Part shown: positions 1-64,000 of the stretch, piece by piece
Position numbering within the stretch: position 1 is the stretch's first letter
How the letters are laid out: each line of letters starts with the position of its first letter
DNA from: Lytechinus pictus
Lineage: Eukaryota
Length of the DNA stretch: 64,000 nucleotides
Assembly: GCF_037042905.1 (NCBI RefSeq)
Contig: NC_087245.1
Span: 14,200,001-14,264,000 of the forward strand
Direction of reading: 5' to 3'
Notes under the pieces: model-generated
The model's database searches: none
What the model was told of the DNA's origin: nothing
Seen by the model: the letters and a program-made list of their open reading frames with translations, nothing else
Position numbers and translations under genes: made by a program

Positions 1-140
1 ACTTCAAATTCTAACTGATATTGATCTTAAATTGTATAGTTAAAAGTATGAATTAAGATCATTGTAACTCTTTAGGTGATCTGGTGTTAGTGGGATTGAT
101 GTTTATCATGTGGTACTAATCGTAGTTTTTAGCATGTTAA

Positions 141-511
141 TCTTGGCTCACACCTTTGCATTCTGGGCTGCGTAGTATCGCTGCGTTAGCCGAATGCAGT
201 CTATTGCAGCAATAGGCATACGCAGCTAAATATTCTCTAGCAATCACACTTTTGCCTATGAGCTCATTGGAGCTGGAACGTTTTTTTTTAATAAAATGAC
301 GGCCTACGGTTGCCTGCAGCTGCCTATGTTGCCTTTTACCTCGCTCTAGCTCGCATCTGCTCGTAGCAGTAAGATTCATTACGAAGTTAGCTCGCCACTC
401 TACGTGCATACCTTGTTCGTTACTCGCTAGCCACTCGCACTGTCTGCGTTCAGCTGCGAATTGCCTGAACGCTGATAATGCAAGCCCAAAACGCAAAGGT
501 GTGAGCCAGGC
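141..511. mobile_element. MITE with ~30-bp imperfect TIRs flanked by TTAA
   Basis: Left TTAA-TCTTGGCTCACACCTTTGCATTCTGGGCT, right AGCCCAAAACGCAAAGGTGTGAGCCAGGC-TTAA. Confidence 0.8.
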
Positions 512-1524
512 TTAAAGATGAAACTTTTTTTTTCAGAAGCTTATCAGTTTTCTGATGTAATAAAGAAAATGCCTGGGTCTAGATTATGTTAAGTGTGTGT
601 TAACGAATAAACGCAAAAAGAACACACCCCAAAAAAAAAAATATATATATATAATAATAATAATAATAATGATAATAAATTAATAAATAAATGAATAAAA
701 AATAAAAGTGTGACAGAGAATTGTCACTTCAATAATTAGAAAAGAAATTTTGAATGGCTGTTCAAAGAATGAATAATTAGATTGGCATTAAAAAAAATTA
801 TAATAATAATAATTCCACAGATACATTTAAAAAGGACTCTACAAACTTTAATTCATAATATGTTCATATCTATTTTAGATGAAAAATTCAATTTACAGAA
901 GTCTAAAAAGAATGATAATGTTTACAAATAACATTAATGCTTGCTTTATAGTTAGCCACCATAGTACAAGTCTTTTGGCATCTTTCACTTCTAATCTTCT
1001 GATTTCAAAATGGACAAAACAATGGAGAAAGCAAGCAAATTATTGTGAAAGATGCTGAGAACAGAATACTGCTAACAACCAGCAATGCTGTCTTTTGGTT
1101 TTTGGTTAGGACAGAATTTTGGTTAAAAGTAAGGATATTGTAACATCTCATTTGATTTTTTTTTATATAGATAGTTTGCATTCATGATGACAGATTCTTT
1201 GAATCAAGACCCAAGTCAAGGCTACGATCGACTAAGAAATCTTCAACTTAGTTGAAATTTGACGTAGAAGATGTAATTAACATGTTTTGCATATTCTCGG
1301 TTCCATTTCATAAAGACTTTATTAACAAATGCAAGATTTCTATAACAAATTTACTATCAGCCAATCAGATTGATTGATTTCTGTAGTTTTTATTGTAAAT
1401 TTTTTATTAAAACAGGTTTTTATGAAATGAGACCCAGGTCTGAAATAAAGCTTTGGGTTAGGCGATCATTCGACTAATGGAGGGTGGACTTATGGAAAGT
1501 CTACCTATTTTTTAGTCTACCTAT

Positions 1525-1704
1525 AGTGCCGCTGCAACTCTTTATCAAGTGACGTTATCAGATAATTTTCGTCACTTGATAAAGAGTTGCAGCGGCACTC
1601 GAAAGCTTGTGAACTTGTAAGCTAGTGAACACTTTTTGCGAGAGTGATCACGAATTTCCTAGAAAGCTAGTGAACACTTTTTGCGAGAGTGATCACAAAT
1701 TTCC
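1525..1704 (+). mobile_element. probable Penelope-like pLTR remnant: 30-bp perfect inverted repeat, hammerhead motif and ~44-bp tandem duplication
   Basis: Arms 1525-1554 and 1570-1599 are exact reverse complements. AAGCTAGTGAACACTTTTTGCGAGAGTGATCAC is repeated at ~1619 and ~1664. Confidence 0.6.
1572..1612 (+). ncRNA. minimal type-I hammerhead ribozyme motif, U3-A8 core variant
   Basis: TCAC (stem I), TTGATAA core, A, GAGtTGC-AGCG-GCACTC (stem II), GAAA, GC, TT, GTGA (stem I'). Stem III region is the palindrome AAGCTT. Confidence 0.6.
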
Positions 1705-4700
1705 TTGTTGACCATAGTAGATTGTGAGACAAATGAATACCCTCTAGCGATTAGATAGTAGTACTTTGTGGATTTTGTCTCAATAAAAAAATATTGTTAT
1801 TCCAATATTTATCAGCATGAAAAGGGTTGAACACATATATGTAACTAGGATCTCAACTAAAGTGATTTTTGTGAAATACAGGCAGATGAATAGAGTGTTC
1901 ATAAGATTAAAGTGGATGGAAGGTCTCAGATTCATTTTTTTAATGTTTGATAACACTTCGTGTGTGTTGGGTTTTTTGCCAGAGAAAATAAAGACTAAAA
2001 TTTTGGTGTAAATGATAGTTGCCATTTAACACAGATGTAAATGCTTTGTTTGGTCTATAATTTCATTTGGTCTTATGTACACTTATAAATCACCACATCA
2101 TTTGTAGTGTATCGTTATTGAAGAAAAACCTTCACCCACATTCGGATACTGCTTTATTCATCATACTGCACACTCATATATTATCAATTGTGGATCAAAC
2201 TCAAAGTAACTCTTGGATTCTGGAATTTCATTTTCATTTAAGCCTATAGAATACAATGTTAAACATGAAGGTTTAGATATCCAATTTGTGATCAAATAGT
2301 AAGGAGTTATCAAATTCATGACTTGTTTTCCAACTCCCTTTAGATTTGGAATTGCCTTTGTTCATGTGATATTGAGACAGTTTTTCTTTGTTTTACAGTT
2401 CTGGAATATACATAAAATAACTTGCAATATTCTTGAATTAGATTGCTGCAAACATTCAATTTCTTCAAGGAAATGCCTGTCTTTCTTCCTTTTTTGTTTT
2501 AGTTAGTGGAGCTTGCTTTCTTTGTCTCATAGTAGTCAAATTGATGCATTTTGATTGATTTCAAATTTCAGTATTTTTTTTTTGGGGGGGGATAAGCCTT
2601 CAGTTAAAGTATGATTCAGATGAACTCTCACCACTGAAACAGATCAAAAGTACTTTTTATTAAGATACACAGGGTGTACTATAAAGCTGAAATACAAGAG
2701 AATACTATTTACATCAGGGGGTATAGGTATATTGTATTATGAGGTACAATGATTTACTTCTAAGATGCTCTGCTTTACAGTAATTTTCGTAAGTTTGTAG
2801 TTCATACTGGATCCGATTAAAAAAAAACTGTTGCCTACTTCTGACCTTTTGGTGAAGTTCAAAACTTTTTGCAAGATTTATTTTTGAATGGTGCATATTT
2901 GTAGGATAGGAGTAGAGATTAGTTCTAAAGAAACTTAGGAACCATTGTTTATGTCTCTTTCTCTCTCTCTCTCTTTCTTCGTACAGTGTTTCATGAGTGC
3001 ACAAAAATGTGAAGAATCATACTAAACTGAATCTCTCTAGTTTTCATGAATTGCACAAGTATTTCTATTGAACTGCAGCTGGTAAATTGGAAATGGTATT
3101 TTGTGATATTTCAATCCCAGATATGGAACCCTCTGGCTCTACTTTGTATTCTTTTGTACTTATAATAGAATTCTTTTTTTTTTCCTTGTTGTACTTTGAA
3201 CTTGATCTATGATAAGTCAATTCTTTGTTCCCTCTACAAAAAAATGAAAACAAAATAAAAATAAGAGCTTGCACTTCATAACACGATATTGAAGGTCAAT
3301 GCGAGATAAATAATAGACTATTCTAAATTGGCATTTTATACATAGAATCAAGCTGTCTTTTTTAGTTTAGCTGATTGGGTATTTTGTGCATGTGGATTGA
3401 TACAATAGTGGTATTGCCTAAGTCCATGTTTGGAATAAAACCTTGAAATGATTAATGCCATTCACATTTCTTAAGAAACATTTCGGCTGCTAATGACGAG
3501 GGTACTTAAGTGAGGGAGTAGATTCAATGGGTGGAATAACTCAATCTCAAGTCTACAGGGCTGATAACGATGGTGCGTGTTATACATGGGGTACGTTCAT
3601 GTGTCGGCCTGTGTATCCGACTACCAGATACCTCTCCACAAGCAGCATGCATGCATGACATGTTCGTACACAGACCAGCAGTAGCGGTTGCCGCACCGTT
3701 TGGGGCAGCCACATATATTAGGCCTGAAGTTCAGCTACGCTCCGTCCCTCCCTGCCAAAGCGGGCAAATTATACAGAAGGGTAGGAGGTAGAGAAAGTGA
3801 GCAAAGTGGAGAGAGGGAGAGTTAGTGCGAGAGGTGGAGAAAGAGAGGAAGGGCCCCCTACCTGTCCATGCATAACGCATAGAGATGAGAGAATACCAGG
3901 ATGTACACTATTTATGCCATGGTATAGTCATGTTCATGTCCAGCTGACCGAACCTATGATAGGGTGTGTATTTGAGCAAGTGTTTGAGAGAAAGAGAAAG
4001 AGTGAGAGACACAGACAGAGGAAAGGAAAGAAATTTAGGGAGAGAAAGAAAGAGAGAGAGAGAGTGTGTGTGAGCATGAGGAAGATGTGAGTGTGTATGA
4101 GTGTGTAAGCTATCAGCAGGTTCTGATTGTGTATCCTACCTTGGCTGCATAGCAATACATGCATAAGCGTGCCAATATGCCAGTGCTCTCACAAGCATAT
4201 ACACACTCTCACCCACACATGGTGAAGCGCGAGTGAGTCTCTGTGTGTGTGTGCGTGATATATCAGGCACATGGAGGAAGGCTTAGCCGATAGAGAAGCA
4301 CCTTTAAACATGTCTGTTAATCAACTATCATGGATCAAGTCTTTATTGGCCCAAAACTACAGATGACTCTGAGTTAAACCTTTAAACTGACATTGATGAT
4401 ACTAAGAGTGGACCAAGAACGGGAATCCCATGCTGGAAGTTTGCTTTGCTGCCACCAAAAAGCAGATGGTTTTTGTCATCGGATGGTGTGGGGGTCTGAG
4501 TTGGGTGTCTCTCATCCTCACTCCCTCTCTCTTTCTTTCTGTCTCTCCCTCTTCTCTGGGTCAACTTTAATTCATGGTGATAAATGATGAGACACTGCCA
4601 ATGCTATGGGTATGGATGTCATTGATGTGTGGACAAAGACAAAATTGGGATAATTCGTCCATGAGCATTGAAATACTGAGTGTGGATTTTATGTCTTGGA

Positions 4701-5368
4701 GGTGGTTACTATATCGTGATCTTCAGTAGATAACTAGTGTGCGGTTGGGATCCCCTACTTACCCTCCTCCCCTTCATCATTGTTGTCATCAACATCATCT
4801 CCATTATTTGCCATCCACTTCTTTCATCTTTGTCTGGAATCATGGATAGCTGATATTTTCTTTATATCATTCGCATGTGCCTGAGGACAACAATTTACCC
4901 AAATCTATTATGTGTTATATCAAAACAATATCATCAATTACCAAGGCAAGGCTTAAATGGCTGAAACATAACTGAGCATAGCAAGTTATTGAAGAAGAAT
5001 ATTTGTTTATGATATTATTATGAGTGGAGATGGAAGTAATATTCTGAGCAAGATAGTACGATCTGCCATAGTTTGAAGTCAAATGTGTTGAAATAAGCAG
5101 AAGCACCAGCTGAACAATGTTTGTTTTGTATTATCAATTATTTGCAGCATTCCATCACAGTGTGCAATTAAAATAATCTATACTTTGGACATGAGCTATA
5201 CTTGGGGAATATACCAGACCAATAGACATAGACATCTTTCATGTCCTTGCAGGAGTATAGATCTATGCAGGATTGTATACGAACCTTGATAACTCTATCT
5301 AGACTGTTGGACCCGACTTGGTTCTACGAATTAATCTCTGAAGACTCAATATACAGGCTGAAATAACA

Positions 5369-5468
5369 ATGTCTAAGGACGATAGCAGTTTACCCATAGG
5401 GGGGAGTGCAGGAGGTGGTAGGCGAGATCGTATGAGGAGATCTTTCCGTCGGTTTATGGGCAAAAAAG
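5369..5468 (+). CDS. trio: candidate alternative first coding exon A: MSKDDSSLPIGGSAGGGRRDRMRRSFRRFMGKK (phase 1)
   Basis: acaATG, 100 nt, donor AAG|gtgaaa, in frame with exon 30060. GC-richer and more protein-like than its flanks. Confidence 0.6.
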
Positions 5469-5704
5469 GTGAAAATAATGATCTTATATTGTTTTTTTTT
5501 TAAATTGGCAGATGATGAGAAGATGTTTGTTCCAGTGTTTTGTGAGATAATGTTTTCTGTAGATTCTAGACAGGGATTCTCCAAAGTTCTAATTTTATTG
5601 CTCTTTGGACCTGTTTATGGATTTGTCAACTATTGATTGGACTTTTCACAATTACCCCATTGTATAATGATAATCCAAATTATCCAATAATCATCCATCT
5701 TACA

Positions 5705-5935
5705 TTGTTCGAAATGGAAATCCTATGAAAATTCATTTTGCCCAATTGATCCTGGGCCCAGCAGCTGCTGAGCAGCTCTGGATCAACATTGCTCTATCCG
5801 TCTATCATTGAATGCTAAACAGGGTCTTAGCAACTCCCATCTTTTAACGTCTTTTAGCCTGACAAGGTCGGGACTTGAATTCCTGACCTCCCGCTTGTCT
5901 GGTGGACACTCTACCAAAGGAGTCAACACACCGGT
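5705..5935 (-). mobile_element. degenerate tRNA-derived SINE
   Basis: Minus strand starts ACCGGTGTGTTGACTCCTTTGGTAGAGTGTCC and has a B-box-like AATTCAAGTCC. Confidence 0.65.
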
Positions 5936-8724
5936 ACAAAAATGAAGGTTTAACGTTTTAAATAAAAAATCTCACTTGATATATCACAAAACCAGCTGTT
6001 ACATATCCCAAATTCATTTAGAGAATATTTTGTGTTTACTTTTGTTGCTACTAACATTTGCCATTCTGTTCTTATCTGTCATTATCATTTTCTTATCAGA
6101 CTTCACACAATATTTTTATTAAATTATTTTATTTATATGTTATTTAATAAATTTGATTTGTTGATATAAAATTTAGCAGATTTCATTCTAAATTTTGGAA
6201 GAACATTTAAATTCAAGTAAGGTTTTTCTAGTCATTCATTTACTGATTTATGTCCAATATCCAGGACTTTTTGTAATTTGTAATTCAATTCCATTAAGAT
6301 GATTAACAATCTGAAATCTTACAATGGATCAAGTTTAATAATAATATGATGAAGAGAGTCAGGTTCTTGTATGTAATCCTACATAGTTGTCATTCTATAA
6401 GACAGTAGATTAAAGATATAATAATTACTTTGTGAATTATATATACCTGTAAGGATTTAGAATATCAAGAGGATGTGACTTTGAATTGAATGTGAGACGA
6501 TGTTTTGTTTTAGAGCTTCCTTTAACAATTTTTAGGCAGTTACATGAACTTGGTATGTGAACTCATAGATGCCCTGGGTTTAATATGGCTCTGAAAACGG
6601 TCAACTCTTCTCAGTTTCAAAGGTAGTATGTGCTTAGAATTAAAATGAAAGTAGTTTCAAACACTGATGACCATCACTGATTGACTAAACAGTGATTTCA
6701 TGAGAAATCTGTAAATTCAAGGTTAATTGTTACCTCGTAGATCTAGATCTGGTACAGTTACAGTAACTGAACTTTTGTGAAATTATGAAATGTATGCGGA
6801 AAAACAAATAACAATCATACTGAAGATCACCAATACAAATGAGCACATTTTGGACAGTGTATTATTATTGCTTGGAAAAAGACCTGACATCAGCTGGAAT
6901 TTCTTTTTTGGGGGGGCTTATTTATCAGCAATTACACAATATCTTCAAGAATCCTTTGGCACATATTTTTGTTCATACATACGGTCATACCTGTGGACAC
7001 TTGGATGGTAATTTGATTTGATTCTGTATGAACTAATTTTGAAATTGCTAAAACAACTGGCATTTATATTTTGATTGTTTATCATTTCCATCCTTGTTTG
7101 TTTTTAAACTAGGCTACGTCCAGTAGTTGTAGGTCAGTATATGATTATAACTAAACTAGATTCCAAATGATAATAAAGGACTATATGATCCATTGAATAG
7201 ATAATAATATGAACCGATGCATCAAAACAGGCATGACAGGGTACTTGAATTTGAATGCATATTATGAAGAAGGAGAATAGAAAGGAATGCTCCCTTGGGC
7301 TGTGGACTGATAATACTCAAATGCACCAGTTATGGTGATTGATACGAATGACAGATGTACTGACTTCTGTCATGTTCATGTCCATTGGGGAAGCATTTCG
7401 TTTGGGCCTTTGTAATTCTGAATGTTTTTCGTACAATAAGACATACCTATTTTCATTGTTGCTTGTTTCCCCTCATGATATTTTAAAGGCAGAAATAATT
7501 AACACACTCTGCAAACACCCTTCATGAGCTGTTCACAATGTGAATTTCTAGTATTTGGTAAAATAAAAAATACAATTCCACTATAAGTTACTGAGCTAAT
7601 CAAAGATGAAATATAGTTATGATTTTTAGTTTAAATTGTGGAGGAAACTGTTTCCAACAGGTTTTGGAAGTTTGTTTAGTATGCATCAAAGAACTTGTCC
7701 TTTTTGCATTCATATTCATTTAACTTTGAAATCATTGAAATCATATTTGCTTTGGCACCATTATGCTTAATGAGTATTCAATAATATAACAATCAGTGAC
7801 TGAATGGAATTTGACACGCTTCTATTATGGAAAATGCATTGAGACGGTGATGAATATTTGTTTTAAAAAGACCAATTCTACAGAATGTAGATGCTGCCTG
7901 TACCAGAGTGAAGATTGGGAAATGGGGGCATCAGAAAAGTAGGATCATATTATCGAAACACTCGGTGAACAGAGTGGTTTTTAAACTGGAGGCATACATT
8001 TACGAGTATTCATGATGTAGAAGAAGTCATGACAATATTTTATATCAGAACTGTGCAACTAATATAGATCTCCTTCATATAAGACTTGTTATAAGACTTG
8101 TTCACAGAACAGGAAACATATATTGCATTTTCATTTTTTCTGCCCATCTGTCAATGTCTTTTATCTTGTTAGATATCATCAGTTATGACATGGCAGTTCT
8201 TGTCAACTTCCTTTTGTTATTCATTTCTGGATATGGTTTTAAACACATCACTGTAACTACCAAACAAAGGAAGATGATACCCCCCCCCCCATAATATGTA
8301 GTTAGAATTGAGGAAAAGATCATTTTATGGAAATGGTAACTAAAATAATTTACAGCTGAAAATAGATAGATATTTGTTTATTATACAGTAGTTAATACAT
8401 GTCCAGTGTTAGCACCTACGAAGTACTCATACAGAGCATATTTATAGGTAAGTTAATAACTAAAATAGGTAACACCATAGGCAAGTAAAAAAAAAGTAAG
8501 TTAATGAATTATTAAATTTCATACAAAAGTATAAGTTAGGATTTGTAAGTCGTCTCAATGAAAGTCCAAACAGTGTGGCTGTTAGGAATCCTGCTTAGCC
8601 CCCCCCCCCCCATCCTATTCAGTCCTTCTATGTCTTCATAGACAATACATAGTGGTACAGATAAAGTCAATAAGAAATCAGGCAAGCTAGTGGACTAGAA
8701 CTTCTTTAAATTATCCTAAGTTAA

Positions 8725-8903
8725 TGTGTGTTTGTGTGTGTATTTGAGTTTTATCAGACGTGTATCAATCAGATATGATTATTTACGTCTGGGACCGACC
8801 TTTTACGTCACCATCCGAAAGACGTGACCAGGGCTCGAACCTCTGCATCAATTTGTAACTTCCCCACAGCTTGGATTACAGGCGCACGCCACAACGCCCA
8901 GTT
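8725..8903 (-). mobile_element. SINE with 7SL/Alu-domain-like head, B box, 3' stem-loop and (CA)n tail
   Basis: Minus strand: AACTGGGCGTTGTGGCGTGCGCCTGTAATCCAAGCTG...GGTTCGAGCCC...CGTCTTTCGGATGGTGACGTAAAAGGTCGGTCC CAGACGT...ACGTCTG ATAAAACTCAAATACACACAC. Confidence 0.75.
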
Positions 8904-11737
8904 AAATGAACCTTGTCTTATATTAAATTAGAATAAACACAAGAACTATCCAGATAATAATGAAAAGATTGAACAAGGTCCAGTAAAATGTTCATAGGGA
9001 CATTTCTTAAAACTAGTATTAAACTGAGGATAACTTCAATGTAAGGGATTCCATAGTTCATTTTGAATAAGCTGTAATTACCATCAGTTACAAGAATTAT
9101 GTAGCTAATAATTAAACTAGTGGGTGTGATGTTATTTGATGATAATAAAGTATACACATGGCTAACATGAGCAGTAAGTCTTTGAAATGTTTGAGTAATT
9201 GGGTAAGTGAATGATAAATTCTAACTTGATTATTATATTCAGACACATATGATAAATTCACTCAATATTTACAACTCGATCCAATCAAAAATTAGAAAAA
9301 CATTTTTGTAATCATTAAAATGCATTCTACTTGCAGGGAATTCATTGAAGTAATGAATAATATCATTGGTCAATGAATATCACTGTGCATAGAGAAGTGT
9401 AATTAAGGTGACAATTTTCATTACCAACCAGCTGTGTTTTTCACCTACTACCAATCAATGGTAACCTTCACCATCAACATGCCCTGCTTTGTAAGTCAAT
9501 ATTCTTCAGTGATACCTTACCATTGTATAATCACTGGGAACCTTTGTATAGCATTCAAGTCATCTGGGGACTGTTCAACATGATACATAGTTTAAGTATG
9601 CTTAAGCACCAATGTGCACTTAAATAAGATAATTAGGTATTTAACATATTTAATCAATAAGACAATGAGTTAAGTGTGACTTAAGTCACACTTAACAGCT
9701 TCCATGTCCTACCAAAGCATATTCTCTCAAACTTAATATTTTTCCCATGTAATGGCATTTTTATGAAAAAAATTGTCCTTTATTTTAGAACAGCCATTGT
9801 AAAAACAAGCGGCATGTTGTGATTTTATTCATCAGAATAGTGTACTGCTTTATTTCTGTACTACCAAAGTTAACACTTTGAAGTTAAGAAATGCCTAATT
9901 CCTTGTTATTGGATACTGCTAGGTATTGAGATTGAGGCAGTTCATACTGAGTTACCCATCCCTATACAGTCACTCCACACCTCTCCTTAATTAGGCCCAT
10001 CCTGCTTTAAATGGTCATTTGACTGTCTGCCAGTCCATCTGTCTGGACAAACGTAAACAATAGATGCTTTCATACCCATCAGATCACACAAAAATAAATG
10101 CCTTAAAAAACTCATTAATTCTGTGCATTGACATCCATGTGAACCAGATAGAATTCTAAACAGTAATATGCATATACTTTCTGCCTCATATTAACAGTTC
10201 TTGTCATTTGCTTCCACACTATAAAAATCCCTGTGATTTGGGAGAAAACCCTGCAGTTTTCTTTCAGACTTACTATTAATTGGTTTATATTATCTTTTTT
10301 ATATCATATATTCTTTGCTTTCACAGTGACAATTGACAAAATACATGTACCTGGTTATTTTTTGTTTTGTGCATAACTCTAGAAAAAATCAAACATATTT
10401 TTTATTAGGTTGGTATGAAAGCACCCATTGCCCAACATTTCATTTCTATTGCTCTATGGTTTTGTTTATGAAACTTTTTGGTTACATGCCAAAAAAAGTT
10501 TGCAAATGTAATTGAGAATGGTTTCCATCAAGTAATGTATAGGGTTGTCTGAAATAGAATTATAATTTGTAATAGAAAAGATTCAAAGTATTTATGGTAT
10601 CCATGATTTTTCGTTTGGGAATCAAATTTCAATTTTTGCATTTCTGATTTTAACTTTAAATTGCACATTCACAAATTGATACTTGATATCAGATATATAT
10701 AACAAATATGTCTAGTTGGTGGTATTGCATTTGATCATGCATGATTTTTTTCTTAAGATAGAGGGTCATGGTCATGGCCAAGAAAGGTTTTTGGTTTAGA
10801 ATACTGTGACAATTAGGATTAGGTTATGGTCAGGCTTGAGTTAGATGTGATGTTGAGGTTTACATTTTGCCAAATGACGTGCATATTTTCCATAGGAAAA
10901 TTGTTCTGGAGCAAATGCCATGGATTGCTTCAAGTGTAACTCTTCCCAATTTGGACACAACTATCATCATATTCATACATAGGATGAGTAATGGGAATGC
11001 CAATTTTTAAGAAAAATATCTGCAAGGGCTTACTGCAAGAAATCAGACTGATTTGGTAATCTGGGCAAGAAACTGAAGAAAAGAACTGGAGGATGGTCAG
11101 TTGCTGATTAAAAGGTTGGATGATAATGTAATTATGATATTAGACCTTGCTGTATTCTAAGTATTTGACTTGACCCCATCCTGGGGGTGTCTAGTACCTT
11201 CAGACTTGGTCGATGACTGATTGCATTAAGGCTGGCTATCAGCCACTAGATCATTGAACCTTGCTTCTTTAACATTTTAAGATGATGTGTAAATTCCTTT
11301 GCGTGAATCCACCATAAGTTGAAAGACATGGCTCACCCGCCCCGCTTGTATCCTACCAACTAGTTAACTTTTATGCAAATAATAGTAAATGAGAGCATCT
11401 AAACTTAGGTAATTTATGTGTATCCACTGTAATTTTGAACCTGACATGTGTTCAACTGCCTTTAAAAATCCAGGCCTTTGCGTTTGACATACCCTCAGAC
11501 ATGCCAAGACTCCTGCATTACACATGAGATGCTCAGTTCAGGGGCTCTTGCTCATCTCTTTCTCATGCATGTATGATAATAATAGTGATATCATATTGAG
11601 CGCACACACCGTCCAGAGAAGCTCATGGTGCTAGCCCAGCAACAAACAGGATACAAATCTTTTATACATATAAACAGCTACAAAATATGGATATAAATAG
11701 AATCAACAAAGAAATCGTAAATCACTACAAGTACAGT

Positions 11738-11890
11738 CCTGTAACTTGTGAAGGTTTCCATGGCGAAGAAGAATAGTGTAGTAGGTTTCGCGGACACCAT
11801 GTATCTTTCTTGGGCAAGTGTTGGTCCTAAAAAGGACCACCCAATCTTGATGTTTTGACAAGTGTGTTCTTGTCGTCCTCGGGAGAATGT
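11738..11890 (-). mobile_element. probable Penelope-like pLTR remnant with decayed hammerhead (11845-11886)
   Basis: Minus strand TCTC-CCGAGGA-C-GACAAG-AACACA-CTTGTC-AAAA-CA-TC-AAGA, ending in CTTCGCCATGGAAACCTTCACAAGTTACA. Confidence 0.55.
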
Positions 11891-14271
11891 CCTGCATCAT
11901 CACCACTCAAATTCCCAGCTACATCCTGGTGGGGCCTGGTGCCCTTGTGCTGTATCACAGCCTGTCCTCACATATATTATACACGATCCCTATGAACTCA
12001 TGCCAGATCACAGAAAATCTCAATTAAATGTTTGAGGATGGAATCAGAGCATTGTCAGTCATTTTTATCAAGTAGATTTACACTGATAAACTTGCCAGCT
12101 ATGCCTACCTTGACAAAAAGTATCAGATTTTTCATCAAGGAGGCCAGTCAGGCTGTGGAACACTCCATTGCATCAGCCCAGATGTGCCCTTCATTTCAAT
12201 TCTCAGTCATAATGCCAGTGATCTTGATCATTATTATTATTTTTTTTTTTTGCAGTGGTGTCAAATTCTAGTTCATAATAAAAAATTTAAGAGGTATTTC
12301 TTGCTTTTCAGATGTTAAAAGTTTTCAAAATATCTCATCTCCAGATGAAGTTTAGAGATCGCATTTTGATCTTGTCTTCTGACCATTGCAAAAAAAAATT
12401 TAAAATCTGTTCCTGAATTGTACGACACATCTACAGTTATGGTCGACTGTTCCCAACTAGATTGGTCCTGGAAAGTGACTGCAAAAGTGATCTCTCAGTG
12501 TTTTCCAGTCAACCAGATGAAGTAGACCCTTTACAGTCCTCCAAATGCCACTAATATAATGAGATCTCAATATATAAGTTATCATTATTTATTAGAATTA
12601 ATCCATTATTTATTCATCTTTGTATGTCGTTAGGTTCTTAGGAATGCTATTATGCCACATCAGAAATCAGTTTTTACTTTGCACAAATTGACTTATTGAA
12701 GATTAAAAAAAAACTATGGCAAAGTTTGCACTTTGAACATATTACCATAGTTTCAATTCTTATGTTGGTCATAAATACTTAGTTTCAATAATAACTTGCG
12801 ATTTCTCAGTGCACTAGTGATGACCTAATGAAGAATCCCTATGAGAAACCCTAATCCTTTCACCTCATTAAATTTAAATGTAGGCTATCCAGATATATTG
12901 TAAAATGATAATAATAATAATAACAATTTTATATACTGCAAATTCGCAAATTGCCTCTAAGCGGTTAAGAGAAAGGAAATATGAAGTATGAAGGAAATAG
13001 AAATAGAAATACTTTGCACAACAAAATGGATCAAAACTAATATTACAATTTACAACTTTTTCTCACCAGATCATGAATAAAAAATACCATCAAATGGGCC
13101 AATAAAACAGGATGTTAGAAAACATACTGTAATCAGTTTATATTAATTATATACAGTGTATACATGTAATAAATCTGAGACTTTTTAAGTAATTTAGAAC
13201 TAGATCTGATAAATTCAATGCGTGGTTATAACAAAAATCATAATTTTGCTAACTTTTGCAGCTATATGGTTGAAGTTGAACTTTCTTCCACTAATTGTAT
13301 AACACCAATTCAGCTGTAAATGCCACCTATATTTCTTTTCTTTTATCTGAAGGATTTTAAACATTTAAATAAACCTTTGTTCTCATTTCTCTTCTCATTA
13401 CAATTAAAACTTGAAGTGGGTGAACACTGAGTTCTGCAATGCTTGTAGTATTTAAACAGGAACTATATGGTTGGAACCAGTATGTGATGGGTTGGGTTTT
13501 GTAAGATAGTGTCAAGGAAATTTTCTTGGCTGCTTATGGTTCTTCCATTCTTTTGTGCCATTTTATTTTACAAATGATAAAGGGGATAATGTAATGTTAT
13601 TTTGCCTTATTGTAAATTGATAGACTCATATATTTCATATTCAAGACACTTAGCAATGAAGAAAGTGGTCTTCTAATTTTCTAGGAATTACTTTCTTTGG
13701 AAAATTTCCTGAAGCTATTCTTTGTTTTTCCTTATTGTCTCTGATCCTATGTAGGCGAGTGATTGTGTCTTTTTGATAATCACCAAGTCGCGGAATCAGT
13801 TTCTGCGAATGCTTTTGAATATATTCTTGTAATACTACCTCTTCCATTTTATCAGAAGCATTGTACTTGCCGACTGTCCCCATTTATGACTTTTATAAGG
13901 GACTGCCCCTACTTAGGTGTAAAATGAAAGAACAAATTTTGCTCTGGATTTAAAACAAAAAAATAGTTAAAACTCATCTGACTGCATGGTTTTCGGACAG
14001 CACTCAGAAATGACCCTGATTGCAGTGAAACCAGCTCAACCCTTGTCCAGAATTGTATTAAATATGTATCCTCATAGGAATCTGTCCATAAAAGACCACC
14101 TTTTCACAAAGGCCCTTCTTGTCCCATGATATGCCACCATGTAGGTTTTTTTAAAATGTATATGCTATTCATGATTTTTATGTTGGCATGGTAAGTAGGG
14201 CTGTCTGGTCATAAGTGCACTTGGTGGGTTACGTGAACAAAGACACTTAATGCACTTCATAATACTACTTG

Positions 14272-15058
14272 GGCTGCGTTTATGCGACCTCAAGCCAGAA
14301 TCATGATTTGAATCATGATTTGAATCATGATTCAAAACACAAACATGAATCACAATATCACAGAATCAGCGTTTAGACGACCATCATTCCAATGCTGTTT
14401 CTCCTTAGATTCGGGCCAATCCAGTGCGCATCACTAGTGCGCAGTTTGACAGAGGAAGTTTTTCGCACGTGTTTTGGCTCTCGAAATACCCCCATTTTGT
14501 TTACTTCTATCATATAGGGTCCATATGCTTATATTCATCTTGTTAGTTTATCCAAAATGGTGTTCGGAAGTTAATTTCAGCGTAGATCCAATTTGATATT
14601 GGTATACTCAACAACAACTGAGATCATTTTCTGTCCAGTTAATTCATTTACTAGAACTTGAAGACATGACCAAAAAAAATGAAAAGTAGTGGATGATGCA
14701 ATGACCAACACAGAACTTGAACATGACAAGAAATGCATGCGTAGTACATGATCATGTACATACAATGAGCAAAAAGAGCGCCTTGAGCTTGGTAAGAGTC
14801 AAACCAAAAGTAGCCCGACACAACAGTGAGGTCATATAATCATGATTCAAATCACGATATCGTTTATTCGAACATTTTCGTACGTGATTCTGCAGAAACG
14901 TCTTTCCAAACGCCCCTTTTTTCGTGTTTCATGTTTGTGATTCTAATCATGATTATATTCAATTTCGACTAAACGCAATCGTGATTCTGCAGAATCATGA
15001 TTTGAATCATGATTCAGATCATGATTCTAGGGTAAAAAAGTGGCGGATAAACGCACCC
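14272..15058. mobile_element. PIF/Harbinger-like MITE with subterminal GAATCATGATT(C/T) palindrome arrays
   Basis: Termini GGCTGCGTTTAT and ATAAACGCACCC followed by TAA. GAATCATGATT occurs 3 times at the left end and 2-3 times at the right end. Confidence 0.75.
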
Positions 15059-15981
15059 TAATACAAGTGAGGATACATCATGCAGACATGCAGAAGATAA
15101 AGGTTTACCTAGATATATGAATATGGCTTTGGTAAATGAAAAAAAAATTGAGGGTAAAGAGATATTTTTAGAGTACTTTTAGATAATAGAATTGTTGTAA
15201 CAAATAGAGTAAGAACTTAGACATGTTATTTTGAGACTGCTTTATCATGTCCAGTCTCAATTGGAAACATAAATCTTACAATTGGATATGTATAACTTTG
15301 TGATACAGTTTATTATTACCAAAAGAATTAATATGTTTTACTTTTTTTCATTTTTTGTTGTTGTTGTGTTCTTGCCAGTTTTCTGGATATTGCATTCAAC
15401 ACCTAGTCAGTATTCTTTGGTGTCTGAACAGATAAAATTTGTCTGATCATTTTCCCGGTTGATTTGATTAACATTAAAGGGATAATGGAGGTTTATTTAG
15501 CTTCCAGGAAGTTGACTTTTCTATCAAACTCATGTTGCCATCTAAAGGAGATGGGTAGATTGCTTCTTGAAAATGAAAAGGTTAACTGCCATGGCTTTAA
15601 AGGTCATTAGGATGAAAGAAAAAATGTAAAGTTCATTTTCTTTACCTCATGTCCCATGCATATATACTGTAGGTAAATTACACAGAGAAAACACTGTGAA
15701 TTATGCAAACAGTTGTTAACTGAACAACCTGTTGCACAGTTTCAGTTGTAAAATCAAGAAGGGTTCTTCTTTTTTTTCAGACAACCTTTTAAACAATCAT
15801 ATGTAAAAATGTTTTAATACAATGTACAACTAGGGGAATGTAAACCTTTCCTTGGCTATACCATGTATTTATTGTCTTCTTTTTTTTGGGGGGGAGAGTC
15901 TTTGAATTATCACCTGTGATTTAAGTTAATAATGATAGTCTGAACTTGATGAGTCATTATAGTTTTTTATAAACCTCTCTT

Positions 15982-17070
15982 TAAGAATGTCGAATAATCC
16001 GTTCCTCTGATTGGTCAAAACTTAGGTCATGTAAACGACCATGCCCGCAAAACAACAAACTAAGGTGGTAATCAAGGGCAACGGGCATAGTTAACAAGAT
16101 TTCTGCCCGTTGCCCCCTGATCCGCCCCTTAACGATGGGGATAGCAAAATTTGGCTGAAATCCCCATTTGATTGCATGCAAAATGTTGCTTTCTGCGGTG
16201 ATTGCGGATACCATAAATATCCGCGCGATTTGATCGAGCGATTTGATTTGAACGGATATGACATATCGATGGAACGATGCCGATCTTTGACTTTTGCTTG
16301 TTAATTCTTGTTAAAATATACGGCATTGTTGAAAAGAAGACTAACTTATTAAGGACATAACGGATGTATCAATCATCAAGTCTTGTTGCAGTTGTTCGTT
16401 CAAATAAATGCTCGCATAAGGTGAGTCGGGTGAAAAGATAGGACGGTCACTGCACTTTCTAAAGTTAGATTTATTAGTAACCTTAGAGTCTAGACTACTC
16501 GTTAGGTATGACAAATGACAACGTTAGGTAATGTTGTCATGAGATCTAACGTTAGCTTAGGAGAATAAGAGTAGACTCACGATCTAAGTTAGGCTAGATC
16601 TAACTAGACCTAGGCCTAGTAATGTTCCGTTTAATCTTAGATCTGACGTAGCCAAGATCTAACGTTAGATCTAGACTCTAATGGAGATTTAAGACTGGTA
16701 ACGTATCTTAGAGTAGTTTAGACCCTAATTTGGTTCCTAAAAATATCTAGGCCCAGTATTGGTATGGACTGCTTTGATATTCGACTTCGAGACCTAACGT
16801 CAGGGGCAGGGCTAAGTTAGGGCCTAAGGTTAGCCTGGGGCCTAGAGCTTTCAGACCTAACTTGATTAAGATCTAGACTAGGCCCTATATCTAACGTTTA
16901 ATTCGGTTCTTAAAATATGCATGGACTGCTTTCATATTCGAGACAAGGTTGTTTCTTTCGGCTTGCGGGTACCGCATCGGCCAGACCATGCCCTCATGCA
17001 TAGTCGCGTTGCGGTCCCCTTGAGCCTCTAGAAACAACCATGCCTCTCAAAGCAGTCCATATATCTATAA
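15982..17070 (+). mobile_element. unclassified non-autonomous element lacking TIRs, with a 3' long imperfect palindrome (Crypton- or Helentron-like architecture)
   Basis: CpG-retaining block. Hairpin arms ATGGACTGCTTT..GGTTGTTTCT (16921-16957) and AGAAACAACC..AAAGCAGTCCAT (17030-17060). Superfamily is a guess. Confidence 0.5.
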
Positions 17071-20000
17071 TGTAACACTGCATAGGTTCAAATTTAATAT
17101 GATTTTTAACCACAACCACGATATCATATTTCACAAAGATTAAGGATGAACGGCATCACAGCAAACAAAACATTTAATCATTATATTACTTGACATGGAT
17201 CATGCATGTGATATTCATATTTTCCCTTACATTTGGCAACACAGTGAAGTATACACTGTAGATGACCTCAATCAGAATCTATTCAAGAAATGAATGGAAA
17301 TAAATAAACTGTTTTATAAAGCAAGTAAATTGAGAGAGAGTTTTTTTTAATTTTTTTGTGGGGGGGCTTTTACAATACTTGAATCCATTCTCAAATTGGA
17401 TAAAAAGGTGTACTATTTATTATGCATACCAATCGGTTTAATTTATATTTAAAGTGCCCAAATGGCCCCCCCCCCCCTCAAATAAAAATGGGATACAGAC
17501 TTTTTTCTTTCTTTATGGTTTTTAACCAATTTTCGGAATGGAATGGGACCAAAAAAAAATCTTTGTAAATATATGCTTTATACGAAACTAACCATCTAAA
17601 AGATATAAGACGAAATAGATTGTGTTGTTATCATATTCATAATAACATTACAGAGAGAGAATGAGTGAACAAAAGTAGTCAACACTATGATTCTCACAAA
17701 GATTCATTCAAGGAATAATGATATAACACATTAAATGTATAAAATGTGAATATCAGAGTGACAAATCAATATTATTCATATATTATTGCTTTAGATGGAC
17801 TGTAAGCTAAATGCAAATGATTGAAGTGGGTACTTGGTGTTCATCATGACCAGTCTTCTTATAGGTCAAGGGTTAACAGTAAGCAGTGATGACTTCAGAT
17901 GTGCAATCGTTGACACATCAGTAGTGGTTAGGAGCATCTGGAAAACCATCGAATAGCAATTATGCAATGCCATGAGTCATGATCACATAGTATTTACAAA
18001 GCTCAACAGGGACCAACTGACTTATGATTCTGGTAATATAGATTTGAATGAAATAGACTTGTCAGATGATGTAGCAAGAACAGGTATTTAACCTGTTGCA
18101 TACCTGAACCAGGTATTCCCTGAACAAAGTCAATGGGAATCAAGACAATTTGGTATTCATAGGGTTATTTTCATCCATACATTGCACCATTCAGGAAGCA
18201 GCATGGTCTGCTGGTTTTGACCTTCGTGGTGAGGGTCATGGGTTCAAAGCACAACAATAAAATGCATTTATATTGTGCTGCGCTCAACCAAAGTGTAGCG
18301 AATGTTTGCTCACAGTGTGGCAGAAAAATTAATTTCTTCAAATTCATCTGCTTACGATGACAGACAGGATAATGTCGGGGTATATTGACAATTAGTACCT
18401 TCAGCATACCGCACAATTGATTAAATATTTATGAAGGTTTTTTTTTGGAGGGGGGGGGGAGGATTTAGTTATACTATTTTGATATGTTCATGTTACAGAA
18501 TCTCTTTTGCAGTATGATAATCAGACATTGTTATATTTACAAACCTGTTTATATTGTCATTGATTCCTGATTTTTATTTGTAATTTGTAAAAATATGAAG
18601 GAAATAAACAAAGCCAGTTATAAATAGTGAATTCATAAATGGAAATAGATTAAACACACTTTTTTTTGGAAAATGAATATGTTCATATCTTCAGATGATT
18701 TCATATATAAATATAGTGGTAGAACTTCCAAATTTGAAGGGCAAAAAAAGAGAAATTCTAGAGAATACTAATTGGTTTGTCACCAGATAAAAAGCTGAAA
18801 TCGGAGAAAAGCAGATAATGTGGAAGACAAATGTATGTAACTTTTTATCAAAATCATACTCATTTTCGCTCACCGTGTGAATTTAGATGTAAGGTTATTT
18901 TGGGGCTGGTATTTGATCTCATCAAAACAGTTAGGGTTGTTCTTATTAAAACTTATAATAATTTTGGGAAATGTTGTGTACGCTTGTACCAGGTTTCACA
19001 TTTAAAGAAACTCATGATGTGGAACATCATTATTTTCATAGCAATTAGCATACTTCTGTACCAAAATGCAAAATAGTCCAATATTCAACAAGTTTCATTT
19101 TTATTTTGGTGGATTGTTTTTAGAATAAAGGCAATTATAAGATGATACTTCCTGAATCGTAATTTGTTCAGATTAGATATGAAACATGTTTAAAAGTAAA
19201 GTGTATTAGACTATCTTTCTCATCACTTACTAAATCTGTCGTTTTTCTTCAATAATGTCATTTTTTGGTGCCACATTGGTGTATTTTGATTCCACCTCTT
19301 GGTATGTACAATGCCTTGTACCACTGCTGAATGCATTGACATTTTGAGTATTACATCGGACTGTTTTGTGTAAGGTTAGAAGAGCTCTTTGCAAGATGAA
19401 AATATACAAATTTATTCCACCTTAGCTATCCTTTAGCTTTAGATTTGTGCAGACAGACATGCATGCTTGCCTGTTATTATTGAGTGTATGATGCCTTGCC
19501 CTGTGCAAGGTAAGTAATCATGTGTGTGTTATTTGTGTGTGAGTAAGTGTGTATGGGACTGTGTAGTGGAGATGGCCATGTGTGTATGGTGGGAATATTG
19601 ATGCAGGGAATCTTAGGCAGTGTGCGGGATGAGAAGACAGGCAAAATAATTCTCTCTGCTTGTTGGATACCCAGAGATGAGAAACTGGTGACATTATGCA
19701 CTGGTACACTTTCTCCTGCGTGTACACAATGCCATGCTTGCACTGCATCAGTGTATGCTGCCATTATTATTGTTGGCGCAATGCATTGCAGCAGTGCTGG
19801 TGCTATACATGCAGCGCATAAATTAAGCTTGTTTTGATTATAAGGGCTTGCGCTTTATTCCCAGGTATTGAAAAGCTAGTGGGTGGGAAAGCCCACTGTT
19901 TATTTGTTTGTGTATTTCACAAGCTTATGATTTCTATTGTGAATATTGCTTATTCTCTCTTTTGGTCTCCTTTCCTGTCTCTCTTTCTCTTTCTTCTGTC

Positions 20001-21809
20001 ATGCAATGTTGGATATGTTTTTTTTTTGTAGCAATGGGATGGTAGTTTTGCTTATTTGCAAATGATCTATACATAAACTAATTAAACAGTGTTATAAGTG
20101 AACTCGCTTATAATTCTATTTTATTAGCAATACTTAAGTGAAGGTGCAATAGTTTAAAAGGGCAATGCCAAGAATTATAGAAATGTAGAAAATTGGTGGC
20201 AAAAAATGGAGACAGTAAGTAAGTAAGAGACAGTATAATTTAAAGCTAAAGAACAAGAGTGTATGCATTTATTAAAATTTATTTCATCCATAACCAAATG
20301 GAATTACAACATCATTAGAATGAACCATTGAGTTAAAAGTGAGATATGTAAACTTGTATTTTATTTTATGTCATGGAAAGGGGAGGGGAAATGCACTTTA
20401 CCTCTCAATGTTGAAAAAAAAAATCTTGAGCTTTTGATTTTTATTAGCTAATTTATTATGGGGAGAAACAAAAGTAGAAAATGGTGAGGAGTGGAAGAAG
20501 ATGAAAAAATACCAAGACCTCTAATTCATGGTATAATTTTAAAATCAATCAGATCATTTAAGGATCAATATCAGTGTTTTGACCTAAGCCAATAACCCCT
20601 TATCCATCTGTATCAAGACTTGTTTTCCTCTTGAATACATACCCAAAATAAACTATTGAAAATTAATTAGGCCTGAATTGGCATGATCCCTCAAAGCACA
20701 TTTAACAGTTACTTATACATGCTTCATGAAAGAAAACCTTAGTTGTGGTTAAACAGTCCCACTGTTCCAACCCCAAATAACCTCATCCAAAAATCAATTT
20801 TACTCCCCCATTCAGTAAACCCACTACCCTTTAATCCTAAGTATTCTTAAATGCTCAATTATACCAACAGTTCGAATTCCTTTTCATTGTTCCAGAGTCC
20901 TTTAGTCTCTTTACTTTAATTCGATTTTAATCCATTTAATCCATAGAGTAATGCCATTTGATTTGTAAGAGAACTGTAGACTGCTACAAGGAGTTCTTAG
21001 AAGGTTGTATTTAGCAAAAGGCAGTAGTAAAGGGTAATAGTAAAGTGCAATAGTAGGGGTATGTATATCAAAAGTTATTTAACATAAAAATAAATGCTGT
21101 AGTTTCAGAACTGGCATTATCAGGTTCTATATCTGAGACCTCAATGTGCTTAAAGAAAGGTTGAATTTGATTATTTCCTTTGATATCTAAGCATAGTAAT
21201 ATTGAAACTTTTGTTGGTTTCCATTTGGAAATAATTTTTCATATCTTGTTTTACCATAGAGCTACATGCAATGTTAAGCACTTTAATTTAGCCACCTTAG
21301 GAAAAGTCTTTTTGCAGGAATCCCACTCTGTATCTGTACCATATTAATCCTCCCATTTGAGCACCATGAGCATTTTTGGACACTGCACCAGACAGATCTA
21401 CACGATTATTACAGACATGCCAACCTTTCCCTTTTTAGAGTATTTGTTCCTCTTTTTTGCTATGAATACGCCAATATTTATTGTATGATTTGTTACTTTT
21501 TTTACATTTTTGATCATGGAGTATATATACACAGCGCGCGACACCAGCGCAGGTCCGACAGTCCCAGACCGGTAAATATCGCTGTCAGGCCAGTAACTTG
21601 TTGCATGAAAAGAACAAGTAAATTCTTGCCTATGAGCACATGTTTGAAATGGTGAATTATCAAGTAGAGACATTTCACATACAACAGGCTGGCGATTGTT
21701 ACGTTAAGACAAATTTTTAAAATTACTCTTTTTTGGGGTCAAAAAATCTTTTTTTCCTTCTAAGAATACTTTTTTCTTGTAGAAGGTTGGCAGGTCTAAT
21801 ATTATCAAT

Positions 21810-21935
21810 TGTCAAGGCATTTATCTGCATTTGCCTCTATCCACCCAGGTAGAGTAAATGGTTACCCAGACAGAATAAATTTCTCAAATGCTTAAGCTCC
21901 TAGGCAGCCCAGCTAAAGCTGTGGATAAAATAACA
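21810..21935 (+). mobile_element. SINE central-domain fragment
   Basis: CCACCCAGGTAGAGTAAATGGTTACC resembles the core of the 40774-41056 SINE. Confidence 0.55.
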
Positions 21936-22844
21936 TGATCATTTTAAGCAGGGCCTGCTTGATGAACCTAGGTAAAAAGAAAAAAAATCACTTGGTAAAA
22001 TATGCTATAAAAATATTATCATCATTATTATTAATAGTATCATTAAACTTAATAATGGGGGATGCAGGCAAGCCACTAAAAGATCCTCTGCAGGACTCCT
22101 GTTGTGAATGTTGAGGTGCAATACTGATCATCTTTAAAATAATTGAACCATGTTTTGTAAAATATGAATTATGCATGTTTTACGAAAATCGGGTGTGTAC
22201 CCATTACCAATAGTTCATGAACAAATGTATTCATGCAGATGAGAACAGCCATGAAAGGAGAGTAAACATATGGATGTACCCATTTGACACTCACTCAACC
22301 ATCATAGAGCATTTTTGTGCTCCCTTTAATAGAAATGGAAGTGCATTAACCTTTCCACTCAATGGTCAAAAGGCCAAAGAGATTTTTTTTGTTAATCTTT
22401 AGATAAGAATGAAGGGTTGTGTGGATGGACAACAGCAATTTTTGATCTTGCTATAATTTATCTGTTAGATTTCATGAGGTTCTTGTCTTCAAAACTCTGG
22501 AAATACTAGAGACTGCATCATCTTAGAAAGATCTGGGCAGGATACAGTTTGTTCCCTTTTAGAAGTTTGAAAATGATTAAGATCGCAGTTCGCGAGATTA
22601 GAAGTAACGATGGATGGAAAGGAATTTGAAGAAAATGTTGTCGTCTTCGAGCAAATATTTCCAAAGATTTTGTGTCTGAGATGAGAGTGTTTTCACCTGG
22701 AGGATATTTTTATGAAAAATTACATTAGATTTTCAAGAATATATTGGAAAACTGTGATGGACTTAGATTAAGACTTTTGGAGCAGTATCAGACAGCTGTC
22801 TTGCTTATGTTCTAAAACTTTTATCGAGACTGAAAATTGTTGAG

Positions 22845-22920
22845 ATGATAAAATTAAAGAAACGTTCTTTGTCGCTACCCTCCAATTTCAAATTTTGGAG
22901 GACTGGAGGCATTGAGTCAG
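22845..22920 (+). CDS. trio: candidate alternative first coding exon B: MIKLKKRSLSLPSNFKFWRTGGIES (phase 1)
   Basis: gagATG with upstream in-frame TAG at 22764, strong donor CAG|gtaaga, in frame with exon 30060. Confidence 0.62.
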
Positions 22921-25819
22921 GTAAGATGAAAGATCTATGTGGTTTCTCTATTTGCTTGAGGATGTAGTGTAACAACTATTTCCTTAGAGATGACTTGAAA
23001 AGCCATCTCTTTTCCTGGAGGTCTAAACGTTGGCCTGTTTCGAAATCTAGGTAAACTGTTAGCTGAACAATGGGTGTACTTTGATAATAGACAGCTTTTT
23101 GAATAGGTGTTTATTGCTCTGTTTCTTTTTCACTTTACCATCAAAAGCACTCACCACGGGCCATTTCTGCCCTCTTCTATTTTTTTATGTTCCTTTATCA
23201 GTTTATTTATCTCTCTCTCTCTTCTCTTTGCTTCTCTTTGCTCCCTTGTTCTCTATTCTCCTTGTTTTCTCTTCTCTTCCTTGTTTACCCTCTTCCCCTC
23301 TGTGCTATTCTCTTTCCCATTTTATTTTTTGTCATTCCTTCTCTTCCCTTCCTTTCACATTTGTTTCTCTCTCTCTCTCTTTTCTTCATCTCTTCTCTCT
23401 TTTTTGTCTTTTTATGCAAAATAATCTGATTTGAAAAGAGAATACATTGCTGGTAACACAGAATGAGTTGCAGACAAAATTGAAATTACGGGAAACTGAA
23501 AAATCAATCTCAACTTAGTTTATTGAATCAATTGTTATAACTTGCAATAGATTGTTAAAAAGTTGCTTTTTATTTCAAGTATCCCTGCAACGAGCCCCTT
23601 GTCTTGTTCTTCTATGAGAAACCAATCTTATCCTGCAGTTTGTGACTTTCTTGGTCTGACTCCCAAGTCTTAAATTCATCTTCCCTTTTCTCCAGCAATA
23701 TACCATATACATTATGTATACAATGCCCTGTGATTCTCTTGTCGTTTGCATGTTTCTTTTTGATACGAAAGATAAGTGTGTTAGTACTTGATAATTGGTA
23801 ATCCTGTTTGCAAACATTTATTTTGTGATGAACAGAAAAAATCTTTTAAAAGTTAAGCTTTGGCAACGTACAGAACATGTAAAATTGGGTTAAGTTGTTG
23901 TAAATACATTTGAGCATCCTGCTTCAGGTTCACATAATATATTACTGTTTTGAGACTGAATCGTGTATTGCAATGAAAAGATACAAGTATCCTAGTACAA
24001 CAATATACCAATTTTCTATAATGGACAATAAAACCAAAATTGTATTTATTTCAATTTTTTTTTATGTAAGACCAAATATTGTAGTAAATTGATTCACAAA
24101 TTTTAATCTTGTGAATGTTTTTTATCTCAATATTTTTATATACATCAGATTTTGCTCTGAACACTACATTATCTGTTAATTACATCAACCTCTTATGAAA
24201 TTTTAATTTATGTACTCAAGACGTGCAGATAGCATCATACAGTGTTGACAACAGTCTGTGGAAATGCGTTTTTGAATATTAAGTCTGAAATTTGATGCAG
24301 ATTGGCGACAGCAACTTGCTATGAGTTAAAGACGTAACATTTTATTGGCGGACAAGGTTTATAATGTAAGTAGGATAAGTCTTTAGCCTGTATTCTGGAG
24401 TCACATTTTATTTTTTAATAAGTCTGTGTTTTAAACATGGATAGCTAGATATGATGCACATGCGTACCTACCTATAGATATGCTAGCATATGTGGCATTC
24501 AAACTAATAAATATCTGTCTAGAAATGATAATTAAATTATTTTTTTTTCTAATTAGAAAAAAATAGTAAACATTAGGTTATGCATGATTTTACTACAACA
24601 TAGCCGTGGCAGAAGTTGAGCTAGAGTTCAGAATATGTTGCCTTTCTACTTAAAACTGCATTTAGAACTCTTAAAAGTCATTTGCATGAGACTTCACAAG
24701 GAGAATGGTCTTTTCTAGCTTACATAATAAGTGTTTGATTTATTTGTTGACCTGTCCCAAATCAGAAGAATGCCAGGAATGTGCAAAGCCCAATGAAAAT
24801 TGCACAGCCCTCCCCACAATTGATGTTTGGTGGCATTGCGGGACTGACAATACCCAGTGAATCCTTCCAACTTTACTGACTCTGTCATGAGTATTGTGAT
24901 CTGCACGTATCATATATATTTACTCCTGGAGACTTTTTTTCTGATCTTACCTTCAAATCTTACATTTACCCTTCTGATAATTCTTTCAGCATGTTTGAAG
25001 AAGGTTGCTAATTAAATCCATTTTTTATGTAATTTTCCTGTTGGTTGGTCTGGATTTGTTGTAAAATCAACTATTTCCTGGTCAGGAAATATAAAGTGGT
25101 TTTGATTTCATCAGCTGATTACATTTTGTTGGACTTCTGAGGAGTTTTTACTGGAATAAATACTCGGGACTACGTGTATACCTGTATTTTTACATATATT
25201 TCTGCTTGTAGAAGCAAGACCATTTCAGTAAGTGTAAAGGAAATATGCAATATTGTCATGTAGGACCTAATCTTTTCTTTACTGACTTAAGTTAACAACG
25301 TTATAGACCTATACCCTCCAAATGGTGTCAGATGCATTATATTGTGAAATTGTGTGACTAATATATAGGCTAGGCCTTCAAGTCTGTCTGCATGTTGGAT
25401 TAATGTAAGACATGAAATCATTGTCATTTCATTCATGAAAATGTAATTTCTGGGGACTGAAAGACACTTCCTTAGTTACAAATTTATATACTTAGTTACT
25501 AGGGTACAAAGTTAGTTAAATGGGGGGGGGTGAAAGAAACTTAGCTACTAAGTTATGAAGTTAAATAATTTTCTTTCCCCCATAGAATTCAGTAATAAAG
25601 AAGGTCTTACACAAGCGCAGCTGCATAAAATCATGCCTGTTATTATTATTTAAAGTAAGATAGGAATAGTAAATAACAAATGAATTAATGAAAGGAAAAT
25701 CTTGTTTGTTATCTGATATATCTGTACCTTCCCTCTACAAATGAAATCTATAGATTAAACCATAGGCCACTTGAACTAGTGGCTTCTTCTAAGACAAAGC
25801 CCAAGGAATTTTAGAATTT

Positions 25820-26335
25820 ATTGTACAACGCCTACTTAGCTTGTTGTACGCGAGCAAAAGGCTGAATGTCTAACATTCATACTATTGCACACATACCGTC
25901 CAAATTGTACCATCCATAATGTACCGTTGCACGGTCAGGAACAAGATGACGTCACTATAAAAATTAGGATTGAATGCATTGTGCTTAGTATTATTAATGC
26001 ATTGGGCTTAATGGTTAAATGCAAATTGCTGCTGCAGATCAGATGGCCGTAAGAGTGATTTTTTTTTTTCGCTTTCAGTAATTCTTATTTTCATAGATTA
26101 TGAAAAATTAAGGGAAAATTGATTATTGTTCATATTTTCGCTAACTTGCAAGGCATTGTACAAGACATATAATAAATTATATTCTTATTTGTGCAATGGC
26201 GTGACATTTCGCATTCGGTGAAAGAAAGAGACACTCTATTCAACTCGGCTGAGCCTTGTTGAATAGAGCATCTTTCTTTCACCTTATGCGAAGTCTTGCA
26301 CCATCGCACTCATGCCTATTCTCTATTTGTATATA
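25820..26335 (+). mobile_element. interspersed repeat with ~120-bp 3' palindrome, copy 1
   Basis: Shares its start ATTGTACAAC.CCTACTTAGCTTGTTGTA and its end CACCATCGCACTCATGCCTATTC with 57158-57629. Hairpin GGTGAAAGAAAGA..CTCTATTCAAC / GTTGAATAGAG..TCTTTCTTTCACC. Confidence 0.8.
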
Positions 26336-27154
26336 ATATAGTCAACATGTTATCAATATTGTGACCATCTCCAATCAAACATGCCTAACCGATTTCACTT
26401 ATAATTGCATAATGAATTCAGATATTTTGTTATATATCAAGCTAGCCTTATCAAAACCAAGGCTCTGTCTTTAGACCTATTAATTGCGTTAATTGTCCGG
26501 AGAGAAGCACTAATCAAATATCTCTCACTACAATACTGGACATATCTCTTAGGGAAAGCTGTATGCCATCAATTAAGGAAATCATTTATGCAATATTTCA
26601 GTCCCTGAAGTAAAATTACAGCTTCTTGGTTTGGCTTGGGTAGAAAAGAATCGCCATGGTAACCAGCTTCTTTCTCTAAATTACCATATTAATGGAAATC
26701 TTTTTTAAAGTGCTGGTTGGCCATGAGACAATAGAGCAGCTATGCGATGATAATATGTTCATTCTGGCTTGCCCCTGTATTGCCTTGCTGCTGTATGTTG
26801 TGCAACAGGCGCTATTTTTTCTTTCATTTGACAGAGACTTTTTCTTGATAACATCTTACATAAGATTCCATAGAGGGATTTTGCTGTATGCTTTTTGTCT
26901 CTGCCACTGTGGATAGGATTGAGATTCATCTCATTTATCACCCGCTGTGTAGACCTTGCTGCAGATAAAGACCATCGTTTCACCTTCTCATCGGCATTTT
27001 AACTTCTTGCTTAGCAGATGCTACTTTCCTTTTTCTTTCCATTCATTTTTATCTTCAACCTGTTGCATCAGCAACTGAATATTTGGTGGCCTGATAGCTT
27101 TTAGCATTTTGTTTGTATTCACGATTGCATGTGTGACTAAGAAGAGATTTCATC

Positions 27155-27233
27155 ATGCAGGGGATGCTACGAAGCTGTTGCTTGTTTAGGCTGAAGGAGG
27201 AATCACCCCTAATTGGGGAAGTTTGTTATCCAG
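27155..27233 (+). CDS. trio: candidate alternative first coding exon C: MQGMLRSCCLFRLKEESPLIGEVCYP (phase 1)
   Basis: atcATG, donor CAG|gtatta, in frame with exon 30060. Di-Cys N-terminus recalls Duet and p63RhoGEF. Confidence 0.6.
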
Positions 27234-27539
27234 GTATTATTTTCCGGTTCTATACACTGGTACTTATTCACTGGTACTATTCACTGGTATTTTCACTGGT
27301 CAAAGATATTCTCTGGTAATGATCATATTATATAAAATTGCACCAAGGCACTAACTCTTGTAATGGGTACATCATACAAAATATATATATTATTCATTCA
27401 CATGTATATCTGTTGTCTTGATAAGATATGTATTTCTGGTTCAGCACTTACAATCATTAGATAGATATGACATTCTATATCATGATTTTTGTAGGTCATG
27501 CTGCCGCTGTTTCTTTTAAAGCAAATGGCTACTGTCATA

Positions 27540-27680
27540 CTTCTGCTCCTAATTCTACTTCAAATTCCACTTCTACATCTACTTCTCCTTCTACTTTTAC
27601 TTAAACATCTATTTCTACTTCTACTCCTTCTTCTACTTCTACATCTCCTATTTCTCCTTCTACTTCTACTCCTCCTACTT

Positions 27681-27712
<32 letters not shown>

Positions 27713-27777
27713 GCTGCTACTACTTCTACTACTACTACTTCTAGTACTACTACTACTACTACTACTACTACTATTTA

Positions 27778-27847
<70 letters not shown>

Positions 27848-27911
27848 ACTGCTACTACTACTACTACTACTACCTCTACTACTACCTCTACTTCCACATC
27901 TACTACCACGC

Positions 27912-27978
<67 letters not shown>

Positions 27979-28300
27979 CTCTACTTCCACATCTACTACT
28001 ACGCCTACTTCGACTTCTATTACTACATCTACTTAATGTCCATCAACTGAAACTTGTGCATCTACCTCTACCTCTCTACCTACTCCTGCTTCTACTTCTG
28101 CTCCTACTTCTACTTCTACTTGTACTCCTTCGTCTACTCCTACTCCTGCTTCTACTTCTCCACCTACTTCTACTCCTACTCCTATTTCTACTTCTACATC
28201 TTCTACTTCTAGATGTAGTATTTTTCTACATGTCTATCTCTACTTCTGCATGTCTACTTCTACTTATACACACCTACATCTACATCAACATGTCTACTTC
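27540..28300. repeat. compound (CTA)n/(CTG)n microsatellite within a degenerate CTACTT low-complexity tract
   Basis: Long CTA runs around a CTG run at ~27792-27850; this produces the poly-Leu ORF 27498..28355. Confidence 0.95.
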
Positions 28301-30059
28301 TTATACATGTTTGTCTCTTTACAAGTCTACATCTCCTCTGTGTATGTCTACATGAAGTCTACTTCTGCTTCTGTCATTGTCTGCTTGTACTACTAATTGT
28401 GTGTCTATGTCTATGTTAACATATATTTTTACTTCCAATTTTGTCTATATCTTCTTTTCATCTTCTTCTTTTACCTTTCATTCTATAGCCCAAATTCTTA
28501 GTGTTATATTGGGTGCGTTCATTTTAGGTGAATTGAAACATGGATGAAGATTCAAATTGATGTTTTAGCTTAGTCAAGGGGCTTGTACAATACAGCATTG
28601 GGGTATACAAGATTGTATCATTAATCTCCTTGATTTGATAAGCACTGTAAACAACCACAATGCCCTGATAGATATTTCCATTTGGATTTAACCAGCATAT
28701 GCAGATCTACAGCAAATGTTAGATTAAATACTCTTACATATTCATCAGTTACTCTTTATTATCATATATATATTCAAGTGCAAGATCCTGTAGACTTAAT
28801 GATAATGCATTGAGAAACGTGTGGAGAGAAATAGAGATTATTATCATGTTTCCACAGCTTCATGACACAAAGCTTTGCAATCAATTTTGCAAATAGACAA
28901 TGGTCAATCAACCCCCTTGTTGCGCACACACAATATTCAATACCAAATATTGAGCAATTGGAATAACTTCTTGAAATTTGTAATTGATTGTAAATCTTTG
29001 TGATATATATGGGGTCCTTATGCAAAATGTTACAAGAACAAACATGTTTACACAACATGGTGAAAACATATATTTTTATAGCGAAATATACTTCCTAACT
29101 GGACTCATTGGTGCAAGGTACAACTTTATTGTGCATATAATTATACAATGTCCAACATATCACTATAACGAAACATGTCAGGTTTTTAGGGATTTATGCA
29201 TAATTATGTATTTACTGTGTAATGCGAAGCCAACATAGTTGTACTGAAATGCAGAGCATATTTTGGTTGCTCTTGTATAAATATAGTGATTGCGTGAAGT
29301 TTAATTATTACATAGATGTACCTGTTTATTTTTCTTCAAATTCCATCCTTTTGTGAAATTTCCATTGTAACTGTGTGTATATCATACATGTATATGTGTG
29401 TGTGTGTTTTTTTTCCTGTTTTTTCCTTCAAATATTGCACAAGCCCATGTATCTGTATGTCTCTGGATCCCATGTTTATCATTGCTGATCACTGATATGA
29501 TCAGAGTAATCTGTTGACTTACATACTCTGTCAGTCGCCAATATTTACAATGGCCCATGCTGGTTTTGTCGCAAAACCCACCCAAAATAATGAAATGCCT
29601 CATTGTATGCAGGGTATCAGCATGAGACTTTCATCGATGTGCTTTAGTTGTTTTGAGGTATGCTGCAAATTGTTTTCCTCGAAGCCATTATGTTGACTGT
29701 CCTTTACAGCAAGGAAAAACCAATTTTAAATCACTAAGGCAGATCCAGGATGTTGTGAAAGATTGGACACTCAAATATCTGAATATTTTCTTTCAAGTAA
29801 TAAAAATAGCAAGGGTTTCTACCTTGACAAAGTTGCTGTTTAAAGGGTTATGAGTTTAAAAAGGGGGCACTTCTCATAGAAAAAAATTAGGGCCACAGAT
29901 AAGTAGTTATCCCTTCAAAATTTGTCACAATGGGTGGGGGTGTAGGCATGTGCCCCTTGCCTGGCCTTCCACCTCACAAACAGCATTCATGATGACTGTT
30001 TAGAGAAACACTGGTATATTCATGTATCTTGTATTGTTTTCTTTCTTTTTCATTGATAG

Positions 30060-30141
30060 AACTTGAGGGCGGTAGCGCAGGAGGACTGGGACCAATCAAC
30101 AACAATGACTTACAAGGACCGAAAAGAAAGGGCAGTATAAA
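30060..30141 (+). CDS. trio: trio internal exon, phase 1 to 2: (E)[26 protein letters not shown](K)
   Basis: Acceptor ttttctttctttttcattgatag, donor AA|gtaagt. Joins 36422 to give [15 protein letters not shown], like Kalirin GPKRSTNTLKKWLTSP. Confidence 0.88.
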
Positions 30142-33100
30142 GTAAGTCCATTTTGCTTCAAATCTGTTTTTAAAGTGTTTCATTCATCTGTTATTGAAAA
30201 GAAATTGCTCTACTTGGATGTACATCCTATCATGTTATGGCATTTGAAAAAAACTTTAAAAAGTCATATTCACGTGCATAATCTTTGCATTGTGTTTGTT
30301 GAATGTCAGGAAAAAAAATTCTGTGTCATGGCATTTATTATTATACTGACTACTGAACCCAAGCCTCCAAATTCCAGGAAGAATAACTGTTGCTTTTTTA
30401 TTGCCAATATAATCCCTGTGGAGGGGACAAATATTTCAAAAAAAGAATAACTGAAAGTTTGTTTGAATATTGCTACTGATAAGACAAAATATTGTAGCTC
30501 ATAAAGCAGGGTGAAAAAAGCAATGCTGTCATAACACTATCAAAATTAATATTTTTACGTTGAACAGCGGTGACTACATTTTGTAGATAGGGAGTTGGGA
30601 CTTTTGACAGGATTATTGATAGATTATCTAGTGATTGAACATAAAAGCTGATTTCCTCCATCTCTCGGAGAAATTTTAAGCAAGCAGCCAGCTATTAACT
30701 ACATGTAGCTAGTGGATAGTTTAATATGCTTGTTATAGGCATGCAGATAATTATCAAGTGATCTTCGAGGTGAGCATGTACTCTTTGCCAGCTTGTAATC
30801 ACTTATTAAGTTCACCACCAGCTAGTCACTTGCTAGTTAATACTGGTTTGCACCACGCTTAAATTTCCATAGGTGATAATTTAGGATATAAGGTCTTGTC
30901 ATCTAAGCAGTGATACATGAATGTCATGTTTACATGTAGCTCTTGCGGTTCAAAATGATTGACACTCCTCTATAGCTTGCTATGTTAAACACATTTGTAA
31001 AGATCTGAGTAACTCTATGAAGAGCTTTACAATGCCCCCTTGCTACCCTCACCCCACCCCAATACAGCAAAGTTTAAAGTAGAGTCCTCATCATCAAGAG
31101 GAATTTCTAGTGACATTGATTATAAATTGTTTGCCATCAAGAGCCGCCCAATGGTTTATGTATACCTGGAAGATAGATGGAGTATGTCATTCTTCCCGAA
31201 CTGATGACATGTAGCTATGCCGTTGGTTAGACTCACTCTCAGGTTATTGTATCAATTTTTACAAAACCTTTATTGCATCTTCCGTATTGCTGGTTATTAT
31301 CAATATATGTGGGATCATAGCCTATTCATAGGGTTGTTTCACAAAGAATTAATTGTGATTTCTCGTCATTCTTGAATTCCTTATAGCACAGAATACATGC
31401 TGCTTTCAGCAACTGTGTCCACTTGTTAGATTTCTACATACATGTAGTCAGTGTTAATCCAGCACTGTGGATTGGGTTGGGTATAGAGCTTATAAAGACC
31501 AGGCGGGTGTGTCATAAAACAGTTTGTAAGTTAAGAGCGACTTTAAGAACAACTGGTGAACCTTTCTTATGCTCTAAATAATCACCAATGAACATTTAAT
31601 GGTCAATATCATTTACCATAAGAAATGATCACCAGTCGTTCTTAAAGTCGCTCTTAACTTACAAACAGCTTTATGGCCCCCTGGTCCCACTGCACTTACG
31701 GATGCAAAGCGGATGTAAAATGTACAAAAATCTTGCCATCTATTGGAAAATGCTTTGCATCCGTTGCGTAATCATTGCATACGTGTTACATACGTTTTAT
31801 CCATCGAGCATCCGTCCACTGGGATTTTATCCGTGAGAAGAGTTTTGAGTTGCACAAAACTTTTAGAACGGATGAACTTTCGCTGTATATGATATAAATC
31901 CGCAACATAAACGAGCAACAAACATTCCATATCAGTTATCATCCGTTAAATGTACGCTGTCTGCATCTTCTGGGCATCATTGCAACTCATATCCACTTCA
32001 GCTGAACAACGGAAAGAGGGAGGAAAGATAAGATACATGGAACGTCTATACATCATAAGTAGTGCGGAAATTGAAAGGATGTAAGCGTATGCATCTTGTA
32101 TATAAAGTATTCAAACCCTGGTAACCCCTTTGGAGCTGCCATCCACTTCCATCTGCTTTCATCCGCTAGGCTTCCGATGAACATTCATTTAAACATCCCT
32201 GCTAAATACTACCAACATCTGTTATTTTCTGTTATGTTTCCGCAAATTTTATCGCTAATTTTGTCCATTTCTGGAGCGGATGAAAACGGATGGAGCAACC
32301 CCCGAAATTTTGTTTGTCCGCTGTGTCCTTTATGAATACGATTTGCATCCATCAGCCAGTGGGACCAGGCCTTTACTAAAAAGCTAGCCATTGTGATTCA
32401 TTTAGTCTATTCCAACTATGGAAGCCCAGAGATATCATCATCTAGAATTTATTATTCTCTCCAAAGTTTTCTCTGAGCCTGCAGCTTTCTGGAACCAAGC
32501 CACCAAGGGATAGATGCGTCCAGATATTTTCATATACACCATTTTTCACACATTATGCGTTAGACTCCCGCATTAGGGACTCTTACTCGTCCCCTCGAAT
32601 CTCATTCTCACGCATGTATCACAGCCTATCCCCATTATACACAACGTCTGTGATCTCATGCTGAATCACGATAAGTCTCACCCATAGCTGGTCTTCGATG
32701 AACTTGGCATCGCTGTATTTTATTATTTCATGGAGGTAATGTTGGTGTATTCTTTCCCACCTGCCCAATTAGGAAAATACCCTTAGATGTAATAGAATGT
32801 ATTATGCCTCCCCCCCCCCCAAAAAAAAAAATGCATGATGATAAATTTTTGCACATTCACACCTGTCTGAACGAGATAAGGTTCTTGTAGTTAGGAACCT
32901 GCAACAGCACTTGCATTCTCACAGCAAATGATGCATTCTCCTTGTCTCACATCAAAAGGATTCTATGATTTCATTTCACACAGCAAATATTCCGGTGATC
33001 AAGAAAATATATTGTTAACGTTCCTGTTTGTTTGTGTGCCTTCTAACCTATGGGTATTTTTTCCATTAAAAAATATTCTTTATATTTTCCAAGACCAGCC

Positions 33101-36100
33101 CAAATACCTCTTTCCTAAAATTTGTTATAACTATAACAGTTGAAAGCTACTGAAATTGTTTAATTTTATGGGCTGGTACTAAAATTGGCAAAGAAATTGT
33201 GCATTTGTTATGATAAAAAGTCTTTTTGAAACGGGGGGCCCAGGTGTGAAAGCACCTGGTGAGAGGGACGTCACCTCCTATCTGTTATCAGGGCGCTAAC
33301 ACTACATAGCACTCAGCAGAAGCTGAAAGTCTTGAGTGCTGAGGAATGCTGTCCGATAAGGTACCCTGATGACACACTGACCTGTCTTGAACGATGACAA
33401 GTCACTTGTCGTTATTATTCCGCTGATGGATGTCTCCTTAACACCAGTGAGGTGTTTCGCAGAGAAGACATAGTTATAACTTAAAATCACAAAATCACTC
33501 TTGGAGATTCACTGTTCACTGTTGTATGTGATATGTAATGCATCAACACATCGGTGAGGTCACACTTAAAAGATATGACTACCTTGTATTCATCAATAAT
33601 ATTTCCATTAATTATAATAATAATAATATAATGTCATTTGGAGGTTGAGCATGACTTAAGCAGACTCCAGTGGGCCGTTTCATAAAGCTGTTCGTAAGTT
33701 AGAGTGACTTTAAGAAGGACTGGTGAACCTTTCTTACGTGCTTAACCATTGCCAATGAATATACCATTTCCGACAAGAAAGGATCACCAGTCGTTCTTAA
33801 AGTCACTCTTAACTTACAAACAGCTTTATGAAACATCCACAAGGGGGGTGTTTCACAAAGATATAAGTATGACTTAGAGTCGCAGTTAAATGCCTAGTTG
33901 TGTGTGTTATAAAAGGCATAACTGCATTGGTCAGATCCTGTTAAGAGGACACGCACTCCTGTTTATTAATCGATAAGATTGCGCGTAGCATTTCATATAC
34001 GCGTTGGCATTTAAGTGCAGTTCTAAATCATACTTTAAGGACAAGTCCACCCCAACAAAAGTTGATTTGAATAAAAAGAGAAAAATCAAACAAGCAAAAC
34101 ACTGAAAATTTCATATAAATCGGATGTAAAATAAGAAAGTTATGACATTTTGACATGCAAATGAGGAGACTGATTACATCATCCACTTACTATTTCTTTT
34201 GTATTTTATTGTATGAAATAGGGAATATTCTGTTTTTCTCCTCATTGTCAAGTGAAACAACGATTAATTCCTCCCTGAACATGTGGAATGAGCATTGTCT
34301 AATGCTATATAATTCAGTCAAGTTGGTCCTTATTGTCAAATTTAAAAAAAAATGAAATATTGTATAATTTGAACAATAAAAAACAAAGGAAATAGTGAGT
34401 GAGGACATCATCGACTGTCTCATCTGAGTTGTGCAAATCACTGTTTTGTGAAAAATGAGCAAAACTTTAAAATGTCATATCTTTCTTATTTTACATCCGA
34501 TTTTGATGAAATTTTCAGTGTTTTGCTAGTTTGATTTTTCTCTATTTATTCAAATCAAATTTTTTCTGGGATGAACTTGACCTTTAATTAATTAACAGGT
34601 TGTACCGTTTTCAGCTTTTGGGGGGGAAAATCCATACAGAAATATTTGAAAATATGAAAGTGGGCCATTTAATAGACAAGTGTAGTCTCGTGAGATTTTT
34701 TTTAAAGGCAATATCGCATGTAGCATTCCTTGAAAATGAAAGAAAAATATTATAATTAAGAAACGGATTAGTCACCTGAATCGATTATCATTAATTTAAA
34801 CTAAAATACAGAGCTGGGATTTATATTAATCTCAAATATTGGTTTAAGGAAGGATAACTGAATCAAGTTCCCCCAATATCAGTAAATGACTCTCCTATAG
34901 ACTGAGTTATAGCTTTCACTTCCAGTTTTAAAAATAATCATCCCATATATCTTCTTTTTAGGAGACAAGAGCTTATAGATGGCATTATCTTTTAGTTTCT
35001 ACTGTCATGTATTTGTTGTAAACATGTTATATCAATTGATGCCTATTAATAATCTGTTCAATAGTCAAATGAATAGACTCTTTGACTTTCCTGCCTTTTC
35101 TTTACAAGAAAACTGATGGTAGGATGTGGTTAAAATCTGTTGTGGGTTATGACATACAGTGGAGCTGCTCAGCTTATGGTAGGCCTACACATCATGCAAG
35201 CTGTCATTTTATTCAGTCGGATTGCAAGGAATACTTTTGTTTTGTCAGACCTCAGGGATTTTTAAGATTATAGCTTCATGAGTCTTACTGCTCGAAAATG
35301 TTGTAAGTGTTGTTGAATGGTATTATTCTTATTTTTAGCAAAATATAACTTTTACATATTCCTTCAGCCAAAAGGATTCTGTGATGTAATGTTTTGAGAT
35401 TGTCTGTTGGTTTAAAAATGTGAATGCAATATCTCACTAACTGACAAACTTTTCAGGAAACACTGTAGAAGGTCCAGTGTTATTGGTCTGTATGGGTGCG
35501 GGAGACTAATATGCTTTTCACACTGCACTTTTTTCCCTTAACCCCAGGAAATTGGTGGGGCTAAGGGGGGGTCTTAGCCCCACCAATTTCCCGGGGTTAA
35601 GCTTAGCCCACTTCGTTTTCACATTACGTTTTAGCAAAGTGGGCTAGCACGGTAAATAGTACGGTACTATCTGGCCCTGCAAAAAAGCAGGGTTAGCCGG
35701 CTTATTGTGGTGCTAGCACCACAATTGCGGTGCTAAGAGATGCAGTGTGAAACGAAACAGGGCTAAGCATTAGCCAATCACAGAAGTCGAAATTGCACGT
35801 TAATCGCGCTTTGTATGTTAAAATCGTCAATATTTATGAGCTGTGTGATTGCCCGGGGTTAAGGCATTAACCCCGGCTAAGCAAATAGTACGGGGTTAAG
35901 AAAGACAGTGTGAATAAAAAAAAAGATAGTATGGGGTTAAGGATAGTCCGGGGTTAAGGATAGTATGGGGTTAAGGAAATGCAGTGTGAAAAGCATATAA
36001 GAGCTAAATGGTTAACAAGGTCAATGTCCACATATCATCGTGTCAGTACAAGAACGCCCTTCAAACCATACTTTCATGCATCGTATGTGTGCAAAAATGC

Positions 36101-39100
36101 CCTTAGCAGCATGCATAAGGGCGTTTCTGCACCAGTGGGCAATGCAAAAAATTTTTCCTAATGGCATTCTTGCACTAACACAATATATTTGTTTGTAAAT
36201 TTGATTCATCTGAATTAAATGAACATTCTAGTGAACTAGTTCTTTGTTATCTTTGTTATCACTATCTTTTGAATGGGTCGCAATGTATTTCATTGCAGAT
36301 TGCTGTGGTGGGTTATTATCCCCTTTCATTTTGCATGATTTTGTTTGTACAAAAATTTAGTTTATATACCAATGATGTGATTATTTACAAGTATTTGCTT
36401 GCTTTATTTTCCCGTTCCCAGGAAGTGGCTTACGAGTCCGATCCGAAAACCCAGTGGGAAGGGTGCAGAAAGAATAGAGACACCTAACAGAACAGCAAAT
36501 AGTGGCTCAGGAAGGGGTAGGAGACAAGATCAAAAGGGACAGGTAAATTCAACATCAATTTCAAATATTAATTAGATAATTAGTTAATTATTTAATTATT
36601 TGGTGAGTGCTGGACATGATTACAGAGTTTTGTTTTGTTTTCTTTAAAGATCCAGTTCACTCCAATATGAAATTGACTTCAATAAATAGAAGAAAAAAAA
36701 TTAATTAAGTTTAACATTCTAAAAGTTTGTCAAATTCAAATGAAAACGCGGAAATTGTGGCAACTCTGTAAAACAGTGATATGCATGACATGAGTATGCA
36801 ATGAGAGAGCTGATGATGTCACACACAAAATCACCATTCTATCAGATGATATTTTGAATATTATGTTTTGGAACCTGTTTTTTTTAAACAACTCTCCATT
36901 GATTAATGACAAGTGATTTTTTCATGCTTATACTGTGCTTGATTAATTGTAATATTACCATAGCAAAGTGCATCTGACTTATGATTAAGAACATGATAAT
37001 TTAAGTTGGGGAGTATATCGAAGCAGCAGAAATAGTGAAGGTAGATTTCTGGACCAACTCAGCTAGGACTTTTAAAAATTGAAATTATTACTTTCTTGTT
37101 AAATACTGTTCAAAAGAGACTGTTCGCCCCCTTTATTAACCTGTTGAGGACTGAATGATTGTGCCTTAACACATGTTTTCCATAGACTCCAGCTGATTAT
37201 ATGCGGGCTCATTCTTCAACAGGTTAACAGTGTCTTGTAGAGAACAGTTGCAATCCAGTTGCTTGTGATTTGATTTGGTTTTGGACATGGTTACATTGAC
37301 TGTATTTAGTGTGCTGGTACCACTAAGGGATTCTGTCAGATAATGTTAAACATCACATAGTTCCTGATACATACAAAGAAAAACACACTTATCAATGAAA
37401 ATCAGGCAAGCAATTGGCAGTTCAAGCATATCATTGTTTTTTTTAATAGGCATAAATGGCTTGTCCTTGCAATTTACTTGTACGATTTTGAATAGATGTA
37501 ATTATTCATATCCCTAGAATGCTGATTTTGTGTGGTTTCCATGAGTCAGGTCTGCATGTAACAATGCAGTCATAGTTATAATTATCAAGAAAAATAGCAA
37601 AAAGGAGTATTTTAGAACATGCAGGCTATACACATATGGTTCCAATATAATATTATCATTTACATTAATTTTGTACACCAGGACCCCATCACCAGAATAA
37701 ATTCAATCTTTGCAAATTTGATCAGTAAGTTTGATTTGTGACTAATTATCATTTGAACAGAATTTACTTGAAATGATGATCTTGATAAATTATTGCCATT
37801 CATACCTTTGTGTTGTAGGGCATGTGATTAAGGTTTTATTGAAGGAACAAAATTCAGCTTGACAGACAAGGAAGAAAATATACAATAATATGAAAGAAAA
37901 AACAGAAAGTTATCGGAATTACAGAGGCATTGTTTGAGTGGGAAATTAGCTGTCAAGGAAACACATTCATGAGACGATTAGGACAAGATGCAGAAGAGGC
38001 GTTAACCAATGCAGGAAAAAGGTGAAGAATTAATGAATAAAATACCTCAATGCTTTGTATTCAATGATGCATTACAAAGCAAGAAAACAAACATCCGAAA
38101 GAGTGAGTTATAGAGAATTGAAGTAATGGGAAAGATGTCAAAGAATGGGATAATAAAAAGAAAAGTTGAGAGAGGAAAGAAGAGGACCTTTTGCAAGGAC
38201 AGACAAAGAATAAAGTAAAAGGACTGAGAGTGATGCAAGCGAGCTAAAGGCGCCCATTGACGTCATGGCCAGATTTCTGTACGCAGTCGACGGGAGTACA
38301 TCAGCAATAAGCATTAAAGGGAGCCAATCACGCGAGAGGGAAAGAGCAAGCTCTCAACTCGTACCATCAAGGGCAATTCACCACCTGTTTCACTCGTATA
38401 TGATTGCAAATTCTTATTAATTTTACTCTTTCCAAAGTAAAAATGTACTTGAGTTCACCCGATAGATCCTCTCGGCTTGTAACAAGTTATGTGGGTAAAG
38501 GTGATGAGGAGATGGGGAATATTTCAAAGCTGATTTTGTTGTTGGTTGCAGATTGATTACAATGTGAAATTTGCTATTTTAGATTCATTATGTTGAAAGT
38601 CAAAGTACAATAGAGTGATTTTATGATTATCTATTTTTTTTTATTTTTGCATGAATCTTGTTTTCTTTTCATTAGTTCCTTTCCAGTATAATACATATTG
38701 ATTAATCTGAGCGGGAGGGATGGGGTCTGATGTTCTTTTAATAAAAATATAAAAAAACCTTCACACATACCTTTGAATTTAATCATAATGCATCTCCTAT
38801 CTTCTATCTATTATCCACATTCACATTGTACATTGCATATCACTCAAAACCTATCCCCCTGTTAAGAATTATGTCCTTCAATAAATATTGATTTCTTTTT
38901 AGCATGTTCTCTCTGTTTCGTATCCTTTGAAGAACATAATCTTGAATTTCATCCTTAGAAATCAGATAAAGTGCTCATGATCTGGGCGTAGTCTCACTCA
39001 TATCTGAAATTTTGAATACCTGTATTTTATTATTTTTTTAGATGAAGGTTCTTCTTATCTCTAATTTCTATCTGTTTGTAAGTTTTTTTGTTTTAAGTAA

Positions 39101-42100
39101 GTGTTCCTTTTATATTCCTTCTTTATTTCACTGTATGCCCCTATCATGCTCATGGTATTATCCCTTCTTTTTCCCCATCTCTCATCCCTCTTTTTCTTCT
39201 CTTTTTCTACTCTTTTTATCTTTCTCTTATCACTCATTATTTCACACTCCTTCACTGTTGCTCCATCTTTCTCCCCATTTCCTCTCTACTATTCCTCCCT
39301 TTCTCCTGTTTCTGCTCCCTCGATCCCTTGCTCCAACTTCCACACTTCTTTCACTCTCTCAGTCACTTCCTTCCCCCCGCCCCCATCTCTCCTGCACTCA
39401 TATTTATCTCTCCTTCTATCCCACTTTCTTTTCATCTTTCAATCTATACCAACCCACCCGGCTTCCCCTTCTCTATTCTCCCTTGTCTCTTCCTCTCTCA
39501 TCATCCTATCCTTCTCTTCATCTCCTCATCTGTTCTTTTCATCTCATATCATCCCTCTTCATCTCCTCAATCCATCTCTCACAATCATCCCTTCCATTAA
39601 ACCACCTCTCTCCCCTCTCTGTAATCCACCTATCCATCCTTTACCCTTTCTCTGTATCTTCATGTATCGCTCTCTCTCCTTCACTGCACCATTAATACCA
39701 TCCCAAGTAGAAGAAGCCTGCGAGCCATATTCACTTCAATTTGACATCATTCCATCTCACGTGATACCTTCTACACTTTACCACCAATGGTATTAGAGAC
39801 TGGGCAATGAGTCCAAATATAGTTGAGCTTAGTGACGTATTTAGTATTTTTTGACATTTCAACCAAAAAGCAATTGTCCTTGGGGTTTTTCATGGCTAAA
39901 TATATACCCAATGCAAAGTTCTAGGATACGCTAACTTAAAAGAACATATACATGAGCTAGATTTTGTCGAAAACAGTTTTTTCCTTTTTTGTTTTACCTG
40001 TGCCTTGCAGCAATTCACATCATCATTACTTGTCTTTGTGTTGACCTAGTTAGAGTGAACAGCCTGCATAGATGCTAAAGTGTCTTTTATTTTGCGTTAA
40101 AACAACTCCAAAATTGAATCCCCCCATATTCAACAGTAAATTAAGTAGGAAATATTTTGATGAATTAAATCTTCTTTTATGCATTATTGCAGGGTCTTTT
40201 CAGATGCTGATGTGTTCAGCATATCTAATACAAGTTATATAGGCCTATAAATGTAACGTTTGATTTTTTACTGCTCAGTTATTGTAACTGCCTATTACAT
40301 GTAAATGTTACAGTAGTTCTATAGACTGGCTTTATTTCTCTGTAAAGTGAATTGTTGTGTCAGTGCAAGAACGCCCATAGCAAAATATTTTTCGCGCACC
40401 CCATCAGTACAGAAATGGCCTTATACAATGCCCCTATGCGTGCTGCTAAAGGTGTTCTTGAACTGACATGCCAACACAAACATGGTAGTACAGTATATAC
40501 AATACACCTATGGCAAGTAACTTGTCGATCAGTAGAAAAGTCTTAAAGAAATAGAAGAGGAGGAGGAGGAAGTCAAAAAAGGAGAAGGAGGAGAAGAAGA
40601 AAAGAAGAAGAAGGAGAAGAAGAAGAAGAAGGAGGAGAAGAAGAAAAGAAGAAGAAGGAGAAGAAGAAGGAGAAGAAGAAGGAGAAGGAGGAGAAGAAGA
40701 AAAGAAGAAGAAGAAGAAGAAGGAGAAGAAGGAGGAGGAGAAGAAGAAGAAGGAGGAGAAAAAGAAGAAGAAGAATAAATAATAATAATATAGGATTTGT
40801 ATAGCGCACATATCCACCTTGCTAGGTGCTCAAGGCGCTCCTATATTACCCCGGCTAAGCTAGTCTACCGATTCTGGTGCGCACAGCTTTTTGAGGAATT
40901 ACTTCCTGCCGGTACCCATTTACCTCACCTGGGTCGAGTGCAGCACAGTGTGGATAAATTTCTTGCTGAAGGAAAACACGCCATGGCTAGGATTCGAACC
41001 CACGACCCTCTGTTTGAAAGGCGAGAGTCAGAACCACTAGACCACGACGCACCCACAGAAGAAGAAGAAGGAGGAGGAGGAGGAGAAGGGGATGAGTAGG
41101 AGGAATAAAAAGGTGAAAGAGAAGATATAGAACAAGAGTGAGAAAGTGGAAGTATGAATATAGCAAAGTCAAAATGAAGCATTAAGAAATTAAGGCTGGC
41201 AGTTATAGTTGTACTAAACCTTTGAATAGGATTGAGTCTTGTCACTGTAGCGACTGTACTCTGTACATTTTTGAGAAAATATGACATAACATGATTGGAA
41301 TAATTGGTGCTGGGGCCTGGAACAGGTATTTGATAGGTGTCAAAAGAAAAGAATACCATCCCGCGGTATACATTAGTGCATCTTTTCACCTTCCCCATGC
41401 CATTCAGATTGACGATACATGTTTTGTACTCATTGACAATATTATTAATTTTAAGGCTTAGAGCTGAAATGTCATAAAATGTCACGGTATGATAATCAGA
41501 AGGCAAACAAAATGATATGAAAGAAATGTAATAGGAGGAGCTAGAAAAGAGAATTTCTGCATTGAGAAGTTCCCTCTCCTGACATTCACATGTCTTGAGA
41601 ATAGGGAATGGTTTAACTAGTGACCTTTGAAGTATTCTTGTGAACTACTTCCTAGTAACAAGCCTTATGCGATGCCCACTGGTTTGGTATAAAGAGAATA
41701 TAGGCCTATATTTTAGGAGGGGATTATAAAGTTTTATTTTCATGAAGATGAAAGATAAACAAAAAAGGGGTGAAATAATGTGTGAAATGCTAATCATTTT
41801 TTACAATCTTAAATCTTGAATTTGATGCACCCAAAACGATATATCATCAGCTGCCCCAGGGGGAGGCAATTCCATTGATGAGTGGATATCATGCGTGACC
41901 AAAAAACATGTAAAAAAAATCTCTTTTTCAAGATACGCAACGCAATAAGGGTGTCAAAAACACCAAAATGATGAAGAAAAGGTATATATTTTCCTAGGGA
42001 AACTACATGTTTACAGTCCATTTCGAGAGGGCATAAAAAGACTTAAAGGATGTACCTTTTGCCCCAACACTACATGTTTAGGGTCCATATTTAGCGAGGT

Positions 42101-42337
42101 TTGTGGAGTGGTACTACACCCAATGAAAATATTGGTAAAGCCGACGTCCGTGATCACGTCCATGACATAATAATTAAGATATCGCTGTACTTGTTTAGGG
42201 GGTCAATTCAGGGAATACTTGTCAAGGGTACCGTTTTGTTTCTAATACCTGTAAGGATAGGGTTTTACACGCCAATACTTGTTAAGGGGTGCATTTTCAG
42301 AACATAGAAAATACTTGTTCAGGGTGCTTTTTGAAAC

Positions 42338-42370
<33 letters not shown>

Positions 42371-45300
42371 TATCAGCTGCCCAAGTAATGGTGACAGCGA
42401 GTGTGCATAAATTATTTAATCTGGACTTTAATGTGAGAAAACTACTAAAGCTATCACATCATGGTTAAATGTGAGCATCACATATTATCTGACAAAGTAC
42501 TTGATGTCTAGATCTTTAAAGGAGTGCATGAACGTTATGTGTTAAAGGATAAACATTTATATACTTAAGACAGAATAAGAAGTATACCATGTGCTGTATT
42601 CCTAGTGTATGATCAACAACACTTGAAGTTATAGTCGAAATGGAAGTCACTAAAATATCTTTTTAGAAAAGCAACTAACAATTGAGGTTTGGTGAACACT
42701 GTGCCTGAGACCTGTATTGCCTTGCAGGCAGAGCCTTTGTGGGTTGAGTAGCGGCACACATCACACAGAGAGCTATGAAACTATTATTCAGTAGCATTCA
42801 GAAGTACACTATTGAGATGGGAATTTTCTATTGTAAAATGTCTTGATAATATGGATGACCAGTTAGTCTGTGAAGCTTTGGTGGTTCCTGTCTGACCTAA
42901 AGGTTTTCGTTATTAATTACAACTGAAACTGGAAAGGTGATTTTAATTTTGATTCCTGAACAAAGTTATTAACCGCCTTTAAGACTGTGTGTGTTTGGGA
43001 GGTATTCCTGATTGTCTTTATCTTTCTGTTTTAAGTGATGATACTCTTTATACCTGGGAGAGAAAGGGACAAAAGGGGAGTGTTTTTGGAGAGCATTGAT
43101 ATTTATTTCATGCGAGGAGGTGTCTTTTTTACTTTACAGTTTTCAGCATGTCAATACGGTAAACAAGTAAATAAGAATGGACATGTGTCCCTTATGTCAT
43201 TATATTTCTGTTTGTCAGTCTGTATCTCTCTCCCTTTCTTAAATCTTTCCCTCTCTCTCTCTCTGTCATTCTTATCTTATATTTCTTCCACTATCCAACC
43301 ATTTTCTATTTAACATGAATAGTATAATAGCTGCCAAACATTGCTGCTAATGAGCCTGTAAATTCTTACAAAAATTGACATTAAGTAACATGTCTGATTC
43401 TCTGCATATATTGTAGGCCAGTTTTCACCAGCTAATCAAGTTGTACTTGTTTCATTTCAGGAGCCATTCATTGAAGAAGCTAGTCAAGAAGGAGTAGAAA
43501 GGGAAGAGCTTGCTGGAATCGATAACGTAGTTCATGAGGTGAGATATGACCGTGATCGTAATGTTAGGCAGCTTTAGATTTGCAATGCAACATTTTTTCA
43601 ACATTTTCTCTTTCAAGTATTTCTTCCCCCATTTGACATCGCATCTTCTTAGCATGTGACTTGGTTGCAAACACTCTTTAGATTTTTTGTGAAGATGGTG
43701 ATTTAAAGAAAGCGTGCCCAAAATGCAGGTCTGCGGGAGAGAGCCAGCGCGAAACCATTGTGTTACATTCGTGTATCCATGCATTTACATTGGAGGGAGC
43801 CAGTGTGTAACCACTTTGTTACATGTACGTAATACACACCCAGTGACATTACACAACCATACAGGATGCACAAATCAGTGGAAAGAGTCATAGATTGAGT
43901 TGGTAAAGAGGCTGAATCATGAATGCGATCCGCATATCAACACGATTTTACAAATATAAGTTGCGTTGCAAATCTAAAGGTCCCAGTAGATCACAATTCA
44001 TAATAAACATTGACAAAGGGAATGGCGCTACGGGGGGGGGGGGTGCAAATATTACTGGAACTGATAACGTATCATAAGGCGAAATACTGTCAGACCATGA
44101 TATTGTAGTATTGATGATCATGATTAAGTCACCTTTAGTCATTTCTTATAATTATGATATATGGAATATTATTTTTTAAAGACAAAAAAGGTACATTAAA
44201 TAATCAATGACAAATGACAATGGCTGACAGGTGCAGTTCTGCAGGGGTTGCACATTTTGCTGGGGCTGGTAATGTATTTCATGAGGCAGGATACTGTAGA
44301 ACAGTGATCATAGTATCAAGGGTCATCTTTACTACTTCTTGAATCATTCAACCAATAGGCAGCATGTTATATTAGGCCGACCTGAAACAGATAGGATGGA
44401 TCAATTTGTCAGCCATATTAAGAATTCACGACAATGTAAATAATAATAATAATAATAATAGCTGGATTTATAAAGCGCTTTTTGCCTGAGGATACAAAGC
44501 GCTGCTATTATTACCCCGGCTTTAGCTCGAGCTACCATCACCGGCGCTCAGTGCATGCAAGGAATTACTCCTGTCGGGTACCCATTCACCTCACCTGGGT
44601 CGAGTGCAGCACAGTGTGGATAAATGTGGATAAATCATTTCTGACCAGCAATAAATTGCCAAAATATAGGCCTTACTTAAAATGTTCTGATTTGGCATGT
44701 GCATGACATTTCCCGTATTTTTATAAACACAATAAAACCTGTATTAAAGTTTATTTAGCTCATAGATGTTCATGGGTGAAATATCCATCTGTTTCCTTGA
44801 CTTTTTAGTCTTACCATACGCTTTCAAACCCACCCAATCATAAAAATACCTGATAATTTTTGTTTTGCATTCACAACCGGTCTGAACCAGATAAAGTACC
44901 TGTAGTTAGGAGCCCACATCAAAACTCTTGCATCATGATATTGGATGTCATTTCTCAAGTCTGAAGTTCTTTTGAATTTGCTTTCACACCGAAAAGTCCC
45001 TGTGAAAATTTATTTTAAAATTTCAAATTTCAATCACCAACTTTCTGGTGTTTACTATTTGCACTATAATTAATTACTACTTTACCCCATATTGGCAGAT
45101 TACTTTGTGATTTTGGAAGTTCGTAGAATTTATCATCAGTAAATAAATACCAGGTATTATTTTGTGATTGGATGGGTACGACAGCAGTTACTTTGATCCT
45201 TACCCTGTATGTCCTGTGTAAGACTTCCTGTTAAAATCCAAAATAGTATTCATAGCATATTTTAATAGTTTCAAATTACAGAAGTGAAGGAAATAGGATG

Positions 45301-48300
45301 TGGATTTAGCGATTTACCATGGATTTCATGACTAATGTACAAGAATTCTAAACATTGAAGTTCTGAAGGGAATTTATTCGGTCTAAAATGATGTCATTTG
45401 AAGGTCATCTAATACCCGTTATCCATCTGTAGAGTCTTTTGGCTTGGCAAAAATTAGGTGTAAAAACATTGTGGTTGGCCAAAATTTTGGCTTGGCAAAG
45501 TGTCATTCAAGATTTGACCTGACTCACCTGAGCACACCTAAGTCAGATTGGAAAGAAAATTAGGCTCTCGACTGTATGACTTTTGAGAAGATTTTGGCTG
45601 GCCCAAATTCTAGCAATGTGAAGAATATGTATGCCAAGTATATTTTAGTCTTCCAAAATTTTGAGGAAAATGTGAAAGGGGTATAATTCTCAGAATGGGA
45701 ATGTAGAATTTAAAGGGAACATCTAAAATATGTCAAAGAATGGCAGTGATGAATTGGTGCCAGTTCTTTGTGATTAATAGTAAAAACAGGATGATAGCAG
45801 GGACGTGAGAGTTAACTTGTTGCTGTATATGGACCTGAATGCTGTTTGTGCATAGCCTACATGAGAATTAGAGAAATTGGTTTTCAGCAAATGAATAATA
45901 ATATTTGAAATTTTATATTGTTTGAACCATTTATAGCATTATTCAAATTGATTATTTATTTTGGTGAAGGGGTGGGGTTGGGAATATTTGAAGTTGGATC
46001 ATTTAATGCCTCATAGTCTTTGGCTTTGTCTAAGGTTAAGTTTTATATACAATATAATTCAGTTTGTTAAGGCTGGGTCTTCGGTTTAAGTTTTGCAAAA
46101 TCTGGCCTGATTATGTGACCTATCCCTGGTAAAATATTCAAATTTTTGCACGTTATTTCATTCAGCTTGCTTTGTTTTTGTTCTTTTGTTTACAAATGTA
46201 GGCTTGTGGAGAGACCATCGACCTGAAGCCGACTGTCCGCGTGACAGACCTCCCCATTGACGAAGAAGAGGGGGAGGCAGAGGCAGTGCCCCTTCCCCCA
46301 CCCATGGAGCTTCAGAATCATTCTTCCCTGATTGGACCCCCCTCAGGTGCTGCCCATGACAAGAGAGAGGTAAAGCATGCCCACAGCCTTCCACCCTTAC
46401 CCCCACTTTTTATAGCTAAAATGGTCAAATGCCACTTCTAATTTCCAGATGAGTTTTCTTCGTTCCAAACTAGACCCTTTTTGTCCAAAATTTATTTAAT
46501 CTAACTGGCACTCTCTGTCTATTTGCCATCAGGTCTAGTGAACCCTTGTGCTACTTATCACTTGGTTTAATACCTATTAGGTCTGTGTTCTCATCGACAT
46601 AGAGATTTAGCCAAGTACGTTAGACTAAATTGGATTAGCCAAAGTCGTTATACCAAGTGAAAGAATGCAAACTGGCCATCTACCATTCACACACTCCCAC
46701 TAAAGAATGGGACCCTGAAATTGTTTTCTTTAGCAAAATTTGAAGAGGTTTAAGCTGATTTGCCAAATTGTAACACAGAGAAATTAGATTTGCGTACATT
46801 GGATGAACATTTACTACCATGTTGATTGCAAATGTTAAAGAAATCTAAAAATGTTCTTAAGGTTTATTTTGGATTGATAGTCATGATGAAATATTCATAT
46901 TTTGAAAGAACATCCTACAATTTAAGATTTAAGAGGGCTTTATTTGAGCCGTGGTATGATGTTAATATTTGGGAATCTTCCTGCTATAAAATTCCCCACA
47001 TAATGCATTCTTAATTAGGCGCCTTATCAACGTTGACTTTCTCAACCCGTGTGCAGAATATAGTAGCGTACCTAAATCGTTTTTCATTTTTGTGATTCAC
47101 ACTTATTGTGTCATTTTTCCTCACCCATCACTTACCTCATGGTAACAGTCCCTTCTATCCACTCTTGAGCCAGTTGCAAATATCACTGGCTCGGGCAGAG
47201 AGTTGGCCTCTGAAGGAGATAACAAAACACCACAAAAAATGGTATGTGTGGGACCACACTTTGCATGTAAATGTACATTTGCAAAATAGAAAAAAAAAGG
47301 AAAGTCAAACATAAAGCTATACAGTTGTAAAATATCAGCATTTTAATGTCAGCAATAAATTAGTTTGATCTATGTGGCATGTTGCATGGTAAGTTTTGAC
47401 AAAAAAATGAAATAAATCAATATTAAGCTTCATGTTATTTTTTTCTCAATAATTTGTGTTAATACTTGTAAACATACATGTATACTATTTTAAAAAGTGA
47501 AATACCAAGTGAATTGTGTTAATTGAAGCATGGCCATACCATGTTCGCAATAATATGAAAATAGAAATTGTAAAATACATGTGATTGTGTATATTTCTGC
47601 AAATCCGGAAGATTCTATGCATTATTAAATTATTATAGATATATATAATGCTTTATAGTCTGTATCCTAATGTACTTGTTGCTCTATTATGCATGCGATT
47701 TGTACTGGAAGTCCATTTTATAGAATGCACTCTGAAGCAGTAAATTACAAGTTTTAAGTATTTGTTATGGTATCATAAGTCATTAAGGACGTTCCTCAGT
47801 TAAAACGAAGTCCATGTCATTTTCACCAAATTTTGCAGAGAGTTACTTTGGTATCTATGCATTATGAAAATGCAAAAAATAATATAGGTTCATGTGCTTA
47901 TTCTTTTTCTACGGGACTTCAAAGTCGCCGTATTTAAATGATATGAAATGTTGCGCAATCATGAGAATTATGCCTCTCTTAGACCTCACAAATTCACCAA
48001 ATGAGTTTAAATCATCTTTACTCTCTCGATATTGCATCAAACTTCATCAAACTTTCAGAATGTGTAACTCAGTAGATACCAAAGTAGTAGAAAGTCTTTT
48101 AATTGATAAAACTATATCTATTTAGAGTCAGCAGCGCCCTCATTTGGCAAGAATTGTGCAAACACTCGGAAAAAACAAATCTTCAAAGAGTGAATCTACT
48201 CAAAAATTTAAAAAAGTATAGTTTAAGCTGCACTTTATTCAAAATCCATGTCATTTTCATCAAATTCGGCTAAACTGTAGAGAAATGTATATGGAAGATG

Positions 48301-51300
48301 TAGGGAAGTTAAAAATATAGGGTCCATGTGCTCGTTTTATAACTATAAGTGTCCAAAGTGTTGCGAGTTGGCTTGAAAATCGGCTAAAATGCGCCGAAAA
48401 CGTGCAAAATGTCTAATAACACAGTCTAAATGGGAATGGTTCCGTAGTTTTGCTCCTAGACATTAAAAACCCATGTCATTTTCATCATACACTCTAGATT
48501 TGTAGAGGAATATATTCTGAAGCCGTTAAAATATTAAAAATATGGGGTCCATGTGCTCGTTTTTAAACTATCATGGTCCAAAGTGTTGCGAGACGGCTTG
48601 AAAATATTGAAATCCTCCTAAAGTGCGCCGAAAACGTGCAAAAGTCTAATAATACCGTCTAAAATGCGAATGGTTCCCGTATTTCGCTCCCAAACATTCA
48701 AAATCCATGTCATTTTCACCATACTCTCTAATTGTGTAGAGGAATATATTCTGAAGCCGTTAAAATATTAATAATATGGAGTCCATGTGCTCGTTTTTAA
48801 ACTATCAGGGTCCAAACTGTTGCGAGACGGCTTGAAAATATTGAAATCCTCCTAAAGTGCGCCGAAAACGTGCAAAAGTCTAATATTATTGTCTAAAATG
48901 CGAATGGTTCCGTAGTTTTGCCCCCCAAACATTCAAAATCCATGTAATTTTCATCACACTCTCCAGATTTGTAGAAGAATATATTCTGAAGCCGTTAAAA
49001 TAGTTAAAATATGGGGTCTATGTGCTCGTTTTTTAGTTATCAGTGTCCAAATTGTTGCGAGTTGGCTTGAAAATCGCCTAAATGCGCCGAAAACATGCAA
49101 AAGTCTAATAATACCGTCTAAAATGTGAATGGTTCCCGCATTTCGCTCCCAAACATTCAAAATCCATGTCATTTTCATCATACTCTCTAATTGTGTAGAG
49201 GAATATATTCTGAAGCCGTTAAAATATTAATAATATGGAGTCCATGTGCTCGTTTTTAAACTATCAGGGTCCAAAGTGTTGCGAGACGGCTTGAAAATAT
49301 TGAAATCCTCCTAAAGTGCGCCGAAAACGTGCAAAAGTCTAATATTATTGTCTAAAATGCGAATGGTTCCGTAGTTTTGCCCCCCAAACATTCAAAATCC
49401 ATGTAATTTTCATCACACTCTCCAGATTTGTAGAGGAATATATTCTGAAGCCGTTAAAACATTTAAAATATGGGGTCTTTGTGCTCGTTTTTTAGTTATC
49501 AGTGTCCAAATTGTTGCGAGTTGGCTTGAAAATCGCCTAAATGCGCCGAAAACATGCAAAAGTCTAATAATACCGTCTAAAATGTGAATGGTTCCCGCAT
49601 TTCGCTCCCAAACATTCAAAATCCATGTCATTTTCATCATACTCTCTAATTGTGTAGAGGAATATATTCTGAAGCCGTTAAAATATTAATAATATGGAGT
49701 CCATGTGCTCGTTTTTAAACTATCAGGGTCCAAAGTGTTGCGAGACGGCTTGAAAATATTCTCCTCCTAAAGTGCGCCGAAAACGTGCAAAAGTCTAATA
49801 TTATTGTCTAAAATGCGAATGGTTCCGTAGTTTTGCCCCCCAAACATTCAAAATCCATGTAATTTTCATCACACTCTCCAGATTTGTAGAGGAATATATT
49901 CTGAAGCCGTTAAAATAGTTAAAATATGGGGTCTATGTGCTCGTTTTTTAGTTATCAGTGTCCAAATTGTTGCGAGTTGGCTTGAAAATCGCCTAAATGC
50001 GCCGAAAACATGCAAAAGTCTAATAATACCGTCTAAAATGTGAATGGTTCCCGCATTTCGCTCCCAAACATTCAAAATCCATGTCATTTTCATCATACTC
50101 TCTAATTGTGTAGAGGAATATATTCTGAAGCCGTTAAAATATTAATAATATGGAGTCCATGTCTAAAGAGTTGCGAGTTGGCTTGAATCAACCCAAAATG
50201 CGCCGAAAACAAGCAAAAGTCTGATAATGCCGTGACGGTCTAAAATACGAATGGTTCCGTAGCTCTGCTCCCAAGCATTCAAAACTCCATGTCACTTTCC
50301 TCATACTCTCTAGATTTGTAGAGAAATATATTCTGAAGAAGTTAGGACATTTAAACTATGGGGTCCATGTGCTCGTTTTCAAATTATCCGTGTCCAAGGT
50401 GTAGGAAGTTGGTTTGAAACAGCCCAGAATGCGCCGAAAACAAGCAAAAGTCTGTTAATACCGTGTAAAATGCGAATGGTTCGGTAGTCTTGTTCCCAAA
50501 CATTGAAAATCCATGTCATTTTCATCATACTTTGCACATAGACACTTTAGCACCTGAATGTTTCAAATATGCACAAATTAACATAGGTCCATGTGCTTGA
50601 TTTTTTGCTATAGAGCTTCAAAGTTAACCCAAATAGATATTATTAAGAATTGCGCATTCAAAAGAATTTGGCATTTTTAGACCTCACGAGATCACAACAA
50701 TGAGTTTAAAGCTCTATTACTCTGTCAAAATCCATGAAAACTTCATCAAATTTTGAAATATGATTAATAATTGTATCCTTAAAATGGATAATCTATTTAT
50801 GTTGATTTCAATTGTTTGCTCATTTAAGTCTAACAGCACTCTCAGTTCTTAGATATTGCGGGAAAGATAACAAATACTCAACTTCAAAAATTTCAAATTT
50901 CAATAACAAACTTGAGAAGTAAAAGAAATGCTGCACTTTATTCAAAACCCATGTCAATTTCACCAAATTTTGCAAAGTTGTAGAGGAAGGTATACATGAG
51001 AGGTGTAAACATTAAGAAATATGGGTTCATGTGCTTGTTTTCAAACTATCAGCACTCTTACTAGAGAAAATATGCTTCTTAAAACACCCCAAAACACGCA
51101 AAAAGCTTTGTATCTGTGAGGAAAAGTTCCGAACCACTCTACCATTTATTTTATTCAAACTCGGGGTCATATTCATCATACTTTGCAGCACTACAGAGAA
51201 AAGTATTTTGAAATTGTAGAGGAATAAAAAGAATGGTCCATGGAACAATTCCAGTTTCTTAGCTTCATAAAATAATACATCGGATCTGCAGTTCTTGCAG

Positions 51301-54300
51301 ATCACAACAATGAGTTTAAATGAAAAATCAGCTCACATACCTACAGCTGATTAATCAACAGTTCATCCATTGTGACGTCAGCGCGCAGAGTGTAAAATAT
51401 GCGCAGATCATGATGCGCACAAACATAACTGTGGAACGTCCTTAAATGGTTGAATAAGTTTTTTTTTATCTATGGTTACCATTTATCATCTTCGTTTGTT
51501 GTACATGTACAATAAAAAGTGCATGGTTTATTAAACATGAATTTTTTTCTATTTCTATTTCAACTTTTTTCTTTATTTCCTTATCTGAATACGTCATGAA
51601 AAGACACAAAAATATCTTTTGGAAAAGGAATGCAATCTTTTCTGATAAGAGATTCCTGTTTCGATGTTCTTTCTAAAATTTGGGGAGGGGGATGCAAGCT
51701 TTTAATTCCTATAGAGAAATCAGATTATATCAGAAATTATTATTACCCAGATGGTTGGATGTGATATGTAGGCCTACTATTTTTTTTTTAATGTAGCCAA
51801 ACTCTACAGTTTTCTTTTTATGTTTTCAGTGGTTATTCAAATGATTAAGTAACCCCTTTAATTCTGAGAAATAAAAATGTATCCACCCCTCCACCTCTCA
51901 GTTTCATCTGTCTTTAAAGACCCCAGTTGGAATACCAGCATTCCTGGCATACAAGCATGTGTCATTATATCATTCCTAGCGGTACAACAAGGCCCTTTAC
52001 CCTCATTCAAAGAGGATCATAGTATTTTCATCAGGGGGGTTAGGAAGGGGTCATGCAGACCCCCTTCTCTGATCTTCTAGTTTCTTTAAAACGATGGTGT
52101 TATCATACCATTCTGATTTGTACAACAAGCCATTGAACCTCATCCAATGAGGGTAATGTTTTTATCATGGAACGTTGGGAGCAGATCGTGCACCCCATCT
52201 TCTTTAAAATGTCAGGAAATATTGTGACATAGCTAGAGGTACAACTACGTCCTCTTTCAACAGACAGAGTACTACACCCCCATAAAAAAAATGGGTTGGT
52301 TCTTTTGTAGCAAGACGACAAATTTTATACAAGCATAAAAATAAACAGGCACAATGGAAGGGCAACAAATTTTGGGGTAATCTAAAGGAAAGCTTAATGT
52401 TGAGGAGAGTGAATATACATGGCTGCCATAGCACTGTATCCGATGGGTAGTCTTCCCATTGACATGTTTTAATGGCTGCATGTTTGAGATAGAGAGCTGT
52501 GAGCCAGGTGGAACATATTTTTGAAGTAGTGATGTTCCTGAAAAAAATAAGAAATAAGGACTTATTATTGCCCTAGAAAAAATATATATGAGGATTATAG
52601 TGTTCTTGGAGAGAATTACAAATTTGGCTAATGTTAGTGCTAAATCTATTTGCTTGATTCTTTTTTCCAACTTTGCATTTGTTTGCCCTTATTCACATTA
52701 AGTGAAGAAAGTTCAGATATAAAGTTTTTTTCAGTTGATTGGAGGTAGCCACATGATTCATCTCTTATCTACATTGTTATGGTTCCTCATATTGTACTGG
52801 ACTATTCTTATACAAAGAGTTGAGTGAGACTTAACGTCATACTTAAATGCCAATTCCCATGTATTTTACATGAAACCTCATAGAAGACTATCACCATACA
52901 TTGAGCATAATCTGAAAAAAATGCACTGATGTAGTATGGGTACTGCAATTGAAGATAGAGCAAGTTGAATTCACTCTTTAAATAATCTTTGCGAGGCAGC
53001 TCCTGGTCCCTTGATTTGATATTTTGACATCTAAATTCTGTTATTCCCAAAGGCTTTTTACAGGGACCATCCAAATCCAAGAGCGCAAAGGGTTAATATT
53101 CAGTTGCTATGCATGTCCTTACAATTTCCAGTCAGTTTTTTTATTTTAAGTACAAAAAAAATCAAATATCTGCTCTTTTATTTATATTATTTTTATGGCT
53201 ACATTTGGGTACTGATTGTAGCTCTGGCTTAACCTAGTAAAGCTTTGTTGTATGAGCTTCTGAGTAAGATATACCCAACCCTTTGATCGTCTGCACATAA
53301 AATACTACATGTACATGCCAAGAGATCGTGTGCAGCATTACATATGACGGGGTTTGTTTCTCTGTTTGTCATCATGTCTTTTCCTTTGTTATTGTTCGAG
53401 TGACAAATTATAGTTGATGTCATCACAACATGCCACATACCAGCTCTGTCCATGAATGTTTGGAAGATGACAATGCATTGGGTTAAAGAGGAGTTCAGTG
53501 ACCAAGGATTCTTGATGTAGTGCGTTTCATGAGATGTCCTTGGTGTTTCTTCATCTCTTCTTTCTTATCTATCATCATCATCATAGAGTCTTTCTTTCTT
53601 CTTTTTCTTTTCCCCTTTCCTTATCTCATCCTATCCTCATCCCACTTCTTCTTCCTCTTATTCCATTTCCTTTTGTACTACCCCTCCTGTTGCACCCCCT
53701 TCCCTCACCATCTCCTAATCCTCCTTAACCTCACTGCTCCTTCTCCTTGGCAACCTCCTCTCTAACCACTGTAACACCTTCCTTGTTAATATGCTAGCTA
53801 CCTATACCACCTAAACCCTCTTTGCCTATCCTTTCTACCACCTGCACATACTCTACTCCCACTCTCTCCTTTCTATACCTCCGCTACCTCTCCCTCCTCC
53901 TCCCTCTCCTCTTCCTCCCTCTCCTCCTCTTCCATCTTTTCGTCCACCTCCCCCTCCCCCACCCCTGCTGCTGCTGCTGCCCCTCCTCCCCCTTTATCTT
54001 CTTATTCCTTTTGTTTTCCTTTGTCATTGCCATCTTCTTTTTCTTTGTCCTTCCGCTTATTTTATTCCAGCCCACTACTCGGTTTCCACTTCTCTGTCCT
54101 TTAATCTATATAATGACATTATTCTCCATAATTTTGGATTTTCTTTCCTGTAGCTCCTGTAGCTTTTTCATTTCCTCTTTTGTATATCATTACACGGATT
54201 GTGTTTTTTCATGTCCTGTATCATTTCATGTGCATTTATTGTATGTAATAAATTGCAAAATTTCTTATTTCTCCCGTTCAAATTGTATTGGATATGTTCC

Positions 54301-57300
54301 TAGAATATGCATGTATATGAATTCAAGCGTTAACTCAATTATAGTGTGCTAATAGATGTCCTCTTTTTTATCACTTTGGCCTCGTAGGATAGTGAAAAGG
54401 AAACGGAAAAGGGTGGTGAAGAATGTGCTGATGGGAAGACAGATGAGGAAGGTGTTACCATGACAACTGGCCAACCGGCTACCATCAAAGAAGAGGATGA
54501 GAATGAGGTGGAGAAGCCAGAGAATCAAGGTACGGTAGATAAAAGAAAAGATGAGTGAATGAATGAATAGAGAGGTGATTCCATGGATCATGATAGAGTC
54601 TTGTAGGAGTACACAGCAGAGATGAGCTTGTAAGAATTAAAGAAATAAAATGAATGAATGAATTAATTAATGTATGTATCTATGGATGGGGGTTATGTGT
54701 TATTACATGAGTGGATGAATTTTTAATTTCAGTTTATGGATGGATGGATGGACGGACGGACGGGCAAATGAATGGACGAATGAATGGAGTGTGGATAGAT
54801 TATATGGAGCAGTGAGCAGTGAGAAGAGGGTTGGGGAAGAAATGGATGATTGACTGAATGAATCATTGAATCAATAAAATTAATCCCTCTTCATATCTTT
54901 ATCTCTCAATTAGAAGGAGAAGGTGCAGAAGAAGAGACACCGGCAGAACCAGAACCCGAGCCAGAGCCAGAACCGGTCTGTGAGCTTACTGATGAAGAGA
55001 AGGCAGCAAAGAAGAGAGAGGAAGCTGAATACAAACTATCGTAAGTTAATGCGCATGCGCCAAATACGATGGACAGACCATGTCCAAAACTGTATCACAC
55101 CACTCGCAGAATAAGTGCATAATAACTGGTCAGGTAATCCTTTCGCTTACCAGACATAGATAATGATAGGTGTGAATAGTCTTTTCAAAAAGTATAGGCG
55201 AACCTTTCCATTTCCACTTTTGTATGTGCTGTCATCAGAATTGCATTCAGTGTGCAGAGGCCTTTAGACTTGATGGGAGGGAGAGGGTGGATTGAAGGAG
55301 GAAAGGGTGGTGAGACCAGAAAAGAAGAGGGAGAGAGGGAGGATTGAAAGATGGATGTAATGAAGGAGAGAGAGAAACTAGAATGAGAGAGGGAGAGTGG
55401 GAGGGTGGCTTGCTTGAAGGTTGTGAGGGAGTGTATGAGAGAAAGGGAGAGAGAGTGAGATAGAAATCAAGACCTGAAAGAAATCAATATTGCATTGCAC
55501 AGGCTTTGGTCAATAGAAAGAGATGACGGGAAAGACGTGCCAAGATAAAGGAATGTAGTGAAAGAATGTCACAAATGAAACCAAATTGTTGAGAGATTTA
55601 ATGAATTGTTTGATCTTGATGTATGTGCATTATTTAGTCATGTTTTGAGAATAGCTTGGCTATGCCTATTTATGCAAAATTTACATTTTCATTGTGAACA
55701 GATTTGTTCTTGAAGAGATGGTTGTCACAGAGGGAGACTATGTTGCAGATCTGGCTAAAGTAGTAGATGTAAGTTTTTTTTATAATATTATTTTTCTGGT
55801 CCATTTTGATTATTATTTAGTTAATTAATTAATAATTAATTATTTATTTATGTTGAAAGTATACATGGTAACATACAGTTTACCTGGCAAGCAAAATAGA
55901 TAATGTGAATATACATGTGTTGATGTAACTATGCATATGATAACCTCGTTTATGAATAATAAAGTCAATGTTCAGTTGTCATTTCTTTGTTGATTTCAAG
56001 TGTTGGATGTTTGATCTAACTTGCAAACAAAATTAATGCCATCATTTTAAGTATCATTTATATGCTGTGTGTATATGTGGACTTGTCATTCCACAAAGTG
56101 GAGGTCTATGGTTCAATGCTAAACAAATCATATCAAAGAATTTTCTGCCCTGGACCTACATGTAAGTGTACGTGTCTGGTATATTTGAAGAACAAATGTC
56201 ATTTCATATTCTGCTGTGTTTTGTTGGTGTCATATTTTGTTGTAATTATTGTAATCATGACTAGATCAAATACATGTAGTGTATACATATATGTATACAC
56301 ATTGTACATGTGTGTATTAAGGAATTTATGACTTCTCTTTTAAATCTCTCTTTCTCTTTGACTCACTGTCTCGCTGTTTCCCCTCTCACTATCTCCGTCT
56401 CTGTAAAACATGACAATTTTTCTCATTTTTTGCTTTATGTTTGCAGGGCTATCGAGAAGAGATGAAGAAAGATGAAACAGAATTACCATCAGAAATGGAG
56501 CTTGGAAAAGTAAAGATTATCTTTGGAAACATTCATCAGATCTTTGAATGGCATAGAGAGTAAGTGTGACCTTTAAAATGAGTAGAGTTTTCCTATTGAT
56601 TAAGATCAATGGTGCAACTGCAAGAAACTAATCAATTGCAATTATCAATTACAAATTTCCAATGGATACAATGTTAACTATCTTTTCCCTTGTAAGAAGA
56701 CGACTAGAGCCCCACAGCACAATGCTTAGTGCTTGACCATGTTGCCGATTTTTACACTGGATTACATTGATTAATATGTGCAGTCAGTTGTAAGAATCAG
56801 GTGTAAAATCAACCTCTAAGCTTTGTGTTACAGGCCCAGTAGTCATTCTCATTGTCAGTGAATTACAAGACTTATGATTGATATCACAGAGGACATCCCT
56901 GGTGTGTGTATACACCGAACACACCAACAACAAAAAAATTATGCTACAGCCAGATTTGTTAATTTGCAATTAATGGCTTACATATATCTCTCGTATAGCA
57001 ATTTGATCTGGTCAGTTCTTCACTTAAAAATGAAATTCAATCAGGGGTAGTTTGCAAAGGGTTAAGTTGGACTTGAAATCACTTTTAAATTCCCAGTTTC
57101 ATTCAATATGTAATTTATCACCATATTGGTCAGGGTGTGTGCTTCTGCATATTCATCATTGTACAACACCTACTTAGCTTGTTGTATGCGAGTAAATGGG
57201 AGGCTGAATGCCAAGCATTCGTACCGTTGCACACAAGACGTACCATCCAAAATGTACCGTTGCACGGGTTTAGGAGGTGACGTCACAATACGATTTAATT

Positions 57301-60300
57301 CATTGCGCTCAGTAAAATGAAGGTGCGATACGCGTATAAGCCTGCTGGCTAAATGCGCAATGCTGCCCAAGGTCATGTGCGCTTGTGGGATTTTACTTTT
57401 CAATTTTTTTGCTTCCTTTTCATAGATTACTGCAGGGAAAAACTTGTTTTTTTCATATTTTCGCTAAATTCCGAGGCGTTGTACAACACAAATAGCGAAT
57501 ATTCTTATTCGTTGAAAGAAAGAGATGCTCTATTCAACTCTGCTAACGCCTCGTTGAATAGAGCATCTTTCTTTCACCTCATGCGAAATCTTGCACCATC
57601 GCACTCATGCCTATTCGCCATTTGTATAATGTATAACTTATGTTCAATATCATGTGGGTGTTAGTGCTTAGGCATGACTTCAAGTTACTCTTTACTCTTT
57701 GTGAACCCCCACCCCCCCCCCCCACCAAAAAAAAAGCAGACGTGAAATAGTGATTTATTTCTCCATGTCTTCCTTCAGCACATTCTCCAAGGAGATAGCC
57801 AAGGTCAAAGAAGAACCAGAGAAACTAGGCCCACTCTTCAAAAGATATGTAAGTACCAACTTCTTTGATGTCATCTGCTGTCTTCACAGAAACTTCTTGC
57901 AGCATATAAGAAAAGAATAGTGAAAAGAGAAGAAGGTGAAGACAACAAAATTGAAATGCAACAATAATTTGCAAAAGTTAACCATCTCACACTTATTTCT
58001 AATTATCATAGAAAATAAATTTATTGATGTGTATGTGTAATTGAGTAAGATAAAACAAGACTGTGATATTTTTAAATGGATGATAGACATGTATAGAAAT
58101 GCTTCAAAAAACAAGAAATGTGCGGTTTTCCCTTGATTAAAGTTCAACTACGATTTCTTGTTGTTGACTTGTAGAACATATTTTTATTTTTTATCTTAAT
58201 GCCATCCCAAAAGAGAAAAAAAGAAAAACAAAATTATGTTCATTTGAAGACTATGGTTTCTTTTGATAAATTATAGACCTAAAATAAGATACTTCAATTT
58301 GGCAGATGATTGTTTTCTGGATTAAAGTTTAACTGTGGTTTCTTGTTGTTTACCAGATTGGTAATTGAATATTTTCATTAATACTTCCAGGCCAAGCTAT
58401 TACTTTCTATGATCATAACTGCCCCCACCCCCCCCCCCCCAAAAAAAAAGGTGAGAATGGCACTCCAAAGGAAAAGAAAAAAAATAATGATTTTAAGACT
58501 ATAGTGTCTTCTTGGAGACTCAACAGTAAAGAAGATTCCTGAATCAGCAGATAATTGGTAACAATATCTGATAGTTGGTATTTATTTCTTTCATGCATCA
58601 TTGTGGGTTCTTGTTGATTTACAGGAGCGGAGATTACGTATGTATGTGGTGTACTGTCAGAACAAACCCAAATCAGAGTACATCGTCAACGAGTTTGAGA
58701 CATTCTTTGAGGTTAGTCCACACCTTCCTTCACTTTTTAATGTGTTTTTATCATAGCAGAGCTTGCTATCTTGACATGCCCATTTTTTCCAAACCACATT
58801 TTACTTTTTCAATAAACAACAAGTCCAGTTCTGGTAAGACTTTGGAGATGATTTAACGCATTTCATTTATTTTTAGCTTGTGTGTGGCAAAATGGTTTTA
58901 AATCAAGTCGCCTTGAAGCGTGTAATGTTTTTTTTATAACTAGTTGATAATTATTTCTACTCATATTTTGAAATATATTTGGTAATTGTTTTCTATCATT
59001 CCTTCAACTGTAGATTTATCTGTTGATCCATCTAAGTGAACAAATTTGTCAGTCCTTCTTCAGTTCTTCAACACAAAATACACTGTTAATGAAAGCTTGT
59101 AGAAAGCATTGTTGCATCGTAAAATCCATTTGATTAAAGATGAATGTTAATTATGGGATGTCATTTTACAGATTTGAGGGGAAAAAAGCATTCAAGGACT
59201 TGTGTGTACTGATTAGTTCCATCTTTCCAAAAACTGCACCAAGCATGTGGATACATGTATTTCATTAAAATGGTCTTCCCCCCCCCCCTCCCCTTGTCCT
59301 TAAATTTTCTCCTTTTTATTGCATTTCTACAGGAGTTAAGAGTAAAACTTGGTCACAAATTGGCCCTCTCTGATCTACTAATCAAACCTGTCCAGAGGAT
59401 CATGAAATACCAGTTACTACTAAAGGTATGAGTCAGCTAAGCAGTTTCATCATTCTTAATTTCTTTGTTCCATTTACTTAGAAAAATGAACATATTTTGT
59501 GAGAAGAAAAGGGCAACAGGGGGAAAAAGGAAATCATAAATCGTGTTAATTTCTATGAATGTTTGATATAACATAGGTTTTTATAGGGAAAAAAACAATT
59601 GAAAGTTTTATACATGTGCCATTGAGTCTATGACCTCCTTGCCATGTGCAATTGAATATATAGCTGCAAAGCCTCTCAAAGTGATAGCTACATGTACTCG
59701 ATTGAATAAATTAATTTAATGCAGTTTTGTTGAATTCAAATGAAAATTGGGTCATCTTGTTCTAATTTGCACTTATAGATAGTTGCTCATGTAATTCAAT
59801 CCTTGACTTCAGGTGTAAAGAAATATTCAGATTTTGATCAAAGTTGTTCTTGAGGGTCTTTTGTCAAGGGTAAAAATAATTGTCTTGAATCTGAAGATGA
59901 TGGTGAGAAGATGAGAAAATTTACCCCGGATAATTATTTGCTGGAGGAGATGTTACATAACTTGTACTCCTCCATTGCAATTCTTCACTGTTTTATAAGC
60001 CTTGTCTAGTGCGATTACAAAACGGCTGTCATATGAAGAAAAACAAATTTAAAGAAAGAATCAAATTTTAAGCTATCAAACTGCAGATGATGAGTAATCT
60101 TGATTTCAATTTTCGTTATGTGTATTTTATTCCTCTTGGGATGATCCACTTGCAGCAAGAAATTAAAAATTAAAAAAAATTGGAAAAGGTAAAATCAGTT
60201 CCAGATGTGAAATTGGGAAGAAAAATTGTATCCATCGTGTGTTGAATGTTTTGCCCCATGCAGGTTTTCAAGGCACTTTCCCTGATTTTCATTTTTTTTT

Positions 60301-63300
60301 TATGTTGATGAAGAATTAGATGGCCAACGAAGAAACATTCCAAGAGGAATCCTGCATAAAGACATGGCTGAAAGTAGTCCTGACTAACTTGAAAATTTTC
60401 TGCCATCCACAAAGTTACAGATGATGTGTAACATACATTTTTGGGTGTTTTTTAATAACAGGACATCTTGAAACAGTCACAGCGAGCTGGCATGGATACT
60501 ACAGAGCTTGAACAAGCCGTAAACATCATGAAAGTCGTCCCGAAGAAAGCTAATGACATGATGGCTATAAGTAGACTGCAAGGATGGGATGTAAGCCATA
60601 ATCTAAACTATCTAATCTATAATGTAATCTTTTATCATTTTGTTAATTTTTGGATAATAATATTTGTATAATGCACGACACCTCTTTATCAGAAGTCTTT
60701 AAGCCCTCTACAATAAAATGCAGAATAATTACCTTGGCTGTAGGAGAGCTGCTGTTACTTGCTCAGCGTTTCAGGAATAAATTCCTGCCAGGTACCTCAC
60801 CTGGCTTGAGTGAAGCACATTTTTTTGTATTATTTTATGGTGTTATTGTTAAGTAAGAAATAAATCCACATCATGCTGCACTGGACTCAAGATGTAATGA
60901 GTGGGTACCTGGCAGGAATGTTTATTCCTTGAAATGCTTGTGCAAATGCCTGTAATAAAGGATGACCATTTAGGCTTTAGCCAGGGAAATGACCACAAAT
61001 TAGCACTGTGAGCACTGCATTGTGGATATCCCAAATGGCATTCCTTCAAATGCTGTTATATACTTCTTTGAATTTGTTCCCATTCAAATTTATTTGGATT
61101 TTTATAGTGGTTTTGCATGTTTTATGACTACATGTGTATTTTCACAAACATTTCCAGTTAGGGTAAGATATAAGTTTGTATGATGTAACAGCCATTATTA
61201 GATGTTTCCAATGAAGCAATGAATGAATGATATGTAAATGATGACATAAGGAATTGTGAATGATCTGATAAGATTTGGGGGTTACACGGTAGAAGGTCAG
61301 AAAGGTTATCATTGAAAAGCTTTGTAGTTGTATTGGTAATATATTTCTGATCAGGGATAGATGGAGGCATAAATTTGGACTACAGACAGTCGAGAATTCA
61401 ACTAGTCCCCTTATTTATAATATAGTCAATTTTTTTTTTTTTTCTCATTTTTTGGACAACGTTTTACTGTTGGACCAAAATAGTATGTCTTTTGTGAATG
61501 AGTTAGAAGCTGGCACTCCATTGTATATCTGAGGTTAATATTGGCTAACTCAATCAAAGCCAGAGGAATACCATACAATGAGGTGTGTATTTTGTGTAAC
61601 AGATTATCTAACTTTCTTGCTGATATGATTCTCGTTTCAGGGAAAGATCAATGCACAAGGGGAGCTGCTTCTACAAGATACACTCTCAGTGGCAATAGCA
61701 GATGAAGGAACCCAGAAGTATAAAGAACGACGGGTGTTCATGTTTGAACAGATCATCATCTTTGCCGACCAACTGGAGAAGAAGAAGGGCTTCAGTAATC
61801 CAGGTTATATCTTCAAACATAGTATCAAGGTAAGATTTGAACTATGCAGAAAAAAAAGTGGAATGTCTGAAAGAAATGTAATTTTTACCATGTTTTTCAT
61901 GCTGATTTTCATTTTATCTTCTCATACATGTATTTTGTTTGTATTTGCCAGTATCATGAAAAAAATCATTGATTTTATGTCAATTCAATATGTTCACCTT
62001 CATTTACAGTATATCTCTCTCTCTCTCTCTTCTACTTACTGTATCTCTCTCTATGTTTCACTCTCTCTCCGTCTCTCTCTTTCTCTTTTTCTCCATTACT
62101 TCTTTTTGGTTTTCTAATATTTGCCTTTTCAATATATCTATCTTTGTGTTTGCATTCATCTTGTGTATTTATATAACTGTTCTCTATCAAATCTACACTA
62201 AATCTTTCCATCCTGTCCCCATTTTCTCAATCTGACTCAATTTCCTTATGTTTCTGCATTTTCCCCTTCTCTATTGTCTCTCTGTCTCTGTTTGTCTGCC
62301 TGTCTCTTTCCATTTCCCTTACCCCAGGTGAACCAGCTAGTGTTGGACGATGAGGACGACCCTATCAAGTTTACACTAAGAGCCAAGGCCAAAGATGGTC
62401 TAGTGCTCAACTGCCAGGCAACTACCCCAGAGAGCAAGATCAACTGGGTCAAAGAGATCAGCCAAGTCGTTAATCAGCAGCAAAACCTCCTGAAAGGTGG
62501 GTTTTTGTTTCCGCGTGACCATTGGCCCCCTCCCCTTACATTTTCCAGGGTCCTGATGATTTACCAAATTGTAAATTGTGAAGTCAAATTTGCAGTTGAC
62601 TCCACATCTAAAAGTCAATAGAGAAATGCAATACCTCATAAGGGGCATGATGAATCGTCAAACAAAAGTTAGTCAAAATAAATGTTCTTACATAAATATT
62701 GTGACAATGTTAGATGTTAAACTCTTTATTTACCTTTATATTCCATCAGCACTGCAATCACCAATTGCTTACCAGAAAGGACTAGAGGGAGGACAAAGTT
62801 TAGGATTGGATCCTTTTGGAGCCCCAGAGGGCAAATCTCCTGGTCCATCCCCTGCACCGTCCCCTACCTCGCCAAGTGCGGACAAGTCCACCAAACTGCG
62901 CAAGGCTGTATCTCAAAGCAGTGAAGCCCCAACGCAGCTCCAAAAACAACATAACCTCTTCAGCAGCCTCAAGAGCCGCAAGAACCAGACTGCTCCAGCA
63001 GCTATATCTCTTAACGAACTCAGAGAGACCAAGAACAATGCCAAGAAAAATGACGCAAAGTCTGGTACGCCCACCCATGATGAAAAAGGAGAAAAAGGGA
63101 AGGACGATAAGAAGGACAACCAGGCAGGGTCGCCATCTATCCGTAGGAAATTTTTTGATGGATTGTTTCATTCATTTCGTCCAAGCAAGTCAAGGGATAC
63201 GAGCCCGATGGGAAGCAAGGAGAGTTTGCAGAAGGGCAAAGAGCACAAAGAAGTACCCAGCACTCCTAAAGAGACTGTGGAGAAAGGAAACAAGTCAGTA

Positions 63301-63798
63301 CCGGTGTCAAGTCATTTGGATTTAGTGACGACTAACAATTCAACGACGGAGAACGCTTCGGCGGAAAGTCCGAAGACTAACGCAGCTAATAAGAGTCCGC
63401 TAATGCGGACGCAAAGTGCAAATATTGGAACTGCTGTTATCAGCAACGAGAAGATGTCACCAGGGTCAGTTTCAGCCGGCAATGGTAGTGGGGTCACAAT
63501 TGATAACAAAGCCAAAGGGAGTCCATTACATGTGATAAGCTCCTCCAGCCCGTCTAAAGACAGTGGCGTTTCCGTACGCTCAAAGCGTGCATCCACAGGT
63601 TCGCTACAGAAAGATAGCGAAATGAATGGAAAGGACAGTACAGAATCACCGTCCAGTCAGAAGAAAGAAGGTCAAACCTCATCTCCTGCGCGTTCGCAAA
63701 TTCCTCATGGGGTCATAAATCGAGATCAGGCAGGCTCACCCTTCAATCGATCAAGCTATACATCAGTTTCCAGTTCAGAACTTGACGATGGAACGTTT
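30060..63798 (+). CDS. trio: Trio/Kalirin-family Rho guanine nucleotide exchange factor, partial multi-exon gene (post-SH3 linker, second DH-PH, Galphaq-binding extension, Ser-rich linker); continues beyond window
   Basis: 15 exons with canonical AG/GT sites and matching phases, 2684 nt in total. Motifs recognised from Trio/Kalirin/p63Rho[112 protein letters not shown]. Confidence 0.93.
31499..31684. mobile_element. foldback MITE, copy 1
   Basis: Arms GTAAGTTAAGAGCGACTTTAAGAAC..CTGGTGA and TCACCAGTCGTTCTTAAAGTCGCTCTTAACTTAC. Confidence 0.85.
31680..32371. mobile_element. Harbinger-like MITE with CATCCG/CGGATG-rich interior
   Basis: Perfect 13-bp TIR CCTGGTCCCACTG (31680-31692) and CAGTGGGACCAGG (32357-32369). 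Confidence 0.75.
33667..33840. mobile_element. foldback MITE, copy 2 of the 31499 family
   Basis: GTTTCATAAAGCTGTTCGTAAGTTAGAGTGACTTTAAGAA and TTCTTAAAGTCACTCTTAACTTACAAACAGCTTTATGAAAC. Confidence 0.85.
34038..34583. mobile_element. Kolobok-like MITE with ~120-bp TIRs (AGG...CCT termini, TTAA-type target)
   Basis: Left AGGACAAGTCCACCCC..ATCGGATGTAAAATAAGAAAGTTATGACATTTT, right AAAATGTCATATCTTTCTTATTTTACATCCGAT..ACTTGACCT-TTAA. Confidence 0.8.
35510..35997. mobile_element. PIF/Harbinger-like MITE, perfect 18-bp TIR and TAA target duplication
   Basis: TAA-TATGCTTTTCACACTGCA ... TGCAGTGTGAAAAGCATA-TAA, with internal GGGGTTAAG/CTTA(A/G)CCC repeats. Confidence 0.9.
36040..36181. mobile_element. 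short hairpin MITE (related copy at ~40357-40469)
   Basis: GTGTCAGTACAAGAACGCC and GGCATTCTTGCACTAACAC; second copy GTGTCAGTGCAAGAACGCC and GGTGTTCTTGAACTGACAT. Confidence 0.65.
36422..36542 (+). CDS. trio: trio exon, phase 2 to 0: [40 protein letters not shown]
   Basis: Acceptor ttttcccgttcccag, donor CAG|gtaaat. Carries the KWLTSP(V/I)R motif conserved in Trio/Kalirin. Confidence 0.92.
37140..37223. mobile_element. 84-bp piggyBac-like mini-MITE
   Basis: TTAA-CCTGTTGAGGACTGA ... TCATTCTTCAACAGG-TTAA. Confidence 0.7.
38250..38335 (+). promoter_or_regulatory. possible internal promoter: CRE palindrome plus CCAAT box in a CpG-retaining patch
   Basis: TGACGTCA at 38258-38265 and AGCCAATCA at 38322-38330. 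Confidence 0.35.
40553..40773. repeat. (GAA/GGA)n purine microsatellite, resuming at 41057-41105
   Basis: Visible directly in the sequence. Confidence 0.95.
40774..41056 (-). mobile_element. full-length tRNA-derived SINE with (TAT)n tail, sitting in the GAA tract
   Basis: Minus strand: A box TGGTCTAGTGG, B box GGTTCGAATCC, core CCCAGGTGAGGTAAATGGGTACC, tail GCGCTATACAAATCCTATATTATTATT. Confidence 0.9.
41854..42371. mobile_element. non-autonomous DNA element with G-rich/C-rich termini and 8-11-bp target duplication
   Basis: ATCAGCTGCCC at 41846-41856 and 42372-42382. Left end CCCCAGGGGGAGG, right end a poly-C run. Confidence 0.7.
43461..43538 (+). CDS. trio: probable trio exon, phase 0 to 0 (possible cassette): [26 protein letters not shown]
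   Basis: Acceptor ttgtttcatttcag, donor GAG|gtgaga, 78 nt open, purine-rich. No family motif recognised. Confidence 0.7.
44438..44625 (-). mobile_element. 5'-truncated SINE of the 40774 family
   Basis: Shares CCTCACCTGGGTCGAGTGCAGCACAGTGTGGATAAAT and has a (TAA)n tail. Confidence 0.85.
46202..46369 (+). CDS. trio: trio exon, phase 0 to 0: [56 protein letters not shown]
   Basis: Acceptor tttgtttacaaatgtag, donor GAG|gtaaag. Acidic run plus VPLPPPM matches the Trio linker. Confidence 0.9.
47787..51441. mobile_element. 3.65-kb non-autonomous DNA transposon (Kolobok-like: TTAA target duplication, GG...CC ends)
   Basis: TTAA-GGACGTTCCTCAGTTA ... TAACTGTGGAACGTCC-TTAA, TIR 15/16 identical. Confidence 0.85.
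48240..50530. repeat. tandem array of about 10 units of ~224-235 bp with a ~457-bp dimeric higher-order repeat
   Basis: CCATGT(C/A)ATTTTCA recurs at ~48245, 48471, 48705, 48940, 49164, 49399, 49623, 49855, 50079, 50287 and 50511. Near-identical 75-aa ORFs at 48954, 49413 and 49869 are spaced 459 and 456 bp. Confidence 0.95.
54388..54529 (+). CDS. trio: trio exon, phase 0 to 1, acidic linker [13 protein letters not shown]...EVEKPENQ
   Basis: Acceptor cactttggcctcgtag, donor AAG|gtacgg, 142 nt open, phase fits both neighbours. Confidence 0.8.
54914..55040 (+). CDS. trio: trio exon, phase 1 to 2: (E)[41 protein letters not shown](S)
   Basis: Acceptor tctctcaattag, donor TC|gtaagt, leads in frame into the DH domain. 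Confidence 0.87.
55702..55768 (+). CDS. trio: trio DH exon: [22 protein letters not shown]
   Basis: DH conserved region 1 (TExDYVxDL); cag acceptor, gtaagt donor. Confidence 0.95.
56447..56559 (+). CDS. trio: trio DH exon: [37 protein letters not shown](D)
   Basis: [11 protein letters not shown] motif; tttgcag acceptor, gtaagt donor. Confidence 0.96.
57158..57629 (+). mobile_element. interspersed repeat with 3' palindrome, copy 2, nested in a degenerate foldback MITE (~57042-57712)
   Basis: Homologous to 25820-26335. Flanks show TIR remnants GCAAAGGGTTAAGTTGGACTTGAAATCA and TGACTTCAAGTTACTCTTTACTCTTTGTGAA. Confidence 0.75.
57779..57848 (+). CDS. trio: trio DH exon: [23 protein letters not shown]
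   Basis: ttccttcag acceptor, gtaagt donor, phase 2 to 0 as required. Confidence 0.94.
58625..58711 (+). CDS. trio: trio DH exon: [29 protein letters not shown]
   Basis: [12 protein letters not shown] is characteristic of Trio/Kalirin GEF2 and p63RhoGEF; tttacag acceptor, gttagt donor. Confidence 0.96.
59333..59425 (+). CDS. trio: trio DH exon: [31 protein letters not shown]
   Basis: DH conserved region 3; ttctacag acceptor, gtatga donor. Confidence 0.97.
60462..60590 (+). CDS. trio: trio DH C-terminal exon: [43 protein letters not shown]
   Basis: ANDMM motif; aacag acceptor, gtaagc donor. Confidence 0.96.
60725..61040. mobile_element. two oppositely oriented SINE fragments
   Basis: ATTCCTGCCAGGTACC (60781-60796) and GGTACCTGGCAGGAAT (60904-60919); both resemble the 40774 SINE core. 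Confidence 0.65.
61641..61829 (+). CDS. trio: trio PH exon: [17 protein letters not shown]...[35 protein letters not shown]
   Basis: PH-domain motifs of Trio GEF2; gtttcag acceptor, gtaaga donor. Confidence 0.97.
62328..62496 (+). CDS. trio: trio PH C-terminal exon: [17 protein letters not shown]...[20 protein letters not shown]
   Basis: PH C-terminal helix with conserved Trp; ccccag acceptor, G|gtgggt donor (phase 1). Confidence 0.95.
62750..63798 (+). CDS. trio: trio large exon (1049 nt): [10 protein letters not shown] extension, then Ser/Lys/Pro-rich disordered linker ending ...ELDDGTF
   Basis: ttccatcag acceptor in phase 1, lies within ORF 62578..63858, donor TTT|gtgagt at 63799. Confidence 0.9.
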
Positions 63799-64000
63799 GT
63801 GAGTTTATCATTTTTTGCACGCTTGCAATGTTTACCTTTATTAATCCACCTCCAATGAATATATGAATGCATTTATTTCAAGCTATATCAAATTTCTTGC
63901 TAGTCCAAATTTGTTCCAATGATAAATATCTAAAATATATTTCAAGTGTGATATTCCAAGGATGAGCCACAAAGAATCTGTAAATTTTGTTGTCCTATTC

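Follow-up and report, generated by a model that had tools for sequence, protein, structure and literature searches.

Alternative N-terminal exons of ARHGEF25, which give p63RhoGEF580, p63RhoGEF619 and GEFT, place different starts on one Galphaq-activated RhoA DH-PH module. According to the available text of the sources, these exons set membrane versus cytosolic location, for which Cys is needed (PMC5105084; PMC3722567), and membrane location raises the signalling efficiency of this vertebrate paralog (PMC3722567). The KALRN Duet isoforms (Duet9, Duet12) were described, in the parts of the reports available, to arise from intragenic starts that drop GEF1 and to occur with and without the kinase (PMC3541206; PMC11630257), and DUET starts at several sites of the human gene were noted (PMC11630257). 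The Caenorhabditis elegans UNC-73 RhoGEF2-only isoforms (D1 and E) were reported, again in the available text, to act downstream of Galphaq (PMC3280986). Among the non-subscription papers listed, no title or abstract start dealt with echinoderm Trio isoforms.

The window analysed here is a 64,000-nucleotide stretch of Lytechinus pictus contig NC_087245.1 (14,200,001 to 14,264,000). The initial annotation had proposed that alternative first coding exons, here A, B and C, feed one RhoA-type DH-PH module at the place where Kalirin-Duet and ARHGEF25 N-termini attach, and this part of its reading is upheld by the deposited models, the conservation of A, the solved-structure matches and the position of the D/E junction. 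The layout matches vertebrate Kalirin-Duet and p63RhoGEF, and the general principle of tag swapping is not new. As in ARHGEF25, Cys-bearing and Cys-free tags attach at the equivalent D/E junction; unlike ARHGEF25, a separate short gene, the urchin exons sit inside full-length Trio. Predicted intragenic starts that drop GEF1 are shared with KALRN Duet, for which several sites are described in human, whereas the urchin gene is the invertebrate Trio/Kalirin counterpart. Short isoforms in which the Rho-specific GEF is the only GEF are shared with UNC-73 D1 and E. The term "GEF2-only" used in that annotation does not fit exactly: the second SH3 is retained in the models, Ig/FN3/kinase exons lie downstream, and the A-type isoforms of Patiria include the kinase. 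What these isoforms lack is GEF1, and they are not confined to GEF2.

Gene context of the window

The sequence identifies the window as the GEF2 half of a sea-urchin Trio/Kalirin gene. The Trio/Kalirin layout was found on one strand and collinear, with two DH-PH units separated by an SH3, then SH3, Ig/FN3 and kinase, in a check that covered the gene downstream of its Sec14/spectrin end. GEF1 and the first SH3 (SH3-1) lie upstream of the window's exons on the same strand and end in a phase-1 donor, by which a stand-alone GEF2 gene was ruled out. The intron after the SH3-1 exon is 75.9 kb long and contains exons A, B and C. The SH3-1 exon of full-length Trio needs the same phase-1 acceptor as these three exons, and in a Diadema model SH3-1 is read directly into the 30060 exon. 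The features are as follows (window positions unless stated).

Contig position 14154147: SH3-1 exon donor of full-length Trio, 75,912 bases upstream of the 30060 acceptor exon
30060..30141, + strand: common acceptor exon, entered in phase 1 and left in phase 2; AG ends at 30059
36422-36542, + strand: linker exon with conserved KWLTSP motif
43461-43538, + strand: linker exon
46202-46369, + strand: linker exon with PPPM motif
47149-47241, + strand: cassette exon of the linker
54388-54529 and 54914-55040, + strand: linker exons (whole linker region 36422..55040)
55702..62496, + strand: DH2-PH2 (GEF2), eight exons, Pfam RhoGEF and PH
62750..63798, + strand: large exon that opens with the ALQSPI extension following the PH domain and continues into a disordered Ser-rich tail

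The second SH3 is located just past the window end, with the Ig/FN3/kinase exons further downstream. The best solved-structure matches of the DH-PH unit were TRIO 6D8Z (E 4.5e-106) and ARHGEF25 2RGN (E 8.8e-97), and the match to TrioN 2NZ8 was weaker (E 2.4e-54). By these matches, the unit resembles TrioC and p63RhoGEF more than TrioN and is assigned as a RhoA GEF of TrioC/p63RhoGEF type. The predicted Galphaq-binding extension keeps ALQSPI; one upstream Phe of 2RGN, which we take to be a Galphaq contact, is Leu in L. pictus and Diadema and Phe in Patiria.

Three candidate first coding exons

The positions given for three ATG mini-ORFs in the initial annotation were found to be exact: each starts with ATG, contains no stop and ends at a GT in phase 1. 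Each also opens the DH-PH frame as claimed, through a 15-exon chain (30060-63798) of 928, 920 and 921 codons for A, B and C, respectively, with 0 stops.

5369..5468, + strand: exon A, coding part, 100 nt (33 codons plus 1 base); absent from the five L. pictus models in the cluster
22845..22920, + strand: exon B, coding part, 76 nt (25 codons plus 1 base); RSxSxP motif and net charge +5; its donor is the strongest
27155..27233, + strand: exon C, coding part, 79 nt (26 codons plus 1 base); Cys8 next to Cys9, a net charge of 0 and a weak donor

The exon pattern by itself is at chance level. Counting every ATG-opened frame of 20 or more codons that ends at a phase-1 GT with a donor score of 4 bits or more (scores from an approximate donor matrix), 20 candidates were obtained in 1-30059, with 13 on the reverse complement of that segment and 6 in 30142-54380. 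The pattern was therefore dropped as evidence, and A, B and C stand above chance because of the RefSeq models (B and C) and cross-species conservation (A). The donor of B scores 11.5, the best of all listed candidates; that of A scores 6.5 and that of C 4.5. Of the 15 downstream donors, 14 are stronger than that of C. Each of the three regions has a single genome match in a search that skips very common words. In-frame stops lie 10 (A), 27 (B) and 7 (C) codons upstream of the ATGs, and none of the seven pyrimidine-rich acceptors within 300 nt upstream gives an open cassette; A, B and C are therefore first coding exons. They lie in the intron after SH3-1 and would join the chain at the D/E junction that precedes KWLTxP.

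This junction recurs in known systems. In nine of 13 isoform groups the sequences part at a D/E that lies 28-43 residues ahead of the conserved Trp. Three groups gave no information, because the motif could not be located, the starts were identical or the species differed, and in one the divergence came one residue later. Alternative N-termini are taken at the same junction in vertebrate TRIO, ARHGEF25 and spiders, the short vertebrate TRIO record DAA17791.1 starts there, and Cys-cluster starts recur there in ARHGEF25 and spiders.

Exon A encodes a Gly-rich linker and then a basic amphipathic motif with an RRSFRR core (net +7); a second in-frame ATG lies at 5432. This basic motif starts one of two Diadema models (XP_071476198) and all four Patiria models (XP_038071799-802). 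The last 12 residues are all identical to the Diadema start, and 10 of 13 are identical in Patiria. Among 1959 open phase-1 intron sites exon A was the best, with Diadema and Patiria scores of 50 and 62, compared with 22 and 20 for the next best. A-type basic tags have no counterpart among the ARHGEF25 N-termini compared. In the available text on conventional PKC sites, R/K at -3, -2 and +2 and a hydrophobic residue at +1 are described (PMC4238808); around Ser25 of A, positions -2, +1 and +2 fit in all three species, and -3 is a non-basic Met or Leu. A basic amphipathic tag conserved in echinoderms, with a predicted PKC-type serine, is the new element of this analysis. None of the five L. pictus models in the cluster uses exon A, and we infer its use in this species from the conservation. 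A similar basic-Ser-hydrophobic motif also occurs in the shared part of all isoforms.

All five L. pictus models in the cluster (XP_054752225/232/242/251 and XP_063952687, RefSeq XP records being predictions) start with B (two) or C (three), so that B and C were already deposited as start exons, as were A-type starts in Diadema and Patiria. Exon B begins XP_054752232.1 (X2) and XP_063952687.1, from two accession series; exon C begins XP_054752225.1 (X1) and XP_054752251.1 (X4). Model X3 begins at the second ATG of C (27164), just after a possible weak acceptor (AG 27158-27159), which hints at an upstream leader exon. All five lack GEF1 and span just a portion of the gene, as though long introns had broken it up, and they give the tags no function.

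The A, B and C tags are short and disordered. The 14-3-3 mode I consensus is RSx-pS-xP, and exon B carries a resembling, putative RSxSxP text; RSx[ST]xP occurs in 2 of 353 chance frames, B itself counted. Arg before and Pro after the phospho-site are described in the available text on 14-3-3 motifs (PMC3690454). In tag C, Cys8-Cys9 is the only likeness to the palmitoylated p63RhoGEF580 tag: this single pair of neighbouring Cys has no basic residues flanking it, and the two tags cannot be aligned. Among 353 chance frames, 12 have CC or CxC within their first 12 residues, C itself counted. The amphipathicity of both tags is ordinary, being reached by 28% (B) and 20% (C) of shuffles. No homolog of B or C was found among the few echinoderm records matched, which held no full Strongylocentrotus or L. 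variegatus record; the search for longer echinoderm relatives had one Holothuria record among the matches listed. When 19 non-echinoderm N-termini were compared with the intron, the best E was 0.007, and A, B and C were absent from the top two hits per query.

Three other candidates in the intron were set aside. A CpG-rich island with a strong donor (16001-17000), considered as a shared promoter, is a dispersed 1.1-kb repeat; a candidate first exon at 14723-14825 lies inside a multi-copy inverted-repeat element; and a nested minus-strand gene (13650-13883, 15981-16310) gave no Pfam match over the cut-off.

Proposed mechanism and alternatives

Internal starts in the SH3-1 intron probably give GEF1-less mRNAs of Duet/p63RhoGEF type with tag A, B or C. 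Frames, phases and gene context are established, as are the deposited starts with B and C and the match of A across species; promoters and protein location are what we infer. Transcription would start within the 76-kb intron that follows the SH3-1 exon, possibly from one promoter per exon, and A, B or C would supply the start codon and splice to the common 30060 acceptor, as the SH3 exon does in full-length mRNA. Each mRNA would encode one and the same RhoA-type DH-PH module, including the predicted Galphaq-responsive extension, headed by one of three unrelated tags (25-33 residues) that may set protein location. The C tag might reach the membrane by palmitoylation of its Cys pair, and the A tag by electrostatic and amphipathic binding that phosphorylation could reverse; the B tag might act as a weaker basic or 14-3-3-held form. 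Counting against this proposal are the absence of CpG-rich sequence upstream of A, B and C, the lack of a B or C homolog among the records matched, the chance occurrence of Cys-pair and 14-3-3-type motifs, and exon C itself, which has a weak donor and, unlike p63RhoGEF, no basic residues beside its Cys.

The same proteins would result if one or two internal promoters carried non-coding leader exons, A, B and C being second exons picked by splicing; control would then lie in splicing and not in a series of promoters. The X3 start right after AG 27158-27159, pyrimidine-rich acceptors upstream of all three ATGs (5252, 22562 and 27014) and the composition upstream of A, B and C, where no CpG-rich stretch was found, favor this arrangement, whereas X1 and X4 retain the first ATG of C and thus leave that AG unused, the only promoter-like island within the intron segment covered by the window is a dispersed repeat, and tissue-restricted promoters do not require CpG-rich sequence; we regard it as rather unlikely. 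We give similar weight to a reading in which only A, perhaps with B, is functional, B or C being lineage-specific, low-level or predictor-chosen without a targeting role, and the short promoters mattering for expression only. The chance frequency of the pattern, the lack of a B or C homolog among the records matched, the weak C donor, the ordinary amphipathicity of both tags and the partial gene coverage of the models are consistent with it. RefSeq isoform variants, however, normally need transcript support, models from two accession series begin with B, whose donor is the best, and Cys-cluster starts recur at the junction in ARHGEF25 and spiders.

Short basic amphipathic helices also serve as protein-binding or nuclear-import signals, and the A motif could be a calmodulin-type helix, NLS or pseudosubstrate instead of a membrane anchor; its similarity to the motif in the shared part of all isoforms would fit. 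GEF2, however, acts together with Galphaq and RhoA that are bound to the membrane, and according to the available text the vertebrate paralog signals more efficiently when located there (PMC3722567). We hold this reading to be slightly less probable than the two preceding ones. That A, B and C are internal cassettes of full-length Trio, or that the GEF2 half is a stand-alone gene, would explain why all five cluster models lack GEF1, yet is very improbable given the upstream in-frame stops, the absence of an open cassette, the upstream GEF1 and SH3-1 with a phase-matched donor, and Diadema, Holothuria and Anneissia records that read across the junction.

Implications for the Trio family

Under the preferred reading of internal starts, the locus represents an invertebrate deuterostome case of p63RhoGEF/Duet tag swapping in an unduplicated Trio, and bears on the origin of ARHGEF25 isoform logic. 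Exon A would correct the five L. pictus models. Its 12-residue motif, present in both sea urchins and sea stars, might link the PLC/PKC arm of Galphaq to the RhoA arm. Cortical Rho is routinely imaged in the eggs and embryos of sea urchins. As a speculative extension that we consider doubtful, the SH3-1 intron may have served as a site for exchangeable localisation tags from the last common ancestor of bilaterians onward, with ARHGEF25 as a copy of the short isoform that became independent, and with echinoderm A as a lipid-free PIP2-membrane tag, a basic amphipathic helix with a PKC-type serine, that is released by the Galphaq-PLC-PKC arm. If so, one receptor would give transient Rho via A, sustained Rho via palmitoylated C and recruitment on demand via B.

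Gene context and candidate first exons

The PH exon of the window is a 100% match to a Lytechinus pictus kalirin-like record, and the Pfam domains are RhoGEF, PH and Kalirin SH3. The closest solved structures are TRIO 6D8Z and ARHGEF25 2RGN, with the first DH-PH unit (GEF1) of TRIO well below. In the flanking genome (80 kb upstream and 40 kb downstream), GEF1 was located ~67 to 59 kb 5' of the window, the exon of the first SH3 domain (SH3-1) ends in phase 1 at contig position C1:14154147, and the second (SH3-2) lies just past the window end, with Ig/FN3/kinase exons beyond. Thus, the three candidate alternative first coding exons, A, B and C, lie within one 75,912-base intron of a full Trio/Kalirin gene.

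Candidate first exons and their shared acceptor exon (donor scores from an approximate matrix)
A: 5369-5468 (+), 100 nt, ATG start, phase-1 GT end, moderate donor (score 6.5)
B: 22845-22920 (+), 76 nt, ATG start, phase-1 GT end, donor score 11.5, the top score of the listed candidates
C: 27155-27233 (+), 79 nt, ATG start, phase-1 GT end, weak donor (score 4.5)
Shared acceptor exon: 30060-30141 (+), phase 1 required on entry

The initial annotation was correct in the coordinates, ATGs and phase-1 donor ends of these exons and in the phase of the 30060 acceptor. It also held that each opens the full DH-PH frame, which was borne out: between 30060 and 63798, 15 downstream exons were placed that have AG/GT borders and agree in phase throughout, and this chain stays open behind each of A, B and C. 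In 1-30059, 20 frames have at least 20 codons and finish at a phase-1 donor of 4+ bits, versus 13 on the reverse strand, and therefore the ATG-to-phase-1-donor pattern alone is no proof. In-frame stops lie 10, 27 and 7 codons 5' of the ATGs of A, B and C, respectively, and all seven pyrimidine-rich acceptors within 300 nt of these ATGs give closed frames, which makes these first coding exons rather than long-form cassettes. A further frame of this pattern at 17972-18083 (+; 37 codons, donor score 6.0) is a fourth candidate, with neither a Pfam match nor a gene model, and lies outside the 790-bp and 1.1-kb repeats matched here.

Other elements were also observed. A MITE-like multi-copy element of ~790 bp with terminal and subterminal inverted repeats occupies 14269-15061, and an intronic tandem array of CpG-rich units of roughly 460 bp occupies 48100-50500. 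A single-copy 77-codon ATG frame at 13650-13883 (-) has a protein-like reading; its only Pfam match is a sub-threshold one to MyTH4. Just 5' of GEF2 (the second DH-PH unit), a 93-nt phase 0-0 cassette exon at 47149-47241 (+) is in three and out of two of the five L. pictus models. Inclusion at this position likewise varies in Patiria (sea star) and vertebrate kalirin records, and the exon fits the brain-enriched 32-residue exon 37 of human KALRN (PMC11630257). It is possibly a deuterostome-old alternative exon, its orthology being judged solely from position and weak similarity. At 62480-62496 and 62750-62770, just before the ALQSPI extension, both echinoids have Leu versus Phe in 2RGN and Patiria, which may bear on Galphaq coupling.

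Use of the exons and age of the junction

Five members make up the 90% cluster that contains the L. pictus protein. C opens isoform models X1 (XP_054752225.1) and X4 (XP_054752251.1), X3 begins at the second Met of C, B opens X2 (XP_054752232.1) and XP_063952687.1, and A opens none of the five. Use of B and C rests on annotation, these records being predicted models. We infer use of A in L. pictus; an A-like basic motif opens one of two Diadema (sea urchin) and all four Patiria models, likewise predicted, and runs on into the same acceptor residue. In the other Diadema model, SH3-1 continues into the shared acceptor exon. When all 1959 open phase-1 GT sites in this intron were scored, the one at 5468 came first for both species (62 vs 20 and 50 vs 22 for the next best). 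The second Met of the urchin A motif is Leu in Patiria, and A therefore likely initiates upstream of it, here at 5369. Conservation in related species was thus found for the A motif, but no homologs of B or C among the few echinoderm records in reach. The C-terminal end of XP_063952687.1 is a 586-residue single exon ~2.8-4.6 kb past the window end, acidic, Ser/Cys-rich and with tandem repeats, alternative to the kinase-bearing exons further down.

In 13 isoform groups hand-picked from matches, divergence falls exactly at Asp/Glu, 28-43 residues before a conserved Trp, in nine (two urchins, bat TRIO, four ARHGEF25 sets and two spiders); one group diverges one residue later and three are uninformative. 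A break at this point is what a phase-1 intron ending in G would give, the phase outside L. pictus being deduced from proteins only, and the junction appears to be old. Alternative N-termini at the equivalent junction are seen in the ARHGEF25 sets and bat TRIO. Cys-cluster starts occur in 8 of 10 informative groups, but in three lineages only (urchin, vertebrate ARHGEF25 and orb spiders), and the urchin Cys tag does not align with the tags of the other two. Such starts were also observed in short Trio-like records from spiders, a beetle and a bryozoan and in one kalirin-like record.

N-terminal tags and probable internal transcription

A has a net charge of +7 and an amphipathic 11-mer whose moment of 0.93 is attained in 2% of shuffles (for Patiria, 0.94 and 4%), figures that are optimistic because the best window was chosen. 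Ser25 of A matches three of four positions of the conventional PKC consensus (PMC4238808). The net charge is +5 for B, which carries an RSxSxP motif, and 0 for C, which carries Cys8-Cys9. Of 353 chance frames, 2, 2 and 12 contain A-, B- and C-type motifs, respectively (counts that include B and C), so conservation backs the motif of A only.

Internal transcription most likely yields GEF1-less isoforms with one RhoA-type module and different first 25-33 residues. By analogy with the N-terminal exons of ARHGEF25, where p63RhoGEF580 is membrane-placed via Cys palmitoylation and the 619 form is cytosolic (PMC5105084, PMC3722567), the tags probably set resting location. RhoA activation is reported to be similar for both ARHGEF25 forms (PMC5105084), so location need not alter output size.

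As to a possible separate promoter for each exon, no CpG-rich stretch lies upstream of A, B or C, acceptors are present upstream of all three, and the start of X3 at the second Met of C hints at a leader exon. Within the window, this intron holds a single promoter-like island, which proved to be a dispersed repeat and was set aside. This CpG-rich 1.1-kb repeat, at 15965-17070 (70-96% identity in 40 scored of 322 candidates), contains what looks like a strong splice donor near 16421, and TAGATCT/CTAGGCC words abound in its tail; it looks like a mobile promoter-plus-first-exon from which host genes could acquire start sites.

In mouse, the Duet promoter is situated in the intron that precedes exon 35, and its products occur with and without the kinase (PMC3541206); several DUET start sites are present in human KALRN (PMC11630257), and UNC-73 D1 and E contain RhoGEF2 alone (PMC3280986). 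The available part of PMC5499878 makes no statement on the origin of ARHGEF25. No echinoderm account of such isoforms was found in the open-access literature searched by title and abstract start. The design is already known, and B and C are already annotated; new here are exon A in L. pictus, the finding that it is conserved as far as sea stars, and the idea of a PKC switch.

Follow-up and report, generated by a model that had tools for sequence, protein, structure and literature searches.

Does an invertebrate genome harbor a SINE whose head derives from 7SL RNA? In the sections of the papers cited here, to which all our literature statements refer, SINEs derived from 7SL are portrayed as exceedingly rare and confined to vertebrates (PMC13023118, PMC10886601). 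The question is raised by a short element on the minus strand of a 64-kb stretch of DNA, the whole of which is called the window below. An earlier note, made from the sequence alone, had read this element as a chimera of a 7SL-type head, a pol III B box and a segment resembling the Deu-type core, residing in an apparently invertebrate genome. Our analysis bears out this build, and protein alignment bears out the host. The explanation that we favor is that the locus holds one full-length copy of a chimeric SINE; taken as a whole, including the origin, transcription and mobilization of the element, we regard it as likely.

Layout and boundaries of the element

The element comprises 175 nt (8899-8725, minus strand) and is bounded by two copies of one 6-base word (8905-8900 and 8724-8719), which probably represent a 6-bp target-site duplication. 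The chance probability of such a repeat is 4.6e-4 for fixed positions, and 0.01-0.05 when the boundaries are given some freedom. Inspection of the sequence found every part listed in the earlier note at its place on the minus strand, including the repeated word at both ends. The span given there needs one correction: its parts are in place, but the bases aligned to positions 1-3 of the SRP model (8902-8900) are the last three of the 5' copy of the word. Because of this overlap with the duplication, we delimit the element as 8899-8725, with a 5' end that is uncertain by 3 bases.

From its 5' to its 3' end, the hallmarks of a SINE follow one another: an A box, a B box, a conserved core, a hairpin, a tail of simple repeats and the duplication. 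Judging from the sequence, the element carries putative A and B boxes (8898-8889 and 8841-8831) as well as an apparent target-site duplication (the 6-bp repeat) and a simple-repeat tail (CA). By eye, no TTTT run is present inside the element on its own strand, the first being located at 8528-8525. SINEBase defines SINEs as shorter than 1 kb and not tandemly repeated, and its definition includes at least 100 interspersed copies and at least 60% identity to a tRNA, 5S RNA or 7SL RNA over at least 60 nt (PMC3531059). The element is short enough and is absent from the 26 tandem repeats recorded in the window; its 7SL match, at 44-45 nt, falls short of 60 nt.

The 7SL-type head

The comparison with Metazoa_SRP that the earlier note had suggested was performed with Rfam. 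Positions 1-44 of the 299 in the model aligned to 8902-8858 with 31.2 bits, short of the 70 required for gathering, and with an E-value of 1.6e-6 for the 401 bases searched, or ~3e-4 when scaled to the 64-kb window. A scan of the whole window at the gathering level gave no hits. Within the boundaries set above, the head (8899-8858, minus strand) corresponds to model positions 4-44. An E-value scan of 8600-9000 returned four matches at E ≤ 10, of which Metazoa_SRP was the best and none was a tRNA family, and ARAGORN found no tRNA genes in the window. A match to mir-1268 (Rfam, E 0.0097) was rejected as an identity because it covers the same bases as the SRP match; mir-1268 is presumably Alu-derived. 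The earlier note had counted 29 matches in 32 positions, which holds for the two strings that it compared, the reference being its own version of the 7SL sequence; when the consensus printed by Rfam is used instead, these 32 nt have one inserted base and match 28 of the 31 consensus positions. The element thus has the 5' head homologous to 7SL RNA that characterizes SINE1, though at a score below gathering.

The head is compatible with the SRP fold. In the SRP alignment, all pairs of the closing stem (3/3) and of the second hairpin (3/3) are standard, as are six of the eight pairs of the first hairpin; of its other two, one is the family's own and one is U-U. As model positions 1-3 fall in the duplication, the closing stem may in part reflect chance or microhomology. 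The alignment contains the U-turn triad G4, U23 and G24 as well as both loop triplets, to which SRP9/14 binding and the pseudoknot are assigned in the case of BC200 (PMC12265939); at the level of sequence, the element shares this trait of published SINE1 families. The 7SL-type pol III A box (8898-8889, minus strand) lies within the head and, compared by eye with the boxes given in PMC7245038, is identical at 8 of 10 positions to the human 7SL A box and likewise to that of hagfish 7SL. The minimum-energy fold of the whole element, computed with a program that cannot model a pseudoknot or a bound protein, lacks the 7SL head fold, and its stability does not exceed that of shuffled sequences (z 0.49).

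By eye, the tRNA-headed snail SINE Lsa_3 starts with nearly the same first 13 bases as the head. These ~13 bases therefore do not discriminate 7SL from tRNA, and the discriminating part is the U-turn segment with the second hairpin. Given the SRP match and the results of the two tRNA searches, a 7SL-type rather than a tRNA-type head is supported by the sequence. The note was correct as to the 5' Alu domain but overlooked the absence of the other parts of 7SL, as no SRP match beyond position 44 was detected at E ≤ 10 in 8600-9000. The idea that a helix within 8860-8820 stands in for the absent 3' domain of 7SL was rejected (z -0.23).

The body of the element

A linker without a match to the SRP model (8857-8842, minus strand) leads to the B box (8841-8831, minus strand), which lies 47 nt after the A box and is, by eye, of the tRNA type, with a 3-pair T-stem. 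A B-box consensus pattern matched twice in the window, compared to a chance mean of 0.46. The B box previously reported is thus present, but the pattern match is weak when taken alone, since 8 of 100 shuffles also reached two matches.

The Deu-like core follows at 8828-8792 (minus strand). By eye, 29 of its 37 columns are identical to the Deu row of AmnSINE1_HS in the supplement of PMC7245038, and similar Deu rows occur in mollusc SINEs. A 21-base motif common to the core and the AmnSINE1_HS row, selected as a pattern after both sequences had been viewed, was found once in the window and in none of 100 shuffles. The Deu-type core of the earlier note is therefore retained only for its first part: the first ~37 nt match, but the remainder of the domain is absent by eye, and the central domain, which measures at least 70 nt in the DeuSINEs (Nin-DC SINEs) described, is represented by its first 37 columns only.

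The 3' stem-loop and CA tail that had been described were both recovered. The former is a two-tier hairpin (8791-8755, minus strand) with an energy of -13 kcal/mol (z -4.13; none of 200 shuffles was as stable, the boundaries having been set after the fact), and is a candidate LINE-recognition element. The tail (8741-8725, minus strand) is a (CA)n-type microsatellite without poly(A). Neither the tail nor the junction of the B box with the Deu piece had a match in four supplement files of SINE papers.

Host and genomic setting

The host is a Lytechinus-like sea urchin, as established by protein alignment over the 64-kb window. In a search of 31 candidates, which gave four hits, a PH-domain exon (61629-61835) showed 97% identity to a kalirin-like protein of Lytechinus pictus; its identity to a Trio-like protein of Diadema antillarum was 88%. 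The L. pictus protein aligned to the window in 17 pieces (27155-63798), 12 of them at 96% identity or more, whereas the 14 aligned pieces of the Diadema protein were 56-93% identical, hence the assignment to a Lytechinus-like species. Contamination with a human Alu was rejected in view of the body, which is unlike Alu, the sea urchin gene in the window and the flanking duplication.

The SINE lies ~18 kb upstream of the first matched RhoGEF exon, on the opposite strand. The exons of this kalirin/Trio-like RhoGEF gene are spread across 27155-63798 on the plus strand, and intron 1 of the short kalirin-like isoform contains a long compound CTA/TACTTC microsatellite (27538-28301). Inspection by eye also revealed a short ATG-started frame at ~5432-5470 (plus strand), followed by a possible splice donor, within a GC-richer patch; the frame may represent one more alternative first exon of the gene.

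Copies and other repeats in the window

No second copy of the element was found by blastn in the 64-kb window. A body-only nhmmer search over the rest of the window gave a best E-value of 6.2 and no match to the tail, and the Rfam E-value scan of 9000-64000 returned two weak unrelated matches and no second head. A 15-base match at 38092-38106 lacks any SINE context and was rejected as a second copy. Patterns drawn from the body had no matches in any of six metagenome, viral and prokaryote scans, which contain little animal DNA and have no bearing on copy number. When the segment 8100-9500 was compared with sequencing runs, part of it was present in 20 of 24 entries and half or more in none of the 24, with no RNA among them; these shares are non-evidential. 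One copy is thus known, from a window of 64 kb, and we consider it very probable that it belongs to a SINE family.

Several other repeats occur in the window. One of them, at ~40770-41040 (minus strand), is SINE-like, with a tRNA head, a TAT tail and a B box located at 40990-41000; its body is unlike that of the 7SL-headed element, and a 5'-truncated relative (75% identity over 198 nt) is present at 44439-44625 (minus strand). At ~5720-5930 (minus strand), a degraded tRNA-like head is followed by a stretch that by eye resembles rows of the Meta domain, possibly an old MetaSINE. A tandem array with a period of ~224-235 bp (459 as a dimer) and 84-89% matches occupies 48237-50531, with related sequence at 47808-48349 and 50507-51052. 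Palindromic MITE-like repeats were found at 31505-31675, 33677-33838, 1525-1599, 35537-35601 and 25820-26333 with 57158-57628, two of them being dispersed pairs. Finally, a ~730-bp segment (14296-15028), possibly a non-autonomous DNA transposon, carries an array of 12-bp units at each end; the arrays match in direct as well as inverted orientation.

Proposed origin and mobilization

According to the explanation that we favor, the 5' Alu domain of 7SL (~nt 1-44) would have taken the place of the first half of the tRNA head on an older Deu-type SINE, probably through a template switch during reverse transcription. The A box contributed by the 7SL piece and the B box of the tRNA remnant would together direct transcription by pol III. 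In the transcript, the head would fold into an SRP9/14-binding module and probably carry the RNA to ribosomes as Alu does, while the 3' hairpin and CA tail would be recognized by the reverse transcriptase of a presumed partner LINE, which would use target-primed reverse transcription to insert copies and produce a short duplication. Head exchange has precedents in the 5S-headed Deu SINEs (PMC4758252) and in the hagfish SINE1, which arose by chimera formation (PMC7245038). Against the explanation stand the single copy in 64 kb and the 44-nt match, which is below both the gathering score and the 60-nt length used by SINEBase.

Nucleotides 1-46 of 7SL bind SRP9/14 like the 86-nt domain and support ~86% of Alu retrotransposition (PMC11760393). 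The 3' part of Alu is needed as the carrier of the B box, and SA46 RNA, in which the B box is missing, yields no further rounds (PMC11760393). The combination of a ~46-nt domain with a B box from elsewhere is therefore the best argument for Alu-like ribosome targeting in the sea urchin element. The 46-nt result transfers imperfectly, since it was obtained with L1 and poly(A) in HeLa cells and the element ends in a hairpin and a CA tail. Overall, the chances that the element binds and uses SRP9/14 appear to be about even.

The most serious competitor, which we consider possible though distinctly less probable than our explanation, also assumes a real 7SL-headed family. It holds that the head supplies only the pol III A box and a transcript-stabilizing 5' end, and that a stringent LINE reads the 3' hairpin, without SRP9/14 targeting. 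The element lacks poly(A) and ends in a strong 3' hairpin, as expected for a LINE that recognizes 3' structure; non-mammalian LINEs are thought to do so (PMC7245038), and the missing 7SL 3' helix points in the same direction. However, the head ends near the boundary of the 46-nt domain and has kept more than the A box, namely the helices, the U-turn triad and the two loop triplets, a retention that a young age would also explain.

It is unlikely, but conceivable, that Repbase or Dfam already has an entry for the family from Lytechinus or a relative, so that it is not new, as sea urchin SINEs are named mainly via Repbase entries. Searches of the mainly open-access literature turned up no 7SL SINE from an invertebrate.

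Less probable still is a one-off or low-copy chimeric retrocopy, in which a 7SL 5' fragment was joined once to a truncated tRNA/Deu SINE in the manner of U6/L1 chimeras: such chimeras have been described and the window contains a single copy, but its A and B boxes are compatible and normally spaced. A tRNA-headed Deu SINE of the ordinary kind that resembles 7SL by chance and through shared A-box sequence is highly improbable, for all that the start of Lsa_3, the tRNA-type B box with its T-stem and the tRNA head of the sea urchin Deu SINE SINE2-3_SP may suggest it, because the structure-aware SRP match and the negative tRNA searches speak against it and neither the U-turn segment nor the second hairpin has an equivalent in a tRNA.

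Significance

In its most far-reaching form, the favored explanation would place a natural minimal 46-nt Alu module in the first invertebrate family of 7SL-headed SINEs, combined with the B box of a tRNA SINE, a non-L1 LINE and an ending without poly(A); we put the chances of this full picture at slightly less than even. Retention of the whole Alu domain in all 7SL SINEs has been read as a requirement (PMC7245038). If the picture holds, echinoderms would have a family built on only the 5' domain, and 7SL SINEs of a different design would have originated independently for a fourth time. Such a family would be a natural test of whether 46 nt suffice, the 3' part mattering mainly for the B box (PMC11760393), and would show, in a group of laboratory model animals, whether targeting by SRP9/14 is of benefit beyond the L1/poly(A) system. 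Ribosome targeting through SRP9/14 would then be a portable module that can help any SINE, and the shared design with a 183-nt deletion would not be required.

Comparison with known SINEs

In the sections cited, the hosts listed for 7SL SINEs are Euarchontoglires, hagfish and the shrew mole alone, and every one of these SINEs has lost a central part of 7SL while both ends remain (PMC7245038, PMC10886601, PMC13023118). The rarity asserted in the earlier note is thus borne out in print, but its list lacked Urop of the shrew mole. The arrangement shared by Alu, B1, Tu, Urop and Ebu1-1, with 5' and 3' parts of the Alu domain around the deletion, was not found in the sea urchin element. Alu, B1, Tu and Urop resemble it in their 5' Alu domain with an A box and the SRP9/14 U-turn motif (PMC13023118); their central deletion, 3' part and poly(A) have no equivalent in it, and neither, presumably, has their dependence on L1.

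The hagfish SINE1-1_EBu (Eptatretus burgeri) is similar in that an independent 7SL head is fused to parts of an older tRNA SINE, with a microsatellite tail instead of poly(A); its partner is a non-L1 LINE, as is presumably that of the sea urchin element (PMC7245038). It contains 7SL nt 1-96 and a 3' part with its own 7SL-type B box, bipartite RTE sequences and duplications of ~17 bp (PMC7245038), whereas the sea urchin element has 7SL sequence of ~nt 1-44 only, its B box is of the tRNA type, part of the Deu domain is present and the duplication is 6 bp long. The minimal Alu domain SA46 consists of almost the same stretch of 7SL (nt 1-46), which is enough to bind SRP9/14 and to allow a single round of retrotransposition (PMC11760393); SA46 is engineered, with an external promoter and poly(A), while the sea urchin element is natural and has an internal B box from another source.

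With the DeuSINEs or Nin-DC SINEs (SINE2-3_SP, AmnSINE1, BivaMD-SINE1), the element shares the first ~37 nt of the Deu domain after the B box. The DeuSINEs described carry 70-330 nt of the domain and tRNA or 5S heads (PMC4824008, PMC5804259, PMC3747384; see also PMC5786205), and the sea urchin SINEs in this literature are tRNA-headed; SINE2-3_SP was compared on the basis of its description. On its sequence features, the element is only a partial DeuSINE and stands outside every published SINE1 lineage. With its 7SL head it is SINE1-like in name and probably in promoter, and it probably represents a previously undescribed form of SINE1 from a sea urchin.
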